Source: Rhizaria sp. SCN 62-66
Lineage: Eukaryota
Direction: 5' to 3'
Assembly (NCBI GenBank): GCA_001724265.1
Contig: MEDY01000019.1
Coordinates: 62,001 to 126,000, forward strand
Length of the DNA: 64,000 bases
Part shown: positions 1-64,000 of the stretch, in pieces
Layout of the letters: the number at the start of each line of letters is the position of its first letter
Position numbering within the stretch: position 1 is the first letter of the stretch
Program-made: the position numbers and the translations under genes
The notes under the pieces: generated by a model
What the model saw: only the letters and a program-made list of their open reading frames with translations
What the model was told of the DNA's origin: nothing
Databases searched by the model: none

Positions 1-74
1 GATGCTTGAGCTCATTTTCCCTTTATCTTTGTGCCTATTTGTGTCGCTTTTTGTAGGTGAAGACCAGCGTAACT

Positions 75-995
75 ATGCGTACCTGGACTATTCTGGCGCT
101 CCTTGCGCTTTTTGTGTGCGCGTTCGCGTTCGCGACCGAGGTCGACCTCCCCCCGGCTAACTTTGCTAGCCCCGTCACTAAGGTCTTCACGAGCTCGGAG
201 CAGATGCAGTCCGCTCTCAAGGGCCACCGCGCTCTTGTGTGCTTCTTCAACGCTCGTTGCCCCCACTGCAAGAGCTTTGTGACTGACTTCATCAACGCCG
301 CCCGCAAGTCGCACTCTGACGGCCCCAAGGACGTCGGTTTCTACGCCATGGACGCCGAGCTCAACCCCCACATCCCCCCCGGGTTCGTCTTCTCCCACTT
401 CCCCGGCATCTTCTACGTCGATGCCTCGGGCAACAAGATCCCCTACACCGACAGCCGCGACTCGTTCACGATCCACAACTTCGTCAAGCAGGCCGCGGCC
501 GGCAAGCCGTCGCTGCTCGAGACCAGTGTTGAGGACACCATCAACCACTACAAGTCGCTCATGACCGTCCAGGCTCAGGCCGAGAACGTCCCCGCCGAGT
601 GCCGCCGCCAGGAGCCTTTCTCCATGATTGAGTCCGAGGCCGAGTCCGAGGCCGACGCCGAGGTTGATGCCGAGGCCGACGCTGAGGCCGAGGAGGAGGG
701 TGAGGCTGACGAGGAGGCTGAGGAGGAGGGTGAGGCTGATGCCGAGGCCGAGACCGAGTCCGAGCAGGAGCAGGAGCAGAAGACCGAGGTTGACGCCGAG
801 GCCGAGGCTTCCCTGCTCGAGGTCGAGGCTGAGACCGAGGTTGACGCTGAGGCCGAGGCCGAGGTTGACGCCGAGGCCGAGCTCGAGGCCGAGCTCGACG
901 CCGAGGTCGAGATGGAGGAGGAGGGCGATGCTGACGCCGACGCTGACGCTGATGCCGACGTCGAGGCCGAGGCCGAGACCGAGGAGGACGCGTAA
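75..995 (+). CDS. Secreted thioredoxin/PDI-like protein with long acidic Ala/Glu/Asp C-terminal tail
   Basis: ATG at 75 followed by hydrophobic signal peptide (MRTWTILALLALFVCAFAFA); thioredoxin fold with LVCFFNARCPHCK (CxxC) and FPGIFY cis-Pro motif; repeats of AEAEADAE; ends TAA, then AT-rich sequence. Confidence 0.8.
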   Translation: MRTWTILALLALFVCAFAFATEVDLPPANFASPVTKVFTSSEQMQSALKGHRALVCFFNARCPHCKSFVTDFINAARKSHSDGPKDVGFYAMDAELNPHIPPGFVFSHFPGIFYVDASGNKIPYTDSRDSFTIHNFVKQAAAGKPSLLETSVEDTINHYKSLMTVQAQAENVPAECRRQEPFSMIESEAESEADAEVDAEADAEAEEEGEADEEAEEEGEADAEAETESEQEQEQKTEVDAEAEASLLEVEAETEVDAEAEAEVDAEAELEAELDAEVEMEEEGDADADADADADVEAEAETEEDA

Positions 996-1667
996 GCAAA
1001 TGGCTTCGCGTGCGCTTCGTTTAAGTAGCTTTAACAATAGTTGTAGTTATCTAGGCAATGGGAGCCATCTTTAATTGTCGCGTGATTAATAATACACATG
1101 TACACTTTTGTGAACACATTCAAGTTGTATATCTCCATTTTATTCGTTTCTTGTTTTGCTTTCAGCTTGTTTTGCGACATCGTTCTTCCGAATGTAACTA
1201 AACATATCTGGCCAATTCAAGCATAAAACAACTTAAAGAATGCTACTTAATGACTAAAATCGACAAGGAACACAAGATAGAGCTGCAGAAAGAGCATTTC
1301 CATTAATGGTAAGTGACTGTGCGCATATTTTTTGGTGCTGAGCTGATAACGGCAACTTGAAGCGTAGCGCTGACCTCCAGACCACTTGAAAAGCTCGCAA
1401 CAACAAAACCACACCGAGATGACCTGTGACATCAGAACACTACATCAGCCAATAATAAGCTTGTAGATAGCTTAATCTTACCTGATCACATTCTATTATA
1501 CCTCAACATTTCTCTAACATAAAAGCAATGATGCGCAATCATTACTTTCTTGCTCATCCTCGCGCAACCCCTATCTTGACTCTCTCTCTCTCGCCTTCGC
1601 TCATTCGCCTCTTGCCCTGCCTGTGCTTCTTCGCACCTCGAACGTTAACCCAGCTTCTTTCTTCGCG

Positions 1668-2474
1668 ATGCGTTTCTCCAGCGCCCTCCTGGTTTTCTTC
1701 CTCGCCTTCGTCGCGCTCTCCACCGTTGCGGCCGACGACTCCGTGACTTCGACCGCGGTAGCCGCGCCCGCCACGCCCCCAGTCAACCCCGCGATCGAGG
1801 CCTTCGCGCGCGTGGACCCCGAGCGCGACCCCGCGCCCGCAGGCTTTGCTGTTTTCCGCACCTGGACGCCCGCGTCGTGCGGCGCGCAGGTCAAGTCCGG
1901 CGATGAGATCCACCTCATGTACACGGCCCGCTTCGCTCCCGACACACCTGCCGGCACCCCCAACGCCGTGTTCGACCAGACGACAACGCCCGTGGTGCTG
2001 CACGTGCGCGGCGACGCCCTCATTACAGGGCTGTATCGCGGGCTGCTGGGCTCCTGCACGCGCGAACGCCGCCGTATCGTGATCCCGGCGTTGTGGGCCT
2101 ATGGCCCCCAGGGCTTCATGGACGTCCCCGGCAACGCCAAGGTCGTCTTCGACGTTGACGTGTTCGACACGCACCCGCTGACGGACGTCTTCGGCGAGAT
2201 GGACACGGACCGCGACGGGTGCGTCGAGCTGGCTGAGATCAGCTCCTGGGTGATCCGCCAGGGCGTGCATGAGAGCCAGGCGCCCGCCGTGTCGGCGCGC
2301 ATGCTCGCGCATGACGACGACAACAAGGACGGCCGGCTCACATGCGACGAGTTCAGCGGGAGCAAGATCTGCCGCGACCACCGCCACCGCACCTGCGCGC
2401 GCCGCGTCGACCCCGAGGCCGCCGCGGTTGAGGACGTCGAGGCCCAGCCCCCCGCCGTCGTCGACCGCGCGTAA
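1668..2474 (+). CDS. FKBP-type peptidyl-prolyl isomerase with signal peptide and two EF-hands (FKBP7/FKBP14-like architecture)
   Basis: Signal peptide MRFSSALLVFFLAFVALSTVAA; FKBP motifs (VKSGDEIHLMYTARF, LITGLYRGLLGSC..ERRRIVIPALWAYG, VPGNAKVVFDV); EF-hand loops DTDRDGCVELAE and DDNKDGRLTCDE; ends TAA. No KDEL-like C-terminus. Confidence 0.85.
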   Translation: MRFSSALLVFFLAFVALSTVAADDSVTSTAVAAPATPPVNPAIEAFARVDPERDPAPAGFAVFRTWTPASCGAQVKSGDEIHLMYTARFAPDTPAGTPNAVFDQTTTPVVLHVRGDALITGLYRGLLGSCTRERRRIVIPALWAYGPQGFMDVPGNAKVVFDVDVFDTHPLTDVFGEMDTDRDGCVELAEISSWVIRQGVHESQAPAVSARMLAHDDDNKDGRLTCDEFSGSKICRDHRHRTCARRVDPEAAAVEDVEAQPPAVVDRA

Positions 2475-2881
2475 GCGCTGTATCGGGACGATTCGAGCCG
2501 CCTAAACAAGCTTTCGACGGCAAAATATATCCTTTGCAACTAGTATGTGTTTATATGCTCGTGTGCTATCTACTTCAGCAGTCAAATGTGCGATGATACA
2601 AACAGATCGTTGCACTTGTCGTGCTTGTATGTTTTTGCAATAACTTGAGTTTGAGTAAGATAGAGACAGTAAAATACAGTTTTAGTTGTATTTTGAAGAA
2701 AAGTATTGAATTGGGAATTGGACCTTATGTATTTGAGATAATATGTTCTTATGTAGCTGTTTCTGGAATCTGGCCTTCACTTGGTGTTAACACTTCGACT
2801 TGTCACACGGACACAAAATTTATTGTGTGATTGCGCCCCTTCACACAGCGGCCGACTCGGCAGCTGACTCAGCGGTTGGAC

Positions 2882-3323
2882 TCAACGGTTGGGCATAAAA
2901 GGCGGCGGCACGTACCCCCCTTGCTGCCCCCGCGTCGCACTGTTCGCATTGTTGCCGATGTTATTGCCGTTGACGGGGCCGCCGACGACGGCGCCAGGTA
3001 CGGCCCAGCCGTAGGGCGCGCCGCGCGCCGCCGCCGCGCCGGGGGGCATGCCGGCGGGCGGCGCGGCCCCGCCCAGGCCCATAGCGGCGCCGCCGGCCAA
3101 GGGGATGGGGACGTTATAGCCGCCGCCGTGGCTGCCGCCCCCAATGAACATGTTGGCAGTGGGCGCGGGCGCGGGCGCGTTCGCGTTGTTGTTGTGGCCG
3201 CCGAAGCCGCCGGTGAAGTTGGCTTTGTGAGTATTGTTGTTGCTGTTGTAAGCAGGGCGGTTATCGTTGTTGTTGTTATTGTTATTCGCGTAAGTGGCAT
3301 TGGGGCCACCAATGTAACGACCG

Positions 3324-3361
<38 letters not shown>

Positions 3362-4361
3362 CGTGTTTCCAGCGAACCTCGGGACCCGGCCACTGTTAAT
3401 ATTGCTATTGTTGTGAGCAGCACCACCAATCATCGACACCTGAGCCTTCTTCTTACCAGCGCTAGTCTGCGACTGCTGCTGCTGCTGCTTATTGTTGTTG
3501 TTATTGTTGTTAGTATTGTTCGCGCTGGCACTGTTGGCTCCCTTCTTCTTGGCGGCCCTGGCGGCGGCCTCCTCCTCGTCGTCCGAGTACTCCTGCTCGT
3601 CATCACCGATCTCCTCGTCGTGCATGTTGGACGCGTCAGAGCCCTTAAGCAGCCGCAGCTGCTGCGCCAGCACCCAGCTCGCGTCCGCCGTCGAGTAGTA
3701 GACCGTCAACCCCTCGGCCACAGCCGGGTGCAGCGCCAATACAGCGCCCGCATTCTCACCCGCACCCGCACTCGTACTCGCATTTGTGGTTATGGCCGCA
3801 GTTGCAGTCGCGGGCGCGGCGGTTTTGCTCTCACTGGCGGCGTCCGTCGCGGTCTCAGCGGTCGCGTTACCGCTGATACTACTGTTGCTGTTGCTGTTGC
3901 TGTTGCTGTTGTTCAAGAGCACTGCGGCGGGCCGCAACACGTAGTAGGGGTTGCTGACAGGCCCGAACACGTCCTCGACGCGGCCGATGGGCACGCCCGA
4001 CTGCAGGAACAAGGGCGTGGTGAGGTCGAGTGCGTTGTCGTCGACTCCCGTCGCCTCGACCACGCACGACACGGCCACCTGGCTCTGGGACGGCGTCTGT
4101 GAGCGACTGCTGCCGCTATTGCCACTGCTGAGAGTGTGGTAGGCGATCGAATAGACCACGCCCGCGGGTCGGAGCGAGCCGGGGGCCGCGTGGCCCATAA
4201 TAGGCGTCGGCGGCGGTAGCCGCGACAGAGGGACCTCGTTCTTGGACAGCACTCCGTCTGGCCCCACGTCGTCGTCGTCGTCGTCGTCAACAGCCTCGCT
4301 GCCTAGCGCGGTCGCGGCCGCAGTCGCCGTGACGGAGGGCTTGCTGCTGTTGGTGTCGGCG

Positions 4362-4409
<48 letters not shown>

Positions 4410-4879
4410 TGCGGCAGCTGCTTCGCGGGCCCCCGCATGAGTTGCGCGATAAGCTCGCGGTCCTTGGCGGCGTCGCCAGTGAAGGTGATCACGCCGAGCC
4501 CCTCATCGTCGTCGTCGTCGGAGTCCGTCATGTCGTACATGTCCCGCGCACCGCCGCTGTGATCTTGATCGTGATCGTCACCGTGGGCGTCGTCGTCGGA
4601 GTCGGTCATGGCATCGTAGCCGGCCTCGCCCGGGAAGAGGACCTCCTTGAGCTCGGGCGGCAGGTTCGAGTAGTCCAGGCTGTCGTCGCTGTCGTCGCCC
4701 GCGCCCATCGCGGCCGCAGCCGCAGCCGCAGCTGCCGCAACGTCGTTGTTATTGTCAGAGGAGGGGATGGTGAAGGTTTGGTCGGGGGCGGCCTCCACGG
4801 TCGCCAAGTCCTGCATGAACGCGCTCTCCATCGCGGCGTAGTCGCCTTCGTCGCCGCTGGCGTCAACGGCAGGGTCCAT
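2882..4879 (-). CDS. NAF1: H/ACA ribonucleoprotein assembly factor NAF1 (Gar1/Naf1 domain)
   Basis: IGRVEDVFGPVSNPYYVLR and KGSDASNMHDEE...EYSDDEEE are characteristic Naf1 motifs; acidic N-terminus and Pro/Gly-rich tail; start taken at ATG 4879 (MDPAVD); ends TGA. Confidence 0.9.
3323..3361 (-). repeat. (AAC)13 coding microsatellite, poly-Asn in NAF1
   Basis: Perfect GTT repeat on the + strand. Confidence 0.9.
4361..4408 (-). repeat. (AAC)16 coding microsatellite, poly-Asn in NAF1
   Basis: Perfect GTT repeat on the + strand. Confidence 0.9.
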
Positions 4880-5444
4880 GGGGCTGTGGGCTGTCGGTAG
4901 CAGTGCGGGATAGGGCAGATACGGGGGGAAAGCGAGGGACGGCGCAGGTACAGGGTCGAGGGTGAAACAAGCGTGACGCAAAAGAGCAGGAAAATACGAG
5001 GGGTGAGATTTAACAGGGCGTGAAAAACAAATCCAAGTAGAAAATAAGCGAGGGCTACTTGAAAGTGGTGTTATATGTGCAGTGACGGATGATCTGGCGA
5101 GATATAGATGCTGTTCAATGTGCACCACCAACCCTTCTCAAGCCGAGAGCCGACCAAGCCCTCCGCGCCATGGCTGACCAAGCAGCAAACAAAATTTCGG
5201 ATTTCTGCTCTTCTATAATCGTCAATACGAATTTGTCTATTTTAACACATAACTAAACGCAGTATTAGTTTTATAACTGATTGTGATTTTTGTCCAAACC
5301 AACGTCTCCGTGCGCTGATATCTTTCTAGTTTAACCCATCACCCACCGTCATTCTCCCACTACAGACTACCTCGCTCTCCTCCCCTGCGCTGAACACAAC
5401 TCTTGTCTCTACAAGCCCCGCCCAGCGCACTTTCCCCCGGCGCC

Positions 5445-8400
5445 ATGCAGCCTGCCCCCGGCCACCCGTCGGCCTACAGCAGCAATCCCTACGCGCTCGC
5501 CGGCCCCCCGCGGCAACAGCAGCAGGCCCCTACAGCCGCATCGGCCGCTTCCGCCTCCGCGTCGGTCGCGACGGCTGCGACAGCTGCGCCGCACAACCCC
5601 TTTGCCCCACCGACTGCCTCCGTTTCTGCCTCTGCTGCGCCGAATCCCTTTGCCCCCCGTCCTCAAACATATGCAACCGCTGCGCTGGCTGGAGCGACTG
5701 GAGTGACTGGAGCTTTTCCCCAGCCTCAGCCACAACCACAGCTTCCACAGCGCTTGCCGACGACAGGCGCGGGGCCAGCGGTGGCATCTCGGCCCAGCTA
5801 TGCCCCCCTGCCGAGCTACGCGCCGCTGGCGCCGCTGCCGGCGCTGAAGCCGCTTATGCCATTCGCAGCCACAGCTACAGCTACAGCTTCAGCTACAGCA
5901 TCGCAAGCGCCAGTGCAGTCGAGCGCGAGCGCGAGTGCTAGCAGTGCGGCGCTGCCGTTTGCGAACAACCCCTTTGCGCCTCGGCCAGTCAGCTACGCTA
6001 GCGATATCGATAGCAATAGCATTAACAGCAGCAGCAGCAGCAGCAGCAGTCAAAATAACACTTATCTAACGACTGCTGCGCCGACCGTCAGTGCCAGTGC
6101 AACTCAAGCTGCTCACAGTCACTCTAGCGATTGCAACCACGGTCACGCTCACGGTTAGGGCCACGCTCACGGCCACAGTCATGGTCCCGGCTCTGCCCCT
6201 TGTACTCACAGTCACTCTGCCCCTGCTCACAGTCAATCACCTAGCTCACAGTCACTCGACACACAGCCACTGCTCCAGTCGCACTTGCAGTCTCAGTCTC
6301 ATAACTCGCGTAGCCCTCAGACATCTGCGGTGAGCCAGCAGTCACTGCGCTCCGTCCCCCCGCTCCCTTCGCTCCTGAGCGGCAGTAACAGTCTGCGCAG
6401 CAGCAGCAGCAGCAGCAGCAGTAGTCCGCTGTACCGCCTGCCCGGTCCCGCGTCCCCGCGCGCGCTATGGCTGGCCGCGCTGTCCCTCTTCCCGATGCTC
6501 CTGCTCCGCTCGCCGCCCCTCTCCTCCCCCTCCTCATCGTCATCATCAGCACTGCAGCAGCGCTCGGTCGCCGCGACGCTCCGCCGCCTCCTGCTGCCGC
6601 AGCCCTACGCAGTGCTGCTCGGCTACCTGCTCTTCCTCGTCGCCATCGCCACCGCCGAGATGGCGTTCGCGGCCTGGACGGGCTACGTCGGCGCGGCGAC
6701 GTCGGGGTTGCACAGGGCCTTCCACGCGGGCCTCGTCGCCGTCGCACTCGCGGCTGCGGCGCACGCGCGGATCAGCCCCGTCGACGCGCGAAACACACTC
6801 AGCAACAACAGCAGCAACGCGAGCAACAACAGCAGCAGCTCCGGTGTCGCTCGCGGTGGCGGCAGTAGCGCGACCGTCATGCTCTCGCTGCCGCTGCCGT
6901 CCCTGGCGGCCACGCGCGTGCCCGTGCTGGTGGCCTTCGCGCTCACGTCCTCGGTGCTCTTCACTTCGGTCTTCCACAGCCTCGAGGCCGTCCACGGCTT
7001 CCTCTCGCCCGCGCACGCGCACGCGCACGAGGACGAGCACTCTCTGCTGCCGTTGGCCGCCGCGCTAGCGGACTTCGCGGCTGTCGCGCTGCTCGCCGCC
7101 GCAGGGTTTGGCCCGCTCGCGGCCGGCGACTGGGCCACCGCGGGGCTCCACGCGCCTGATAGCACCACCAGCAGCGGCGCCAGTCATAGCGGCGGCGGGG
7201 GTGCAGTGCCGCGGACGGCGACGGGGGCGATCGACGTGTTCGCGTGCGTGGAGCTGGCCGAGACGGTTTCCAAGGCGGCGGCTGCGTCTTCAATGTCTCG
7301 CGCTCACAGTCACGGTCAGAGTAGCACGAGCGCTAGATCCAGTTCTAATATCAACGCTAACGATGGAGTTGTTGGCTTGGCTCCGGGGATTGACTATTTC
7401 GCCGAAGAGCAAGACCAGAACACTGCTGCTGCTGCTGCGAACGGCATCAACAGCAGTGGAGTCTACAGCTCTGACCACGACCACGATCACGATTACGGTC
7501 ACGGTCACGGTCATGGTGCGGGTGCAAATGCGAGTTCAGCGGCCCCAGGACTCATCGCTTTCCCCCTCAACTGCTCCATCGCGTCCCTCACGCACACCTT
7601 TAGCTCTCACGCCATTGCCAACACCAACACTGACGCTCACGGCTCTCAATCAAGCTCCTGTGCGAGTGTGTCGCCGCCGCCGCCGCAGCTGACGGTGGCC
7701 GCGGCGTCCCCAGGCGTGCTGCTGCATTGGCGGGCGCACACGCTCTCGGCCGACCACACGCTGCTGCCGGCGCTGAGCGTGCTGCTGCTGTCTTCGGGTC
7801 TGATTCACAGCCACCCGCTGGCTGCACCCGCGCTGCACCTGCTGCTCGACCTCCACGCCTCGGCGCTCGCGACCACGCTGCTCGCGGCCGCGCTGCTCTG
7901 TGCCGTCGCCGCGCCCGCCGCGCGCGCCGCCGCCGGCGTCCTCGTGTTGGCTGTGCCCCGCGGGGCCCGGCGCGCGGCCGTCGCTGCGGCGGCGGACGCG
8001 GCGGCGGCGATGGCCACGGCCAGCGGCGGGGGCGGCGGCGGCAGCGCGGATGTCATGAACAGCGGTTATAACAATTGCGGCGGCAAGCTCGCGTTGTCAT
8101 CCGCGCAGACTAATAGTGCTGCTGCTGGTAATGTGGTTACGGCTGTCACATGCAGTGAGCAGCAGCCCGTCCAGCTGTTCACGGTGTCCCGCATCGCGTC
8201 CGTGACCGCGTATCTGCCGACGCCGCACTCGCTCGCCGTCTCCGTCGCAGTGCTCCTGCGGCCCTGGCCCGCCGCCGCCGCTGCGCACGGTGCTCAGGTG
8301 ACTGTGGGCAGCCATGCCGCGACGCGCGCGATGCGGTGCCGCCACCTGGGCACGGCCGCGGGCGCCGCGGTGGGGCCCTGGACGGCGGCCGAGGTCGCCG

Positions 8401-8501
8401 CGGCCGTGCGCGCGGCCGTGGGCGCCGCGGTCGGCGCCGCGGAGGCGGGCGGGCGCGCGCTCAGCACGGTGACAGTGAGTACTGAGGTGGAGAAAGCGTA
8501 A
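5445..8501 (+). CDS. Cation diffusion facilitator (ZnT/MTP-like) metal transporter, divergent; spans an in-frame TAG at 6156-6158
   Basis: ORFs 5403-6158 and 6285-8501 are in the same frame, separated only by one TAG inside a His-Gly repeat. CDF-like segments: AEMAFAAWTG..GLHRAFH, TRVPVLVAFALTSSVLFTSVFHSLEAVHGFLSP, GVLLHWRAH; His-rich loops; ends TAA. About 1018 aa if TAG is read as sense. Confidence 0.65.
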
Positions 8502-8893
8502 CGACTGTGTGTTGCACTGTGACTCATTCATGAAATCGGCGACTGCGTTGAGTTGGACACTTGTGAATGATCGTTGTATTTCACGTTTCATGAGGCATGT
8601 TTTCATCATCTTATTCTAGTTTTAACATTGATTATTCATTTGTATTTTCATTTATGCTTGTTTGCTTTACCTGCCGCCTCTGCTGGATGGAGCGGGACAT
8701 TATTTTTCCTTTTTTCTCAATACACGAGTGACTTGTGATATGTCAATCCCCCTTTTTCATATGCACCCCCGTCGCAGCAAGAAAACGCGCTAGCGCTGTG
8801 AGTCTAATCGAATGCATACGACATCGATTACCAGGTTATTTCTTTATTATATCCTTTGAGCAAATTACTCTGTAACAATACATAGCCAGCTTC

Positions 8894-10996
8894 TTAGAGC
8901 GCGGCGGCGTCCTCGGGCGCGGGCTTGCGCTGGGCGCCGAGAACGACCTCCTCGATCTCGTCCGCGGTCGTGGGCCACTTGCCCGAAAGGTTCTCCCAAC
9001 CGTCCTCGGTGATAAGGATGTCATCCTCGAGCCGGACGCCGCCGAAGGTCTCGAAGCGCTTGAGCACGGCGCGGTCGATGAACTTGGCCTGCGCGGGGTT
9101 GTCCAGCGCGCGGTTGATCCACGGCATGTTGAAGTAGATGCCCGGCTCGACAGTAACAACCATGCCAGGCTCCAGCACGCGGTAGCAGCGCACCCACGCC
9201 AGCCCGGGCTCGCAGCAGCGCTCGACGCCCGGCGCGAAGCCGCCCACGTCGTGCACGTTGAGGCCGAGAAGGTGACCCAGCCCGTGGGGCATGAAGACCG
9301 ACGCCATGTTCGCGGCCGCGTACTCGGCCTCGGTGCCGCCCGTGAGCAGCCCGATCTTGGCCAGGTGCGTGATGAGCACGCGCTCGGCCAGCCTGTGCAT
9401 GTCGGGGAAGTTGACCCCCGGCTTGAGTTGCGCGTACACGGCCTGCTGCGCGGCGTGCACGGCGGCGTGGATCGCGCGCTGGTCCTCGGTGAACACGCCC
9501 GAGACAGAGTACGAGCGCGTCAGGTCCGTGGTGTAGCCCGCGTACTCGGCGCCCATGTCCAGCACCATCATGTCCGACGGCTTCAGCAGGCAGTTGTTGG
9601 GGTAGCCTGAGATGGGTGCAGTAAGGAAACAAAAGGAAAGGTATCTCGATGAGATACAAGATTTCAAGAAACATATTTTAATAATAATAGTAAATACAAA
9701 TATACACGCGGATATACTGTTATAATGTCAAAGTGATATGATTCAAGCGAGATATATTCATTTGAAGTGTCGCTCAGGTGACGCACCGGCGTGTCCGTAG
9801 TGGAGGATGGCGCCGTTGGGGCCGGTGCCGCAGATGCAGGTGTAAGCCATGTGGCGCGCGGCGCCGAAGTAGCCCGCCCAAGCCTTGTAGAGCATCTCAC
9901 ACTGGAGCTCGCTCATGCCGGGCTTGATGTGGCGCATCACGTACACGTGCGCCTTGGCCGACATGACGCACGCACGGCGCAGGTGCGCAATCTCCAGGGG
10001 CGTCTTGTGCACGCGCAGCTCAGTCAGCACCGGGTGCAGCAGCTGTAAGAAGAGAGTAAGCAACAAATACAAGAATGAAACGATGAGATATGACTTTGTG
10101 AGAAGCGATTCTTCATAATGACAAGTAAGTTTTCTTTGTTTTGCAAAGCGAACTTAGCGTACCTTGAGGTCGATCTCGAAGCTCTCCATGCCATCGAACA
10201 CGGCGGTAGTCTTGGTCTCGGAGCCCGAGTCGGTGTTGCGGCCCTTGAGCAGCAGGATCTTGGTCACGCCCATCTCCTTGAGCGCCTTGGCGATGTTGGT
10301 CGTGTGTTCCGCGCGGTCCACCATGAGCGTGCGCGTGTAGTACTCGAGCCCGCGCGCCGGGCCCTGCCAGCGCTCCGCGTCGGGCGACACGGGCGGCACA
10401 AACACCACGCTCTGCCCGCCCACGGCGGTTTTGTCGCCGTTGTCGCTGCTGCTGGGGGCGGAGAGGATGAGGGCGCCGAAGACGTCGGGCTCATTGAGCT
10501 GGAACAGGTGGCGGAAGAACGCCTCCTGGCGGAACTCCGTCTTGTCCGTGTCGGAGCAGTACAGCGCAAAGTCCTCGCTCGTGCCGCCCTGCGATCGATG
10601 CGATACGAAGCAAAATGAAGCGATGCAAAGATGAAGGATTTTATGTGTGTGAGTGTTTGATCATTGAGAAGGTCATTTTTGAACAACTATTTGATAAATC
10701 CATACATAATATTTTAAAGGAAAACTAATATCACAAAGTTGATTGATGTGTGCGCAATACTCCGTGGTGATTGTTTGTTCTATGTCACGTACCATGAGGA
10801 CGGCGGCGACGCCCTGGGTCTTGCCCTCAAGGGCCTTGGCGAGCAGCGCGTACGAGCGCACACGGTTCTCCTTGGCCATCTCGGCGATAAACACGGGGTC
10901 CGTCAGCGCCTTGTACTCGTCCATGCTCGCGCGCTCGGCCGCCGTGGGCAGCTCGACGGGCCAGTCAAGCCAGGGCTTGTCCTCAGAGGTCGACAT
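8894..10996 (-). CDS. PEPD: Xaa-Pro dipeptidase (prolidase, peptidase M24B), 4 exons
   Basis: Exons 10996-10793, 10588-10163, 10042-9787, 9606-8894 join in frame via GT..AG introns (532 aa). Motifs FRQEAFF, AILHYGHAG, LDMGAEY..YTTDLTRS, MPHGLGHLLG..VHDVGG, TVEPGIYF, GGVRLEDD; ends TAA. Confidence 0.93.
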
Positions 10997-11795
10997 CTGA
11001 CGACATGGAGAAGAACATAAATATAGGTTTTGTCAAGGAAGGTAATTGTTAGTCACAGTCAGACGTAAATATAATGTTTTAAAAAAAGTGTTGTCCTAGT
11101 GAGGCAAGTTTGGGGTGAATTGTGTGATGTTAAGACGATCTTTTCGAGATGAAGGAGATCGATGATGACAGGGGTGTCGAAAAGGCGAAGCGTATCCGGA
11201 AGTCTCTGGCGGTCTCAATCTTGGGCTGAAGCATGAAAACAGGCGTTAAAAGAAACTAAGCTCATCCACAGATCGCCCACCAAGATATGATTATGTGAAG
11301 CTGCGGTTGAGTAGCCTTGGCGTTTCCGGATGTTAGAGTGATGAGCAGAGCAGATGCTATCAAATTTGGCTGTAGGAAACAAGCGATAGTGCGATGAGAC
11401 CTCACCTAATTAAGTTGAGATTTTAAAAGAAAGAGCAAAACCCAGAAAATCAACCAAACCAAGACGCATTCATGCATTTGTCGTCGGAAACAATGCGATC
11501 AGACTTCTTCTTGCAAGGCCGATGCAGTGATTGCTATTGGACGAGCTCGGTGGCTGGACGGCGGCTGGGTTTGGTGGCGCGGGTCAGCAACACATGACGA
11601 TTTTTGCAACGACGATAATTCAATCTCAGATCGTCACCGCGGAATGCCATAACGATTATTGGATAAGCTAACACATGCATCACCTTTTCTGCAATCTACT
11701 CTTGCATAGTCTTTTTTCTCATCACAGGAGCCCTACTTTAGAGCTGGTGACCGCGCAAAGCACACAGGGGCCCCCCTCCTTTCGCGTTTCCCTTC

Positions 11796-14447
11796 ATGTC
11801 GCACGCCGCTGCGCCCCCTGCGCCTCCCAACGGCTCCCTACCGTCACAAGCGTTGTTGAATTCATCCGCATTGGCGAATGAGCACGATGCAATGACAGGC
11901 AACGCCTCCGCACTCCTCGCTAACGATAGAACCACGCCTTCGCACAAAATCACGCCTACGAACGCTGCGGGCACTAGTAACCACAACCATAACGCCAACG
12001 CGAGCGACCCTCTCGCGCACGCGCACGCGCACGCGCACCACACGCACAGTGCGCCGCAGCCGTTCGTGCCGCAGTTCCCGACTCTCAAGGCACTGCTTAT
12101 CTACGCGCTGCGCAGCTTCACCAAGTCCTTCCTGATCGGTTACGGCATCCGCTCCGGCTTCCAGGTCGTGCTCCGCATCATCACGCTGCTGCGCTCATCC
12201 CCGCGCACGCTGCTCAACATTGACGCCGTCTTCGGCGCCGGCTCCACGCTCGCGCGCGCCGACGCCGTGCGACTGGGCCTCTTCTTCGGCGGCTTCACCG
12301 GCCTCTTCGAGCTCACCTACAGCTTGCTCGACCGCTACCGCGGGCCCGACGACGGCTGGAGCGCCGCCATCGCGGGCGCCGTCGCGGGCTTGTCGATCCT
12401 GTGCCAGCGCGGCGACACGCACCGCACGCTGGGCCTATATCTTTTCGCGCGCGTCGTGCAGTGCGTTTACAACGGGCTTAAGGCGCGCGGCAAGGTCTCC
12501 CCGCTGCCGCATGGCGACGCCGCGCTCTTCTCCATCTCCAGCGCCGTCGTCATGTACTGCTACGTGCTGCGCCCCGAGGCGCTGCCCAAGAGCTTCTACA
12601 ACTTCATCCTGCGCACGGGCCCAATCTCCGAGGTCTCACTGCGTGTAGTGCGACACACGACCTACAACGTGCCCTTCAACACCGACGCCATCAAGAACTT
12701 CATCCGAGACAAGTTCGCCTCGTCGCCTGGCTACTACTCCTGGTTCGCGTCCAGCGCTGCGCAGACGATCCCCGCGGCCGCCGTGCCCGCCATGGTCGCC
12801 GCCGCGATGCCCACGGTCCCCACGGTCACCCACTCCCTGCCCACGATCACGAACGCGGTGCACGCCGCGACGGCAGCGGCGACGGCGGCCGCGGCGGCGC
12901 TGCCCGCGGCGGCCGCGCCGGGCGCCGCGACGAAGCTGGACTCAGTCTACGCGTGGCTCTGGAGCGTCCTGCAGTCGAAGCGCGCCGCCGCCAAGCTCCG
13001 GCTTGCGGCGGCCGCGCAGGCACAGACGACCAAGGCCATCGCCAACTCAGCAGCCTCAGCCGCATCGGCCGCGGCAGCCGCTGTGGGCGCCGCCGCGGCG
13101 ACTGCGAGTGGGCTTAAGGGCGTGCTAGACATGGACGTCAAGCTCGCGGCGCCTCTGGTCGACAAGAGCGTCGCTGCCGCTGCTGCTAGCACCGCAAACG
13201 CTGGCGCCGCCGCTGCACTGACCGGGGAGGGCAAGGCCGCGCTGCGTGAGGCACTCATCCACCAGATGTTCGGCACCGGCGGCGTTTCCACTGCTGAGGC
13301 CGCCGCCGCCGCTGCTGCTGCCGCAGCCGCCACTGCCACCGCTGCGACTGCCGCGACAGCGACTGCCGCCGTCGCAGCCACTGCCGCTGGCGCGACGGCG
13401 ACTGCCGCTGCTGCTACCGCGGCCTCTGCCGCGACTAAGGCCGCCTCCAAGGCTGCTGCGACCGCGCTGTCGCCGTACGCGATGCCCACAGTCACCACGG
13501 CCGCCGTGTCGGCCGCCAAGCGCCGCGCCGAGGCGCTCGTCTTCGCCCCGCAGCCCGGGTACGCGCGGTGCCTGTCGACGTCGCTCGCGCTGTCCGGGAC
13601 CACCCAGGCCACCGCGGTCGCAGACTCGTGCGGCGGGTCCTTCGCGAAGCTGCCGTGCCTGGGGCTGCACCCGCAAGTGCCGCACTCGTGCGCGGCCAAC
13701 GGGGCCCGGGTGTTCCACACCACGGTGGAGAAGATCCTGCCGCTCTATTCGTCGCTCACGGTTGTGCCGCTGGTGCTGTTCAAGAACGTCAAGCTGCTGC
13801 GCGACCCGCTCAAGTACCTGCTCGAGGCTTCGGGCTCGATCCTGCGCTCGTGCTTCTTCTTGGGCTCCTTTACGTCGGTGTACCAGTGGTGCATCTGCGC
13901 GCACCGTAACGCCACGCCCTTTGGCGGCAAGGAGTCCAAGGCCGTTATCTTCGGCGCCGGGCTTGTGTGCGGTTTTGTGTCGATCCTGTTCGAGCGCAAG
14001 TCGCGCCGCAGCGAGCTCGCGCTCTATGTGTTGCCGCGCGCCGTCGACGCGTTGCTTTACATCCTGCGCGAGAAGCGCCTGCTACCGGGGCCCGCGCTGG
14101 GGTCCTTCGCCGTCGAGAACGTTTGGGTCTGGTGCGCCGCGATGGGCGCGCTGAGCTACTACTTCATCCACGAGCCGCAGCACGTGTCCGGGCTGGTCTA
14201 CACCGTGATGAAGTACCTGTTCGGCAGGGACCCGGCAGCGATGCGCGCCTGCAAGGCGGCGCTCCAGCAGCAGCAGAGCAAGAACAACAGCAACAATAAC
14301 AGCAACAACAGCAACAGCACTCAGGCGAACTCCGCTGTTGGTTTGACTAGCGATGGCGCTCTGAGGAAGGATCACGGTGACAATGCTGTCAACGGAAATG
14401 CGCTTGTTGATGCGACGGGTGTTGCTCCTGTTGCTGTCAAGGTTTGA
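11796..14447 (+). CDS. TMEM135: TMEM135 (PMP52)-like membrane protein with long Ala-rich insertion
   Basis: RLGLFFGGFTG, LGLYLFAR, HGDAALFSISSAVVMYCYVLRPEALPKSFYNFI, C..LHP...SC, ILRSCFFL, FERKSRRSELALYVLPRA match the TMEM135 family; ends TGA. Confidence 0.85.
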   Translation: MSHAAAPPAPPNGSLPSQALLNSSALANEHDAMTGNASALLANDRTTPSHKITPTNAAGTSNHNHNANASDPLAHAHAHAHHTHSAPQPFVPQFPTLKALLIYALRSFTKSFLIGYGIRSGFQVVLRIITLLRSSPRTLLNIDAVFGAGSTLARADAVRLGLFFGGFTGLFELTYSLLDRYRGPDDGWSAAIAGAVAGLSILCQRGDTHRTLGLYLFARVVQCVYNGLKARGKVSPLPHGDAALFSISSAVVMYCYVLRPEALPKSFYNFILRTGPISEVSLRVVRHTTYNVPFNTDAIKNFIRDKFASSPGYYSWFASSAAQTIPAAAVPAMVAAAMPTVPTVTHSLPTITNAVHAATAAATAAAAALPAAAAPGAATKLDSVYAWLWSVLQSKRAAAKLRLAAAAQAQTTKAIANSAASAASAAAAAVGAAAATASGLKGVLDMDVKLAAPLVDKSVAAAAASTANAGAAAALTGEGKAALREALIHQMFGTGGVSTAEAAAAAAAAAAATATAATAATATAAVAATAAGATATAAAATAASAATKAASKAAATALSPYAMPTVTTAAVSAAKRRAEALVFAPQPGYARCLSTSLALSGTTQATAVADSCGGSFAKLPCLGLHPQVPHSCAANGARVFHTTVEKILPLYSSLTVVPLVLFKNVKLLRDPLKYLLEASGSILRSCFFLGSFTSVYQWCICAHRNATPFGGKESKAVIFGAGLVCGFVSILFERKSRRSELALYVLPRAVDALLYILREKRLLPGPALGSFAVENVWVWCAAMGALSYYFIHEPQHVSGLVYTVMKYLFGRDPAAMRACKAALQQQQSKNNSNNNSNNSNSTQANSAVGLTSDGALRKDHGDNAVNGNALVDATGVAPVAVKV

Positions 14448-14734
14448 AGTGTTGCGGACTGGGGTGTAAGTTAAGACGAGAGATGTGTTGTTTTGATTAT
14501 TAATTCACTCCTTTTTATATTCACTCTGCTGTGTTCCGACAAGTGTTGCTTTGATTTGCTTTGATATGTTTTGATTCCAGTTTCCAGAGCTTTACAGGCA
14601 ATCATTCTACACGGGTTATCTCGCGATGTTCACAGTATAACTTACTACTAGTCATATAAAACCAACAGATCTAAAAACATGTTGTTTATCAAGTAGTATA
14701 GGGTAAAAGCGGACTATCAATATCATTCTCATCA

Positions 14735-15130
14735 TTACGGACTCACGTCATCCTATTCATTGTCATCATATTAATTGTCTTCGTCTTCATCGTTAGCCTC
14801 ATCCTCGTCATCATTCAAGTAATTATCATGATCATCTTCGTCTTCATCATGATGAACTTCAAGTTTTGAGATTTACTCGTCATCATCGTCGTCATGATTA
14901 AGGCGCCCGCCGTACTTGCTGTTCCAAGCCGACGGCAGCAACGCGTCGTCAGTGATGTCGCCGACAATATTTTGCACAAGCGTCACGAGACTTGTTACCT
15001 CTTCCGGCACGAACGCGCACACCCTTTAGGCTCTCAACATTTGCGACAACACCAGCTTGACCAATTGCCCCGACCTCTCCACGTTCATACTTTTGCGCCT
15101 TGGTGTCCGTCTGGGAGCAACGCTGCGCAT
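14735..15130 (-). pseudogene. Decayed ORF remnant with Asp/Glu-rich tail and several in-frame TAA stops
   Basis: Frame from ATG 15130 reads MRSVAPRR...MLRA*RVCAFVPEEVTSLVTLVQNIVGDITDDALLPSAWNSKYGGRLNHDDDDDE*ISKLEVHHDEDEDDHDNYLNDDEDEANDEDEDN*YDDNE(TAG)DDVSP*; acidic triplet periodicity persists across the stops. Confidence 0.45.
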
Positions 15131-15509
15131 TGTCGCCTCCTGGCGAGAGAGTAGCACATGAACAGCGAGGCGTCGCAGTTTTCGGACCTCAGATCAAGTT
15201 ACGTGATAGATTTGTCAACAATACATTTTTAACATTATTTCATCATTACATTCTGTTTTATGATACCAGCACAGCTTATCGCGACTTTCTTCAAGTGTGA
15301 CAGCGGTGAGAACAAATATCACTTTTCAACCACGAGTTTGTTTTTGGGCTATTGGCTACAGTGTGTGCCAACAGTCACAAGAGGAGACGAGGAAGAGCAA
15401 GATATGCGCTTTTGCGTGACAATGAAACAGATCCATTTTGGAGTATATGATGCTAACCAATACGCGACATCTTATATTTTTAATTTGTATAGGCACGTTG
15501 CCTGTACCG

Positions 15510-16865
15510 ATGGCGGACCAACGAAAAACGTTCAATCCTCCCTCAGAGAACAACGACTTCTTTGCTGACCACCAGGTCGTCACCAATCCCGTCCTGGGCG
15601 CGTCAACAACTTACTTTTACGGCGCTCCCGGCGCTGGTGGTGATGTTTCCTCCCATGTTCACCCCGGCATGCTTGCGCAGCATGGCTTAATGCACCCACA
15701 GCAGGGCGGTGCGTTTCCATCCCTTCCCCACCACCCACACCACCAAGCTCCCTCGCACGCACACGGTCACGGCCACGCGCACGTGCACCACCCTGGCATG
15801 TTGCACGGCCCCCCGCTGCCTGGGCCCGGCTCCCTGTACGGCGACAGCGGCAGCAGCGGCACAGGTTTCGTCTCCCACCCCCATTCCCTCTCTCAATCGC
15901 ACTCAAACTCGCACTCGCTTGCCCACGCGCTGCCGCTGCCGCTGCCGCTGGCCCCGATGCCCCTGCCGATGTCGATGCCGCTGCCGCTTAGCAGCGCCAG
16001 CGACTACCACCACAGCCACAGCCACGGTCACGGCTCCGGTCACGGCGCGTTCGCCGACCTCGGCTCGCTCTCGCTCTCGGCCCCTGGCGTCGTCGCCCCC
16101 GCTGCCGTCGCGGACGTCGGCAGCGTCGGCAGCGTCGGCAGCGCGGGCGGCCTGTCACACTCACACTCAGCGCTGTCGCTGGACGCCGCCGTCATCATTC
16201 CCGCAGCGAGCCTGTTCGACGTGCCCACGGTCAGCTCGCTAAACACGCACACGCACACAAGCAACACAGTGTCTTCCTCGTCGTCCTCGTCGTCCTCGTC
16301 GTCCTCTTCGTCCTCGTCGTCGTCGCAGTTGCTGCCAACGGGGGCGGAAGCGGCGGGTGGCAGTCCCCTCAGCAACAACACGACCCCGGGCACGGGTTAC
16401 GCCTACAACAACAGCAACAACAGTAGCAATATCAACACGGCTAGCCACAGCGGTTTCGCTGCAGTAGTCGCAGCAAGCGCGACGCCAGGCTCTGCGACAG
16501 TCACGACTCCACTGACCAACTCGAGCACGGGCACTGTCACTCCGACGCCGACGACGGCGGCGACTGGCACGGGGAGCGGTGGGGGGGTCTCCTCGCTGTC
16601 GGCCACGTCGTCGGCCTTTGTGCCACGCGCCTCGGCCCCGCCCTTCGTGCCCACGGGCATGCTGTCCCCCGCCAACGCGGTCCCGGCCTCCGGCGCGAGG
16701 GGGCTGCTGCGGTACAGCAATGTGCACGGCAGCGGCCACAACAACGGCGACGACTACGACGACGAGGACGAGGGCGATTACGACGATGAGGACAACAACG
16801 ACGACGACGATGACGGCTATAGCGGCAACAACAACAACAACAACTACAACCTATATCATCACTAT

Positions 16866-16899
<34 letters not shown>

Positions 16900-18383
16900 G
16901 CAACAACAACAATGGCACCGCAAACGCGAGCAGATTTAACGCGAGCAGTTTCCCCAGCAACGGCTACGCCAGAGCCCCCGCGGCAGGCGCCGGCTCTGTC
17001 ACCGGCGCCGGCTCGGCCGCAGCCTCCGCGGCGGCGTCCGCCGCGGGCTCTCTGGCGGGCTCGCAGCCCGGCTCCGCGCCCGGGTCCGGCCCCAGCTCCA
17101 ACCGGGGCTCCGGCCACCTCGCACCCGCTTCCCCGCCCCTCGCTCTGACCGGCAACAACAACAACAGCAACATCGCCAACAGCAATGGCGCTGGCGTGGG
17201 CGCGGATGCGGCGGCTTACCCGTACCTGGGTCTGAGCGCAGGCTTTTCTTACGGCGAGGGCGTCGTCGTGGGGGACCCGCGCAACGCGCGGTCGATGGCC
17301 GTGAGCGCGATGTCGGCCTGCTTCCCCGACTACGATTTCGCGGCGCACCTAGGCCCGGATTACGACGTGCTGACGAGCGAGGAGCAGGACTGGCTGGACC
17401 GGGAGATTGCAGCCCACTCGTCGCCCGCGTCCGCAGCGGCGGCGGCGGGGACGGCTTCGTCCGTGCCCAGGAACTCGGCTGAGCTGGAGGCGCAGCTCAA
17501 CGCGCTGAACGCCGCCCGCCTCTCTACTATGAGCAGCAAGACGCCGGGCGTGGGCGCCAAGGGCGGGACGCCGTTCTGGACGGCCGCCGCGCTGCCTATG
17601 GTCCGCGAAGCCAACGCCAACGCCGCCAAGAAGCTCTACCAGCAGCAGCAGCAGCAGGCGCAGTCGGGCTCGGTACAGCAGCAGCAGCAGAACAGCGGCA
17701 AGATCTGCGTTTACTTCCTGCAGGGCAACTGCCGGTACGGCGACGCGTGCCTGCACAGCCACGAGATCGAGGGCTCGAGCTGCTCGCTGTGCGGCGAGGC
17801 TGTTGCGCCCGCCGAGCGTCGCACGCACGCGCTGCACTGCGCCGAGTTCAACGCCATCGCGCGCGAGAAAGCGGCCTCGGTGACGGCCGAGTGCACGATT
17901 TGCCTCGAGAACATCGTGCGCAAGGGCCAGCGGTTCGGGCTGCTGTCACACTGCGCGCACGCCTTCTGTCTGCCGTGCGTACGCGAGTGGCGCGACGGCG
18001 CCTTTGGGGCGGGTGCGCTGAGCAAGTCCGTGGTGCGCGCGTGCCCGGCGTGCCGCGTGACTTCGCACTTTGTGATCCCATGCGACCGCCTCGTGGCGGA
18101 CCCGGAGCGCAAGGCCAAGATCGCCGAGATGTACCGCGCCGCGCTGGGCCGCGTGCCGTGTAAGTACTTCAACCCCAAGACCAAGGCCGACTGCCCGTTC
18201 GGCAGCTCGTGCTTTTACTCGCACCTCGACGCCAGCGGTAATAGCCTCAAGGAGACTGTGCCGCGGCTGAAGCTCGACGCCGAGGGACAGGTCACAGTGC
18301 TCACGGCGCCCAAGATGAGCGACTTCATCGACTTTGACTCTCTGAAGAAGATTAAGACCAAGGCGGGCAAGAAGCGTGGATAA
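15510..18383 (+). CDS. MKRN: Makorin family C3H zinc finger/RING E3 ubiquitin ligase
   Basis: C3H finger CVYFLQGNCRYGDACLHSH, makorin-type Cys/His motif, RING CTICLE...RFGLLSHCAHAFCLPCVREWR...CPACR, C-terminal C3H CKYF...CPFGSSCFYSH; start at ATG 15510; ends TAA. Confidence 0.92.
16826..16913 (+). repeat. Interrupted (AAC)n coding microsatellite, poly-Asn in makorin
   Basis: Two adjacent AAC runs encoding NNNNNNYNLYHHYNNNN...; boundaries approximate. Confidence 0.8.
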
Positions 18384-18692
18384 CTTAACGCAAAGCCAAC
18401 ATCACGAGAACTTGAGCAGCTGTTGTTTCAGCGTGATTGTTCGGTTGACACTTTTACGTAGCATTTTTACTTTAACTATTTCTCATTTTTTTTTTCTGAT
18501 TATATTCTTATGTTACGCAGCTATATCATACGTAATTCACCTGATTTGAAAAATAACGATATTCAACATATGCGTGTATTTCGTTTGAAGGCGCAAATCT
18601 AGAAGTTACAGAAACGTAGCGTAAAAACATTACACTACACGTTAGGAGGCGCTTACAATAGAACATACAATTGTAACACTTTCTTTTCGGAC

Positions 18693-24850
<6,158 letters not shown>

Positions 24851-25314
24851 CGTTGTAGTTATGATTTACAGCTATTGAGCTGCGATTTGAGAAATGTCCT
24901 AAAAGAATGTTATATTTCAAGTTAAAATAAGCTTTGTGAAACACAAATCAGGTAATATTATCGGTTTTTATATCTTCATTCAAGGGCCTTTAAACTCAAC
25001 CACAAAACTTCAAGTCGCTCGTGTTTGCTGCGGACAAGCAACAACCAGAATTTGACTGTGAGAGCAACAAGCTCACTTACGTTCAAATGACAGAGATTAA
25101 ATGTGTGATTTTATGCTACTATTTATGCTTAATTTATCTGAGCAAACATTTAACACTTTTATTTAAGTTGATACGTACGCGTTTGTGTAAGTTGCGAACT
25201 CGAGACAAATATGGTCACAGGTGTATTTTCTCGTTAAACAGTCAATAAATAATACCGTGCATAAATAACATGCATTTTAAGGCAGTTTCAGATCATAGAG
25301 CCTGTGAGAGAGCA

Positions 25315-28239
25315 TTAACGGCGTTGCTGCTTTCCTTTCCCTTTAGCTGCTGTCGCAGCAGCCGCAGCAGCGGCAACAACACCGCGCGCCTCACAAATCG
25401 CACAGCGACATTGCCACGAGAACCTGTTCTGGATCTCTTGCCCCAGCTCAGTCTCTTGCTTCGCGTCGCCCGCGGACACGGCCGACAGCAGAGCGCGTGC
25501 TGCCGTGACGGGGTCGGTGGAAGTTAGGCCACTAGGAGGACCGAAGATGTCGTCATCATCACCATCGCTGTCGGGACCTTTGCCACCCTTGCCCTTCCCT
25601 TTGCCTTTGCCCTTCGCAGCTGCGACACTCTTGGCGGTATGCACTGTCGTCGCTGCAGTCTCTGTCATTGTCGTTGTCGTCTCTGCCGCGCCAGCTGTTG
25701 AGAGTTGCTTCAGCGCAGTGGCGCAGCGGTCACGCTCGGCGTGAAGATTCAAGTCAGGCTCGGGCGTCAGCTCGCCCGCGTAGCTGATTGTGATTTCGTC
25801 CCCGACCAGCACCGCGCGCTGACACACGACGACGACACACGACGCGGCGGCGCGCGGCAGCAGGGACCGCATGAGCCGCGCGCGCTGATGCTGCTGATGC
25901 GCAGCCAAACCAGCGGCACTCGCGCTGCCAGTAGCAGCGGCAGCGGTGGCGAGGGCGGCGGCAAGCGACTTCGCGTCAGGCGCGCCGCCGTCGCTGTCCC
26001 CCAGCGGCAGCAGTGCGCTGGCGCCGGTGATGCTGGCGTTTGGGCGGCAGCTGTGGTTCAGCTGCGCGTGCCAGGGAAACATCCCGCACACGAGCGCGCT
26101 CGGGAGCGGGATCGCGTGCGGCTGGACAGCGGCGAGCTGGGGCAGCGGGCGCGGGCACACTGTGTTCACGGCAGCGCTTGCGGCAGCCGAGGCAGCGTCG
26201 GCAGTCAACGCAGCGCTGCTGCAGTTAGTCTTGCCGTGAGCGCTGTTGATGATGGCGCCTGCGCGGAGGTTGTGGCTCTCGAGCTCAGCGACTGTGGGCA
26301 GCTCGATGTGCTGTGTGTTGTGCGTCAGCATGCCGGCGAGCACATCAAGGAGCTCAAACGGCAGCAACACCGACGACGCATTCACATCACAGTTAGACTC
26401 ATTGCCAGAGTAAACAGCGTCGATCAAATCGCACAGAATAGTGTGCAGCTCAGTGATGAGCTCCTTCTCGCTCGTCACGCCCTCCGCATCCTCGTCGTCG
26501 CCTTGGTCGTCGACACTCTGTGCACTGTACACCGAGCGTTCGAATGAGTCTAGCGGAGCAAGAGCCGCACGCCAGGCGTCGTCGCTCAGCCCTTGCCACC
26601 ACTGCTTGGCACGGCACTGTTGCTGCGCTCGGTCAAACGCACGGAGGCGCGAGATGACTGTGGCGACAAGACGCGCCACGCGCAGTCCGGTGAGCCACTG
26701 GTTACTCGTCACAAACACAGCGAGCTGCGAGACAGCCGCCGCGGCCGCCGGCGTGAGCACTGGGGCGGCAGGGGCAAGTGCGGTTGCATCGGTGCTGACA
26801 GACTGTGAGCAGGGGAGGGTGAGGCCACCGAGCAGGAGCGAGAGGTGGGACGATAGCGCAGCGGCGCGGCAGCCGGGGCCACAAAACAACGGACCGGGGT
26901 GGTGATACGCAGGCACCGACGACTGGCTGGGAGTCACGATGTTGTTCTGCAGATCGTTGATATGCGTCGTTGTGACGTTCACAGGCAAAGGGCCGGCGTG
27001 CGCGCTGAAGCCGTAAAGACTGAACAAAGCATCGTTGGCACTTGCGCTATCATTACCCGAGTCGCTTGTGCTTGTGTTGCTGTTATACAGAGTAGAGCCA
27101 GTTGAGGTTTGCGTCGCCAGACTAACCGCGCACGATTTGCCGGTCGCAGCATCCATAGGCACACCACTCGCGCTCACAGCCAGACTGTCGTTCTTCGCCC
27201 CAGCCCCAACCCCAGCCTCAGCGTTAATACAGGGGTTGCCGCTGTTAGTCTTAGGACTTGCGGCAGCAACGGGAGGCGCGGGAAGCTTAGCGGCCCACAT
27301 AGCAGGGGACACCGTCACATACACCGGCTAAGACTCGTCCTCGTTCCCATCCAGCTGCCCACTGTCGCCCTCGGCCGTTTCAGGCTCCTCGTCTTTGTTA
27401 CTATCGTCACAGCCACTCTCCGCGGCTGCGGCTGCCTGCTCGCCGTCCCGCTGACTTGCAGCAGCAGCGCCAGCGGCAGTGTAGGCGCGCAGCGCTGTCG
27501 CGACGTGGCAGTGCTCTTCTGCCGCCGTGAGCACTGGACTGAGGCAGAAGTCGCACAATACAGCAGCCGTGCGCACCGGCAGCCCGCCATGCTGCTGCAC
27601 GCAGTCGCCTGAGTTCACAGCGGCGCCACAGCAAGTCGTCTCAGCGCCCGTCGCCGTTGCGTGCGCAGCGCACGCAGCGGTGCGCAGCAGAGGCAGCGGG
27701 TCGCCTTCTTCGGCCTCAGGCGCGTCCATGCCGTAGTGCGCGCACATCTTGGCGTTGTACCCGGTCAATACGGCCTGGCACTCGGCGCCCACCTCGTCCG
27801 CGCCGGGAACGGCGACCTCTTGCACGCCGAGGGCGCGCGGCGGTTCGCAGAAAATGACGTCGCCGGGGAGGAAAGGGCGGAGAGCGAACAAACCGCGGCC
27901 TTTGCCGGGAGTTTCTCGCACCTCAACGTCAAAGCACGGCGCGAAACAGTGATTAGCGGCAGGTGTAGCGGCTTGTGAGGTGATTTCCAAGGAAGAAGAG
28001 ACGGGCGCGCAGGGAAGCCAAGCGCCATCGGCGGTTGTGAAAGTAGCCGCAGTGGCGCGGGCGGGCGCAGCGAGGGCGCTGTAGGCAGCGGACTCAAGCG
28101 GGGCAAACACTGAAACAAGCAAGCGCTCTGCATCCGCAATAACGGAGGCGGACGTGGTGGCTGGGGGTGTGCGTGGGGCCAGGGGACGGCCGACTGGCAA
28201 GGAAGGCGCCGCCGTTAGCCACGACTGCCAGTAAGACAT
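25315..28239 (-). CDS. SMYD-like split SET-domain lysine methyltransferase; spans an in-frame TAG at 27328-27330
   Basis: SET N-half (VEVRETPGKGRGLFALRPFLPGDVIFCEPP) lies upstream of the TAG; SET C-half (GMFPWHAQLNHSCRPNA, GDEITISY) and post-SET (FSWQCRCAIC) lie downstream in the same frame; ends TAA. About 974 aa from ATG 28239. Confidence 0.82.
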
Positions 28240-28480
28240 TGCGCAAACTTCTTCTGGAGGCTGTTGAGAGAGACAGAAGAAGAGATATATCAAAAATATT
28301 TTAGTATAATATTAAAACCAAGAGATTATTACCCAAATCAATGTTACACTTTCTATAGTGCTGCAAATGTTGCAGGCACTCAAGCTTTGCCGATTTGTGG
28401 AGGGGACGCCGAAGTGGTGGGAGAGCAGGTCTTGATAATTGACTAAGTTCATTTGTCGGATATTGATCGTCAACAGCATC

Positions 28481-29942
28481 ATGGGAAAAGGATGCGGTGG
28501 AGGCGGTCTTAAAATTCTTCGCCATAAAAGCTGGCATGTTGTACGTTTTATCTCTGCATTATATTCTTGCTTCATTATTTTACACTCCTGATTCACAACC
28601 TCGCTCATCACTCCCGACTCCCCTGTATCCTTATGCGCCTCTATAGTGGAATCCCGACAATCAAGCTCGTGTGCGCCGCGACATTGACGCGCACAACGCG
28701 CGGACCCGCTCTTTGCACGCCGCCACAGCGGGTGCCCGGTCTGCCCGGCTCATCGCTAGGCTCCGCGCTCGCAAGGATGCCTTCGCGCCCTACCTCGTCA
28801 CCAACACGGCTCTCGTGGACCACGACAGCGGCGCGCCGGCCGGACATTCGGTGACAATTTCGGGCGAGGTCTACGGCGATGGCGCGGCGGACGAGGGCGA
28901 GACAAGCGACGAGGATGACGACGCTCAGCACGGTGGAGCCAGCGGCAGCCACAACACGAGCAGAAACAACAGCAACGAAAGCAACACACAACAGCAACCT
29001 CTAAGTCTACCCCTTTTCACATTCGACTTTGGCCCATCCGCTCTTCGAACTCAGCCGCAGTCGCAGGCGCCGCCGCCGCGCGCTCGCAACGTGTCCCGCT
29101 GGGGGGACCTGGCCCATAGCCACAGCCAACTCCTCGCGGTCGCCGCTGCGGCTCCTGGCGCTGCCGCAGTTGCGGCTGAGACGGCGCCACTGAAGGCGAA
29201 GACAGTGGCAGGAGCGCAGAGTGTGGGCAGCATGACTGCGAGCAGCAGCTTGAGCCACGACCAGGCTCGCGAGAACGACAGTGCAGCGCTCAAGAAGGCG
29301 AAGAAGGAGGATGCCCAGACTCAGGACGCCAAGACTAAGACCCGGACCAAGAGCGACCGTGAGCGCAAGGGTGACAGGCGTCGCGGTGCTGATAACACGC
29401 ATAGCAGTGATGATGAGGACAGCGGCAGCGGCAGCGGCAGCGGCGGTGACAGTGACAGCGACGGTGACAACCGTAGCCGCAGCCGTCGTAACCGCAACAG
29501 CCGCCACACAGACCGCGACCGCGGCCGTGATCGCAGTCATCGCGACCGCGATTATGACCGTGAGCGTGAGCGTGAGCGCAGTAAAAGCAGGACTAAAGAC
29601 CGACGCAGGCGCAGGCGCAGTCGCCACCGAAGCGCCGACGACGACAGCTGTGTCGTGCTGAGCGGAGACGACAGCGATGTTGTAGCTGTCGCGGTCGGAA
29701 ACCGCAGGCAACCGCTGCCGCCGCTGCTGCGCACGATTGCGCGCGAGGAGGCAGCAGCTGCTGCAGCAGCAGCATCCGCTTCAGAAGCCGCAGTTGCAGC
29801 AGCAGGGGCACCGACAGCGGCAGCTGTCGCCATATGCTCTGGCTCCAGTTCACGCTCAGCTAAAACAAACAAGAGTCACACGCGCAACAAGGCAACGACT
29901 TCTACTGATGTTGTTGAGCTGCTGTCGAGTGATTCAGACTGA
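28481..29942 (+). CDS. Cir_N-domain (CBF1-interacting corepressor N-terminal / LENG1-like) protein with RS/RD-rich region, 2 exons
   Basis: Exon 28481-28540 spliced (intron 28541-28646, GTACGT..TAG) to 28647 gives MGKGCGGGGLKILRHKSWHV|WNPDNQARVRRD, the Cir_N signature; Arg/Ser/Asp-rich C-half; ends TGA; 451 aa. Confidence 0.8.
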
Positions 29943-30767
29943 TGCGTGACTGGATAGTGCTGTTATCGGTCATTTTGCACACTTGATGTGATAGATGGTT
30001 CCACCCTTGAGCGACGTTGGCGGGATATATCCAGTGATACTTTACTTAGAATTTCATTTATTTAAACATACGATTTCAACTGCATTTTTTACGTGGGGTA
30101 TATAGTTTATTGTTTTCATATTTTTATGTACAGTATAACATATTCAAAACAAAAAACACAGCTGAGTAAAGCAACAACTTTAAGGGCTTCAAAGACTATT
30201 CCGGTTGTGAGTCGATTGACAAAACATGCTGTGATTAAATTAATGCTATTAACGACTAGATAACTTATTTATTTAAGTTCAAGTTAATTAAGCTCAATAT
30301 ACTGTTCTTACACTCTAAACAACGATTACGTCTGCTTTTCACTTCAAGACGTTTTGAAATTAAATTTGATGGTGTCGAAGTGTATTCGTGATTTAGTCCG
30401 AGCGGTCAACCCATATTAGAGCCATAAAAACGCACATATCATGTGGCCCTAGCTTACAATATTGAAAAAACACGATTCATGTCAACATAACTCTAAACTC
30501 AGCATAGAAAAAATCACAAAACAATACAGAGTGCAGTTAATTTTCACTTATTAATCGCCAATGCTTTACGGGATTTGTCACGGGTCATTTGTTGGCTCTC
30601 ATCAAGCTGATGAAATCACAGCTAAGATTTCACGTTTAGTCGATTCTTGTTTGGTTTAGAGTTTGTTTAGTTTCGGTGCTTGGCGTGGCTTTCAACTATT
30701 CGATTGTACAAGCAAGTACGAGTACATTATACGTCGATATGCACGATTAACAGTCGCACTTGCTTGT

Positions 30768-32764
30768 TCAAGCGCGCGCCGCCGCCTTGGCCGCCGCCGC
30801 CGCCGTGGCCGCCGCAACTTTCTTGCCGAGCAGCTCCAGCACCTGGACCTGGGCCTTGAGGTCGAGCCGCGCGGCCATATCGACGACGCTCTCGACGGTG
30901 GCGTTGGCAGCGACACAGGCTGCGTCGGCGCCGCTGAGCGAGACGAAGGACCAGTAGTAGACGTAGACGAAGAGCCCCATAAGGAGCTGGCAGTCCATGC
31001 GGTCCGTGAGCCCGCCGTGACCCGGGATGAGGTCGCCAAAGTCCTTGATCTTGAACGCGCGCTTGAAGCCCGAAGCGAAGAAGCCGCCGAAGGGCGCGAT
31101 GACGGACGCAAAGACGGCCATGACGAGCCCGTGGAGCTGCGCGGGCGCGTAGCCAAAGGAGACAGGCCCGACGAGGGCGCCGAGCGCGGCGGGCAGCGTC
31201 ACGGTGACGGTCTCAGTCGTGAACACGGGGTCGAGCGCGCAGGCGGGGTGCGTGAAGGACAGCGTCGAGACGGAGCAGGTCAGGATGGGGAACCACGTCA
31301 TGACGCGCGCGACAAAGAAGCCCGTGAGGCAAGTGCACACGAGCGCGCCCAGAAAACCCTCCCACGTCTTGCGCGGCGACAGCGCGATGAGCGGGGTGCG
31401 GCCGCACAGCATGCCCCACACGTAGGCCCACGAGTCGTTGGAGATGATGAGCAGCACCGGCAGCGCGAACCAGAAGAGGCCCGTGAACATATTGTAGAGC
31501 AGGAAGGTCGACTGGAGCACAATCACGGCCAGCGTGATGAGCACCCACGCGAACATGCCGAACTGGCGGCGGTACAGACCCTGGTAAAGTTACAAAATTG
31601 TTTCACAAAATTGTTTCACATGTACAGACAGTGAGTTTGAAGTAGAATAAATGCTGATAGAAGCAGGTTTAGGGGGGCATATCCATTATTTTCATCTCCA
31701 TTATATCTTAAATTGAGAACACATTGTGCACATCTGCTTGAAATATATCGTGTTTTGTGATTATGGGGGAATAGCGTACCTGCTTGAGGGCGAGGACGAA
31801 GCCGACGAAGCCGATGATGAGGAGGCAGAACGAGGCGAAGAGGTGGTAAGGCACCTCGATGCCGAAAATAGTGTTGGCAATGCGGCCATAGGTGAGGAAA
31901 ATCGTTGCGAAGAACCAGTACCAGTTCTGGGTGCGGAACAGGGAGATGTGCACCTTTTCCTAAGTTGCCACATGAGCATAGAAGTGAAACAATAAATGTG
32001 AGTAGAGCAAGGTTAAGAAGCGATCCATAACTGAACAGGTAGGACATACATAGAAACACGTGTAATGAGGCCGTTCATGCTTGATACGAGTTGCTCTGCA
32101 TAAGTTTAGCATGATTCGATGATTATGAAGGAAAGGCGATTGCGCTAATACACGCGAGACGGACCTGGTCGGTGAGCAGGTGACTGTAGGCGAGGTTGAC
32201 GACCTCACGGTACATCATAAACTGCACGAGCATAACAGTGGCGGCCACAGCGGGCTGGCCGAGGTGGATAATGAGGCAGAAGATGCCAAACATGGCGAAC
32301 GACGTCCACACGCGACGGAAGATCTTGGAGAACGTGCTCTCAGACTCCTTCGGTGCGGCCACAGCGGCGGCGGCGGCGGAGACAGAGCCGGCGAGTCTAC
32401 CGGCGAACGCGGCCGCAGCGGAGGACGAAGACGAAGACGAGGACGTCGTGGTGGTTGTCGTGGTCATCGTGGTGTAGCCGTTCTGGTGCTGGGTAGTGCT
32501 GCGCGAGGTGGTCGTCGACGAGCGCTGCTGCTGCTTGGGGGAGCCAATCACAACCTCGGGCGCGAGGTGGATCTCCTCAAACCGGCGCTCCTTGCTCTTG
32601 GCGGCGGCCACCGCGGTCGAGTTGGCGCTGCTGCGGCTGGGGGTGGCGCCGCGGCGGCGGAGGACAGGCGCGGACGACTCGGAGGCTGAGACGAGCGGGG
32701 CCGAGGCTGCGTCCGCAGTGTCGGCCGGGGATGAGGCAAGGCGGTTCGAGCGCCGCTTGGACAT
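30768..32764 (-). CDS. CDS1: Phosphatidate cytidylyltransferase (CDP-diacylglycerol synthase), 3 exons
   Basis: Exons 32764-32165, 31959-31780, 31580-30768 (530 aa). Motifs NDSWAYVWG..GRTPLIALSPRKTWEGF and APFGGFFASGFKRAFKIKDFGDLIPGHGGLTDRMDCQ; ends TGA. Confidence 0.95.
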
Positions 32765-33606
32765 GAGCACGCCTGGGTCGTGACAGATGAGACGCGTGGG
32801 GAGCGAGGAAGTCAGGAGAGTGAAGTGGGGCGGAGCGGTCCGAGACGAACAGCGAAGCGAGTATTGGTGAGGATATAGTTAGGAAAAAGACGTGATATTG
32901 AATTTTGGTACACACCCATTTGCATAAAGTATGAAAATATTGATATCACTGCTTGGTGATACATGGTTATGCGTAGACACGAGCTTTAATGCAGCTCATG
33001 CAACTGCGCGGGCGTCGGAGAGAAAATGGAGTTACGCGGGAGCTGTTGTAGGCGTAATAGCGCAAGCGCGTGTCGCAGAATTTGACCCCCATATACCTAG
33101 CACTGAGTAAAATCCGCACAAACTCCGCCATAAACGTTAACGTTCGCAAATGCACGCAAAACACAAATATCTTTCCCGCGCCAGTCAATCGTATTGCTAC
33201 GTAAACTCCACCGCAGTGTTCGTAAAAAATGTCGACTGACCGACCGACGGCAGTAGTCCCCCGAACCAACCACAAACGAGCAGCAAGAGACCGATCGAGT
33301 CCCGAACCGGGGCGACGGGCACATCGTGATCGCGATATGTGGGGCAATCGTCCGTCCAGTGGCTCAAATCTTGCGCAGCAGCATATACCCGACACAATTT
33401 TATTTGATTTTGTTTTAATTGCACTTGCGTGAGATGTCTATCCGTGAATGCACACTCGAGTTTGAACCCATGCACATGTCCTCTATCGTCGCCACCGTCG
33501 CCCTTTCTTTTCGTCACGCTCAGCGAACCTCGCCAAACACCACCACTTGCATGATCACGCTCACATTATCCTCCCATCCGTTTTATCGCATGATTTCATG
33601 TTCAGG

Positions 33607-35445
33607 ATGGACCAGCCCTCGGTTCGCACGCGCAAGGGGGGCTCCAGCTCCTCATCCTCCTCCTCAGACGCTGCTGTTGCTGCCCCAGTCGCCGCGGCCG
33701 CTGTTGCCGCTGCCTCTGACCCCAGCGCCGCGCCGTCCGCGAAGGCGCCCCGCCCGGGCTCCACTGCGTTCCACTGCCAGCGCGCGGGCGAGAACATGCA
33801 CTGGCGCGAGCAGCCGTCGCCGCTGTCGATGGGCGCCGAGAAGCAGGACTACCGCGGCTTCCTCAACCTGCTCGTCATCGTCGTCGTCGTCATGAACGCG
33901 CGCCTCGTCATCGAGAACATGATGAAGTACGGGCTGCTGATCTCCTTCTCCGGCCCCAGCGTGCTCCCCTGGGAGACCTCCAAGGCCTGTCTGCTGACAC
34001 TCGTCGCCATCTTCGTCACCGGCCCCGCAATCGCGTACGGCATCGAGGCCGCCGCCACGCCCTCCGTCGACAGCAACATCGCCAACAAAGATAACGGCAA
34101 GAAGTCTGCTGCTGGCGCAAGTGCTGCGAAGCCAGCGCTGTCTGCGTCTGCTGCTTTTGCGCTGCATGTCGTCAACGTCATGGCCCACTTCTTCTTTCCC
34201 CTGGGCCTGATCTGGCTCTCGGCGTCCTCGCTAGCGTCCCGCTACATCCTCGCCTTCATGACCATCCTGCTCACCATGAAGCTAATCTCCTTCGCGCACG
34301 TGTCCTCTGACATCCGCGCTGACGGGGCCCGCGTCGCTGTCTTCAACTCAGGCATGGTGTGCGCGTTCGACCCCCAGAACCCACCTAACGTCGCCAAGCT
34401 GGGCGCGCGCGTGCGGCCCGCCTTCGCCACCTACGCTAAGCACGAAAGCAGCAGCAGCAGCGGCAGCAGCAACGCCGAGAGCAGTGCCGCAGCGGCCCTC
34501 GCCGACTGCGCTAGCCCGGCGTCCGCGCCCACCTACGCCAGCGGAGCTTTGCCTCTCTCATCTTCTTCCGGCTCTGCTGCCGCTGCCGCCGCTGCTGCTG
34601 CCGCTGACGCTGCTGACGGCGGGGCCAGCGACGCGGCGACCCTGGCGGCGTCCCTGGGGCTGATCGACACGGTCCCGGAGCCCGCGGCCGTGCCCGACGT
34701 GCTCACCTACGAAGTCAAGCCGTACCGGCCCTCGCTGAGCCACCTGTACTACTACCTGGCGGCGCCGACTCTCGTGTTCCAGGTCTGGTACCCGCGGTCC
34801 GCGCGCGTCCGCAAGAGCTTTGTCTTCCGCCGCCTCGCCGAGCTGGTCTTCACGTCGTGCATAATCGTCTTCGTGGTCGAGCAATACGTGAAGCCGACGC
34901 TGCTCAACTCGCTGGTGTACTTCGACAACGGCGACGTGCCGGCCATCGTCGAGCGCGTGCTCAAGATGTGCATCCCTAACACGATCGTGTGGCTGCTCAT
35001 CTTCTACGCGCTCTTCCACTCCTACCTCAACCTCGTCGCCGAGCTCATGCGCTTCGGGGACCGCGTCTTCTACCGCGACTGGTGGAACTCGGGCGACCTG
35101 GGGGTCTACTGGCGTCTCTGGAACCGGCCCGTGCACGATTGGCTTGTTAAGCACGTCTACTACGTCGCCATTCGCGGCGGGTACTCGCCCCGGATCGGCC
35201 AGCTCGTCGTCTTCTTCCTCTCGGCGCTGCTGCACGAGGTGATCGTCTCCGTCCCCTGCCAGATCGTGTCGATCCAGGTCTTCATGGCGATGCTCGTGCA
35301 GGTGCCCGTGATTGCGGTCACCCAGTGGGTGCACCGCCGCTCGCAGAACCCCGTCTTCGGCAACGTCACCTTCTGGTGCGCGCTCTGCATCTTCGGACAG
35401 CCGCTGCTCATCCTCATCTACGGCTACCAGTACCTCCGCGCTTGA
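33607..35445 (+). CDS. DGAT1: Diacylglycerol O-acyltransferase 1 (MBOAT family)
   Basis: SPLS...YRGFLNL...NARLVIENMMKYG, MKLISFAH, YYLAAPTLVFQ..YPR, AELMRFGDRVFYRDWWN, WNRPVHDW, FFLSALLHE (catalytic His); ends TGA. Confidence 0.93.
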   Translation: MDQPSVRTRKGGSSSSSSSSDAAVAAPVAAAAVAAASDPSAAPSAKAPRPGSTAFHCQRAGENMHWREQPSPLSMGAEKQDYRGFLNLLVIVVVVMNARLVIENMMKYGLLISFSGPSVLPWETSKACLLTLVAIFVTGPAIAYGIEAAATPSVDSNIANKDNGKKSAAGASAAKPALSASAAFALHVVNVMAHFFFPLGLIWLSASSLASRYILAFMTILLTMKLISFAHVSSDIRADGARVAVFNSGMVCAFDPQNPPNVAKLGARVRPAFATYAKHESSSSSGSSNAESSAAAALADCASPASAPTYASGALPLSSSSGSAAAAAAAAAADAADGGASDAATLAASLGLIDTVPEPAAVPDVLTYEVKPYRPSLSHLYYYLAAPTLVFQVWYPRSARVRKSFVFRRLAELVFTSCIIVFVVEQYVKPTLLNSLVYFDNGDVPAIVERVLKMCIPNTIVWLLIFYALFHSYLNLVAELMRFGDRVFYRDWWNSGDLGVYWRLWNRPVHDWLVKHVYYVAIRGGYSPRIGQLVVFFLSALLHEVIVSVPCQIVSIQVFMAMLVQVPVIAVTQWVHRRSQNPVFGNVTFWCALCIFGQPLLILIYGYQYLRA

Positions 35446-35935
35446 GTCCGCGCTTGAGCCCGAGTGTACGCATGACTACACATGAGTTGGTACGCATGAG
35501 TGAGTGCGCGTGGGTGACTGTATGAGGGTGTGAGTGTCACTGCGACTCTAGACTGTGTCAGCGTTTGAAATGCGGAGAATTGTTTATTTTATTAAGGCCA
35601 GGTTACACAAGTATGGTATTGTGCATGTTTGTGCAAGGGTTCAACATTTCAGGGAAATACAAAATATTTAGCATTCTTTATTCACTCTTATCACCAGCCA
35701 CGTTCGTAGTCGTTTTCTGTATTTGGCCTGAGCTTGCTTAGACCTGGAATTCGTAAGTATGCGATTCTAGAAACGACATGGTGATGTGGGGGTACGACTT
35801 ATACAACATCAAGTTTCGCGCCACAGACCCGATCAGAGTAATAACGTCAGTCTCCGTTTCACTGTGTGAGATTACAGTAAACTGTAATCTTACACAGTCG
35901 CGCTCATCTCACTAGCACTCGCACATCAGCAGCGT

Positions 35936-36971
35936 TCACTGGAGCGTGGCGATGCGGATGCCCGACTGGAGCGCGTCGGTGGCGACTGTGAGCGCATTGG
36001 CGAGCTCCCCGTCGGCCTGCGCGCGCTCGGCCGCCTCCCGCTGCGACGCGCGCTTGATCTCGCTCGTCTCCTCGGTGACCAGCGCGCGCAGGCGGGCGTC
36101 GGCGCTCTCGCGGGCCGCCGACTCCGCGCTGAGCTCGCGCCGCACGTCGCCCGCGCGCTTCTCCGCCAGCGCGCGCTCGGCCGTAATCTGGGCGTGCAGC
36201 CGGTGGCCGAGGTCCTGAGCGGGGCGAAGAGAAAGGAAGAGGCAAATGAACAAAACAAGCAAAGAACAGTGAGATGAAAGAGAGGGTATTGAGAGTATAT
36301 GCGTTGATTACAAGATTAAAAAAAGATATACTGTACAAATAATATACGATCTTAGTATTTGATCCGAATATTGTTGTTATTATGCACGATGTGTGTTGAC
36401 ATACCTGGATCTTGGTGTAGACCTGCTTCTCGCGCTCGTCCCGCAGCGCCTGCTCCTGCGCGACGGCGGTGCGGCAGGCCGAGATGCTGTCCATCAGCTC
36501 CGCGCCCTTGAGGTCGACCAGCTTGGGGATGAGCTCCTTGTTGGCAAGCTGCTGCTGCTCCAGCTGCGTCACGCGCGCCGTGGTGGCTTCGAGCGTGGCG
36601 GTGAGGTCGTTGAGCCGCTTGAGCAGCGGTGCTTCCACCTCGCGCGCCCACTGGTGGATCCGGTCGTCGAGCCACGCGTGCAACGCCTGGATCGAGGCCG
36701 AGCGGTTCTTGCTCTCCAGCTCTAGCGCGTCGCGCAGCGTCGTAAGCTGCGTCTGCAGCGCGGCAAGGCGGCGCTGGTCGTCGCTCTTGCGCTCTTGGCG
36801 CGACAGGTCGAGCTCCTGGTGGAAACCGTCGAAGCGAGAGGTTAAACCGTTCAGACGCTCCGTCATCGACGCCATCGCGTACGGGCGCTGGCCCTGGGAG
36901 GACGCGGACGCGGACGCCAAAGGGTGCGAGGGCGCGGTGCGCTGGAACTGGGGCTGGGCCTGGTACGACAT
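35936..36971 (-). CDS. SF-assemblin / beta-giardin family striated-fibre coiled-coil protein, 2 exons
   Basis: Exons 36971-36405 and 36214-35936 (281 aa); short Pro/Ser-rich head then coiled coil with LELESKNR, E...RE..E periodicity and C-terminal ER..AD..LA.AL...T.ALQSGIRI typical of SF-assemblins; ends TGA. Confidence 0.8.
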
Positions 36972-37506
36972 GGGTGGGGACGGACCGACGACGCGGACAG
37001 GCAGTGTTTGCAAACGAAGGGTGTTGAGGATTCTGGTTTGAGGTACACCTAGCGCCTCGAAGGTAGTAGCTGTGCAAGTGTAAAAGAAGATAAAAGAAAA
37101 GTACAGTTAGAAATATCCGGAGAAATTCAAAACAGTGAGTTTGACGGAGACATGATCGCGCTTTGAAGTGAAACAAGTTGCCCGTTCGTTACCACTTCTC
37201 GCCTCTGCAACCTGCTCAGTCCGCCGCATTTCTCCCGATTGCTTCTGGCGCCTCGTTCGCACCGCTCGCGCCGATGATTAGAAACAGGGGGAGACTTCCG
37301 TCATTGCTTTCAGTTTTTCAATATGCTGCTTATGCGCTACTTTTCTACCGTCATGCAAAATAGTATCTTCAAAATATCCTATATCTCTCTAAGTCAGCCT
37401 CATCTTCCGTTCACCTATTTTCACTGTCTCGCCCCTTCGCAGTGCTTTCTTTCTTCGTTTGCACTTTTTTTCTTTCTGAAAGCGTTTTTTTCTACTCCCG
37501 CGCGCG

Positions 37507-40500
37507 ATGGGCTGCTCCGCCTCGATCGTGGCGCCGGTAGAGTACGTCGTCCAGCCCGACCGCAAGCCGCGCGTGGAGCTGCTATACGGCTCCGTGGCGC
37601 GGACCCCATGGAGCGACCGTCTGGTGTCCAAGTACATCCCACGCCACATCTCCTCGCGCTTTGCCTTCGAGCCGCTCGGCTCGCACTTGGTCGAGCCCGA
37701 AGTCGAGCACTTCGAGGCCGCAGTCGCCTTCATCGATGTCTCCGGCTTCACCAAGCTGTCCGAGATGCTGGTGCGGCAGCACGGTAAGGGCTTCGGCGCC
37801 GAACAGCTCAACACCCTCATCTCGGAATACTTCGACAAACTCATCGAGATCATCGAGTTCTTCGGCGGCGACGTGATCAAGTTTGCCGGCGACGCGATGC
37901 AGGTGCTGTGGCGCAACCCCTACATCCCGGGCTCTGCCGTGCGCGGGAGCCTGCTCGACACACGCTTCTGCTTCCACCCGCCGCCCGCGCGCACGCCGGT
38001 TGGCCCCACGCTCGCGCCGACGCCGCACGCGCACGCGCACCCGCACGCCCACGGCCACGGCCACGGGCAGCGCGGCAGCTCGTTCAGCGGCCACGCCGGG
38101 GGCTCCTCGGTCTACCACGCGCAGGACAGCAACGACGCTGCGCCTGGTCGTGCCAGCCTCAACAACAGCAGCAGTAACAACGCTGGCGGCGTTGTCTACG
38201 GCCCCCCGCCGCCCCCCGGCTCCTCCGGCAGCGGCAGCGGCAGCCTGAGCACCCCCACAGCCGCATCGTTGTCGCATCAGGCGGTCGGCGATGACATTCA
38301 GCACGACGCGGCGCCATTCGCACCACCATACACGCCCAGCAGCGGCGGCGGCTACGGCGGCTTCGGCCCCGGCCCGTCTCCCAGCAGCGCCGGCCTCGGC
38401 CGCGGGCCCGGGCGCGGGCGCGGGCACGTGCGGTCCGACTCGACTGCTGGCTCAGTCATCTCGGCCGTGTCTTCGACCGGCCTCCCACGGCTGCCGCTGC
38501 CCGCGCTGTCGCGCCCGGCCACTGTGCTGCCATACGGCAGCGGCGCCGCCACGCTCGCCGGCACCAGCCTCTACAGTGGCGGCGGCGTGGCAGGCCGCAA
38601 CAGCGTGGCCGACTCGGTGGCGTCCTCGGCCGCTCTGCCGCCGCTGACCATCACGCGCAAGCCTACGTGGGGGCCGGACCTCGGCGCGAGCGCTCCGCAG
38701 ACCCTCGGCGGCGGTGGCTCCTTTCCCGACTTGCACGCCCCCCCGGGCGGCGCCGCCGGGCGACTGCAGACGCAGATGCAGGGCCGGCGGAGTCTGCAGC
38801 GGCCGCGGTCTCGCGACCGCCGCTCGGGCTATGGCGGCGGCAGGAGCTACGGCAACGGGAACGCTGCGGTGGACAACGAGGAGGAGGACGAGTACGACTC
38901 GAGCTACGATCACGACGACGACGACCATAGCACACACGGCGGCGCCACCGGCAGCAGCATCAGCGGTTTCGACCACGCCGTCGCGCCCCCGACCCCATTG
39001 GCGGCCACGGCGGCTGCGGCTGCGGCGGCGGCGGCCGCGACGACCAACGCGGGCAGCATTAACAGCAACGGCAACAACAACGAAGACAGCGAGTCAGAGA
39101 TCCTCGAAGACCTGTACAACAGCAACATCAACGGAACCTTCAACAGCAACGGCTCCTTCACGAGCGCCGCCGACGGCCCCGGCGGGCCCGGCGGCGGCGG
39201 CGGCGCGCGCGGCACGTTTGCGCTGACGGCACCGGTGCAGGCGGAGCGGCCGCCGCTGCGCTGGGACTCGAGCCGCTTTAGCCTCGGCTTCACGGGCTAC
39301 TACCCGGTCCCGATTGTGACGGCGATGCTGGCCGACGACGCCTGCACCGCCGCCGCCACGGCTGCCGCGGCCGCGGACCGCAGCTCAAAGAAGATCAAGA
39401 GGAAGCTGGAGAAGGAGCGGCGGCGCCTGGAGAAGGAACACCGCCACCACCTGCATTGCCAGCACTATTACGAGGAGCGCGTGGCCGTCGACGCGGCGAC
39501 CAACGCGGGCATTCCCGTCGCTGACACCGACTGCGCCACCTTCGCGCGCAACAACGCCGCCAGCAGTGCGAACATGCGCGGCTACATCAAGCCCTCGGTG
39601 GTGTACGTGCACCCGCTGCGCTTCGACTCGGCCAAGCAGCAGGACGGCGTCGATGTGCCCACGGTCACCAAGGCCGTCGCCGCGGCGGCCAAGGCCGCTG
39701 CGGAGGCGGCGGCGGCGGCGGCGGCGGCCGCTGAGGAGGACGACAGCGACGACGACGGCGCCACGACCGACGGCGACGGCGCCGGCGACAACAACAACAA
39801 CAACAATAACGATTACACAGACAACAAAGGTGGCGCGAAGAACAACAACGGCAAGAAGGCCCGCGCCACAGTGGCCAACGCGCCCGGCGGCGGCGGTGGT
39901 GGTAACAAGTTAAGCCGCGGCCGCGCCGCGATGGCACCCGCGCCGTCGCTGGCGCCCAGCGCGTTCGAGGCGTGCGCGGAGGCTGCCGCGAGCGAGGCCG
40001 CCGACGCGCTGGTCACGGCGTGCTTCGCGAGCCACTCGGGCGGGTACGCGGGCGACGCGAACCACATGGGCCACGCCGTGACGGCCGACGGGCGCGAGTT
40101 CGGGCTGCTCTCGGACGCCGCGCTCTACCCAAGCGTGAACAACAACAACAACAACAGCAATGGCAACGGAAATAGAAACCGCTACGGCAACAACTACGGC
40201 GCCGCCCGCAATGCTGGCACAGGCGGCGGGCACGCGGACAGCGGCGGCGACGACGCGGCGGCAGGCGACGAGTCTTGGAGCAGCAGCAGCGGCGACACCG
40301 GCAGCGAGATCGAGTCAATTTCTTCTGATTCAGCCGAGAGCTTGCTGAGCGACTTCGACTTCGGCTACGCGGACCCCAACGCGGACGACGACGACATTGC
40401 CGACGACGGCGACGACTACGACCCTGACGGCGACCATGGCCGCGGCGGCGGCGCCGACGGCGACGAGGGCGGTCTCTACGCCGTAGCGCGCGCCGCCAAC

Positions 40501-43500
40501 GCTGCGGCGGCCGCGGCGGGGAACCCGCGGCTTGAGAGGCAGCGGATCAGGCGCGCGCGCCGTACGCGCCGGCGGCGCCGCCGCGAGGAGCGCCGCGCGC
40601 GCTCGCGCGCGCTCGCGCTGCAGTCGGGGCCGGGCGCTCGGGCGCAGCTTACGCCCGGGCCCGGCGGCCGCCGCGGCACGCCTCTTGTCAACAGCAACAA
40701 CAGCAACACCGCTGACTTTGCGTCCCCGACAACGACGGTGGCGGCGCAGCTGGTGACCGGCCGCCGCAGTCTCGAGGACGACGGCGACGGCGACGGCGAT
40801 GCAGACGGCGACGGCGACGGCGACAGTCTGGACGATGAGGAGTCCAACAACGACAACGACTGGGGCGGCAACGGCGGCAACGCGGTGGGCAACGGCGCCG
40901 GCAGCAGCGCGTCCGCGCAGCAGGGCTCGAGGAACGACAGCGCGAGCGCGGCCGGAAACGCCGCCGGCGCCAACTCAAGCTCCGACATGGGCACCGGCAC
41001 TGGCACGGACACCGGCCTCGGCCAAGGCGGCTCCGTGGCGGCCACGGGCGTCGGCAGCAGCTCCGGCGCGCTCGCGGCCGGCGGCGGCGGCGGCGGCGGC
41101 AGCGCGGCGCTGGACGGCTCGCACCTGGCCAGCAGCGGCCGCCTGCCCGGCGCGCTGCCGCTGCAGTCGATCACCGCGCTGCGGCGCGCGCAGCGGTGGC
41201 GCCGCACCGCCTGGGAGCGTGCACGCACGCGCTTCGCCGCCAGCGGGCTCGCGGGCCGCGGGCTGACGTTCGCGGCCGACGGCGCGGCGCTCGGCTTTCT
41301 GACCTCGCCGCGCGCGTCCTACGGTTTCGACAACATGCCGGGGCTGCTCAACTCGCCGCTCGCGGCAACCGCAGGCAACAACAACAGCAACAGCAACGGT
41401 AGCAACAACGGCAGCTCGACCGCTCTCGTTCCTGCTGGCGGGAAAAGCTCTGCGTCCCCCCAGCAGCAACAGCGGCAACTGCAACAACAGCAACAGCAGT
41501 CGCAGCAACCCAACGGCCGCTCGCCCGGCGCGGACGAGGTGATCGGCCCCGACGGGCTGCCGCGCTTCGTGCGCACGGACCGCCGCGGGCTGCTGAACCC
41601 CGCGCACCGCACGCTCACGGCCGCGCCGCCGCCGCCCGCCGCCGCGCAGGCTGCCAGACACAAGGCCGCCCCCGGTCTGCGCGGCGTGGGCGTGATGAGC
41701 AGCGCGGTCGGCGGCGGACACCTGCTGCCGCTGCGCGTCGGTCCGCAGCGCTTCCACGACGGCTTCCTGGACCCCGACTTCGTGCGCGCCAACGCGGCTG
41801 TGTACGCGCACCGCGTGCGCGACGCGCGCCGCCGCGCTGCCGCCTTCGGCGCCACCGTGCTCTCGCACCAGCCCGTCCCGCTGCTCATGCTGCTCGACTC
41901 GGCGCACACGCAGGTTCGCACCGCGCCCGGCGCCGCGGGCGCGGTCGGCGCCTCTGTCAGCAGCGGCAGCGGCGGCGGCGGCAGCGGCAGCGGCTGCGCG
42001 GCCCCGTGCGGCTCGCTGCCCTGCGGCGACGAAGACTATGACGACGGCAGCAACACCGCGGCGGCGGCCCGTGCACGCGCGCGCAATCGCGCCCGCGGCC
42101 GCGCGGGCGGCGACGGCGGCGAGGGCTACCATTGGCTCTCTGGCCGGCCCGTCACGCGCCTGCAGGACCGGCTGCGGGTCGAGGAGAAGCGCGGCGGCGT
42201 CTGGGCCGTCAAGGGCCACCAGCTCATCCAACTCACCTCGGCCGCGGCGGCCGCGGCCGCCGTCGCGCTGGCGGCGCGCTTGACGGCGGCGCACGTGGCC
42301 GCGCAGGCGAACAAGGTGCACCAGGAGCACCGCGCGCGCACGGGCGCCGCCATCGCCACTGCGGCCGCGGCGGCGGGCGGCCGCGCGCTCCCCGCGGCGC
42401 CCGACCCGGCCGCCGTCGCCGCCGCGCTGGCTGTGCGGCTCGTGCCCGCCGTCAAGGGCGACGCCAAGGCCCCGCTGGTTCCCGTGCCGTTCCCCAGCCT
42501 TAACGGCAGCGTGTACATGCCGCTCGCCAAGGCCTCGGGCTTCTGGTTCAACGCCGTGGGGTTTCTGCAGCGGCGCCTGATGCACAACCTGCGCCGGCTG
42601 CGCTGTACCGCCGCGGGCAAGGGCGCGCGCATGCACCCGGGCGCGGGCTGGCTGGCCGAGCAGCAGCAGCGCTTGCAGCGCCGCGCGGCGCGCAAGGCGG
42701 CGCGGGCGCGCGCGCGCGCTGCCAGCCGCGGACAGGACGGCGGGCAGGAGAGCGTCATCTCGGGCGACGGATACGACTTCGCGGAGTCTGTCGGGCCTGA
42801 CGGCGACGCGACGAGAGCCAACAAGAAGGACAAGAAGGACAAGAAGCCCGGGAAGATCGCAAGTTTCTTCAAGCGCGTGTTCGGGGGCAAGAGCAAGGAC
42901 GGCAAGGACAGTAAGGACAGCAAAGACACGGCCAACGCTAGCGCCACCGGCGACAAATACCGCGCCAAGTCCCCCGCGACGGCGAGCAAGACGCGCCGCC
43001 CGCACCCTCGCGCGCCCGAGAGCTTTGCGTCGCTGCACACCGACATTGACCTGGGCGGCAAGACGGGGCCCAGCTCCGGCGCCGGCACCGGGACCGGCAG
43101 CGGCGACGGCGACGGCCGGGCGCAGTCGCGCGGCGCGCTCAGCGGCTCGGGCCGCGGCGGCGGCGGCGGTGACTCCCCGTCGCCGCTCGAGTCGCCGTTC
43201 TCGCAGCAGTCCGACTTCAGCGGTACGTCCCCGATCAGCGGCTCGAGCAGCGACGTGTCGAGTGTGTACACGCACCCGGCGTACTTCCCTCCGCCCGTCG
43301 CCGCGGCGCGCATGCGGCGCCTTGAGATGGAGAAGCAGGCGCGACGCCAGTACGGCGTGCCCGACACCAACACCGCGCCCTCGCGCCACAAGAGCAGCGC
43401 GAAAACCACGGACCAGCTCTCGAGCGCTAACACCCACACCAACAGCAACACGGCCAACGACACTGGCGCGAACGTTTCCCCCGATAAGCGCAATCGCAAC

Positions 43501-46500
43501 ATCAACAACAACAGCAACACTAATAACGCGAATGTGAACGCGAACACTGGCGCTGGCACTGACGGCCCCCGCCGTGGCCCCAGTCGCCGTCGCCGCGCGG
43601 AGGCCGCGTTGGACCGCGAGATGGCCCTGGAGCGCGAGCGCAGCGGCGCGCAGTATTTCCACGAGCCGCCCGTGCGCGTGAAGCTGATGTCGCTACACGA
43701 GCTGACGCTGCGCGCGACACTGTGCTGCCTCGTGCTGCTGCAGCACCAGAACGCGCTGGTGCCCGGTGCCATCGGCTCCGCGCTGCGCCTGCACATGGGC
43801 ATTGGCGCCGGGCTCTGCTCCGGGTTCATGGTCGGCGGGTTCCGTCGCTCCTGGGAGTTCTACATCGCCGGCGACCCCGTCACGGACATGTCGCTGGCCG
43901 CCAACGAGGCGCAGGCTGGTCAGTTAGTGTTAGCCCAGTCCGCGTATCACTTCATGCGCGACCGCGTGGTGGGCCACCCGACGCGCGACGACCTGTTTAT
44001 CGTCCAGCGCCTGCGCGGGCGCTACCGCGTGAAGCCGCACCACGCGGCGCTCAAGCCGCGTGTGAGCGCGGACGAGGCGCTGCTGGACTTCGTGCCGCCG
44101 CTGATCCGGCATCGGCTTGACACGTCGACGTCGACGACGTGGCTCGCAGAGTACCGCACCGTGACCGTGGCCTTCGCCAAGCTCGTGGGCGTCGACTACA
44201 GCGACCCCTGCGCGCTGTCGCGGATCCAGCTCGCCGTGCAAGTCATCCAGGCCGTGATCAGCGAGCACATGGGCTCCATCGCGCGGCTGCTGTGCGACGA
44301 CAAGGGCACGCGGTTCAAGATCGTGTTCGGAATGCCCTCGCAGTCGCACTCGGATGACACGGTGCGCGCCGTGCGTGCGTGCTCGGTCATGTCCAACATC
44401 ATCGCGCAGTCGGCCACGGGCCTGCGCCTTGCCATCGGGGTCGCCACAGGGCCCGTTTTCGTCGGAAACGCCGGCTCAGAGCAGCGCTGCGAGTACACCG
44501 CCGTCGGAAGCACGGTCATTCTCGCCGCGCGTCTGTGCGAGAAGGCACACGAGCACAACTACGGCGTCGTCGTCGAAGAGCTGACGTACAATCTCTCCAA
44601 CATGAGCATCAGCTTCGCGCAGCTGCCGTCGGTCATCCTCAAGAACATCACCACGGCGGTGCCCATCTTCCGCCCGATGACGCTGCTGGAGTCCGCGGAC
44701 GGCGCGCTCAGCGCGCACGGGCTCAGCTCGTCTAACGTCTCGGTCTACACCGGCAACAGCAGCAGCAGCAGCGGCAGCGGCAACGGCCTTGATGCGGGCG
44801 GCGACGGCGACAATCTTAAGGACGACACCTTCGACTCTAACGCGGATTTGCTCGCACGCGGCTTCTCCGCCAGCAGTCTCCGTAGCGGCGCCGGGATGGC
44901 GGCTATGCTCAACAACCGTGTCTGGCCCGGCGGGCTCGCGGGCGGGCCGCGCGGCACTGCGCTCACGGCCACGGTCCCCACCACTGGCGGGTCGCCGGTC
45001 TCGCGCGGCCCGAGCAGCGCCAGGAACAGCTCCGTGCGGGGCCTCCGCGGCATCGGCGTCGCCGGCATTGGCGGCAGCGGGCTCTCGGTGACGCTGCCCG
45101 ACGCGGACGCCGGCCTCGGCGCCGCCGATGGCGCGCTGACCGAGCGCGGCCCGCCCCTGCGGCGCCGGCGCGGCAGCGTGATGTCGATGACCACCAACTC
45201 TAACTCGGCCTTCGAGGGCGACACGGACCAAGGCAGCGCGCTTATGTGCTATGTCGCTGACCAGCGCGGCGAAAACGGCTTTTTCATGCCCGAGCAGTAC
45301 GGCTACCTGCTACGGTGGCAAGAGTTCGACTACTTCCGCTGCCGCATCCTCTGCTGCGGCTACGTCGACCGGTACGCCGCTCCGCGCATGCAGGGCGGGC
45401 TGCTGAAGCTCGAGAACATCTTCGAGTCCTTCGGCCGCGCCATCACTTCGTCCTCGATCTCTGACTCTCGCTCCGACGTCGACGCCTCAGGCTCCGACTC
45501 GGCCTCGCGCTCGGGCGCCGGCAACGGGCTCGGCAGCGGCCGCGGCGGCGGCACGGGCGGCCTTGGCAGCGGCGGCAGCAACAGCGGCGCACATGGCCAC
45601 GGCGGCGGCTCCACCGCGTCAGGCGACTCGACGGACGACGGCGAGGACATCGGTTTCCCCGTCATCGCCGACGCGCCGACCGACTTGCCGTCTCCGATGC
45701 CGCCCCGGCGCGGCATGATCTTCGCCGGCTCCCCCGCGCTCAACGCGGTCGCGGGCCCGCTGACGGCTTCGACGCCCTTCACGCTCGACTCGCAGCCGCT
45801 GCCACTGTCGCTGCCGCCGTCGTAGCCGCGGACTCAGCTGCAGCCGACGCAGTCCAAGAGGCGCAGTAACGTGTTTTTCCCCGACGCCGCCTCCACCTCA
45901 GTGTCTGGGCATGGAAGCGACGCGATAATGCTTCCAGGCGCTGTTGCCGCAAACGATTCCACACCGCACGTGTCTGCACTGACACTCGACGTGCGTTCGC
46001 CGTCGCAGCGCATGCTCACCCCACCGCAGCCGCAGCATCAGCTTAGACAGAAGCGCATCTCGACCGGCGACGACAACGCCGCGTCGCAGCAGCCCGATGT
46101 GTTCAACCCGTACTTGGCGTCGGGAGACCTTAGCGACCCGCTGCAGACCCCCGCGGGCGGTGCGGCTGATATCGCCGGCATGTCCCTCGACGACGCCGCT
46201 GCGATCTCTGCATCCAACGCCGCAGTGGTCGCCGCAGCCGCCGCGGCCGAAGCCGCTGCTGCGGCTGGGCTGGCGGGCGTCTCGAACGCGCTTCCGGCCG
46301 CGAGCGCTGCGCCTGCTTTCCTCTCCTCGGCCGCAGCGGCTGCGGCGCTGGCCGGCGGCCGCTTACACTCCGGCGGCGGTCTCCCCGCGCCGCCGCGGTC
46401 GGTCGCGGCCTCGGTGATCAACCACCTCATCCGCGGCACGCAGGTGCCGCCGTCGCTGCAGCGCGCGCTCGAAGGCTTCACCAGTGTGCACGCGCGCAGC

Positions 46501-49500
46501 GCGCTGTCGGTCAAGGGCATGTTTCTGCTGACGGGCATCGAGGGCAACTTCGACCGCGCGCGCAGGGAGACATACCTCGCGCCCAAGTACCTCACCGCGC
46601 TCGGCAAAGCCAACCACCGCGGCGTGGCGGCGGGCGGTGCGGCGGCCGCGGCGGCGCTCGCTGGCGCGATCGCGCGCGGCGAGGCGCGCGTGCAGCTTGA
46701 CCACGAGCTCACGTCCCCGCTCGCCGCGCTGGTCAACGTGCTCATCAACCACAGCTCCGAACGCACGCGCGACGAGGCGCACCGCGTGTATCTGCCGCAG
46801 CACCTGATCGCGCACTTTCACGAAGTCGTCGCAGCGTACCCCGGCGAGGACCTCGTCGAGCTCAACGGTGTTGGACTCCTAGCGCCGCCATTGACGCACA
46901 ACGGCGTCGACCTGACGCGCGAGACGGATGTGGTGCTGCCGGGTGGCGACGGCGTGTGCCGCCTTGTCGAAACCGTGTTCGAGTCCAAGGACGTTGCGCA
47001 CTTGCACGCGCGCTCCAAGCAGCTGCTGCAAGCGTTTCTGAACCACCCGTCACTGGCGGGCAGCGCGGACCCGGCGGTGCTGGCTCTGCTGCTGGCGATG
47101 CCGCCGCCGCTGCACGGGCACCACACTGCGCAGTTCGCGGGGCAGCTGGGCGCGGCGTCGCACCTGCTGTTCGAGAGCGACGCCGAGCGCGCCGCCACGC
47201 AGGTCGCCGCGGCGCCCACGCCGTCGCTGCAGGAGGCCTTTGAGGACGGACTCGTCTCGGCGCCCGCCGCGCGGTGGCTCGCCGCCGCCTGGCACGAGCA
47301 GGAGACGCTCTGGATCCAGGAGCAGCAGCAACAGCAGGAGATTCTCTCCTCGACGATGGCCACCGCGCTTGCGTCGGCGCCGCTGAGCTCCATCCTGCAC
47401 ACACCCGGCGCGCTCCTGTCCCCGCTAGCCGCGGCCAACGAAGTTGCGTCGCCGACCGACATGGTGACGCTGCCGTCGAATCACCTCATGACATCGCCGG
47501 AGGTCCTGCTGGCGCAGCTGCGGCAGCGCATGGAGGTCCGGAACAGGTTTGGATTGCCCACCAGTGGACCGCCGCAGGCGCTGTTTTCGCCGCCGCCACC
47601 CCCGCCGCCACTGCCAGTGCGCACCACGGCCTCGGGCGTGACCTACACCGGCGCCCCCACGCTGTCGATCCGCCGCAGCGCGCGCATCGCCAACGCGGCG
47701 TTCCGCGCGCACTTCAACCTGACGTGTATCACGGGCATCTCCGTCGGCATGGGTCTGGTCATCAACAGCTCGTCCGCGATCGCGGCCAACGAACTGGGCG
47801 CGGGCGGCGCACCAACGTTTTACGCCACGCAGCTGTGCGGGCAGATCTACGGCCAGGCGGGCGTGCACTCGACGGTCAAGTCCACCACCGCGCTGCACGT
47901 GAACCCGTTCCGGCTGCAGCAGGACGCCGACCAGGACGCTGCGGGCGACGCCACGGGCTTCGGCGCGCTCACCTCGACGGCCGTGGGCGGCGCTGGCCGC
48001 GACCGCAGGCGCGTGGCACAGATCTTCTCGCGCTCCGGCTTTGCGGGCATCTTTGCCGCAACCGACTCCGAGGGATTTTACGCCTCGGGCGGCGGCCGCG
48101 GCCGTGGCTCGCGCTCCTACGCTCTCTCGCCGGGCGGCTCCGCGGGCGGCAGTGCGACGGGCGCCGGCATGTTGGGCCGCCCGGGCACCGCGTACGTGCT
48201 CACGGCGAGCGGCGCGCCGGTGGAGCCCGTCATGTCGCGCGTGCTCGTCGCGGGCCCCACGCTCGCGCGCAGCGGCTTCAACGCTGCGCCCACGTACACG
48301 GCGCCCATGTCGACCGTCGAAGTCAACCCGCAGCGGTACCACGGCCGCACCGCGCTGTCGGCGCTCGTTGCGGCGGAAGACGACAAGTCCGCCGCGGCCT
48401 CGGTCTCGGCCACCAACGCCAGTGCGATGTACCAGTGGTCCTACGCGGGCGGGCTGGGCGCGCTGGTGCTGGCCGACGGTGCGACGGCGCACATGCCGGC
48501 CATCTCCTCGCTCTCGCTCGGCAACGGCGTGCGCGTGCCTGCTTTCTTGCTCTCCGCGGTGAACCGGTACTTCGTGCCCAACCCCATGCACGCCGCGCAC
48601 ATCGGGATGGGCGGCAATGGCACCCCGGACGCGCAACGCCGCGGCGACGGTGCGAGCAACCGCGGCAGCGCGCGGTCGACCAGCAACGCCGCCGCGGCGT
48701 CCGGGCTGGTGAACGTCGACCGCACACATGTGCTGCACGGCTCCGGCGGCGTCAACTCAATCACGCACATGTCGTCCTTCTATGGCGACGCGGGCGAGAC
48801 GTACGTCACCTTCCAGCAAGTCATCTCGCAGGTGCTCGAGGAGAACGCCGAGCCGCGCGTGCTGCGCGCAGTGCGCACGCGCCAGGCGCTATGGTCGCTT
48901 GGAGTGCCCACGTCCAGCGCTTCCGAGACCGGCCAGGGCACGCTTAGCGCCAGGCTCGGCTACACTCCGCGCTCGGGCGGCGGCGCGGTGGGCATTGCGG
49001 CCGCCGCTGCCGCCGGGCTCGCCGCCGCCGTGGCCGCGTCAAGAGGCCCGGGGGACCGGTCCGGCGCTGGCGGCGCGAGCGAGGCCGGCGTTAGAGGGCT
49101 GCGCAGTATTCTCCGCCGCGGCAGCTTCACCGGGATGCGCGGAGACAGCGACGCGTTGCACGGCGACCTCTCCGACCCCGCGCTGACTGCGGGCGCAGTG
49201 CCGTCGACCGCGGTCGCCACGTCGTCGCTGCTGTCGGCTTCCGCGGCGTTCGACTTGCTCGAGATCGACGAGAATGAGACGCCCGCGCGCATGCTGATGA
49301 AGTTCCTCCGCTCCTCGCAGTGGGCCGCCGCGCGCGAACGCACCGCGACGACGTCGCGCAGCGTGCTGCACTCGATCGGCTTCTACTACAAGCCCGAGTT
49401 CGACCCTTCAGTCGACTCACCGGGCGCTGAGCGCACTCTCGTGCAGCGCGGTCGTGTCGACGCTGCTCTCGCAGCAGCCGAGGACAACGCCGCCGGCGAA

Positions 49501-52500
49501 GACGCGCTGCTGCGCCCGGCAGCCTCCGCCGGCGGGCCCGGCACTGCGACGGCCATCTTCACGAGCGCGCTGCCGACCGCGACGTACAAGCTGGGCGGGA
49601 CCGTGGTGACCGTGCACGCGTACAACGCCACGCTCCTCCAGCTAGACAAGTCGTGGGCCATCAAGGCCGCGATGGCGGCCGGCGTGCCGCCGCCCGCCAG
49701 CGCGCTCGCTGGCACGCCACCCGCGACCGCGCGCACGATGGCACGCTCCAACGCGGTGATGACTGCCCTGGCGCGGTCGGACATGCGCATGCGCCCGCGC
49801 CCCACCGCGCTGCGCGCGACGGACCTGATCCCGCGCTGCATCACGTTCACGGCGCTGACTTGGCGCCAGGTGACTGAGAGCATTGTGCGCCCAGCGACCG
49901 TGTTGCTCAGTCTGCCCGAGCGCGTCACGCGCAAGCAGGCGAGCCCCGCGCACTCTGCGGCGTCCTCCGTGGGGGCGGCTGACCCTGGTCTGCTGCCGCG
50001 GCTGCCGCCGATCGACCTCTCGGCCACCGAGGGCACTGCGCCGCGGCACGCCTTCGTCTTTGGCTGTCTGCCAGGAGAGGACTTACCCGCCGGCTCGCTG
50101 CACTCACTCTCGCTGTCTGAGCACATCGCGCAGCTCAACCCCATGCGGCTCTCCCCGACGCAGCAGCTGCAGCTGAACATCATGACGTCGCGTCTGCGCG
50201 CGCTGCGTGCGTTCACCATTTTGCGCCCGCCGACCGCGACCGACTACGCGTGGAGCACGAGCTCGACCTCGGCGACCCTGCTCATCAAGCACGCCATGTC
50301 GCTCAACCCGAACCCGCTCGCGCGCCTCTCGGCGTGCTCCGGCGTCGAGCGGCTGCTGCGCCTCATCCAAGGCCTGCTCGAGCGTTCGCCGGTCCACACC
50401 GCGTACATGCACTTCTGCGGGCTCAAGGCCGTGTGCCAGGTCGTCAACCCGCCGCAGTGGGTCGTCACGCCCTCCGCGGCCACGCTCGGCGGCTACGTCT
50501 ACACCGCGCAAGGCAAGGCCGTACTCTTCACGAGCAAGAACGAGGCCTTTCCCTACGGCCTCATGGCGCGCCGCCGCCGCCTGCAGCTCAAGCGGCTCGC
50601 GTTTATCGCACGATATGCACCGGCAGTGCTCAACTCGCCGAACCTCGATGGCGAGGACCCCACGGCTGCCGCCGAGGCCGGTCTCCCGGAGGCTGGGCTG
50701 GGCTTCTCGGCCGCGCTGTACCGCAAGGTCGTGCGCGTGGCCGTGGAGCGCTACTCGGACCACGCTCTGGCCACGGCCGTTGCCGCTGCGGGGCGCGCGA
50801 ACATCCCCCGCGCGCCCACAAGCGCCAACGGCAACGTCTCCGGCTCCGGCGGCGGCGGCGGCGCGGGCGGCGGCGGCATCAACACCAGCGCAGCCGCCAG
50901 CGCCGCGCGCGCGTGCCTGCTGCCACAGTCGGCGACGGGCACCGCAGCCGCGGTCGCCGCGGGCGGGTCGTCCCCGTTCCTTGCGCTGCGCCGCGGGCTC
51001 ACTGCTGCGGCCGCGGCGCCGACCGTTTCGAGCGCCAACGCGGCCGCGCTCGCCGCCGTGGCCGCGGTGTCGGCTGTGGCCAGCGCCGCGGGCTCGCTCA
51101 CCCCGCCCATGCTGCTTACCAGTCTGTCCGGTCTCGCGCCGGGGCCCGGCAGTGTCGCCGGCGGCAGTAGCGCCAGTAACGGCGGCAGCGGCGGCAACAG
51201 CGCCAGCGCCAGTGCGGCGCCGTCGGCCCCGTCGCTGACGGGCAGCGTGGACGAGCCCCCACTTGTGTCCGCGCGCATGCTGCAGACGCTGCACCACTAC
51301 GCCGACCTGACTGGCGGCACGCTCGCGTCGCTGTCGCCCACGGTCGGCACATCGATCGGCGACGACCTTAAGGCGTGGGAGTTCGCCGCATCGCTTCCCT
51401 CAGCGCTCACGTTCGCCGGCCTGTCGATGTTGTGTCCGCGCAACGCATCGCTCGACCCCGCAGACCTGTCCGCCGCGGCGACGGCGCTCGCGGGCGGGGC
51501 GTATGCGCCGCTCACTATGCCCAACAAGCGCCGCGGTGCCAGCGGTCTCGGCGACGAAGACAGATCTGGCTCCGGCCTCGCTGGCGACGGCGCCAGGCTA
51601 AACAACAACGACAACGACAACCTGTTGTGGCCCAACGGCGACATCGCGCTGCCAAACGTCACCGCGGGGCTTTTTGCCGCCGCGCCGGAGCTTACTGTGC
51701 TGACCAACGCCGGGCTGCTCACTGCGGACCCGACGTCGACGACCGACCTCGCATCCTCGCTCACGCTTGCGTACGACCGCTGGGACTGCTCCCCCGACAT
51801 GCCGTCCGCGCTCGCCGTGGCCTCGCCCAAAGTCACCATCTTCGCTGGCGGCCGCCCATCGGGCGCCCCCGTGACTGCGACCGCGGCCGGGGTGGCGGCG
51901 CCCGCGTCCCCGCTGTTGGCGCCGCAGCGCGGCTACGGCATCCACGGCGCGATGCCCGCGAACAAGCGACCGAACGATCCCGTGGCGCACCCCACGCGCG
52001 AGTCGATGCCGTCGCCCGCCGACGCCGACGCCGCGCTGCTGCGGCTGGGCGCGCTGCTCACGGGCGCGCCGCGCGTCCCGCTGCCGCGCCCCGCCGCCGC
52101 GCTGCCCGCCGTGCTCGCCGTGTCCAGCGCCGTGCCCTTCGGCCGCGACCCCGAAGTCGCCGAGGTGCTGCAGAACCTGTCGTCGGTGTGGCAGACGGGC
52201 CGGTCGCGCATTCTGCACCTCAACAGCTCAGCGGGCTCGGGTCGTTCGCTGGTGATCGCGCTGTTTTTGGCCGCGTTCGCGCACCCGCCGGACATGAGTC
52301 GGTACGTGAGCAACACGCGCGAAGGCACGGACCTGCGCATGCTGCCCCCCTGCATTAGCGCGTTTATGGTGCAGGCGCAGCCCAACGTGCAGTCCACGCC
52401 GTTCTTCGTCTACAAAGACCTGCTGTTTGACCTACTGTGCACGCTGCGTCCGCCGTCGTCGAACTCGGCGACGGTCTACGAGAGCGACGACATGCTTAAC

Positions 52501-55500
52501 TTCTCGATCGAGTCCGAGGCGCGCGTGCGTTCTTACGAAGAGGGCTTCTCGCGCCCCTCGCACGACTGCGCTGCGGCCGCCGCTGCCGCCGCTGCTGCTG
52601 CTGCCGCGGATCGCTTTTCCGGCAAGGCCTCGCCGCGCAGTCGCCGCAACGCCATCGGCGCGAAGTGTCCCTTGGCGCGCGCGTCGCCGCCGACCCGCGG
52701 CGAGGCTGTCGCCGCGCTGGCCTCGCTCGAAGTCGCCGCCACCGCGCCCAGCGCGCTGGCGTCTGCCGCCGCGCGCACGTCCAAGCTCAACACCGTCACG
52801 GCGTACGTGCTGCAGAACCTGAACCACGACCCGGCGGCGCGCGGACTGCACCCGCGCGCGCTCGCGGCCCGCATCCGCAAGCAGCTGGCGCGCCGCCCCA
52901 CGGTTGCGCCCACGCTGCCGTACGCGCTCCGCGGCGGGCGCGGCGCCGCGGCGGCCGGGGCTACTGCGGCGGCCGTCCGGAGCGCCAAGGCGCCCGCTGC
53001 GGCTGCGGCCACGAGCAAGGGTGCGACTGTTGCCGACGCGGACGACGAGGACGACGGCTTTGACGAGCGCACGTTCGGCGAGCTGGAGCGCGACTATGTG
53101 CAGACGCTGCTCCGCGAGCGCTGGCAGTCGAAGCCCCTCCCGGGCATCAACAACGTGCTCTTGGGTCTGCAGGACAGCGTTGACCTCTACCACCGCAGGC
53201 AGGCCATGCAGGCGCAGATCGTCGCGTCGGCCGTGCACGGCGGCAACGCCTCGGCCGCGGCCGCTGCGGCTGCCGAGCTGACGGCGGCGCACCAGAAGGC
53301 ATGGCAGATGCGGCGCGCGCGCCGCAAGACTGAGGCCGCTGCGGCCGCATCTGCAGCCGTGTCAGCCGCCGCTTCTTCTTCAGCCACTGCTGTAAACGGC
53401 CTCAATGCGGGTGCGCACGGCAGCAAGGTTAGCGTTTCCGCTTCCTCGAACGGCCAGCAACAGCAACAACAGCAACAAATGCTGCAGAATCCGTTAGGTA
53501 AGGCTGCTGGCCGTCAGCGCGCCTTTTATCAGAGTTCTCTCAACAGCCAGGCAAGCAGCACCAGCAATTCTGACCCGAAGCCCGCCGCTCCAGTGCGCGA
53601 GGGTCCGTTTGAAACTCACGTGCGCCGGTGCTTGCCCCCAAGCTTACACAGATGGATTCCGCTGCTCAACGACTTCCTGGACACTTCGTTCATTGAGGAC
53701 GAGACTACCAAGAACATGACTGCTACTGAACGTGCCGATAACCTCAACACGCTTCTGTTCGCCATCTTCGACGTGACCGCGGTTCCGATCCCGGCTGAGA
53801 TGCAGATTGCGCTCGACGACCTCGACGAACAAGTCATGTCGTCTCGGCGCCAGGCTGGCAAGCGTGCGCGCGCAGCGGCGGCTGAGACGGCGGCTGCTGC
53901 GCGCGAAGACCTCCGCGTGTCCTCGAGTGTGGACCTCGAGTCGGCGCAGATCGAGCGCGGCGGGCCCGAGGGCCGCTACGGCGCCGTGCTGACACAGCAG
54001 ACGGGCCAGTTCACCGGTAAGGCGTTTTACGAAGACGTGGAACACTTCAGCGTGCGGTTCAGGGAGATCGCGCTCGCGACACCGGCGCAGCCGTTCGTGC
54101 CGCTGAGCATCCACGTGCCGCCGCCCGTGACTGACCCCGCGAGCGGCGTCTCGTGTGCCGCGGCCGCGATCGCCGCGGCGTCCGCGACGTGGGCGAACGA
54201 GACCGTGGGCGGGTGCGCCAGATCGGGGTCGCGTGGCGCGGGCGTGCTCAAGACGCTCGGCACGCGGTTCGTCATTCCCCGTGTGATCGTGGTCACGGGC
54301 GCCGAGTGGCTGGACGCGGCGTCGCGCCAGCTGCTCACCGAGCTCGTACAAAAGGTGCAAAACATCATGCTCATCTTCTCGACGCAGCGGTATGAGCGCA
54401 ACCCGGCGACCAGCAACGCCGCTGCGGGCGCCGCCATGGCGACTCTCGCCGCGGCCACCGCCGTCGCGAACGGCACTAACCTCAACCCCAATGCATCTGT
54501 CGACGCCAACGGCTTGATTCCTGACGCGATTGACCCCGCCATGGTTTCCGCGTCGGCCGCATGCGCGTTCGGAGCGGACATCAACCACAAGTGCGACTAT
54601 AACGTGATGGTGCGCGTGAGCCGGCTGACGCTTGACCGGTGCGCCGCCATGGTGTTCTCGCTTTTCGGCGCCGTGCTGGGGCCCAACTACCTCACCTCGG
54701 TGCTGCACCGCGAGAGTGAGGGCCATCCCGGTGTCGTATTCGAGATGTGCAAGCTGATTGCGCAGTCGGGCGCCACGGTCACGCACGGATGGCTCGCGGT
54801 CGAGGAGCGCATGCTCTCGCGTCTCACTAGCGGCTCCGGCGAGTTCGTCGAGTCGCGCGTTACCGCAATGGTCGGCCAGATTGACCGTCTGCCGGTCGAC
54901 CTGCAGATCACGCTCAAGACGCTCGCCGTGCTCGGCCCGCGCGCCGGTCTGATGACACTCAAGAGCATCCACCCGACCACGAGCTCGGGGCAGATGCTGC
55001 TGAGCCAGTGCCAAAAGCTCATCAGCACTGGCCGCATCTACCACTATGTTGAGAACGGAGAGGACTCTTTTGCTTTCGCGCAATACTTGGCGAGTAAGGC
55101 AGCGTATAATCTGCTGTCGCTCGATCAGCGCCGGAAGATGCACCTGCTCTGCGCGCGCGCACTGCGGTCCGAACTCGCCTCACTGCGCCAGACTGACAGC
55201 GCGGCGCGTGTGGAGGCTCTGTACCACATCTCGCAGCTTCTCGCGGCTAAGTCTGTGCCGCTCGAGTTTGCGCGCGCCACCGCCGCAGCCGCGCTCGCTG
55301 CCGCTGCCAACGCCTCCGCGTCGGGCTTGACCACGATGCCCGCGACCGCGGCGGCGTTCTGCGACGCGTCGTCGCTCGCGCGGTCCCTGTTTGTGCACTC
55401 CGGCGCAGCGCGCGCGTTCAACCGCATCAACGCGTGCGAGGGTCACACCGAGTTCTCTTCGTCGACGCTGCTGCGCATGCTCGTCAACGCGCAAGTCATC

Positions 55501-58500
55501 GCGCTGGGCCTCACGCTGCCGTCGACGCAGGACCCTGACTTCGGCGTGCTGAACGACAACCTTGACCCGTATCTCGACGCAGAGGACCTCAGTCACATGC
55601 TCATTCTCGCTCTGCGCGCCCCCGTCAAGTGGCACTCTGCGCCTTGCAACGCGCACCCGCTGCCGTCGCCGGCGTCGCCCAGCCCCGCCGGCAGCGGTAG
55701 CACGCCGGCCGACAGCACCGCCGGGTCACGTCCGCTGGACATGCTCGACCGCTTCCGCGTGATGCGCCACCAGCTGCTGCTCGAGGCGAGCGCGGACGTG
55801 CTGGTCAAACGCTTGAGACTCATCCACGCGGCGCTGCGCTTTAATGCGCGCTATGAGGAAGCTGTTTCACCGACGGCAACTGCTGCCGCTGCCAATGCTG
55901 CCGCTGCTGCAGCTGCGGCTGCGGGCGGCGGCGCGACTGTCGGGGCCGCTGCCGCCGCTGCTGCTGCGAACGCGAGCGCTGCGGGCGCCGCCGCCGCCGG
56001 CAATCTGTTGCTGCCGGTGACGGACGCGATGACTCTTTACGCTGACATGATTTCTCTCTATCTCAAGGAGGGCTCACTCTACACGCCCAACGCGGCGCTG
56101 CCGCTGCTTTCTGCGGTGAAGAAGCACCAGGCGCAGCTTGTGATGCAGCTGCTCAAGGACCTACCGCCGCTGCCGCAGCGCTTCCCGCGTGCTAAAAAGT
56201 CCCAGTCGCACTCGCGCGCACCCACTACGCAGAATACGAGCAGTAGTGCGAGCACGGTTGCTGGCTCTAGCGCTGCCGCGACTGCGGTGGCAACGGCCAA
56301 CGCCCGCGCCACCACTGCCGCCTCCGCAGCCGCTGCGCTGACCACGGCCGCCGGAATCGCGTCCCCGACTGGCGTCTTCGGCGTCAACCGCAAGCCGCTG
56401 AGCGTGAGCGTGAGCGTGAGTGACGGCGGCCAACTGACCAGCGCAAACGATTTCGGTGACGCGTCCCCGTTTCAGCACCAGCAGCGGCAGCGGAGAGACA
56501 GCGCGGCCAGCGTCCACAGCGCTCTGTCGGGCGCGTCTGGCTCGAGCCACAGCGGCAGCCTCTACGGCGGCGGCCGCTCGGTCCGCGCAGGCAGCGTCTA
56601 CAACGCCTCGGATGCTGGCATCGACGTCATTGCTGATGCGGAGGTGCGTGCGAACGCGGCCACGAGAATTCCAGGCATGTTCGGCTTTGGCTTCGGTGCC
56701 GGTATGGGCGGGCTTAAGCCCAACGTCGTCGTTCCCTCGCTCGAAGTGCACGAGATGTACAACATCAGCACGTCTGCGCGCGACTACCTGACGTACGAGC
56801 GCCTGTCTCTGCACCTGACGCGCGCCCACGTCGAGCAGTCCGCGCAGCGCTACACGCTACTGGCGGCCACGCGCGCGCTCTCGTTTGAGAAGGACCGCTC
56901 CGCTGCGCTGCGGCTGCTGCACCGCTACGCCGACAACATGCAGGGCCGCAACCCGCTGGACGCGGCGCGCGTGGACGAGCTGCTGTCGCTGCATTATTCG
57001 CGCCACGGATTCCACCACGACTCACTGCCCTTCACCATGGCGTACCTCGCGCGCTGCGGCGTCCCGCTGCCGCTGCCGGGCTACCCCGTCATCGGCGCGC
57101 TCGTTGACGAGCTCATGGCGCCCTTCTACACCGACCCTGTGCGCAGGATGCTCGGCATTTACGTCTTCGCGGAGCCCGACATCATGCCCACCGCGGCCCC
57201 GCTCGGCGGCGCGCGCGTGTCTGCGTCCTCCACCTCGTCCTCCGCCGCAGTCGCCGCGGCCGCAGCTGCTGCTGCGACAGGCCCGAAAACTGCCGCCGCT
57301 ACAGCTACGAGTCCCGGCATCACCACCGGCGCCGGCGCTGGCGGCGGCGGCCACAGCGGCGGCGTCTCGCTGCTGTGCACCGAGGGCGACGTGATGAACG
57401 TGTCGAACCCGATCGTGCGCCACATGCTGCTGCTGCACGACTCGACGACGCTGCGCGAGGACTGCGCGCACCACGCCCGCAAAGTGCTCTCGCTGCTCAC
57501 GGGCAATATCACCTCCGCGCTCACGCGGCTAGTGCTCGCGCTCAAGCACTCGACGCAGCCGAAGCTGGAGGTGATTCCGGCGCACGAGCTCAAAGCCATT
57601 GCCGACGTCATGGCGTCCACGGCGACCACGTCGCTGTCGGCCGACGCGTACGCGCAGTGGGCTGGCGCGCTCTCCTCAGCGGGCCTGCACCTGGACCCGT
57701 CCGGCGGCATGCGCGTGACGACGATGCCGCTGCGCACGCGCTACCACGAGGCGCAGTCCGCCGCCTGCGGCTCAGACCCCGAGGTCGCGGAGGCCGACGG
57801 CGGCGGCAAGAAACGCCCCACGCCCGCGATGCCGTCCGACGCTGGCGACGGCGGCGACGCGGGGAACATCGACGCGAGTCTGAGCGGCGACAGCAGCTCC
57901 AGCGACTTCGGTGTCGCGCAGGTGCCCGGCACTCCTGCCGCGGTCGGCTCCCCGGCGCGCGCGAGCGGCACACGCAAGGACGGCGCTGGCGGCGCCGGGA
58001 ACTCGCAGGGGCTTAGCCCGCCTGGCGCGGGACAGACCCCTCTCGGCGGCAACGCAGGCTCTGGCGGCAACAGTCTTACGCCCTCACCGCGGCCTTCTGG
58101 ATCGACCCCGCTGCCGGAGCCCGCCTCGGCTGGCGCTGCTGTGGGCGCTGCGGGGGCTGCAAGCTCACACAGCGCGGCCGCAGATGCTGGTTCATCCTCG
58201 TCTTCATCGTCGTCGTCGTCGTCAGCCACGACACAAGGCCAGGCTGCTTCTGCTGCGGGCAACAACACGGCGTCCTCGGGCTCTGGCTCTTCTGCGCCGA
58301 CGACGACCTCCGCTGCCGTGACCGCGCCGGTGCTGCCGTCGACTCTCGTGACCGGCCACGGCCTCTATCAGCACGGCCCCGGCACCAACACCTCCGCGAT
58401 CCAGGCCGCGCTCGCGTCGGCCGTCGCGTTGCCCATCACGCGCGGTAACGTCGAAGTCGTGCGCAGCGGCGCCGTGTGGGACATCGTGCTGGACCAGCTC

Positions 58501-61500
58501 GACCGCCGCGCCGGAGGGATCTACTCCAAGGCCGCGCTGCGCACGCGCGTCGGCCCGGCAGGCACCGGGACCGCAGCCGCGGTTGCTGCCGCATCGGCCA
58601 ACGTCCCTGGAGCTGCTGCGGCCGCAATCGCCGCCGCCGCTGCAGATGCGCTATCTTTGCCCGAGTTTGTGCAGAACGCGATCCCGCCCGAGGTGCACGC
58701 CTCTGTGGTCGCGCTCTTCGTCCCGCCGCGCATTGCGCTGGGGGCGATGCGCATGACCGGCATGGGCTCACTCATGGCCTCGCAGCTGCGCCGCGCCGGC
58801 ACGCCCGCGCCAGAGCGGCCCGCGCTCGGTCCGTTCAACATCCTGCTGCCGTATTCGCGCCTTGCGCCGTCGCCGGCCCCCGGCGCGCCCGCTGGCGGAC
58901 ACTTCGCCAACACCGTCGCGTCGTCACTCACGCGGCCGTACTCGCTACACACCCTCGCCAGCGGCATCCTGCCCCACGTCGCGCTGTCTCCGGAGGAGCG
59001 CGTGCTGCTGGAGCGGCAGCTGCACCTGTCGCTCGCGGCCGTGCCCGCGCCCGCGCAGCGCGACGCGCAGGCGCTGACAGAGCGCTCGCTGATCGACGCC
59101 GCGGTGCACGTCCCCGGAGGCACCCACAGCGCCGTGGGCGCGATTCCCTTTGCGCCGGGCTCATTCGCGGTGCCGCTCGATGGCGAGGATTCGCCGGTGT
59201 ACGGATTTGGTGAGCGCATGCTGTTGCCGGTCGACGGGCTCGCGCGAGGATCTGCGGCGGCCGAGGCGTCGCTGCGGCCGTCGCTGGCGCTGCAGCTTGA
59301 GTACTCGACGGGCATCTCGGACACGAGCAGCGCGATGTACATCAACGTCGTCACCAAGAAGCTGCTTGCACTGGAGAAGATCCCCCCGTCGGTCGCCATG
59401 CATATCGCGCTGCGTTTCCCCTTTGCGTTCGACCTGGTGTCGCTACAATGCGCGCTCAACTCGCACCAGAAGCGTACGATGCACTCGGCGCAGCAGGCCG
59501 CGTCCGGTCTGCTGGGCCGCGGCGAGCAGCTCGTGACCGTGGTGAACATGGCGCGGCCGTACAACCGACGTCTGCTGAACCTCGCCGTGCAGTCGGTCAA
59601 CTCTGCCATGTTCCGCACGCTCTCCAGCGGCCGCGGCGAGGCTGCTGCGGGCCTGCTCAACCCGGGACCCAGCTACACCCCTATCGCGCGCGCGCTCGCG
59701 GCCTCGGCAAATGCTCGCAACGAGGAGATCTTCAAGCGCATCGTCGTGTTCTTCCGCCGCCTGCTCGGCTCGGTCGACGCGCGCCGCGTGTTCCGCGAGA
59801 CTGACCACGTTATTCCCGACTCGGTGCTCACGCGCGCACACGTACCCGCGCTCATGTGTGCCTTTGGGCCCGAGTTCCCACAGCTCACCGAGCAGGCCCC
59901 GAACGCGACTGCTGCTGCCGGCGCCGCCGCAGGGATGGGTGTCCAGTCGCCGCGCGGGCCTGCGGGCGTTGCCGGCGTCAATCCCTCCGGCGGCCTGCAC
60001 GACTGCGCGCTGGCGGCGATGCTGGGCACGCTCTCCGGCTTTGGCCAGCGCGGCATCCCCGACCCCGGGCAGATGATGGCGGCCGCCAGCGCGGTGGCTT
60101 CCTCGGTGTCGAGCCACATGATTAGCGGCGGCACCGTCGGCACCAACGACTCGCTGCTATCCGCGTTCGCGGGCGGGTACGTCGTCCCGGGCACCGGCGA
60201 GGTCATGATCCCCACGACGCGCGCTGAGACGATGTTCACGCGTGTGCTCTCCGCGATGAGCATCCTTGCGCGCACGCATACCGACAACGGCCGCGCCGCC
60301 GACGCGCTGCCGCTGATGTCCTACGTCGTCAACACGTACTCGCGCATCGTCGGCAAGTCGCGCCACTTCATGCGCTTCTTTTACTTCCACCAGGCCATTG
60401 CGCGGCTGCAGCTCGGCTTCCTGCGCCGCTCCCTCAGCGTCTCGGCCATCATCGCTCGCAGCGCGGCGCAGGACTCGGAGCACCTCCACGGCTTCCTGTC
60501 GGCTGTACTGCGCGCGTCGGCGCTGACGATGCTCGAGGGCCCCAGCGCTGCCTCGGTCGACGCGCTGCGGCACGCGCTCTTTATGATCCAGGAGCTCCGC
60601 ACCATCTCCGGCATTCACGCTTTGACGTCGACCGTGCTGTTCTTCTCGCTCCATGCTCTGCGTTCGCGGCAGAAGCTGCTGCTCGAGTTCCTCAACACGC
60701 TCAACGACTGGTCGCTGCTGCCTGCGACGGGCAACTACGTGCATGTCTACATCACGCTCTCGCTGCTGTTCCAGCACGCGATCGACGACCCCAACGTGTC
60801 GCCCTTCGCGGCGGCGACCGCGCGGCATTTCGAGTCCGCGTTCGGGCCCGTGGTGGAGATGGCGCGTCTGCACCTGTCGGGCGCGGCCGTGATGCGCGTG
60901 CTCAACTCGCAGCGCCGCATCGCGCACGACGCGCTGCACATGGCTGCGGCCACAACCAAGATGGCGACGATGACGGCGGCGCAGACGACGGCGACGTTCA
61001 TGGACGCGAGCGACGACGTCAGCAGCGACGCGCGGTCCACGCGGCCGCAGTCGCGACAGCCCTCGCCGCCGGCCACCGCAGACCCCAGCGAGCTGGTGAG
61101 ACGGGACGGGACCATCGACGTGTGGCTGCCCTCGGCCGTCCCCGCGTCGGCGTCCGCCGCGGCCGCCACCGCCGCTGGCGCCGCGAACCCTGCCGCCGTC
61201 CCCACTGCGGGCGATTCCCCGGGCGCGGTGCGCCGCAGAGCTATGTCGACGAGCTCGATCCACGAGTCGCGGCCGACAAGCGCGACCATCACGACAGCGG
61301 ACGCGAGCACGAGCACGTCGCCGCTGCGGGCGCTGCGCGGGATCGACCCCACGCTGCTGTCGTACACGCGAAGCAGCGATAACGCGACGCCGATGCTCAA
61401 CAAGAGCAACAGCGTTGCAATGAATCGCAGTGGCGCCAACAGTGTCCGCGGTGACAACTACGGCGTTGAGCCGCCCTCTCATCTCTTGAAGGACGCCAAA

Positions 61501-64000
61501 TCCCTCGCGAGCAATACGTCCGTTCCTCACAGCATCGTCAACAGCAGCAGCGTCTCTGGCTCTCCCATGGACAGCACCGACGACACTGCAGCGGCCATTT
61601 CCGCCCGGGCCCCGCGCAACCAGAACTGGCAGAAACTGATGCGCGTCATCAACGCTGAACAGCTGCCCAACAACGACACAGTCACGACTTTTTTACCCCC
61701 GGCCCCGATCTTTTTTACCGGTGCGGCGCCTGCGCCCATCCCCATGTTCACCTTCAGCAACCCCAATAGCAGCTCGAGCTCAAGCGCTGTCAGCGGCTCC
61801 AAGTGGGGCGACGACTCCCCCAACGGCGACGTCGACGCGCGCTCCTTCACCACCGCCGGTGACAACGACACCACGCCCGTAGACCCGGCGCAGGCGCAGT
61901 CGCAGGCTCCGGCGACCCCTATAGTGTCGGCGGCGCTGCCGCGCGGCGTGACGCCGCTCGTCACGGGCGTGCGCACCGCCGAGCGCAGGCGCACGCGCGA
62001 GCGCGAGCGGGCGAGCCAAGCTGCGGGCCGGACAGCGGCGCCTGCGCAGTCGGGGGTTGTGCCTAGCAACCGCAACAACAGGGGCGGCGGCGCCACATTC
62101 GACCCGAGCCCGGCCTGGCAGCGGTCCGTGAGCGCGTCCTCTAGCTCCGACTCCGGCGCCGGACAGGGCATGCTGTTCCGCGGGCTCAGCGCCCCGTTCA
62201 TCGCCACGAACAACAACAGTAACATCAACAACAAAAACAACAACATCAATACGAGCTTTGACGGGGAGTCCGGCGGCGCACCGCGCTCGCGGACGCCCGC
62301 CAGCCCCAGCGGCTCCAACGTCAACGGTGGCGGTAACAACACGCCCCCAGTTGCGGTGCCCAAGTTCTCCGTGATGTCGCCGAGCTCGCTCTCGCGCTTT
62401 GTCGCCACCGCCACCGCCACAGCGGACTCCACCGCAACCGCGACCGCCTTGCGCAGCAACGGCTCGTCGAGCAAGATCCGCTTTGGCGGGCGCGCTCGCG
62501 CCCCGTCGACGACGTCCACCACGACGACCACAGCGTGCACTGAGCGCGCCCCGCGCCCGCCGCGCCCGCTGCCGCGCGAGACCGCCCGCGCGCGCGCGCG
62601 CGAGGCCCGCCAGCGGCTGCGCATCCTGCTGCTGGCGGACCGCTGGGGCGAGCATGCGCGTGCCAGCCAGCGCGTGTACAGCGCAACCGTGGGCTACGCG
62701 CTGCCGCCGCCTGCCAACGCGCTGACGACCATGACGGGCTACCTCGCACCCGCCGGCAAGGGCAGCGTGTCTTCGGGCTCGGGCCCCAGCGGCAATGCCC
62801 CGGGCTACCGACGCGCGACGTCGGGCGCCGGCAGCTCTGCGGGCACGAGCTCCGGCGGAGGCGGCGGCGGCGGCGGTGGCGCGGGTGTGGGCGGGCCGGG
62901 CGACGCGGGCGGCCGCGGCAAGGACTCCGGTCTGCGCCTCATGATCGGCCTCCGCGCGCTGCCTGCGCTAGGCTCGGTACAGCTCGCCAAGGAGGTCGAC
63001 CCACAGAACATGCTGCTGGTCACCGGCGAGGACGCGACGCCCTGCCCCACGGCGCCGCTGATCGCGCGCATTCGCACAGAGGCGTCCGCTGCGGCCGTGC
63101 GCGAGGCGAAGCGCGCGGCCTCCGCCGCCACCAACGCGTACCAGCAGCGCCGACGCCGCGCGCTTGGCCGCGGCGGCGCGTTCGGCGGGTCCAGCGGGGA
63201 CTCGTCCCCGACCTCGCCGGGTGCCGGCGACGACGACGGGCTCGACGCGGCGACGTCGCAGTGGCTTCGCAACACGCGCCGCGGCCCGCTCGACGGCGGC
63301 GGCACGCAGGCGGCGCGTTGGGGCGAGGACACGGAGGATAGCTCGCCCACGACGCCCAGTTCGCCGACCCCCGGGGTCGAGCGCCAAGGCGCGCGCAGCC
63401 GCGTCACGCAGCAGCCATCGCGGCAGCAGCACCAGCTGCAGCTCCCGGGCGCGCGCGGCCAGGTCGGTCTATCTTCGTACAGCGCGGCCAACAGCAGCGC
63501 GAGCGCGCTAAGCCCACGCAGCAGCGGGCAGCCGCCGCGGTTCCCGCGCCACTTGTCGATCGAGCGCAACCTGTCGATCGACCGCGCGCCCTCGGTGCTG
63601 TCCCCCGGCCGCGGCATGCTGGCCAGCCCCACCACGACGGTCTCGACGCTTGGCGGCAGCACGTTTGGCGGGTCCGCGGTCACCTCGGTCAACACCAGCA
63701 GCAACAACGGCGGTCCGGGCGTGTTCCGCGTCATTCCCGCCTCTTTACCGGGCACTTCGGCGCCGTTGCTTGCGACGGCCTCGCGCGGGCCTCGGCCGTC
63801 GGCCGCAAGTCTCGCTGGCAGTAGCAGTAGCAGCAGCCACTTCAACAACAGCAGCAGTAGCAGCACTACTGGTGGCAGCGGCAGCGGTGACGCACCGGTG
63901 AGCTCGAACAACAGCGAAGGCTTGGGTGACTCGAAGCAGAAGCAGCAGCAGCAGCAACAACAAGGAGGCACGCCCAGGCACCTGCGCGAGCAATGGCAGC
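37507..64000 (+). CDS. Giant soluble adenylyl cyclase (ADCY10)-like protein: two class III cyclase domains + STAND/AAA-type NTPase + helical region; one in-frame TAG at 45823-45825; 3' end beyond the window
   Basis: Starts MGCSAS; CHD1 FIDVSGFTKLSE...GGDVIKFAGDA (resumes near 43690 with LRLHMGIGAG...EFYIAGDP); CHD2 EYRTVTVAF...DDKG...IGVATG...RCEYTAVG..V.LAARL. After the TAG the frame shows no further stop to 64000 and contains PFGRDPE, P-loop-like SSAGSGRS, IPLLNDFL, VIVVTGAEWLDAAS, SEGHP, IDRLPVDLQITLK, AYNLLSLDQRRKMH. At least 8831 codons. Confidence 0.85.

Follow-up and report, generated by a model that had tools for sequence, protein, structure and literature searches.

In three genes of the DNA analysed here (one stretch of 64,000 nucleotides, hereafter the window), a single in-frame TAG is followed by a long continuation of the same reading frame, raising the question of whether UAG ends translation in this organism or is read as an amino acid. 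A sequence-only reading had proposed that UAG is reassigned as a rare sense codon while UAA and UGA remain stops. The DNA is eukaryotic, because it carries spliceosomal introns and genes for SF-assemblin, Naf1, TMEM135, MBOAT, SET and prolidase. Its source is an uncultured wastewater eukaryote with GC-rich genes and AT-rich introns. All three TAGs are present at the positions first proposed (Table 1), affecting 3 of about 15 genes in the window. The 16 open reading frame (ORF) pieces comprise 18,400 in-frame codons, with three TAG and no TAA or TGA, and the three TAG-bearing genes run for ~10,860 codons free of frameshifts, TAA and TGA. As had been claimed, the frame stays open past each TAG for hundreds to thousands of codons (780, 670 and more than 6,058 for TAG1, TAG2 and TAG3, respectively), with a downstream GC content of 0.59–0.62. 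Given a stop density of ~1.9–2.4% per codon in the off-frames of these genes, an open run of at least 670 codons is not a chance event (<1e-5 by our own arithmetic). TAG is strongly avoided in frame, occurring 3 times compared to 34 and 79 times in the two off-frames, and 3 times against 479 CAG codons. The resulting frequency, about 1 in 6,000 codons, is ~25-fold below that expected of a neutral synonym, as we extrapolate from TTG/(TTG+CTG) = 122/823.

Table 1. Positions of in-frame TAG codons, the genes that carry them, and gene ends in the 64-kb window.
Feature	Position	Strand	Description
TAG1, in frame	6156..6158	+	context CAC GGT TAG GGC CAC
Gene 1	5445..8501	+	NPF motifs in an N-terminal low-complexity region, followed by loops rich in His and by hydrophobic segments; ends in TAA
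TAG2, in frame	27328..27330	-	context GAG TCT TAG CCG GTG
SMYD-like SET-domain methyltransferase gene	25315..28239	-	974 codons from ATG; Pfam SET and SMYD2 collinearity; ends in TAA
TAG3, in frame	45823..45825	+	context CCG TCG TAG CCG CGG; codon 2782 of the giant ORF
Giant ORF	37480..64000	+	more than 8,840 codons; runs off the window end
TAA	993..995	+	thioredoxin-like gene
TAA	2472..2474	+	FKBP/EF-hand gene
TGA	2882..2884	-	Gar1/Naf1-domain gene
TAA	8499..8501	+	gene 1
TAA	8894..8896	-	four-exon prolidase (M24) gene (8894-10996)
TGA	14445..14447	+	TMEM135-like gene
TAA	18381..18383	+	CCCH/RING zinc-finger gene
TAA	18693..18695	-	two-exon gene 18693-24750 (intron 23037-23148)
TAA	25315..25317	-	SMYD-like gene
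TGA	29940..29942	+	431-codon ORF, no family assigned
TGA	30768..30770	-	CDP-diacylglycerol synthase gene, split by introns
TGA	35443..35445	+	MBOAT gene
TGA	35904..35906	-	SF-assemblin gene

The gene interrupted by TAG2 provides an opportunity to compare the two sides of the codon with a homologue. Its Pfam SET match, at 23.8 bits, exceeds the cut-off of 22.4, and two short segments are collinear with SMYD2, albeit with weak E-values (about 0.016): an N-SET motif upstream of TAG2 (P0002 residues 134–160, aligned to SMYD2 14–40) and an NHSCRPN motif downstream (residues 740–766, aligned to SMYD2 194–220). This arrangement, in which an insert separates an N-SET strand motif from a C-SET NHSCxPN motif, points to a split SET domain of the SMYD type; the predicted structure of the product has a pLDDT of 31.6, too low for confirmation of the fold. 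The orthologue P0005 (817 amino acids, carrying PF00856) is one unbroken protein spanning the TAG2 position. Identity to P0005 is 111/246 residues (45%) upstream of TAG2 and 245/521 (47%) downstream, so that constraint is equal on the two sides of the codon. The coding signal and GC-rich composition are likewise unbroken across the site. Comparison with the orthologue places TAG2 within one conserved gene and inside coding sequence, and a protein terminated there would be without the catalytic half of its SET domain. The identity of any inserted residue is another matter: the suggestion that Gln fits best found no support, as TAG2 aligns with Pro, in an unconserved acidic stretch of a single orthologue, and TAG1 stands where an (H-x)n repeat, H-G-H-A-H-G-x-G-H-A-H-G-H-S-H-G, would have His.

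The TAGs could alternatively be ordinary ends of upstream genes with the next gene in the same frame, or lie in introns, or reflect sequencing errors. The first ATG occurs only 33 codons past TAG3 and about 115 codons past TAG1, and the gene caller splits the genes at the TAGs (products P0004 and P0006), with P0006 (2,772 amino acids) ending exactly at TAG3. At TAG2, this explanation fails against the continuity of the orthologue. Around TAG3, each 150-nt segment between −450 and +600 gives a positive in-frame codon signal, in a giant ORF with an adenylate/guanylate cyclase domain at residues 2225–2386, and a position inside coding sequence is strongly indicated. The proposal that GC-rich coding composition continues unchanged past each TAG holds for TAG2 and TAG3. 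TAG1 lies in His/Ser-rich low-complexity sequence of lower GC (0.52–0.59); over about 150 nt on either side the codon model gives an ambiguous signal, which lends the artefactual reading some weight at this site. The TAG1 frame is open for 254 codons upstream, and downstream GC is 0.59. Neither Pfam families nor, in homology searches, homologues were found for gene 1. It is plausible that TAG1 lies inside coding sequence, and it may alternatively separate two genes. In-frame UAG within bona fide coding sequence is found in several unrelated genes, firmly at TAG2, with support at TAG3, and only plausibly at TAG1. Flanking composition also argues against ordinary gene ends: at all 14 tabulated TAA or TGA positions (8 TAA, 6 TGA), the next 150 nt have a GC content of 0.35–0.49 and another in-frame stop follows after 3–34 codons, whereas the AT-rich 3′ flank is missing after every TAG.

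The genes had previously been treated as intronless. Introns are in fact present in this genome, yet they do not account for the TAGs. The four real introns are 112–204 nt long, with a GC content of 0.34–0.35 and GT[ACG]CG donors, and donors of this kind allow no in-frame intron model at either TAG1 or TAG3. The intron models at TAG2 are unacceptable: their GC content is 0.64–0.66, and the 249-nt one among them, which ends at TAG2, would take out sequence that the orthologue conserves. At TAG2 and TAG3, the two sites compared, the sequence is the same in independent contigs. Specifically, contigs of runs X1, X3 and X4 (studies P1, P2 and P3) match the window at TAG2 with no differences, contigs from two runs, X1 and X3, match at TAG3, and no variant, indel or joint at either site is listed in the run contigs. 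This comparison spans 19.5 kb of the window, TAG2 and TAG3 included, and is to be read in light of the possibility that X1–X3 include the window's own source sample, and that contigs can conceal a minority allele. A further locus (L001), which includes TAG2, shows 100% identity to positions 24345–29222 of the window. Among the contigs listed, no RNA contig of run X6 crosses the TAG sites. TAG2 and TAG3 are not assembly errors, and we consider it very improbable that gene ends, introns or sequencing errors explain the three codons.

The gene ends themselves reveal how termination is distributed in the window. One of the 14 tabulated positions, a TAA at 23122–23124, falls in a 112-nt intron, with the two ORFs on either side belonging to a single gene (Table 1). 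Discounting this TAA leaves 13 genuine terminators, comprising 7 TAA, 6 TGA and no TAG, in exact agreement with the count first proposed. TAG is not a terminator within this window. If TAG made up a quarter of stops, its absence from 13 gene ends would have p = 0.024 by our arithmetic, matching the ~0.02 previously estimated, and p = 0.12 if it made up 15%. A range of about 0.02–0.12 leaves some room for the standard code, under which the TAGs would be premature stops arising from recent nonsense mutations, fixed or dominant in this population, that leave pseudogenes or shortened proteins, with basal readthrough perhaps offering partial rescue. The observation that internal stops are only ever TAG, and never TAA or TGA, is correct for the 18,400 codons but carries little weight: with this codon mix, nonsense substitutions arising at random would produce TAG about 65% of the time (64–67%), such that three out of three has p = 0.26–0.30 under plain nonsense mutation. 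In addition, all three TAGs lie in long genes, in disordered or low-complexity, poorly conserved stretches, none of them in a conserved column, and a minority sense allele could be hidden by the contigs. However, decay by nonsense mutation in 3 of about 15 genes is difficult to reconcile with the lack of any frameshift, TAA or TGA in ~18,400 codons, with at least 6,058 intact codons past TAG3 and 670 past TAG2, and with conservation beyond TAG2 equal to that before it. Furthermore, an identical TAG2 is present in runs from 2015, 2017 and 2025, in three studies. On balance, premature termination under the standard code appears improbable.

It is also conceivable that UAG is ambiguous or leaky, still terminating some genes elsewhere, with efficient readthrough either far from the mRNA 3′ end, as in a context-dependent code, or in a gene-specific manner, as in programmed readthrough. 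The latter is characterized by a single in-frame stop followed by a long open frame, as seen here, and usually gives a C-terminal extension. In contrast, TAG2 falls midway through a catalytic domain, and a stop there loses the catalytic SET half. The hexamers directly 3′ of TAG1, TAG2 and TAG3 (GGCCAC, CCGGTG and CCGCGG, respectively) have CCG at two sites as their sole common motif, unlike the shared downstream motifs of such readthrough, and the predicted folding of the 120 nt past each TAG is no stronger than that of shuffled sequences (z = 1.47, −0.25 and −0.04), giving no indication of a stimulatory structure. For leaky UAG more generally, the rarity of in-frame TAG would be expected if decoding were costly or partial, the base after TAG is C at two of the three sites (TAG2 and TAG3), a leaky stop context, and 13 terminators are a small sample from which to conclude that TAG is never a stop. 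Ambiguous, context-dependent stop/sense codes are known in ciliates and trypanosomatids, with Condylostoma, Parduczia, karyorelicts and Blastocrithidia among those described. They too decode a stop codon as an amino acid within genes, as this organism probably does; in those codes, however, two or three stops are used as sense, and often, whereas here UAG alone appears in frame, and rarely. With none of the 13 window genes ending in TAG, we regard a leaky or programmed UAG as unlikely.

Translation of UAG as an amino acid, with UAA and UGA as the stops, has parallels among known nuclear codes. In the rhizarian exLh (Sainouroidea), UAG encodes Leu and UAA and UGA are stops; across 71 genes it has 384 UAGs in frame, many of them where Leu is hyperconserved, and its terminators are 56 UAA and 15 UGA (PMC5304391). 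The likeness lies in the exclusive use of UAG as in-frame stop and of UAA and UGA as terminators (56/15 in exLh, 7/6 here), and neither protist has been cultured, each being known only through its sequence; it is the code pattern that is compared, not a phylogenetic link. The difference is one of abundance and placement, as only 3 UAGs occur here in 18,400 codons, none in a conserved column. Similarly, in the fornicate Iotanema spirale, UAG encodes Gln, genes end in UAA (104) or UGA (15), and UAG coincides with hyperconserved Gln in 22 of 28 positions (PMC5304391). Again the pattern rather than kinship is compared, UAG being split from UAA, but no residue is assignable here, and the window is GC-rich with AT-rich introns. 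Phyllopharyngean ciliates have independently reassigned UAG to Leu or Gln, with tRNA(CUA) genes, and UAG encodes Gln in Protocruzia and Ser in the green alga Scotinosphaera (PMC11687900). The phyllopharyngean cases resemble the reassignment proposed here in affecting UAG alone and in their discovery by mining metagenome-assembled genomes, yet as described there they rest on many in-frame UAGs, plus suppressor tRNA genes in two genomes. In our judgement, a 64-kb multi-gene, intron-bearing contig is also unlike a ciliate macronuclear chromosome. TAG here is far rarer than in known UAG-reassigned lineages.

Overall, we consider it probable, though well short of certain on the evidence of one 64-kb window, that UAG serves as a rare sense codon rather than as a terminator. 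The proposed reassignment stands insofar as the DNA is eukaryotic and the TAGs are real, lie in coding sequence (plausibly so at TAG1) and are absent from 13 terminators, but 64 kb cannot show that it applies genome-wide, and searches brought up no additional DNA from this organism or a relative. UAG would be an ineffective terminator through which ribosomes translate, and thus a very rare sense codon, with termination only at UAA or UGA. The simplest route would be a tRNA reading UAG together with weakened recognition of UAG by the release factor (eRF1). Within the 64-kb window, ARAGORN detected no tRNA, CUA anticodon included, Rfam families were not found, and the eRF1 gene is absent. The rarity of UAG, together with its placement in disordered or low-complexity regions, would fit a reassignment of UAG alone that is still at an early stage or is poorly decoded.

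The sequence-only reading had placed in-frame TAG codons in three genes, and each was confirmed in the sequence (TAG1 in gene 1, TAG2 in a SMYD-like gene and TAG3 in a giant ORF). Among 18,400 codons counted in frame, TAG occurs three times, and TAA and TGA not at all. Its tally of 13 gene ends also held once an intronic TAA had been removed, with seven TAA, six TGA and no TAG terminators. Over the 150 nt following each of the 14 TAA/TGA positions tabulated (the 13 gene ends plus the intronic TAA), GC falls to 0.35–0.49 and the next in-frame stop lies 3–34 codons on; past the three TAGs, GC is 0.59–0.62 and the frame stays open for 780 (TAG1), 670 (TAG2) and >6,058 codons (TAG3). Because stops occur off frame in these genes at ~2% per codon, such open runs are not attributable to chance. 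The reading best supported, held as somewhat probable, is that the window's organism translates UAG and does not end its genes with it. Antisense to the giant ORF, at 39813–52532 (−), frames sharing the GC-rich third position meet neither TAA nor TGA over as many as 1,485 codons, yet are rich in TAG (e.g. 15 within 48078–52532); counting TAA and TGA alone as stops therefore yields false long ORFs.

Coordinates of the in-frame TAGs and of the genes discussed
Feature	Position	Strand	Description
Gene 1	5445–8501	+	
TAG1	6156–6158	+	in gene 1
Prolidase (M24) gene	8894–10996	−	four exons, giving a clean 532-aa protein
Two-exon gene	18693–24750	−	exons 23149–24750 and 18693–23036; intron 23037–23148, 112 nt, AT-rich, GC 0.35
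SMYD-like gene	25315–28239	−	
TAG2	27328–27330	−	in SMYD-like gene
Giant ORF	37480–64000	+	>8,840 codons, still open at the window end
TAG3	45823–45825	+	in giant ORF

The DNA itself is eukaryotic. Coding parts of the window have a GC of ~0.65–0.75 and a GC3 of ~0.85, with AT-richer flanks, and the Pfam families present comprise SF-assemblin, Gar1/Naf1, TMEM135, MBOAT, SET, CCCH/RING, FKBP/EF-hand, thioredoxin, M24 peptidase and CDP-diacylglycerol synthase, the last in a split gene. Spliceosomal introns are present; those of the prolidase gene (204, 120 and 180 nt) have a GC of 0.34–0.35, compared to ~0.65–0.7 in its exons. All three lengths are divisible by three, probably by coincidence, since a fourth intron examined, in the two-exon gene, is not of such a length. 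That intron contains the apparent TAA 'stop' (23122–23124) and its own acceptor is a TAG; neither ORF of the gene has a Pfam family. Introns that would remove the in-frame TAGs were rejected: TAG1 and TAG3 have no in-frame model using the donor type of this genome, and models at TAG2 have a GC of 0.64–0.66, as against 0.34–0.35 in real introns. One of them, a 249-nt model ending at TAG2, would also remove a block conserved in P0005, an 817-aa orthologue of the SMYD-like protein.

TAG2 lies inside one single gene. In the SMYD-like protein, the TAG, at residue 328, is preceded by an N-SET motif (residues 134–160) and followed by an NHSCRPN motif (740–766), both collinear with SMYD2. P0005, the sole relative found among 5.8 billion proteins, is one uninterrupted protein with a Pfam SET match; its alignment spans residues 26 to 998, with 45% identity before TAG2 and 47% past it. 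A metagenome-contig search with the SMYD alignment, in a collection lacking the 25-kb contig of P0005, returned only locus L001, a separate contig identical to window 24345–29222, and searches of genome contigs and viral contigs gave no more DNA of the organism or of relatives. The predicted structure of the protein was unusable (mean pLDDT 31.6).

TAG3, too, is very probably inside one single gene: between −450 and +600, each window scores best in one unchanged frame under a codon model that had been trained on the remaining genes, the AT-rich flank is absent after TAG3, and the 99 nt between TAG3 and the next ATG are coding-like. No relative spanning TAG3 was found when a 1,200-aa query taken from across the site was compared with 1.84 billion representative proteins; besides the upstream fragment of the window itself, there was a single weak match, of 182 aa. 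The sole Pfam match of the giant ORF is an adenylate/guanylate cyclase domain (residues 2225–2386). TAG2 and TAG3 share a Ser-TAG-Pro context with the same next codon, TCT TAG CCG (27325–27333, −) and TCG TAG CCG (45820–45828, +); as both sites lie in Ser/Pro-rich stretches, this may be composition and not signal. For TAG1, we consider residence within a single gene likely. Across the region no frame but frame 0 is open, and the TAG breaks an (H-x)n repeat where the pattern calls for His. For ~150 nt on either side, the codon signal is ambiguous. Neither the whole of gene 1 nor residues 395–1035 found homologues among the best 8,000 candidates, which were filled by low-complexity words, and Pfam gave no match. 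Three NPF motifs stand in the disordered N-terminal part of gene 1, which further contains hydrophobic segments and several (H-x)n loops rich in His, features that suggest a candidate metal transporter.

To what extent are the TAG letters genuine? Contigs from sequencing runs were compared over window 27000–46500, which includes TAG2 and TAG3. At TAG2, contigs of runs X1, X3 and X4, from three studies and dated 2015, 2017 and 2025, show 0 differences; X1 and X3 also match across TAG3, and neither site has a listed variant, indel or joint, although X1–X3 may include the window's own source sample and contigs can hide minority alleles. X4 was taken as DNA because its contigs pass introns unspliced. 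Among the contigs listed for X6, a poly(A) RNA run, none covers TAG2 or TAG3. An annotation or assembly artefact, already excluded for TAG2, is given very little credence overall. At 33816–33912, within low-complexity sequence in the N-terminal part of the MBOAT gene, one X4 contig carries ~20 differences, nearly all spaced by multiples of three, perhaps because it represents the allele of a divergent strain or a repeat that was misplaced; the remainder of X4 has 0 differences from the window.

If the code is standard, the TAGs, though genuine letters, would be true nonsense alleles. With this codon usage, random nonsense substitutions give TAG in 64–67% of cases, so that three TAGs in three (p = 0.26–0.30) are not diagnostic. 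Against such alleles, three of ~15 genes are affected and yet none shows a frameshift or another stop; >6,700 codons past TAG2 and TAG3 are intact, conservation past TAG2 equals that before it, TAG2 persists in runs spanning a decade, and TAG terminators are absent. We regard this explanation as improbable. An ambiguous or leaky UAG, still terminating elsewhere, is slightly less improbable; RNA structure that might stimulate readthrough was not found, the 120 nt downstream of the TAGs folding no better than shuffles.

The earlier proposal of UAG as a rare sense codon is upheld as to the reality of the in-frame TAGs and the absence of TAG terminators in the window, but not as to its preferred residue. 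Gln had been said to fit best; in P0005 the residue aligned with TAG2 is Pro, though the stretch is unconserved, and TAG1 occupies a His position. The residue may be Gln, Tyr or another. No tRNA genes occur within the 64-kb window. In frame, TAG (3) is set against 479 CAG, ~25-fold below a neutral first-position T/C synonym in these genes (TTG is 15% of TTG+CTG), and is 10- to 25-fold rarer than off frame. All three sites lie in disordered, poorly conserved stretches. On the favoured reading UAG would be used as a sense codon very rarely, and a UAG-only reassignment may be in its early stage. More tentatively, and with the odds against it, UAG may have been purged from terminators and be reappearing as a very rare sense codon in disordered regions of large proteins, in a lineage outside ciliates, fornicates and rhizarians; the route termed 'codon capture' or 'unassigned codon' would naturally pass through such an incipient stage.

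Few nuclear codes are reported to split UAG from UAA, among them those of a rhizarian and Iotanema (PMC5304391), and UAG-only codes are also described in Scotinosphaera, Protocruzia and some phyllopharyngean ciliates (PMC11687900). The rhizarian exLh (Sainouroidea), in which UAG encodes Leu, is credited with 384 in-frame UAGs over 71 genes (PMC5304391), compared to three in 18,400 codons here. Supplements aside, we found no literature linking a wastewater or activated-sludge eukaryote to UAG reassignment; the window's DNA was found in runs from bioreactor, wastewater and activated sludge in several studies. Standard-code gene callers split genes at TAG (e.g. the truncated products P0004 and P0006, the latter the 2,772 aa of the giant ORF before TAG3), and the organism's proteome is therefore fragmented in public databases. 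If true, this would be a further UAG-only nuclear code, marked by very low UAG usage relative to figures outside the supplements, in a GC-rich, intron-bearing, flagellum-related eukaryote of engineered water systems, and a further independent case would be a data point on the frequency of code change. What makes the case most useful is the very low usage: provided that UAG really is a sense codon, the organism would be near the start of reassignment, and whether loss of UAG terminators comes before gain of a suppressor tRNA would become testable.

Follow-up and report, generated by a model that had tools for sequence, protein, structure and literature searches.

A rare in-frame TAG, probably translated, within a split-SET methyltransferase gene of an uncultured GC-rich eukaryote

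The DNA analyzed here, a stretch of 64,000 nucleotides (hereinafter the window; 50-74% GC), comes from an uncultured eukaryote of bioreactor and wastewater metagenomes whose DNA is GC-rich and whose introns are short. Its minus strand carries a SET-domain gene that reads GAG GAC GAG TCT TAG CCG GTG TAT GTG at an internal position, with the TAG at 27330-27328, inside the interval 27300..27360 in which the original prediction had placed an in-frame TAG on this strand. The gene and its parts, with conservation judged against the relative P0002 (817 aa), are as follows:

25315..28239 (-): SET (SMYD-like) gene, ATG at 28239-28237, TAA at 25317-25315, 974 codons, single in-frame TAG
27835..27933 (-): N-terminal SET segment FDVEVRETPGKGRGLFALRPFLPGDVIFCEPPR, residues 103-135, upstream of the TAG and nearly invariant relative to P0002
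27544..27555 (-): CDFC, first Cys pair of a putative MYND-like remnant, upstream of the TAG; C229 and C232 invariant relative to P0002
27328..27330 (-): in-frame TAG, codon 304, in the context TCT TAG CCG within the acidic low-complexity linker NEDES-X-PVYV
26845..26886 (-): FCGPGCRAAALSSH, second Cys pair and His of the putative MYND-like remnant, downstream of the TAG; F452, C453, C457 and H465 invariant relative to P0002
26038..26058 (-): NHSCRPN catalytic SET motif, residues 728-734, downstream of the TAG; matches SMYD2 189-217; NHACRPN in P0002
25780..25797 (-): EITISY with the catalytic Tyr, residues 815-820, downstream of the TAG; matches SMYD2 223-313; invariant in P0002
25393..25410 (-): CRCAIC post-SET-like Cys cluster, downstream of the TAG; CRCALC in P0002

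The product of this gene is a predicted SMYD-type (split-SET) lysine methyltransferase. A PDB profile search matched it to SMYD2 (E 1e-6) over three colinear stretches; the first precedes the TAG and pairs SMYD2 residues 10-36 with the N-terminal SET segment, and the other two follow the TAG. The GxG SAM-binding motif GKGRGLFA occupies residues 112-119 (27906-27883, minus strand), and positions 1-21 of the Pfam SET profile match residues 114-134; the Pfam SET score of the protein, 23.9 bits, is borderline against the gathering cut-off of 22.4 bits, and that of P0002 is 32.8 bits. The assignment made in the original prediction, with GKGRGLFA upstream of the TAG and NHSCRPN, EITISY and CRCAIC downstream of it in the same frame, is borne out in full. 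Its view that both halves are needed for a SET domain finds support: the SMYD2 stretches lie on both sides of the TAG, neither half alone makes a complete domain, and unless the TAG is read through, NHSCRPN and EITISY do not share a polypeptide with GKGRGLFA. The elements CDFC and FCGPGC...H may represent a MYND-like zinc-finger remnant; the Pfam zf-MYND profile had no match in the protein at E <= 0.01. The SET domain is likewise naturally split in SMYD2, SMYD3 and Toxoplasma AKMT (PDB 5kjk, 3s7b, 6fnd and others), and as in the SMYD family an insertion with putative zinc-finger cysteines separates the GxG strand segment from the NHxCxPN/ExxxSY core. However, the insertion measures ~590 residues here, most of them of low complexity, as against ~150 in SMYD2, and, unlike in the SMYD family, what would be left of the MYND finger is a remnant (CxxC ... 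FCxxGC ... H), itself split by ~220 residues. An AlphaFold2 model of the read-through protein, made from a two-row alignment, had a mean pLDDT of 31.3 and a pTM of 0.23, too low for use.

Several lines of evidence place the TAG inside a single predicted gene rather than between two. The two stop-to-stop ORFs on either side of it, 27328..28311 (327 aa) and 25315..27327 (670 aa), share one frame and adjoin without a gap. No stop occurs in the 670 codons downstream, where 19.4 would be expected at the rate of the five other frames (0.029 per codon), the probability of such an open stretch at that rate being ~4e-9. The codon-usage score is positive from ~28300 to 25600, with neither a dip nor an intergenic drop in GC at the TAG. 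Moreover, P0002 presents the same gene as one uninterrupted frame, from MSSYW... to ...RR with matching termini, and covers 91% of the read-through protein. Identity to P0002 is 111/246 (45%) before the TAG and 245/521 (47%) after it, and the downstream half, for which relaxed selection had been named beforehand as the mark of a recent pseudogene, is thus conserved to the same degree as the upstream one. The TAG itself aligns with a proline of P0002. It lies in an acidic linker within the natural SMYD-type insertion that shows little conservation, and the alignment therefore does not point to any particular amino acid. A search for shorter, split relatives of the protein returned only the organism's own 290-aa fragment, and a scan of metagenomes for DNA of the relative gave only the 4,878-nt contig L001, which is the window's own sequence, scans of viral and genome contigs being empty.

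Base error, which had been raised as a possible refutation, does not account for the TAG. Positions 27328-27330 show no differences in contigs of three of the four runs, X1 (2015), X3 (2017) and X4 (2025), which stem from three studies, and L001, from another metagenome, is identical to the window over its full length, this TAG included. The X4 contigs differ from the window elsewhere, for instance by changes 3 nt apart at 33816-33912; hence the TAG is retained in a strain that can be told apart from that of the window.

The following features concern the other in-frame TAGs of the window:

37507..63999 (+): giant gene of >8,831 codons, running off the window end, with an adenylate/guanylate cyclase domain (Guanylate_cyc, E 8.8e-10), a GC3 of 0.87 and one in-frame TAG
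45823..45825 (+): TCG TAG CCG, within the above giant gene; second robust in-frame TAG
6156..6158 (+): TAG at a His slot of a His-x dipeptide repeat, HGHAHG-X-GHAHGHSHG; probably the third in frame

The coding score of the giant gene runs unbroken across its TAG (0.58, 0.31, 0.31, 0.44) and 6,058 open codons follow (probability of remaining open by chance ~8e-46), codon score and ORF statistics being the sole basis for continuity at this site; the TAG shows no differences in the contigs of X1 and X3. A search with the piece that spans the TAG against 1.84 billion representatives gave 10,800 matches, of which the best 150, excepting the organism's own 2,772-aa fragment, match via the cyclase domain, and the BLASTP alignment of P0015 and P0021 with the giant gene does not cross the TAG. 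The coding score upstream of the TAG at 6156 is weak (0.0-0.16), which leaves that case ambiguous; a homolog search with the corresponding read-through His-rich protein was without any match. All three TAGs sit in low-complexity, poorly conserved linkers. None is aligned to a conserved column, and at the only alignable site, that of the SET gene, the partner is the above proline of a non-conserved linker.

Of 13 gene ends in the window, a small sample that includes two genes with weak codon scores, seven are TAA, six TGA and none TAG, an outcome with a probability of ~0.02-0.12 for a usual TAG share of 25-15% among stops (0.018-0.103 for n=14); this absence is suggestive only. TGA 9758 and TAA 23122 were left out of the count because they lie inside introns, and ORF 30660..31634 (+) was dropped as a gene, being antisense to a CDP-diacylglycerol synthase gene with a negative codon score. 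All three long TAG-terminated ORFs in coding frame continue in the same frame. In 18,425 confident codons there are two in-frame TAGs, no in-frame TAA or TGA and no frameshift. That the in-frame stops are exclusively TAG discriminates little, since ~65% of the nonsense mutations that are one step away from the codons in use here would yield TAG. No tRNA genes were found in the window, and Rfam gave no matches; the ESM Atlas gave family names only (DGAT1-like MBOAT, M24 peptidase).

Taken together, these observations make it probable that TAG is translated here, at the very low frequency of two in 18,425 codons. The SET mRNA would keep its UAG and the ribosome would translate through it, most likely because UAG has ceased to be a terminator, with UAA and UGA serving for termination and UAG persisting as a very rare sense codon. 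We infer that continued translation at UAG would be a genome-wide rather than a site-specific property. Both the conserved Cys pairs of the putative zinc-finger remnant and the SMYD2 stretches straddle the SET TAG and lend this reading support. The original prediction had regarded the TAG as decoded: its premise of one gene with intact motifs on both sides stands, while decoding itself is deduced from the DNA, and some probability stays with a recent nonsense mutation. Tolerated nonsense, leaky readthrough and a young reassignment would all be equally compatible with the rarity of TAG.

The foremost alternative is that the organism uses the standard code and that recent nonsense mutations in the SET and giant genes became fixed in a clonal population, too young for decay to have set in. 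We regard this as unlikely, albeit deserving serious weight. All database copies are 100% identical, from which the population looks clonal and the fixation of a recent mutation becomes conceivable; of the nonsense codons, TAG is the easiest to reach (65% of single-step paths), in-frame TAG is very rare, and every instance lies in an unconstrained linker. Against this, two and perhaps three independent truncations would be needed among ~14 genes in 64 kb, in a region whose 18,425 codons otherwise contain neither frameshift nor TAA or TGA, and 6,058 and 670 codons have stayed open after the two robust TAGs. In the SET gene, conservation is as high downstream of the TAG as upstream, the TAG was kept from 2015 to 2025, including in the run whose contigs differ elsewhere, and TAG is absent from the 13 gene ends.

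A near-cognate tRNA could also read through UAG at particular sites, by leakage or in a programmed way, with the standard code elsewhere and both short and long products; this appears distinctly improbable to us. Termination in eukaryotes is weak where a C follows the stop codon, and both robust sites read TC[TG] TAG CCG (Ser-stop-Pro), which places a C at +4; the rarity of TAG and its location in linkers also agree with leakiness. But this sequence is the only common feature and is present at two of the three sites, and the downstream RNA (103 nt from each TAG) is not unusually stable (z -0.30, +0.36 and +1.42). A mostly terminated product would, moreover, be wasteful, the N-terminal SET fragment being without the catalytic motifs, and readthrough leaves the zero of 13 gene ends in TAG unexplained.

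The TAG could also be removed or changed in the RNA, through an unconventional in-frame intron with TAG as its acceptor or through base editing, which we consider very improbable. Introns do exist in this genome; they have GTACG donors, are AT-rich (GC ~0.35-0.42) and 106-205 nt long, and three of the five with both ends defined finish in TAG, as in these examples:

23037..23148 (-): intron of 112 nt, AT-rich, GTACGC...AAGTAG, joining ORFs 23149..24750 and 18693..23036; typical of the organism's introns
28541..28646 (+): intron of 106 nt, AT-rich, GTACGT...CTATAG, with the coding score beginning directly after it

Across the second of these, exon 1 (ATG 28481, MGKGCGGGGLKILRHKSWHV) joins in frame; this intron is a predicted model, across which one RNA contig is colinear. 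That contig is from X6, a polyA metatranscriptome run that has contigs of the organism (e.g., 28381-29086, 42660-43233 and 44654-45241); among its pieces listed, none spans 27328-27330 or 45823-45825, and this run thus speaks neither for nor against decoding. The near-start in-frame TAG at 28644 is best read as the acceptor of this intron, and we rejected it as a fourth sense TAG. For the SET TAG the situation differs: of the 152 frame-preserving GT..AG pairs that span it, the lowest GC is 0.57, and the 30 with a plausible donor measure 249-699 nt and would delete residues conserved with P0002. The surroundings of this TAG have no AT-rich stretch and no GTACG donor able to excise it in frame, just as the original prediction had held. 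The sole frame-preserving candidate that uses the TAG as acceptor (249 nt, GC 0.65) would lose PVRTAAVLCDFCLSPVLTAA, which is conserved in P0002, and the residues that flank the TAG align with P0002.

Barely credible is an explanation by two separate genes or by an assembly or sequencing error: public protein collections do hold the SET gene only as fragments, as prokaryotic gene callers give P0156 (290 aa, on two contigs) and P0001/3/4 (661-669 aa, on seven contigs), but P0002 is one frame, GC and coding score do not drop at the TAG, neither half is a complete SET domain, and the sequence is identical in three runs of three studies and in L001.

Returning to translation of UAG as a rare sense codon, a more specific version of it may be put forward tentatively, as a possibility that is less than even: the organism could be at an early stage of reassignment, having abandoned UAG as a terminator (none of 13 gene ends, with TAA commonest despite the high GC) and using it as sense at ~1 in 10,000 codons. 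Such use would as yet be confined to unconstrained linkers, perhaps with Ser-UAG-Pro favored, a state intermediate between an unassigned and a captured codon, in a lineage for which no departure from the standard code is known. To our knowledge, few departures from the standard nuclear code occur outside the ciliates, whose genomes are mostly AT-rich. If true, the present case would add a further independent lineage with UAG reassigned, GC-rich, from an engineered ecosystem and with extremely rare UAG, and it could show the early stage of a stop-codon reassignment. At a practical level, gene calling by the standard code splits this organism's genes, as seen in the SET fragments and in the first part of the giant gene, which is stored publicly as a 2,772-aa 'protein'.

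The closest precedents are two non-ciliate protists, the rhizarian exLh (UAG = Leu) and Iotanema spirale (UAG = Gln), in whose nuclear codes UAG is a sense codon while UAA and UGA terminate (PMC5304391); the same paper recounts that a change in the meaning of UAG while UAA stays a stop was long thought to be constrained. As in these, the in-frame stops of the window are exclusively UAG, and the gene ends are UAA and UGA only (7 and 6 here, 56 and 15 in exLh; PMC5304391). In contrast, exLh has 384 in-frame UAGs in 71 genes (PMC5304391), hundreds of times more than the 2 in 18,425 codons of the present organism, and, unlike in exLh and Iotanema spirale, here no UAG falls at a conserved column and the DNA is GC-rich (50-74% in the window). 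The ciliate UAG-only reassignments (PMC11687900 and PMC10553269) likewise decouple the meaning of UAG from that of UAA, whereas nothing ciliate-like is seen here, with TAA as the commonest terminator and a GC of 50-74%. Finally, Condylostoma and Blastocrithidia (PMC4967479 and PMC12153298) likewise read a stop codon as sense inside genes; all three stops are reportedly reassigned there and many in-frame stops occur per gene, whereas in the present organism TAG only is affected, and very rarely.

On the minus strand, positions 27342-27316 are GAG GAC GAG TCT TAG CCG GTG TAT GTG, with the TAG at 27330-27328, where two stop-to-stop ORFs (27328..28311 and 25315..27327) abut and share a frame. The original prediction of an in-frame TAG with SET motifs on either side, the downstream ones still in frame, is thereby confirmed:

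Elements of the SET gene
28239 to 25315, minus strand: the gene read through from its ATG to its TAA, 974 codons, the TAG being codon 304
5′ of the TAG, minus strand: GKGRGLFA motif
3′ of the TAG, minus strand: NHSCRPN, EITISY and CRCAIC motifs

A length-matched search with the read-through protein recovered two proteins: its own 669-aa downstream fragment and P0002, an 817-aa relative that spans 91% of it as one uninterrupted frame. The two align from start (MSSYWEKW versus MSYWQSW) to a common terminal RR, with conserved blocks flanking the TAG on either side. Conservation is equal across it (identity 111/246 before, 245/521 after). The TAG column itself is a proline in P0002, within a weakly conserved acidic linker (EDES-X-P versus EQEA-P-P). 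The cysteines of a putative MYND-like remnant, likewise conserved in P0002, straddle the TAG (CDFC upstream, FCGPGC..H downstream), and the coding score (codon usage along the frame) shows no dip there. Three colinear stretches of SMYD2 were matched by a profile built from the two sequences (E 1e-6): upstream of the TAG, the N-SET segment, and downstream, NHxCxPN and EEITISY; SMYD3 and Toxoplasma AKMT gave weaker matches. Because of these colinear stretches, we assign the predicted protein to the SMYD-type split-SET methyltransferases, with a very long insertion. Its AlphaFold2 model (pLDDT 31) was too poor for use.

Contigs from three studies, X1 (2015), X3 (2017) and X4 (2025), show 0 differences over the TAG, X1 and X3 being possible sources of the window sequence itself; the fourth run compared, X6 (polyA RNA), has none of its listed pieces over this site. 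X4 is a distinguishable strain that retains the TAG, since it differs from the window at 28501, 28510, 30130, 33031 and in a run of changes 3 nt apart at 33816-33912. That run lies in the DGAT1-like MBOAT gene (plus strand), where an X4 contig carries ~20 differences, mostly in third codon positions and spaced by exactly 3 nt; the pattern suggests purifying selection on a diverged strain or allele. With L001, a contig from a separate metagenome, also identical over 4,878 nt, a base error finds no support. The population is apparently clonal. In public protein collections the gene is present solely as TAG-bounded fragments, of 290 aa (2 contigs) and of 661-669 aa (7 contigs).

Five introns have both ends defined in the window:

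Introns
23148..23037, minus strand: 112 nt, GTACGC..GTAG, with an ACTAAC-like branch motif
28541..28646, plus strand: 106 nt, GTACGT..ATAG
10162..10043, minus strand: 120 nt, GTACGC..ACAG
31779..31581, minus strand: 199 nt, GTACGC..CCAG
32164..31960, minus strand: 205 nt, GTCCGT..TTAG

They are short (106-205 nt) and AT-rich (GC ~0.35-0.42, three of these values coming from coordinates misplaced by 1-4 nt), with GTACGC or GTACGT donors in 4/5 and TAG acceptors in 3/5. Pfam profiles continue over exon boundaries in the prolidase and CDP-diacylglycerol synthase genes. Such short introns mean that prokaryote-style ORF calling breaks up several window genes. As predicted, nothing of this kind lies at the SET-gene TAG: the 152 frame-preserving GT..AG pairs spanning it have GC of at least 0.57, and the 30 whose donor is plausible (GTGCGC in each case; 249-699 nt) would remove residues conserved with P0002. 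Given their GC and length, that conservation and the steady coding score, we reject, on sequence evidence, an intron there, with the TAG as acceptor or otherwise. Elsewhere, ORFs 23149..24750 and 18693..23036 (minus strand) apparently form one ~1,980-codon gene joined by the 112-nt intron, rich in Ser/Thr/Ala with (GS)n repeats and matching no Pfam family. A proposed two-exon gene at 28481-29942 (plus strand) begins MGKGCGGGG, a possible N-myristoylation/palmitoylation signal, and has an Arg/Ser/Asp-rich tail; its model is predicted only, because the sole RNA contig over its intron (X6, 28381-29086) is unspliced. We set aside its near-start TAG at 28644 as a sense codon, the best reading being the acceptor of that intron.

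The window is eukaryotic DNA (GC 50-74%, GC3 in genes up to ~0.85), found in bioreactor, wastewater and activated-sludge runs.

Genes in the window
37507-63999, running past the window edge, plus strand: giant gene, one frame exceeding 8,831 codons, GC3 0.87
Thioredoxin-domain protein
FKBP with EF-hand
Naf1/Gar1
TMEM135-like protein
CCCH/RING protein
DGAT1-like MBOAT
SF-assemblin
Prolidase
CDP-diacylglycerol synthase

With TAA and TGA as the only stops, two further coding frames join over a TAG. That of the giant gene (45823, plus strand) is robust: coding scores across it are 0.58, 0.31, 0.31 and 0.44, GC does not drop, X1 and X3 contigs match the window, and 6,058 open codons follow where other frames predict 104 stops. 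The giant gene has an adenylate/guanylate cyclase domain at ORF residues 2225-2386; towards the N-terminus we read a further cyclase-like segment (..AVAFIDVSGFTKLSE..GGDVIKFAGDAMQVLW..), lacking a Pfam match of its own, followed by low-complexity sequence, and the last ~6,000 residues match no Pfam family. In layout the protein is similar to soluble-adenylyl-cyclase-like proteins, at several times their size. The TAG at 6156 (plus strand) occupies a His slot in the H-x repeat HGHAHG-X-GHAHGHSHG of a His-rich protein, and is only a probable sense-position TAG because upstream coding score is weak. The 5445-8501 (plus strand) product is a multi-pass membrane protein with His-rich stretches (HGHAHG.., HAHAHEDEH, HDHDHDYGHGHGHG) and three N-terminal-region NPF motifs; it resembles a metal-ion transporter, with no Pfam family or homolog found. 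The 18,425 confident codons include 2 TAG and neither TAA nor TGA. The 13 gene ends (the giant gene's lies beyond the window) comprise 7 TAA, 6 TGA and 0 TAG, TAA being commonest despite coding GC3 of ~0.8; were TAG normally 15-25% of stops, its absence would have a chance of ~0.12-0.02 (0.103-0.018 for n=14). Both robust TAGs (27328-27330, 45823-45825) sit in TC[TG] TAG CCG, between Ser (TCT/TCG) and Pro, which may be coincidence given two sites.

Of the proposal that TAG is decoded, the genuine TAG and intact downstream half stand; translation itself, with TAG not a terminator in this organism, we infer with moderate confidence. It would account for a stable TAG in a SET gene useless when cut short yet equally conserved on either side, an 18 kb open frame behind the giant gene's TAG and the lack of TAG terminators. 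Counting against it or neutral, TAG is far rarer than in UAG-sense organisms such as the rhizarian exLh, every site lies in unconstrained linker, TAG would result from 65% of the single-step nonsense mutations that this codon usage allows, the population looks clonal, and no tRNA genes were found within the 64-kb window. Recent nonsense mutations are, on this balance, an unlikely source of the TAGs. Site-specific readthrough of UAG is less likely still, no downstream structure pointing to a programmed event. Even taken together, removal of the TAG from the RNA, two separate genes and an error are very improbable.

UAG as sense with UAA/UGA stops is known for exLh (Leu) and Iotanema spirale (Gln) (PMC5304391) and some ciliates (PMC11687900, PMC10553269). 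Keyword searches of open-access text turned up no wastewater protist with a GC-rich genome for which a code of this kind has been described. UAG is much rarer here than in exLh, for which 384 UAGs in 71 genes are given (PMC5304391), versus 2 in 18,425 codons. If translated, UAG in this rhizarian would represent a further case of a known kind of code (UAG sense, UAA/UGA stop), distinguished by very low UAG usage.

Follow-up and report, generated by a model that had tools for sequence, protein, structure and literature searches.

Does a single in-frame TAG within a giant gene end its translation, or is it read as an amino acid? The question is raised by the 64,000-nucleotide stretch of DNA analysed here (the window), in which a soluble adenylyl cyclase (sAC)-like gene is interrupted on the forward strand at 45823–45825 (CTG CCG CCG TCG TAG CCG CGG ACT CAG CTG CAG). 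The initial annotation had placed this in-frame TAG between the cyclase and NTPase halves of the gene, and its position is confirmed, with a flanking translation (...SQPLPLSLPPS*PRTQLQPTQS) that agrees with the one given there.

Upstream of the TAG, the frame is open over 37480–45825, that is, for 2,781 codons from stop to stop. The earlier statement that it stays open for more than 6,000 codons past the TAG also holds, as 6,058 codons follow before the window ends. The two parts of the gene are as follows:

37507..45822, forward strand: upstream part of the giant gene, from an ATG (MGCSAS...) to the TAG, 2,772 codons, bearing both cyclase homology domains.
45826..63999, forward strand: downstream part of the giant gene, in the same frame, 6,058 codons, open at the window end.

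If TAG is a sense codon, these parts would make up a single open reading frame of at least 8,831 codons. The upstream part has a GC3 of 0.90 and the downstream part one of 0.86; at the site itself, GC3 is 13/15 both in the 15-codon row that holds the TAG and in the next row, with a mild dip nearby only at 45880–46059 (7–11/15). An open frame of this length with coding composition is far beyond chance. As previously noted, no AT-rich UTR or spacer accompanies the TAG (GC is 0.62 in the next 150 nt). The annotation had also considered a splice junction here; judged by composition and by donor and acceptor form, no intron-like or AT-rich sequence occurs at the site, in contrast to the AT-rich introns and spacers that are conspicuous elsewhere in the genome. 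Within the window, introns and intergenic DNA have a GC content of ~35–45%, and the introns that were checked are AT-rich and roughly 120–200 nt long, with donors of GTACG-, GTGCG- or GTCCG-type. No such features flank this TAG or either of the two others described below.

Mammalian sAC (ADCY10) is a soluble adenylyl cyclase-like protein, a kind in which a class III cyclase pair (C1 and C2) precedes an AAA_16/STAND NTPase and a helical region, and two sAC-like proteins, P0029 (1,368 aa) and P0009 (2,439 aa), carry a cyclase pair and an NTPase module on one chain. BLASTP alignment with these proteins bore out both the cyclase half and the NTPase/helical half that had been proposed for the giant gene:

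37624..37911, forward strand: N-terminal half of the first cyclase domain, C1 (aa 49–144 of P0001; P0029 residues 8–99, E 1e-18).
43693..44679, forward strand: C-terminal half of C1 and the whole of the second cyclase domain, C2 (aa 2072–2400 of P0001; P0029 residues 106–430, E 3e-51).
52132..52503, forward strand: AAA_16-type NTPase, Walker-A region (aa 45–168 of P0003; P0009 residues 904–1041, E 9e-7).
54283..55260, forward strand: Walker-B-like stretch and helical module after the NTPase (aa 762–1087 of P0003; matches to P0029 and P0009).

Two class III cyclase homology domains are present in tandem, recognised by BLASTP against P0029 and, for C2, also by Pfam (PF00211 at aa 2225–2386 of P0001, E 1.9e-10). 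C1 is split by a low-complexity insert of ~1,930 aa between its N-terminal half and the remainder, and the TAG lies 373 codons beyond C2, within the long spacer that separates C2 from the NTPase. The Walker-A region matches the AAA_16 domain of P0009 (its residues 904–1041) and, more weakly, P0029 (E 0.12). Its P-loop reads SAGSGRS (aa 77–83 of P0003; GSGRS at 52234–52248), with Arg in the usual Lys position, and the canonical lysine of the Walker A consensus, GxxGxGK[ST], does not occur in it; a Pfam search of the giant protein gave no AAA_16 match at E 0.01. The stretch at 54283..55260 aligns with P0029 at residues 594–630 (E 0.004) and 649–832 (E 1e-13) and with P0009 at residues 1120–1158 (E 0.23, weak alone) and 1459–1626 (E 3e-8), and the NTPase and helical matches to both proteins are all collinear. 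On read-through, the order of modules would run from the split C1 through C2 and the TAG-bearing spacer to the AAA_16-type NTPase and the helical region, which is the order found in P0029 and P0009; the giant gene differs from these sAC-like proteins in its predicted length of at least 8,831 aa, its C1 insert, the ~2,500 aa between C2 and the NTPase, its GSGRS P-loop and the one in-frame TAG after C2.

Two unrelated genes in the window are interrupted in the same way:

27328..27330, reverse strand: second in-frame TAG, in a SET-domain (SMYD/AKMT-like) gene with its ATG at 28239 and its TAA at 25317–25315.
6156..6158, forward strand: third in-frame TAG, in an NPF/His-rich gene with its ATG at 5445 and its TAA at 8499–8501.

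The SET domain has parts on both sides of its TAG and is cut mid-unit: when the two sides are joined, Pfam SET scores 23.8 bits, above its cut-off of 22.4, whereas the N part by itself has no match and the C part by itself scores 16.2 bits. SMYD2 aligns to aa 134–160 and aa 740–766 of the protein, which also weakly resembles Toxoplasma AKMT, and there is no AT-rich stretch near the TAG. The third TAG falls inside a continuing His-Gly repeat (HGHAHG-TAG-GHAHGHSHG). The frames remain open after the TAGs for 670 codons (SET gene), 780 codons (NPF/His-rich gene) and at least 6,058 codons (giant gene), at a GC content of 0.59–0.62.

Sense-frame TAGs are found in three of the 15 genes of the window. 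The translated coding set of ~17,800 codons contains exactly three stops, all of them TAG, with no in-frame TAA or TGA and no frameshift, and TAG use comes to ~1.6 per 10,000 codons. All three TAGs lie within low-complexity segments and none is at a conserved residue. A candidate fourth case, TAG 28644–28646, was rejected because it serves as the acceptor for a genuine intron of a CIR/CWC25-like gene. Neighbouring open frames, each 120 codons or longer and split by one stop, also turned up in 44 off-frame cases (TAG 20, TGA 16, TAA 8); because such pairs are common in the off-frames of GC-rich DNA, the count of adjacent frames is by itself no evidence, and only the three sense-frame cases count.

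The gene ends identifiable within the window use TAA (8 of 14) or TGA (6 of 14), never TAG; the frame at 32878–32123, which ends in TAA, was left out of the count as exon 1 of a CDP-diacylglycerol synthase gene. An example is:

35938–35936: end of the SF-assemblin gene (TGA).

After the 13 TAA or TGA ends that were checked, the next in-frame stop comes within 3–34 codons and the GC content of the following 150 nt falls to 0.35–0.49. If TAG accounted for 20–30% of gene ends, as under a standard code, the probability of finding none in 14 would be ~0.04 to 0.007, and the absence of TAG among these ends is suggestive only.

On balance, we think it probable that TAG is translated genome-wide in this organism, either reassigned or efficiently suppressed but very rarely used, with TAA and TGA serving as stops. 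The claim of the initial annotation that TAG is decoded thus stands as the best-supported reading, to which continuity of coding sequence and domains, two more TAG genes and the lack of TAG at gene ends have been added; that ribosomes insert an amino acid at TAG is the step that we infer. The source is a GC-rich protist with introns, not in culture and sampled from bioreactors or wastewater, and in it TAG most likely does not end translation. Decoding may proceed through a cognate tRNA, as in full reassignment, or through efficient suppression, which would make TAG an ambiguous, leaky codon; neither a tRNA gene nor an eRF1 gene lies within the 64-kb window. The two other TAG genes and the 14 ends without TAG point to a property of the organism rather than of the giant gene.

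The preference for Gln expressed in the initial annotation did not find support. Among the window proteins, the S-x-P context is filled by Leu 18 times against twice for Gln, and G-x-G by His 12 times against three for Gln; this tripeptide context is uninformative on the amino acid at TAG. CAG accounts for 478 codons in the window coding set, and as a free synonym of CAG, TAG should be much commoner than it is. The rarity of TAG and its low-complexity sites agree better with a sense codon that is recent or inefficiently decoded than with one established long ago.

Recent nonsense mutations offer another explanation, in which the three genes would be recently formed pseudogenes or alleles cut short, with only the 2,772-aa cyclase part now made from the giant gene. 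Each gene does carry a single stop, TAG is otherwise absent from the ~17,800 codons, and all three sites are poorly conserved as well as low in complexity; moreover, with the codon usage of the window, ~67% of random nonsense substitutions yield TAG, so that the identity of all three stops is weak evidence for decoding. However, three of 15 genes would have been hit without one frameshift, TGA or TAA in the coding set, the long downstream frames keep their full coding composition, and the lack of TAG terminators would be left unexplained. The same TAGs recur in contigs of other studies, with runs dated 2017 and 2025, and these contigs hardly vary otherwise, so that it is unlikely that many nonsense alleles are segregating. 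Overall, we regard mutation as an unlikely cause.

Gene-specific programmed read-through would keep TAG as a normal stop, with a fraction of ribosomes passing it, so that a short protein with the cyclase alone and a full-length protein would both be made. A C after the stop codon weakens termination, and C follows both TAG 45823 and the TAG of the SET gene, against a purine after 10 of 15 TAA/TGA rows; the cyclase-only product would, besides, contain both catalytic domains. However, the same feature recurs in two unrelated genes, in one of which the short SET product would miss half of its catalytic domain, and no gene end among the 14 is TAG. The CARYYA-type motif is a known read-through context (the tobamovirus UAG-CARYYA type), and none of the three contexts here (CCG CGG ACT, CCG GTG TAT, GGC CAC GCT) matches it; nor is there an unusually stable structure downstream (folding z-scores 0.20, −0.87 and 1.41). 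The lack of both context and structure favours a cause that acts in trans and throughout the genome. Regulated short and long isoforms like those of mammalian sAC, which had been put forward as an alternative, are weakened by the TAGs in two unrelated genes, and programmed read-through seems to us a quite improbable account.

Two separate genes might instead share a frame across the TAG, the downstream one being expressed alone, for example from ATG 45928. This ATG is 35 codons after TAG 45823, and in the SET gene an ATG follows within 10 codons. Genuine borders checked in the window drop to 35–49% GC, whereas no AT-rich spacer and no promoter-like or UTR-like DNA is seen here; the cyclase and NTPase modules occur on a single chain in P0029 and P0009, and the TAGs of the two other genes interrupt a SET domain and a His-Gly repeat mid-unit. 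We hold such an arrangement to be very unlikely.

Equally doubtful is the removal or change of TAG in RNA, whether a very small intron of unconventional type is spliced out or the codon is edited, for instance from U to C. There is a GT at 45819 and at 45822, just before the TAG, and an AG at 45837 and at 45843, just after it, but nothing at the three sites resembles the checked introns in donors, length or AT-richness. An intron at the TAGs was rejected because neither the composition nor the form of donor and acceptor fits, and nuclear U-to-C editing of this kind has no precedent known to us.

Sequencing or assembly error, a concern since the window comes from a metagenome assembly, is extremely unlikely: in a comparison that covered TAGs 45823 and 27330, a contig from another study (X3) spans 44994–46317 with 0 differences, and X3 and a further contig (X4) are identical to the window at TAG 27330–27328; the 2,772-aa protein that ends at TAG 45823 (P0007) is recorded from three contigs.

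The organism is present in several public metagenomes, of which runs X1–X3 share 0.97–1.00 of the sampled words, and in one poly(A) metatranscriptome (X6). Contigs of the latter lie in the upstream frame at 42660–43233 and 44654–45241, and none of the matches listed crosses any of the TAGs. On a 3,366-nt contig (L001), the translation of the giant-gene frame is identical to that of the window; a contig search with the SF-assemblin of a relative (P0158, 74% identical) returned only L001.

Protein and contig searches found no orthologue that covers any of the three TAG sites, and no close relatives. A protein word-index search with residues 2200–3400 of the read-through product gave no match among proteins of 4,857–15,455 aa, and a 1,000-aa junction query gave only the window's own frame at lengths of 1,751–5,000 aa. 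A 1,200-aa junction-spanning query run with HMMER obtained 9,702 matches at E ≤ 0.001; with one best stretch given per match, all of the 150 matches listed, apart from the window's own P0007, align best before the TAG (in the first ~360 residues). P0015 (5,195 aa) has no significant similarity to the downstream frame, and the junction query confirmed no locus in metagenome_contigs (350 pattern matches) or genome_contigs (279 pattern matches). Cluster look-ups provided weak leads only, placing the prolidase near bacterial clusters and SF-assemblin near apicomplexan or ciliate clusters.

If TAG is a sense codon, gene callers that use the standard code split genes at it and leave the proteome mis-annotated, the present sAC-like protein with its 8,831 or more aa included; in the protein library, P0007 is the cyclase frame entered as a 2,772-aa protein terminated at TAG 45823. 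The question is directly testable, since public metagenomes and a poly(A) metatranscriptome contain the organism. UAG-only nuclear reassignments are known in no more than a handful of lineages, in all of which UAG is already a common sense codon; UAG that has left gene ends yet is nearly unused inside genes would correspond to a predicted intermediate stage that is rarely observed. We advance, as a possibility that falls somewhat short of probable, a UAG-sense nuclear code at a very early or inefficient stage in a GC-rich wastewater protist with weak leads to alveolates. On this same tentative view, UAG may have gone from gene ends and come back at ~1.6 per 10,000 codons in disordered segments only. 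If true, this would be a snapshot of the codon-capture or ambiguous-intermediate step in a lineage without known reassignment.

By its genome the source is not a typical ciliate: its exons are GC-rich, its introns are ~120–200 nt long, and a single contig, up to 220 kb in length, carries many genes. Programmed read-through, whether tobamovirus-like or structure-stimulated, shares with this locus an in-frame UAG followed by a long open frame, with C after UAG at two of the three sites, but differs in that the sites here have no CARYYA, no stable structure and three unrelated cellular genes as their setting. Ambiguous codes (Condylostoma, karyorelict ciliates, Blastocrithidia) likewise have a stop codon that is translatable inside genes; in these systems, however, that codon also acts as terminator close to the 3′ end of genes, whereas TAG here ends none of 14 genes and is the only stop involved, with no in-frame TAA or TGA. 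In a limited full-text search of the literature, none of the papers listed dealt with UAG as a sense codon in a eukaryote from wastewater or activated sludge.

The closest parallels are the UAG-sense nuclear codes, which include the rhizarian exLh (UAG = Leu) and Iotanema spirale (UAG = Gln) (PMC5304391) as well as phyllopharyngean ciliates (UAG = Leu or Gln) (PMC11687900). Such codes share with the window in-frame TAGs in otherwise intact genes, gene ends that are only TAA or TGA, and UAA as the commonest stop. They differ in frequency: Panek et al. 2017 counted 384 in-frame UAG in 71 genes (PMC5304391), and exLh has several UAG per gene, against ~1.6 per 10,000 codons here. Known UAG-sense lineages thus use the codon far more densely than this organism does.

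The frame of the sAC-like cyclase gene (the giant gene) is open from 37480, with an ATG at 37507, and is cut by a single in-frame TAG. There are 2,772 codons 5′ of the TAG and 6,058 codons 3′ of it, or at least 8,831 codons if read through; no further stop interrupts the downstream frame before the window ends, which makes 6,058 a lower bound. GC3 is 0.90 upstream of the TAG versus 0.86 downstream, third positions are G or C in 13 of 15 codons both in the 15-codon row bearing the TAG and in the row after it, and a mild dip (7–11 of 15) is limited to 45880-46059. The TAG is thus exactly as the initial annotation described it. In-frame TAGs also occur in two other, unrelated genes; these and associated features are located as follows:

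45823-45825, + strand, in-frame TAG of the giant gene, in CTG CCG CCG TCG TAG CCG CGG ACT CAG
27330-27328, − strand, second in-frame TAG, in a SET-domain gene (ATG 28239 to TAA 25317-25315)
6156-6158, + strand, third in-frame TAG, in an NPF/His-rich gene (ATG 5445 to TAA 8499-8501)
37912-43692, + strand, Ala/Gly/Ser/Asn-rich insert splitting C1 of the giant protein, with the break between KFAGDAMQVLW and the remainder of C1
35936-37106, − strand, SF-assemblin gene with one AT-rich intron, head to head with the giant gene

Comparison with sAC-like proteins indicates that the giant gene is one gene by ancestry on both sides of its TAG. Residues 49-144 and 2072-2400 of the giant protein align to residues 8-99 (E 1e-18) and 106-430 (E 3e-51) of P0029, a 1,368-aa sAC-like protein with two Guanylate_cyc stretches and AAA_16 in Pfam, so both cyclase homology domains are present, C1 being split by the low-complexity insert of ~1,930 aa; C2 also has a Pfam match (aa 2225-2386, E 1.9e-10). 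Downstream, the translated piece P0003 (window 52000-57999) is collinear with P0029 over AAA_16 and the helical regions after it (E 0.12, 0.004 and 1e-13) and with P0009 (2,439 aa), which carries cyclase and AAA_16 on a single chain (two strongest pieces E 9e-7 and 3e-8). These alignments confirm the cyclase half and the NTPase/helical half proposed earlier; no relative spanning the TAG region was found among the matches listed in protein-library and contig searches. In the NTPase module, the Walker-A-like loop is GSGRS (52234-52248, +), with Arg at the P-loop position usually held by Lys; because of this replacement NTP hydrolysis may be impaired, while nucleotide binding would be possible. 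The protein begins MGCSAS (37507-37524, +), which resembles an N-terminal myristoylation/palmitoylation signal.

Assembly error at 45823 was rejected on two grounds: a contig from a different study (run X3) spans 44994-46317 with 0 differences from the window, and the 2,772-aa protein stopping at the TAG is recorded from three contigs (up to 220,695 bases long). Within the low-complexity insert, populations differ in length: behind 39534 (+), a run X5 contig has 21 additional nt, in frame. An intron was rejected for want of AT-rich or donor-like sequence on the flanks; the introns examined, in genes for prolidase, a CIR-like protein and CDP-diacylglycerol synthase, are AT-rich and roughly 120–200 nt long, start with donors of the GTACG, GTGCG or GTCCG type and end in CAG or TAG. 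A spacer was likewise rejected, since 13 checked TAA/TGA gene ends are followed by another in-frame stop at 3–34 codons and by a GC of 0.35–0.49 over 150 nt, whereas the giant-gene TAG is followed by a GC of 0.62 and an open frame of at least 6,058 codons.

The source of the window is an uncultured eukaryote, as indicated by presence of the stretch in bioreactor, wastewater and activated-sludge metagenomes (seven studies) and one poly(A) metatranscriptome, by AT-rich introns, by GC falling from 59–82% in most exon blocks to 35–49% over 150 nt past checked gene ends and by genes on both strands. Weak leads to an alveolate affinity come from SF-assemblin, with features closest to apicomplexan and ciliate clusters, and from the SET protein, which has a weak match (E 0.065) to Toxoplasma apical complex lysine methyltransferase. 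A related species has a 74% identical SF-assemblin (P0158) on a 25-kb contig, and a 3,366-nt JGI metagenome contig (L001) carries the start of the window organism's own giant gene. A contig from run X4 is nearly identical to the window outside 33816-33912 (+). Within that stretch it differs at many sites, nearly all spaced by 3 nt and falling on third codon positions in an MBOAT gene; it may represent a divergent allele or, alternatively, a repeat copy kept under purifying selection.

In the SET-domain gene, an N-terminal SET motif (GKGRGLFALRPF...) precedes the TAG, and NHSCxPN and GDEITISY motifs follow it. Pfam SET passes its cut-off (22.4 bits) only when the halves are joined (23.8 bits); separately, the C part scores 16.2 bits and the N part has no match. 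Alignment to SMYD2 is weak yet collinear (aa 134-160 and aa 740-766), a ~580-aa insertion dividing the domain much like the insert in C1 of the giant protein. GC is 0.51–0.72 in all 100-nt windows of 26300-28199, with no intron-like trough near the TAG, and X3 and X4 contigs are identical to the window across it. The gene lies in a minus-strand block of three genes (18693-28311; the others encode 1,395 aa and 500 aa) with GC3 of 0.64–0.70 versus 0.8–0.9 in the other genes; two of the three have no Pfam family.

The third TAG occupies a His slot in a His-x repeat (HGHAHG-TAG-GHAHGHSHG) and is the weakest of the three because local GC3 is low (~0.45); comparison with other assemblies covered the TAGs at 45823 and 27330. 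The N-terminal part of this protein (5445-6155, +) holds three NPFAP(R)P motifs, of the kind typical for EH-domain ligands, then poly-Ser and His-x repeats. A fourth candidate, at 28644-28646, was discarded as the acceptor of a real intron.

Fourteen gene ends in the window comprise eight TAA, six TGA and no TAG (15 TAA/TGA rows initially, two corrected); ORF 32878-32123 was rejected as an exon whose TAA falls inside an intron, and the corrected SF-assemblin end is TGA 35938-35936. If a standard-code organism is assumed to use TAG at 20–30% of gene ends, none in 14 has a probability of ~0.04-0.007. Some 17,800 translated codons contain three stops in all, each a TAG in a low-complexity segment, against 478 CAG, 699 CTG and 299 TAC in the coding set. 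Three of 15 genes carry an internal TAG, no gene end uses one, and the coding set is free of frameshifts and of in-frame TGA or TAA; in this single 64-kb window of ~15 genes, the combination fits organism-wide translation of TAG. Decoding of TAG, as first proposed, is the best-supported reading and probably correct, but it would be an organism-level property and not one specific to the giant gene.

The main rival, three recent nonsense mutations, appears unlikely: at this codon usage ~67% of random nonsense substitutions yield TAG, so three out of three would arise with P ~0.3, but it is opposed by the density of TAG-hit genes, the lack of other disabling changes, the lack of TAG at gene ends and the near-zero variation among assemblies from separate studies and years. 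Regulated read-through giving short and long isoforms, the initial annotation's alternative, is weakened to a rather improbable option by the SET gene, where a truncated protein would contain just half of the catalytic domain. Separate genes on either side of the giant-gene TAG, which would have to be expressed with no spacer between them, and removal of the TAG at the RNA level are both very improbable; among the matches listed, no RNA contig crosses any TAG.

Translation of TAG could reflect full reassignment or strong general suppression, the data being compatible with both. No local read-through signal is apparent at the three sites (CCG CGG ACT, CCG GTG TAT and GGC CAC GCT follow), the sequence downstream folds with unremarkable energy (z-scores 0.20, -0.87 and 1.41) and the 64-kb window contains neither a tRNA gene nor an eRF1 gene. 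The earlier preference for Gln from a Gln/Pro-rich context finds no support: among window proteins, S-x-P is filled by Leu 18 times and Gln twice, and G-x-G by His 12 times and Gln three times. At the third TAG's His slot, paths through Gln (CAC->CAG->TAG) and Tyr (CAC->TAC->TAG) would fit equally. UAG as Gln and UAG as Leu both have precedents (PMC5304391, PMC11687900).

For a new lineage with sense or leaky UAG, the window offers a good lead, which existing public data on the organism suffice to test. Known UAG-sense lineages include the rhizarian exLh, with 384 in-frame UAG reported across 71 genes (Panek et al., PMC5304391), and phyllopharyngean ciliates, with 'widespread usage' of sense UAG described (McGowan et al., PMC11687900). 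TAG would here be a sense codon across the genome, young or inefficiently decoded, a version favoured because UAG is common in those known lineages, whereas TAG is extremely rare in the window organism.
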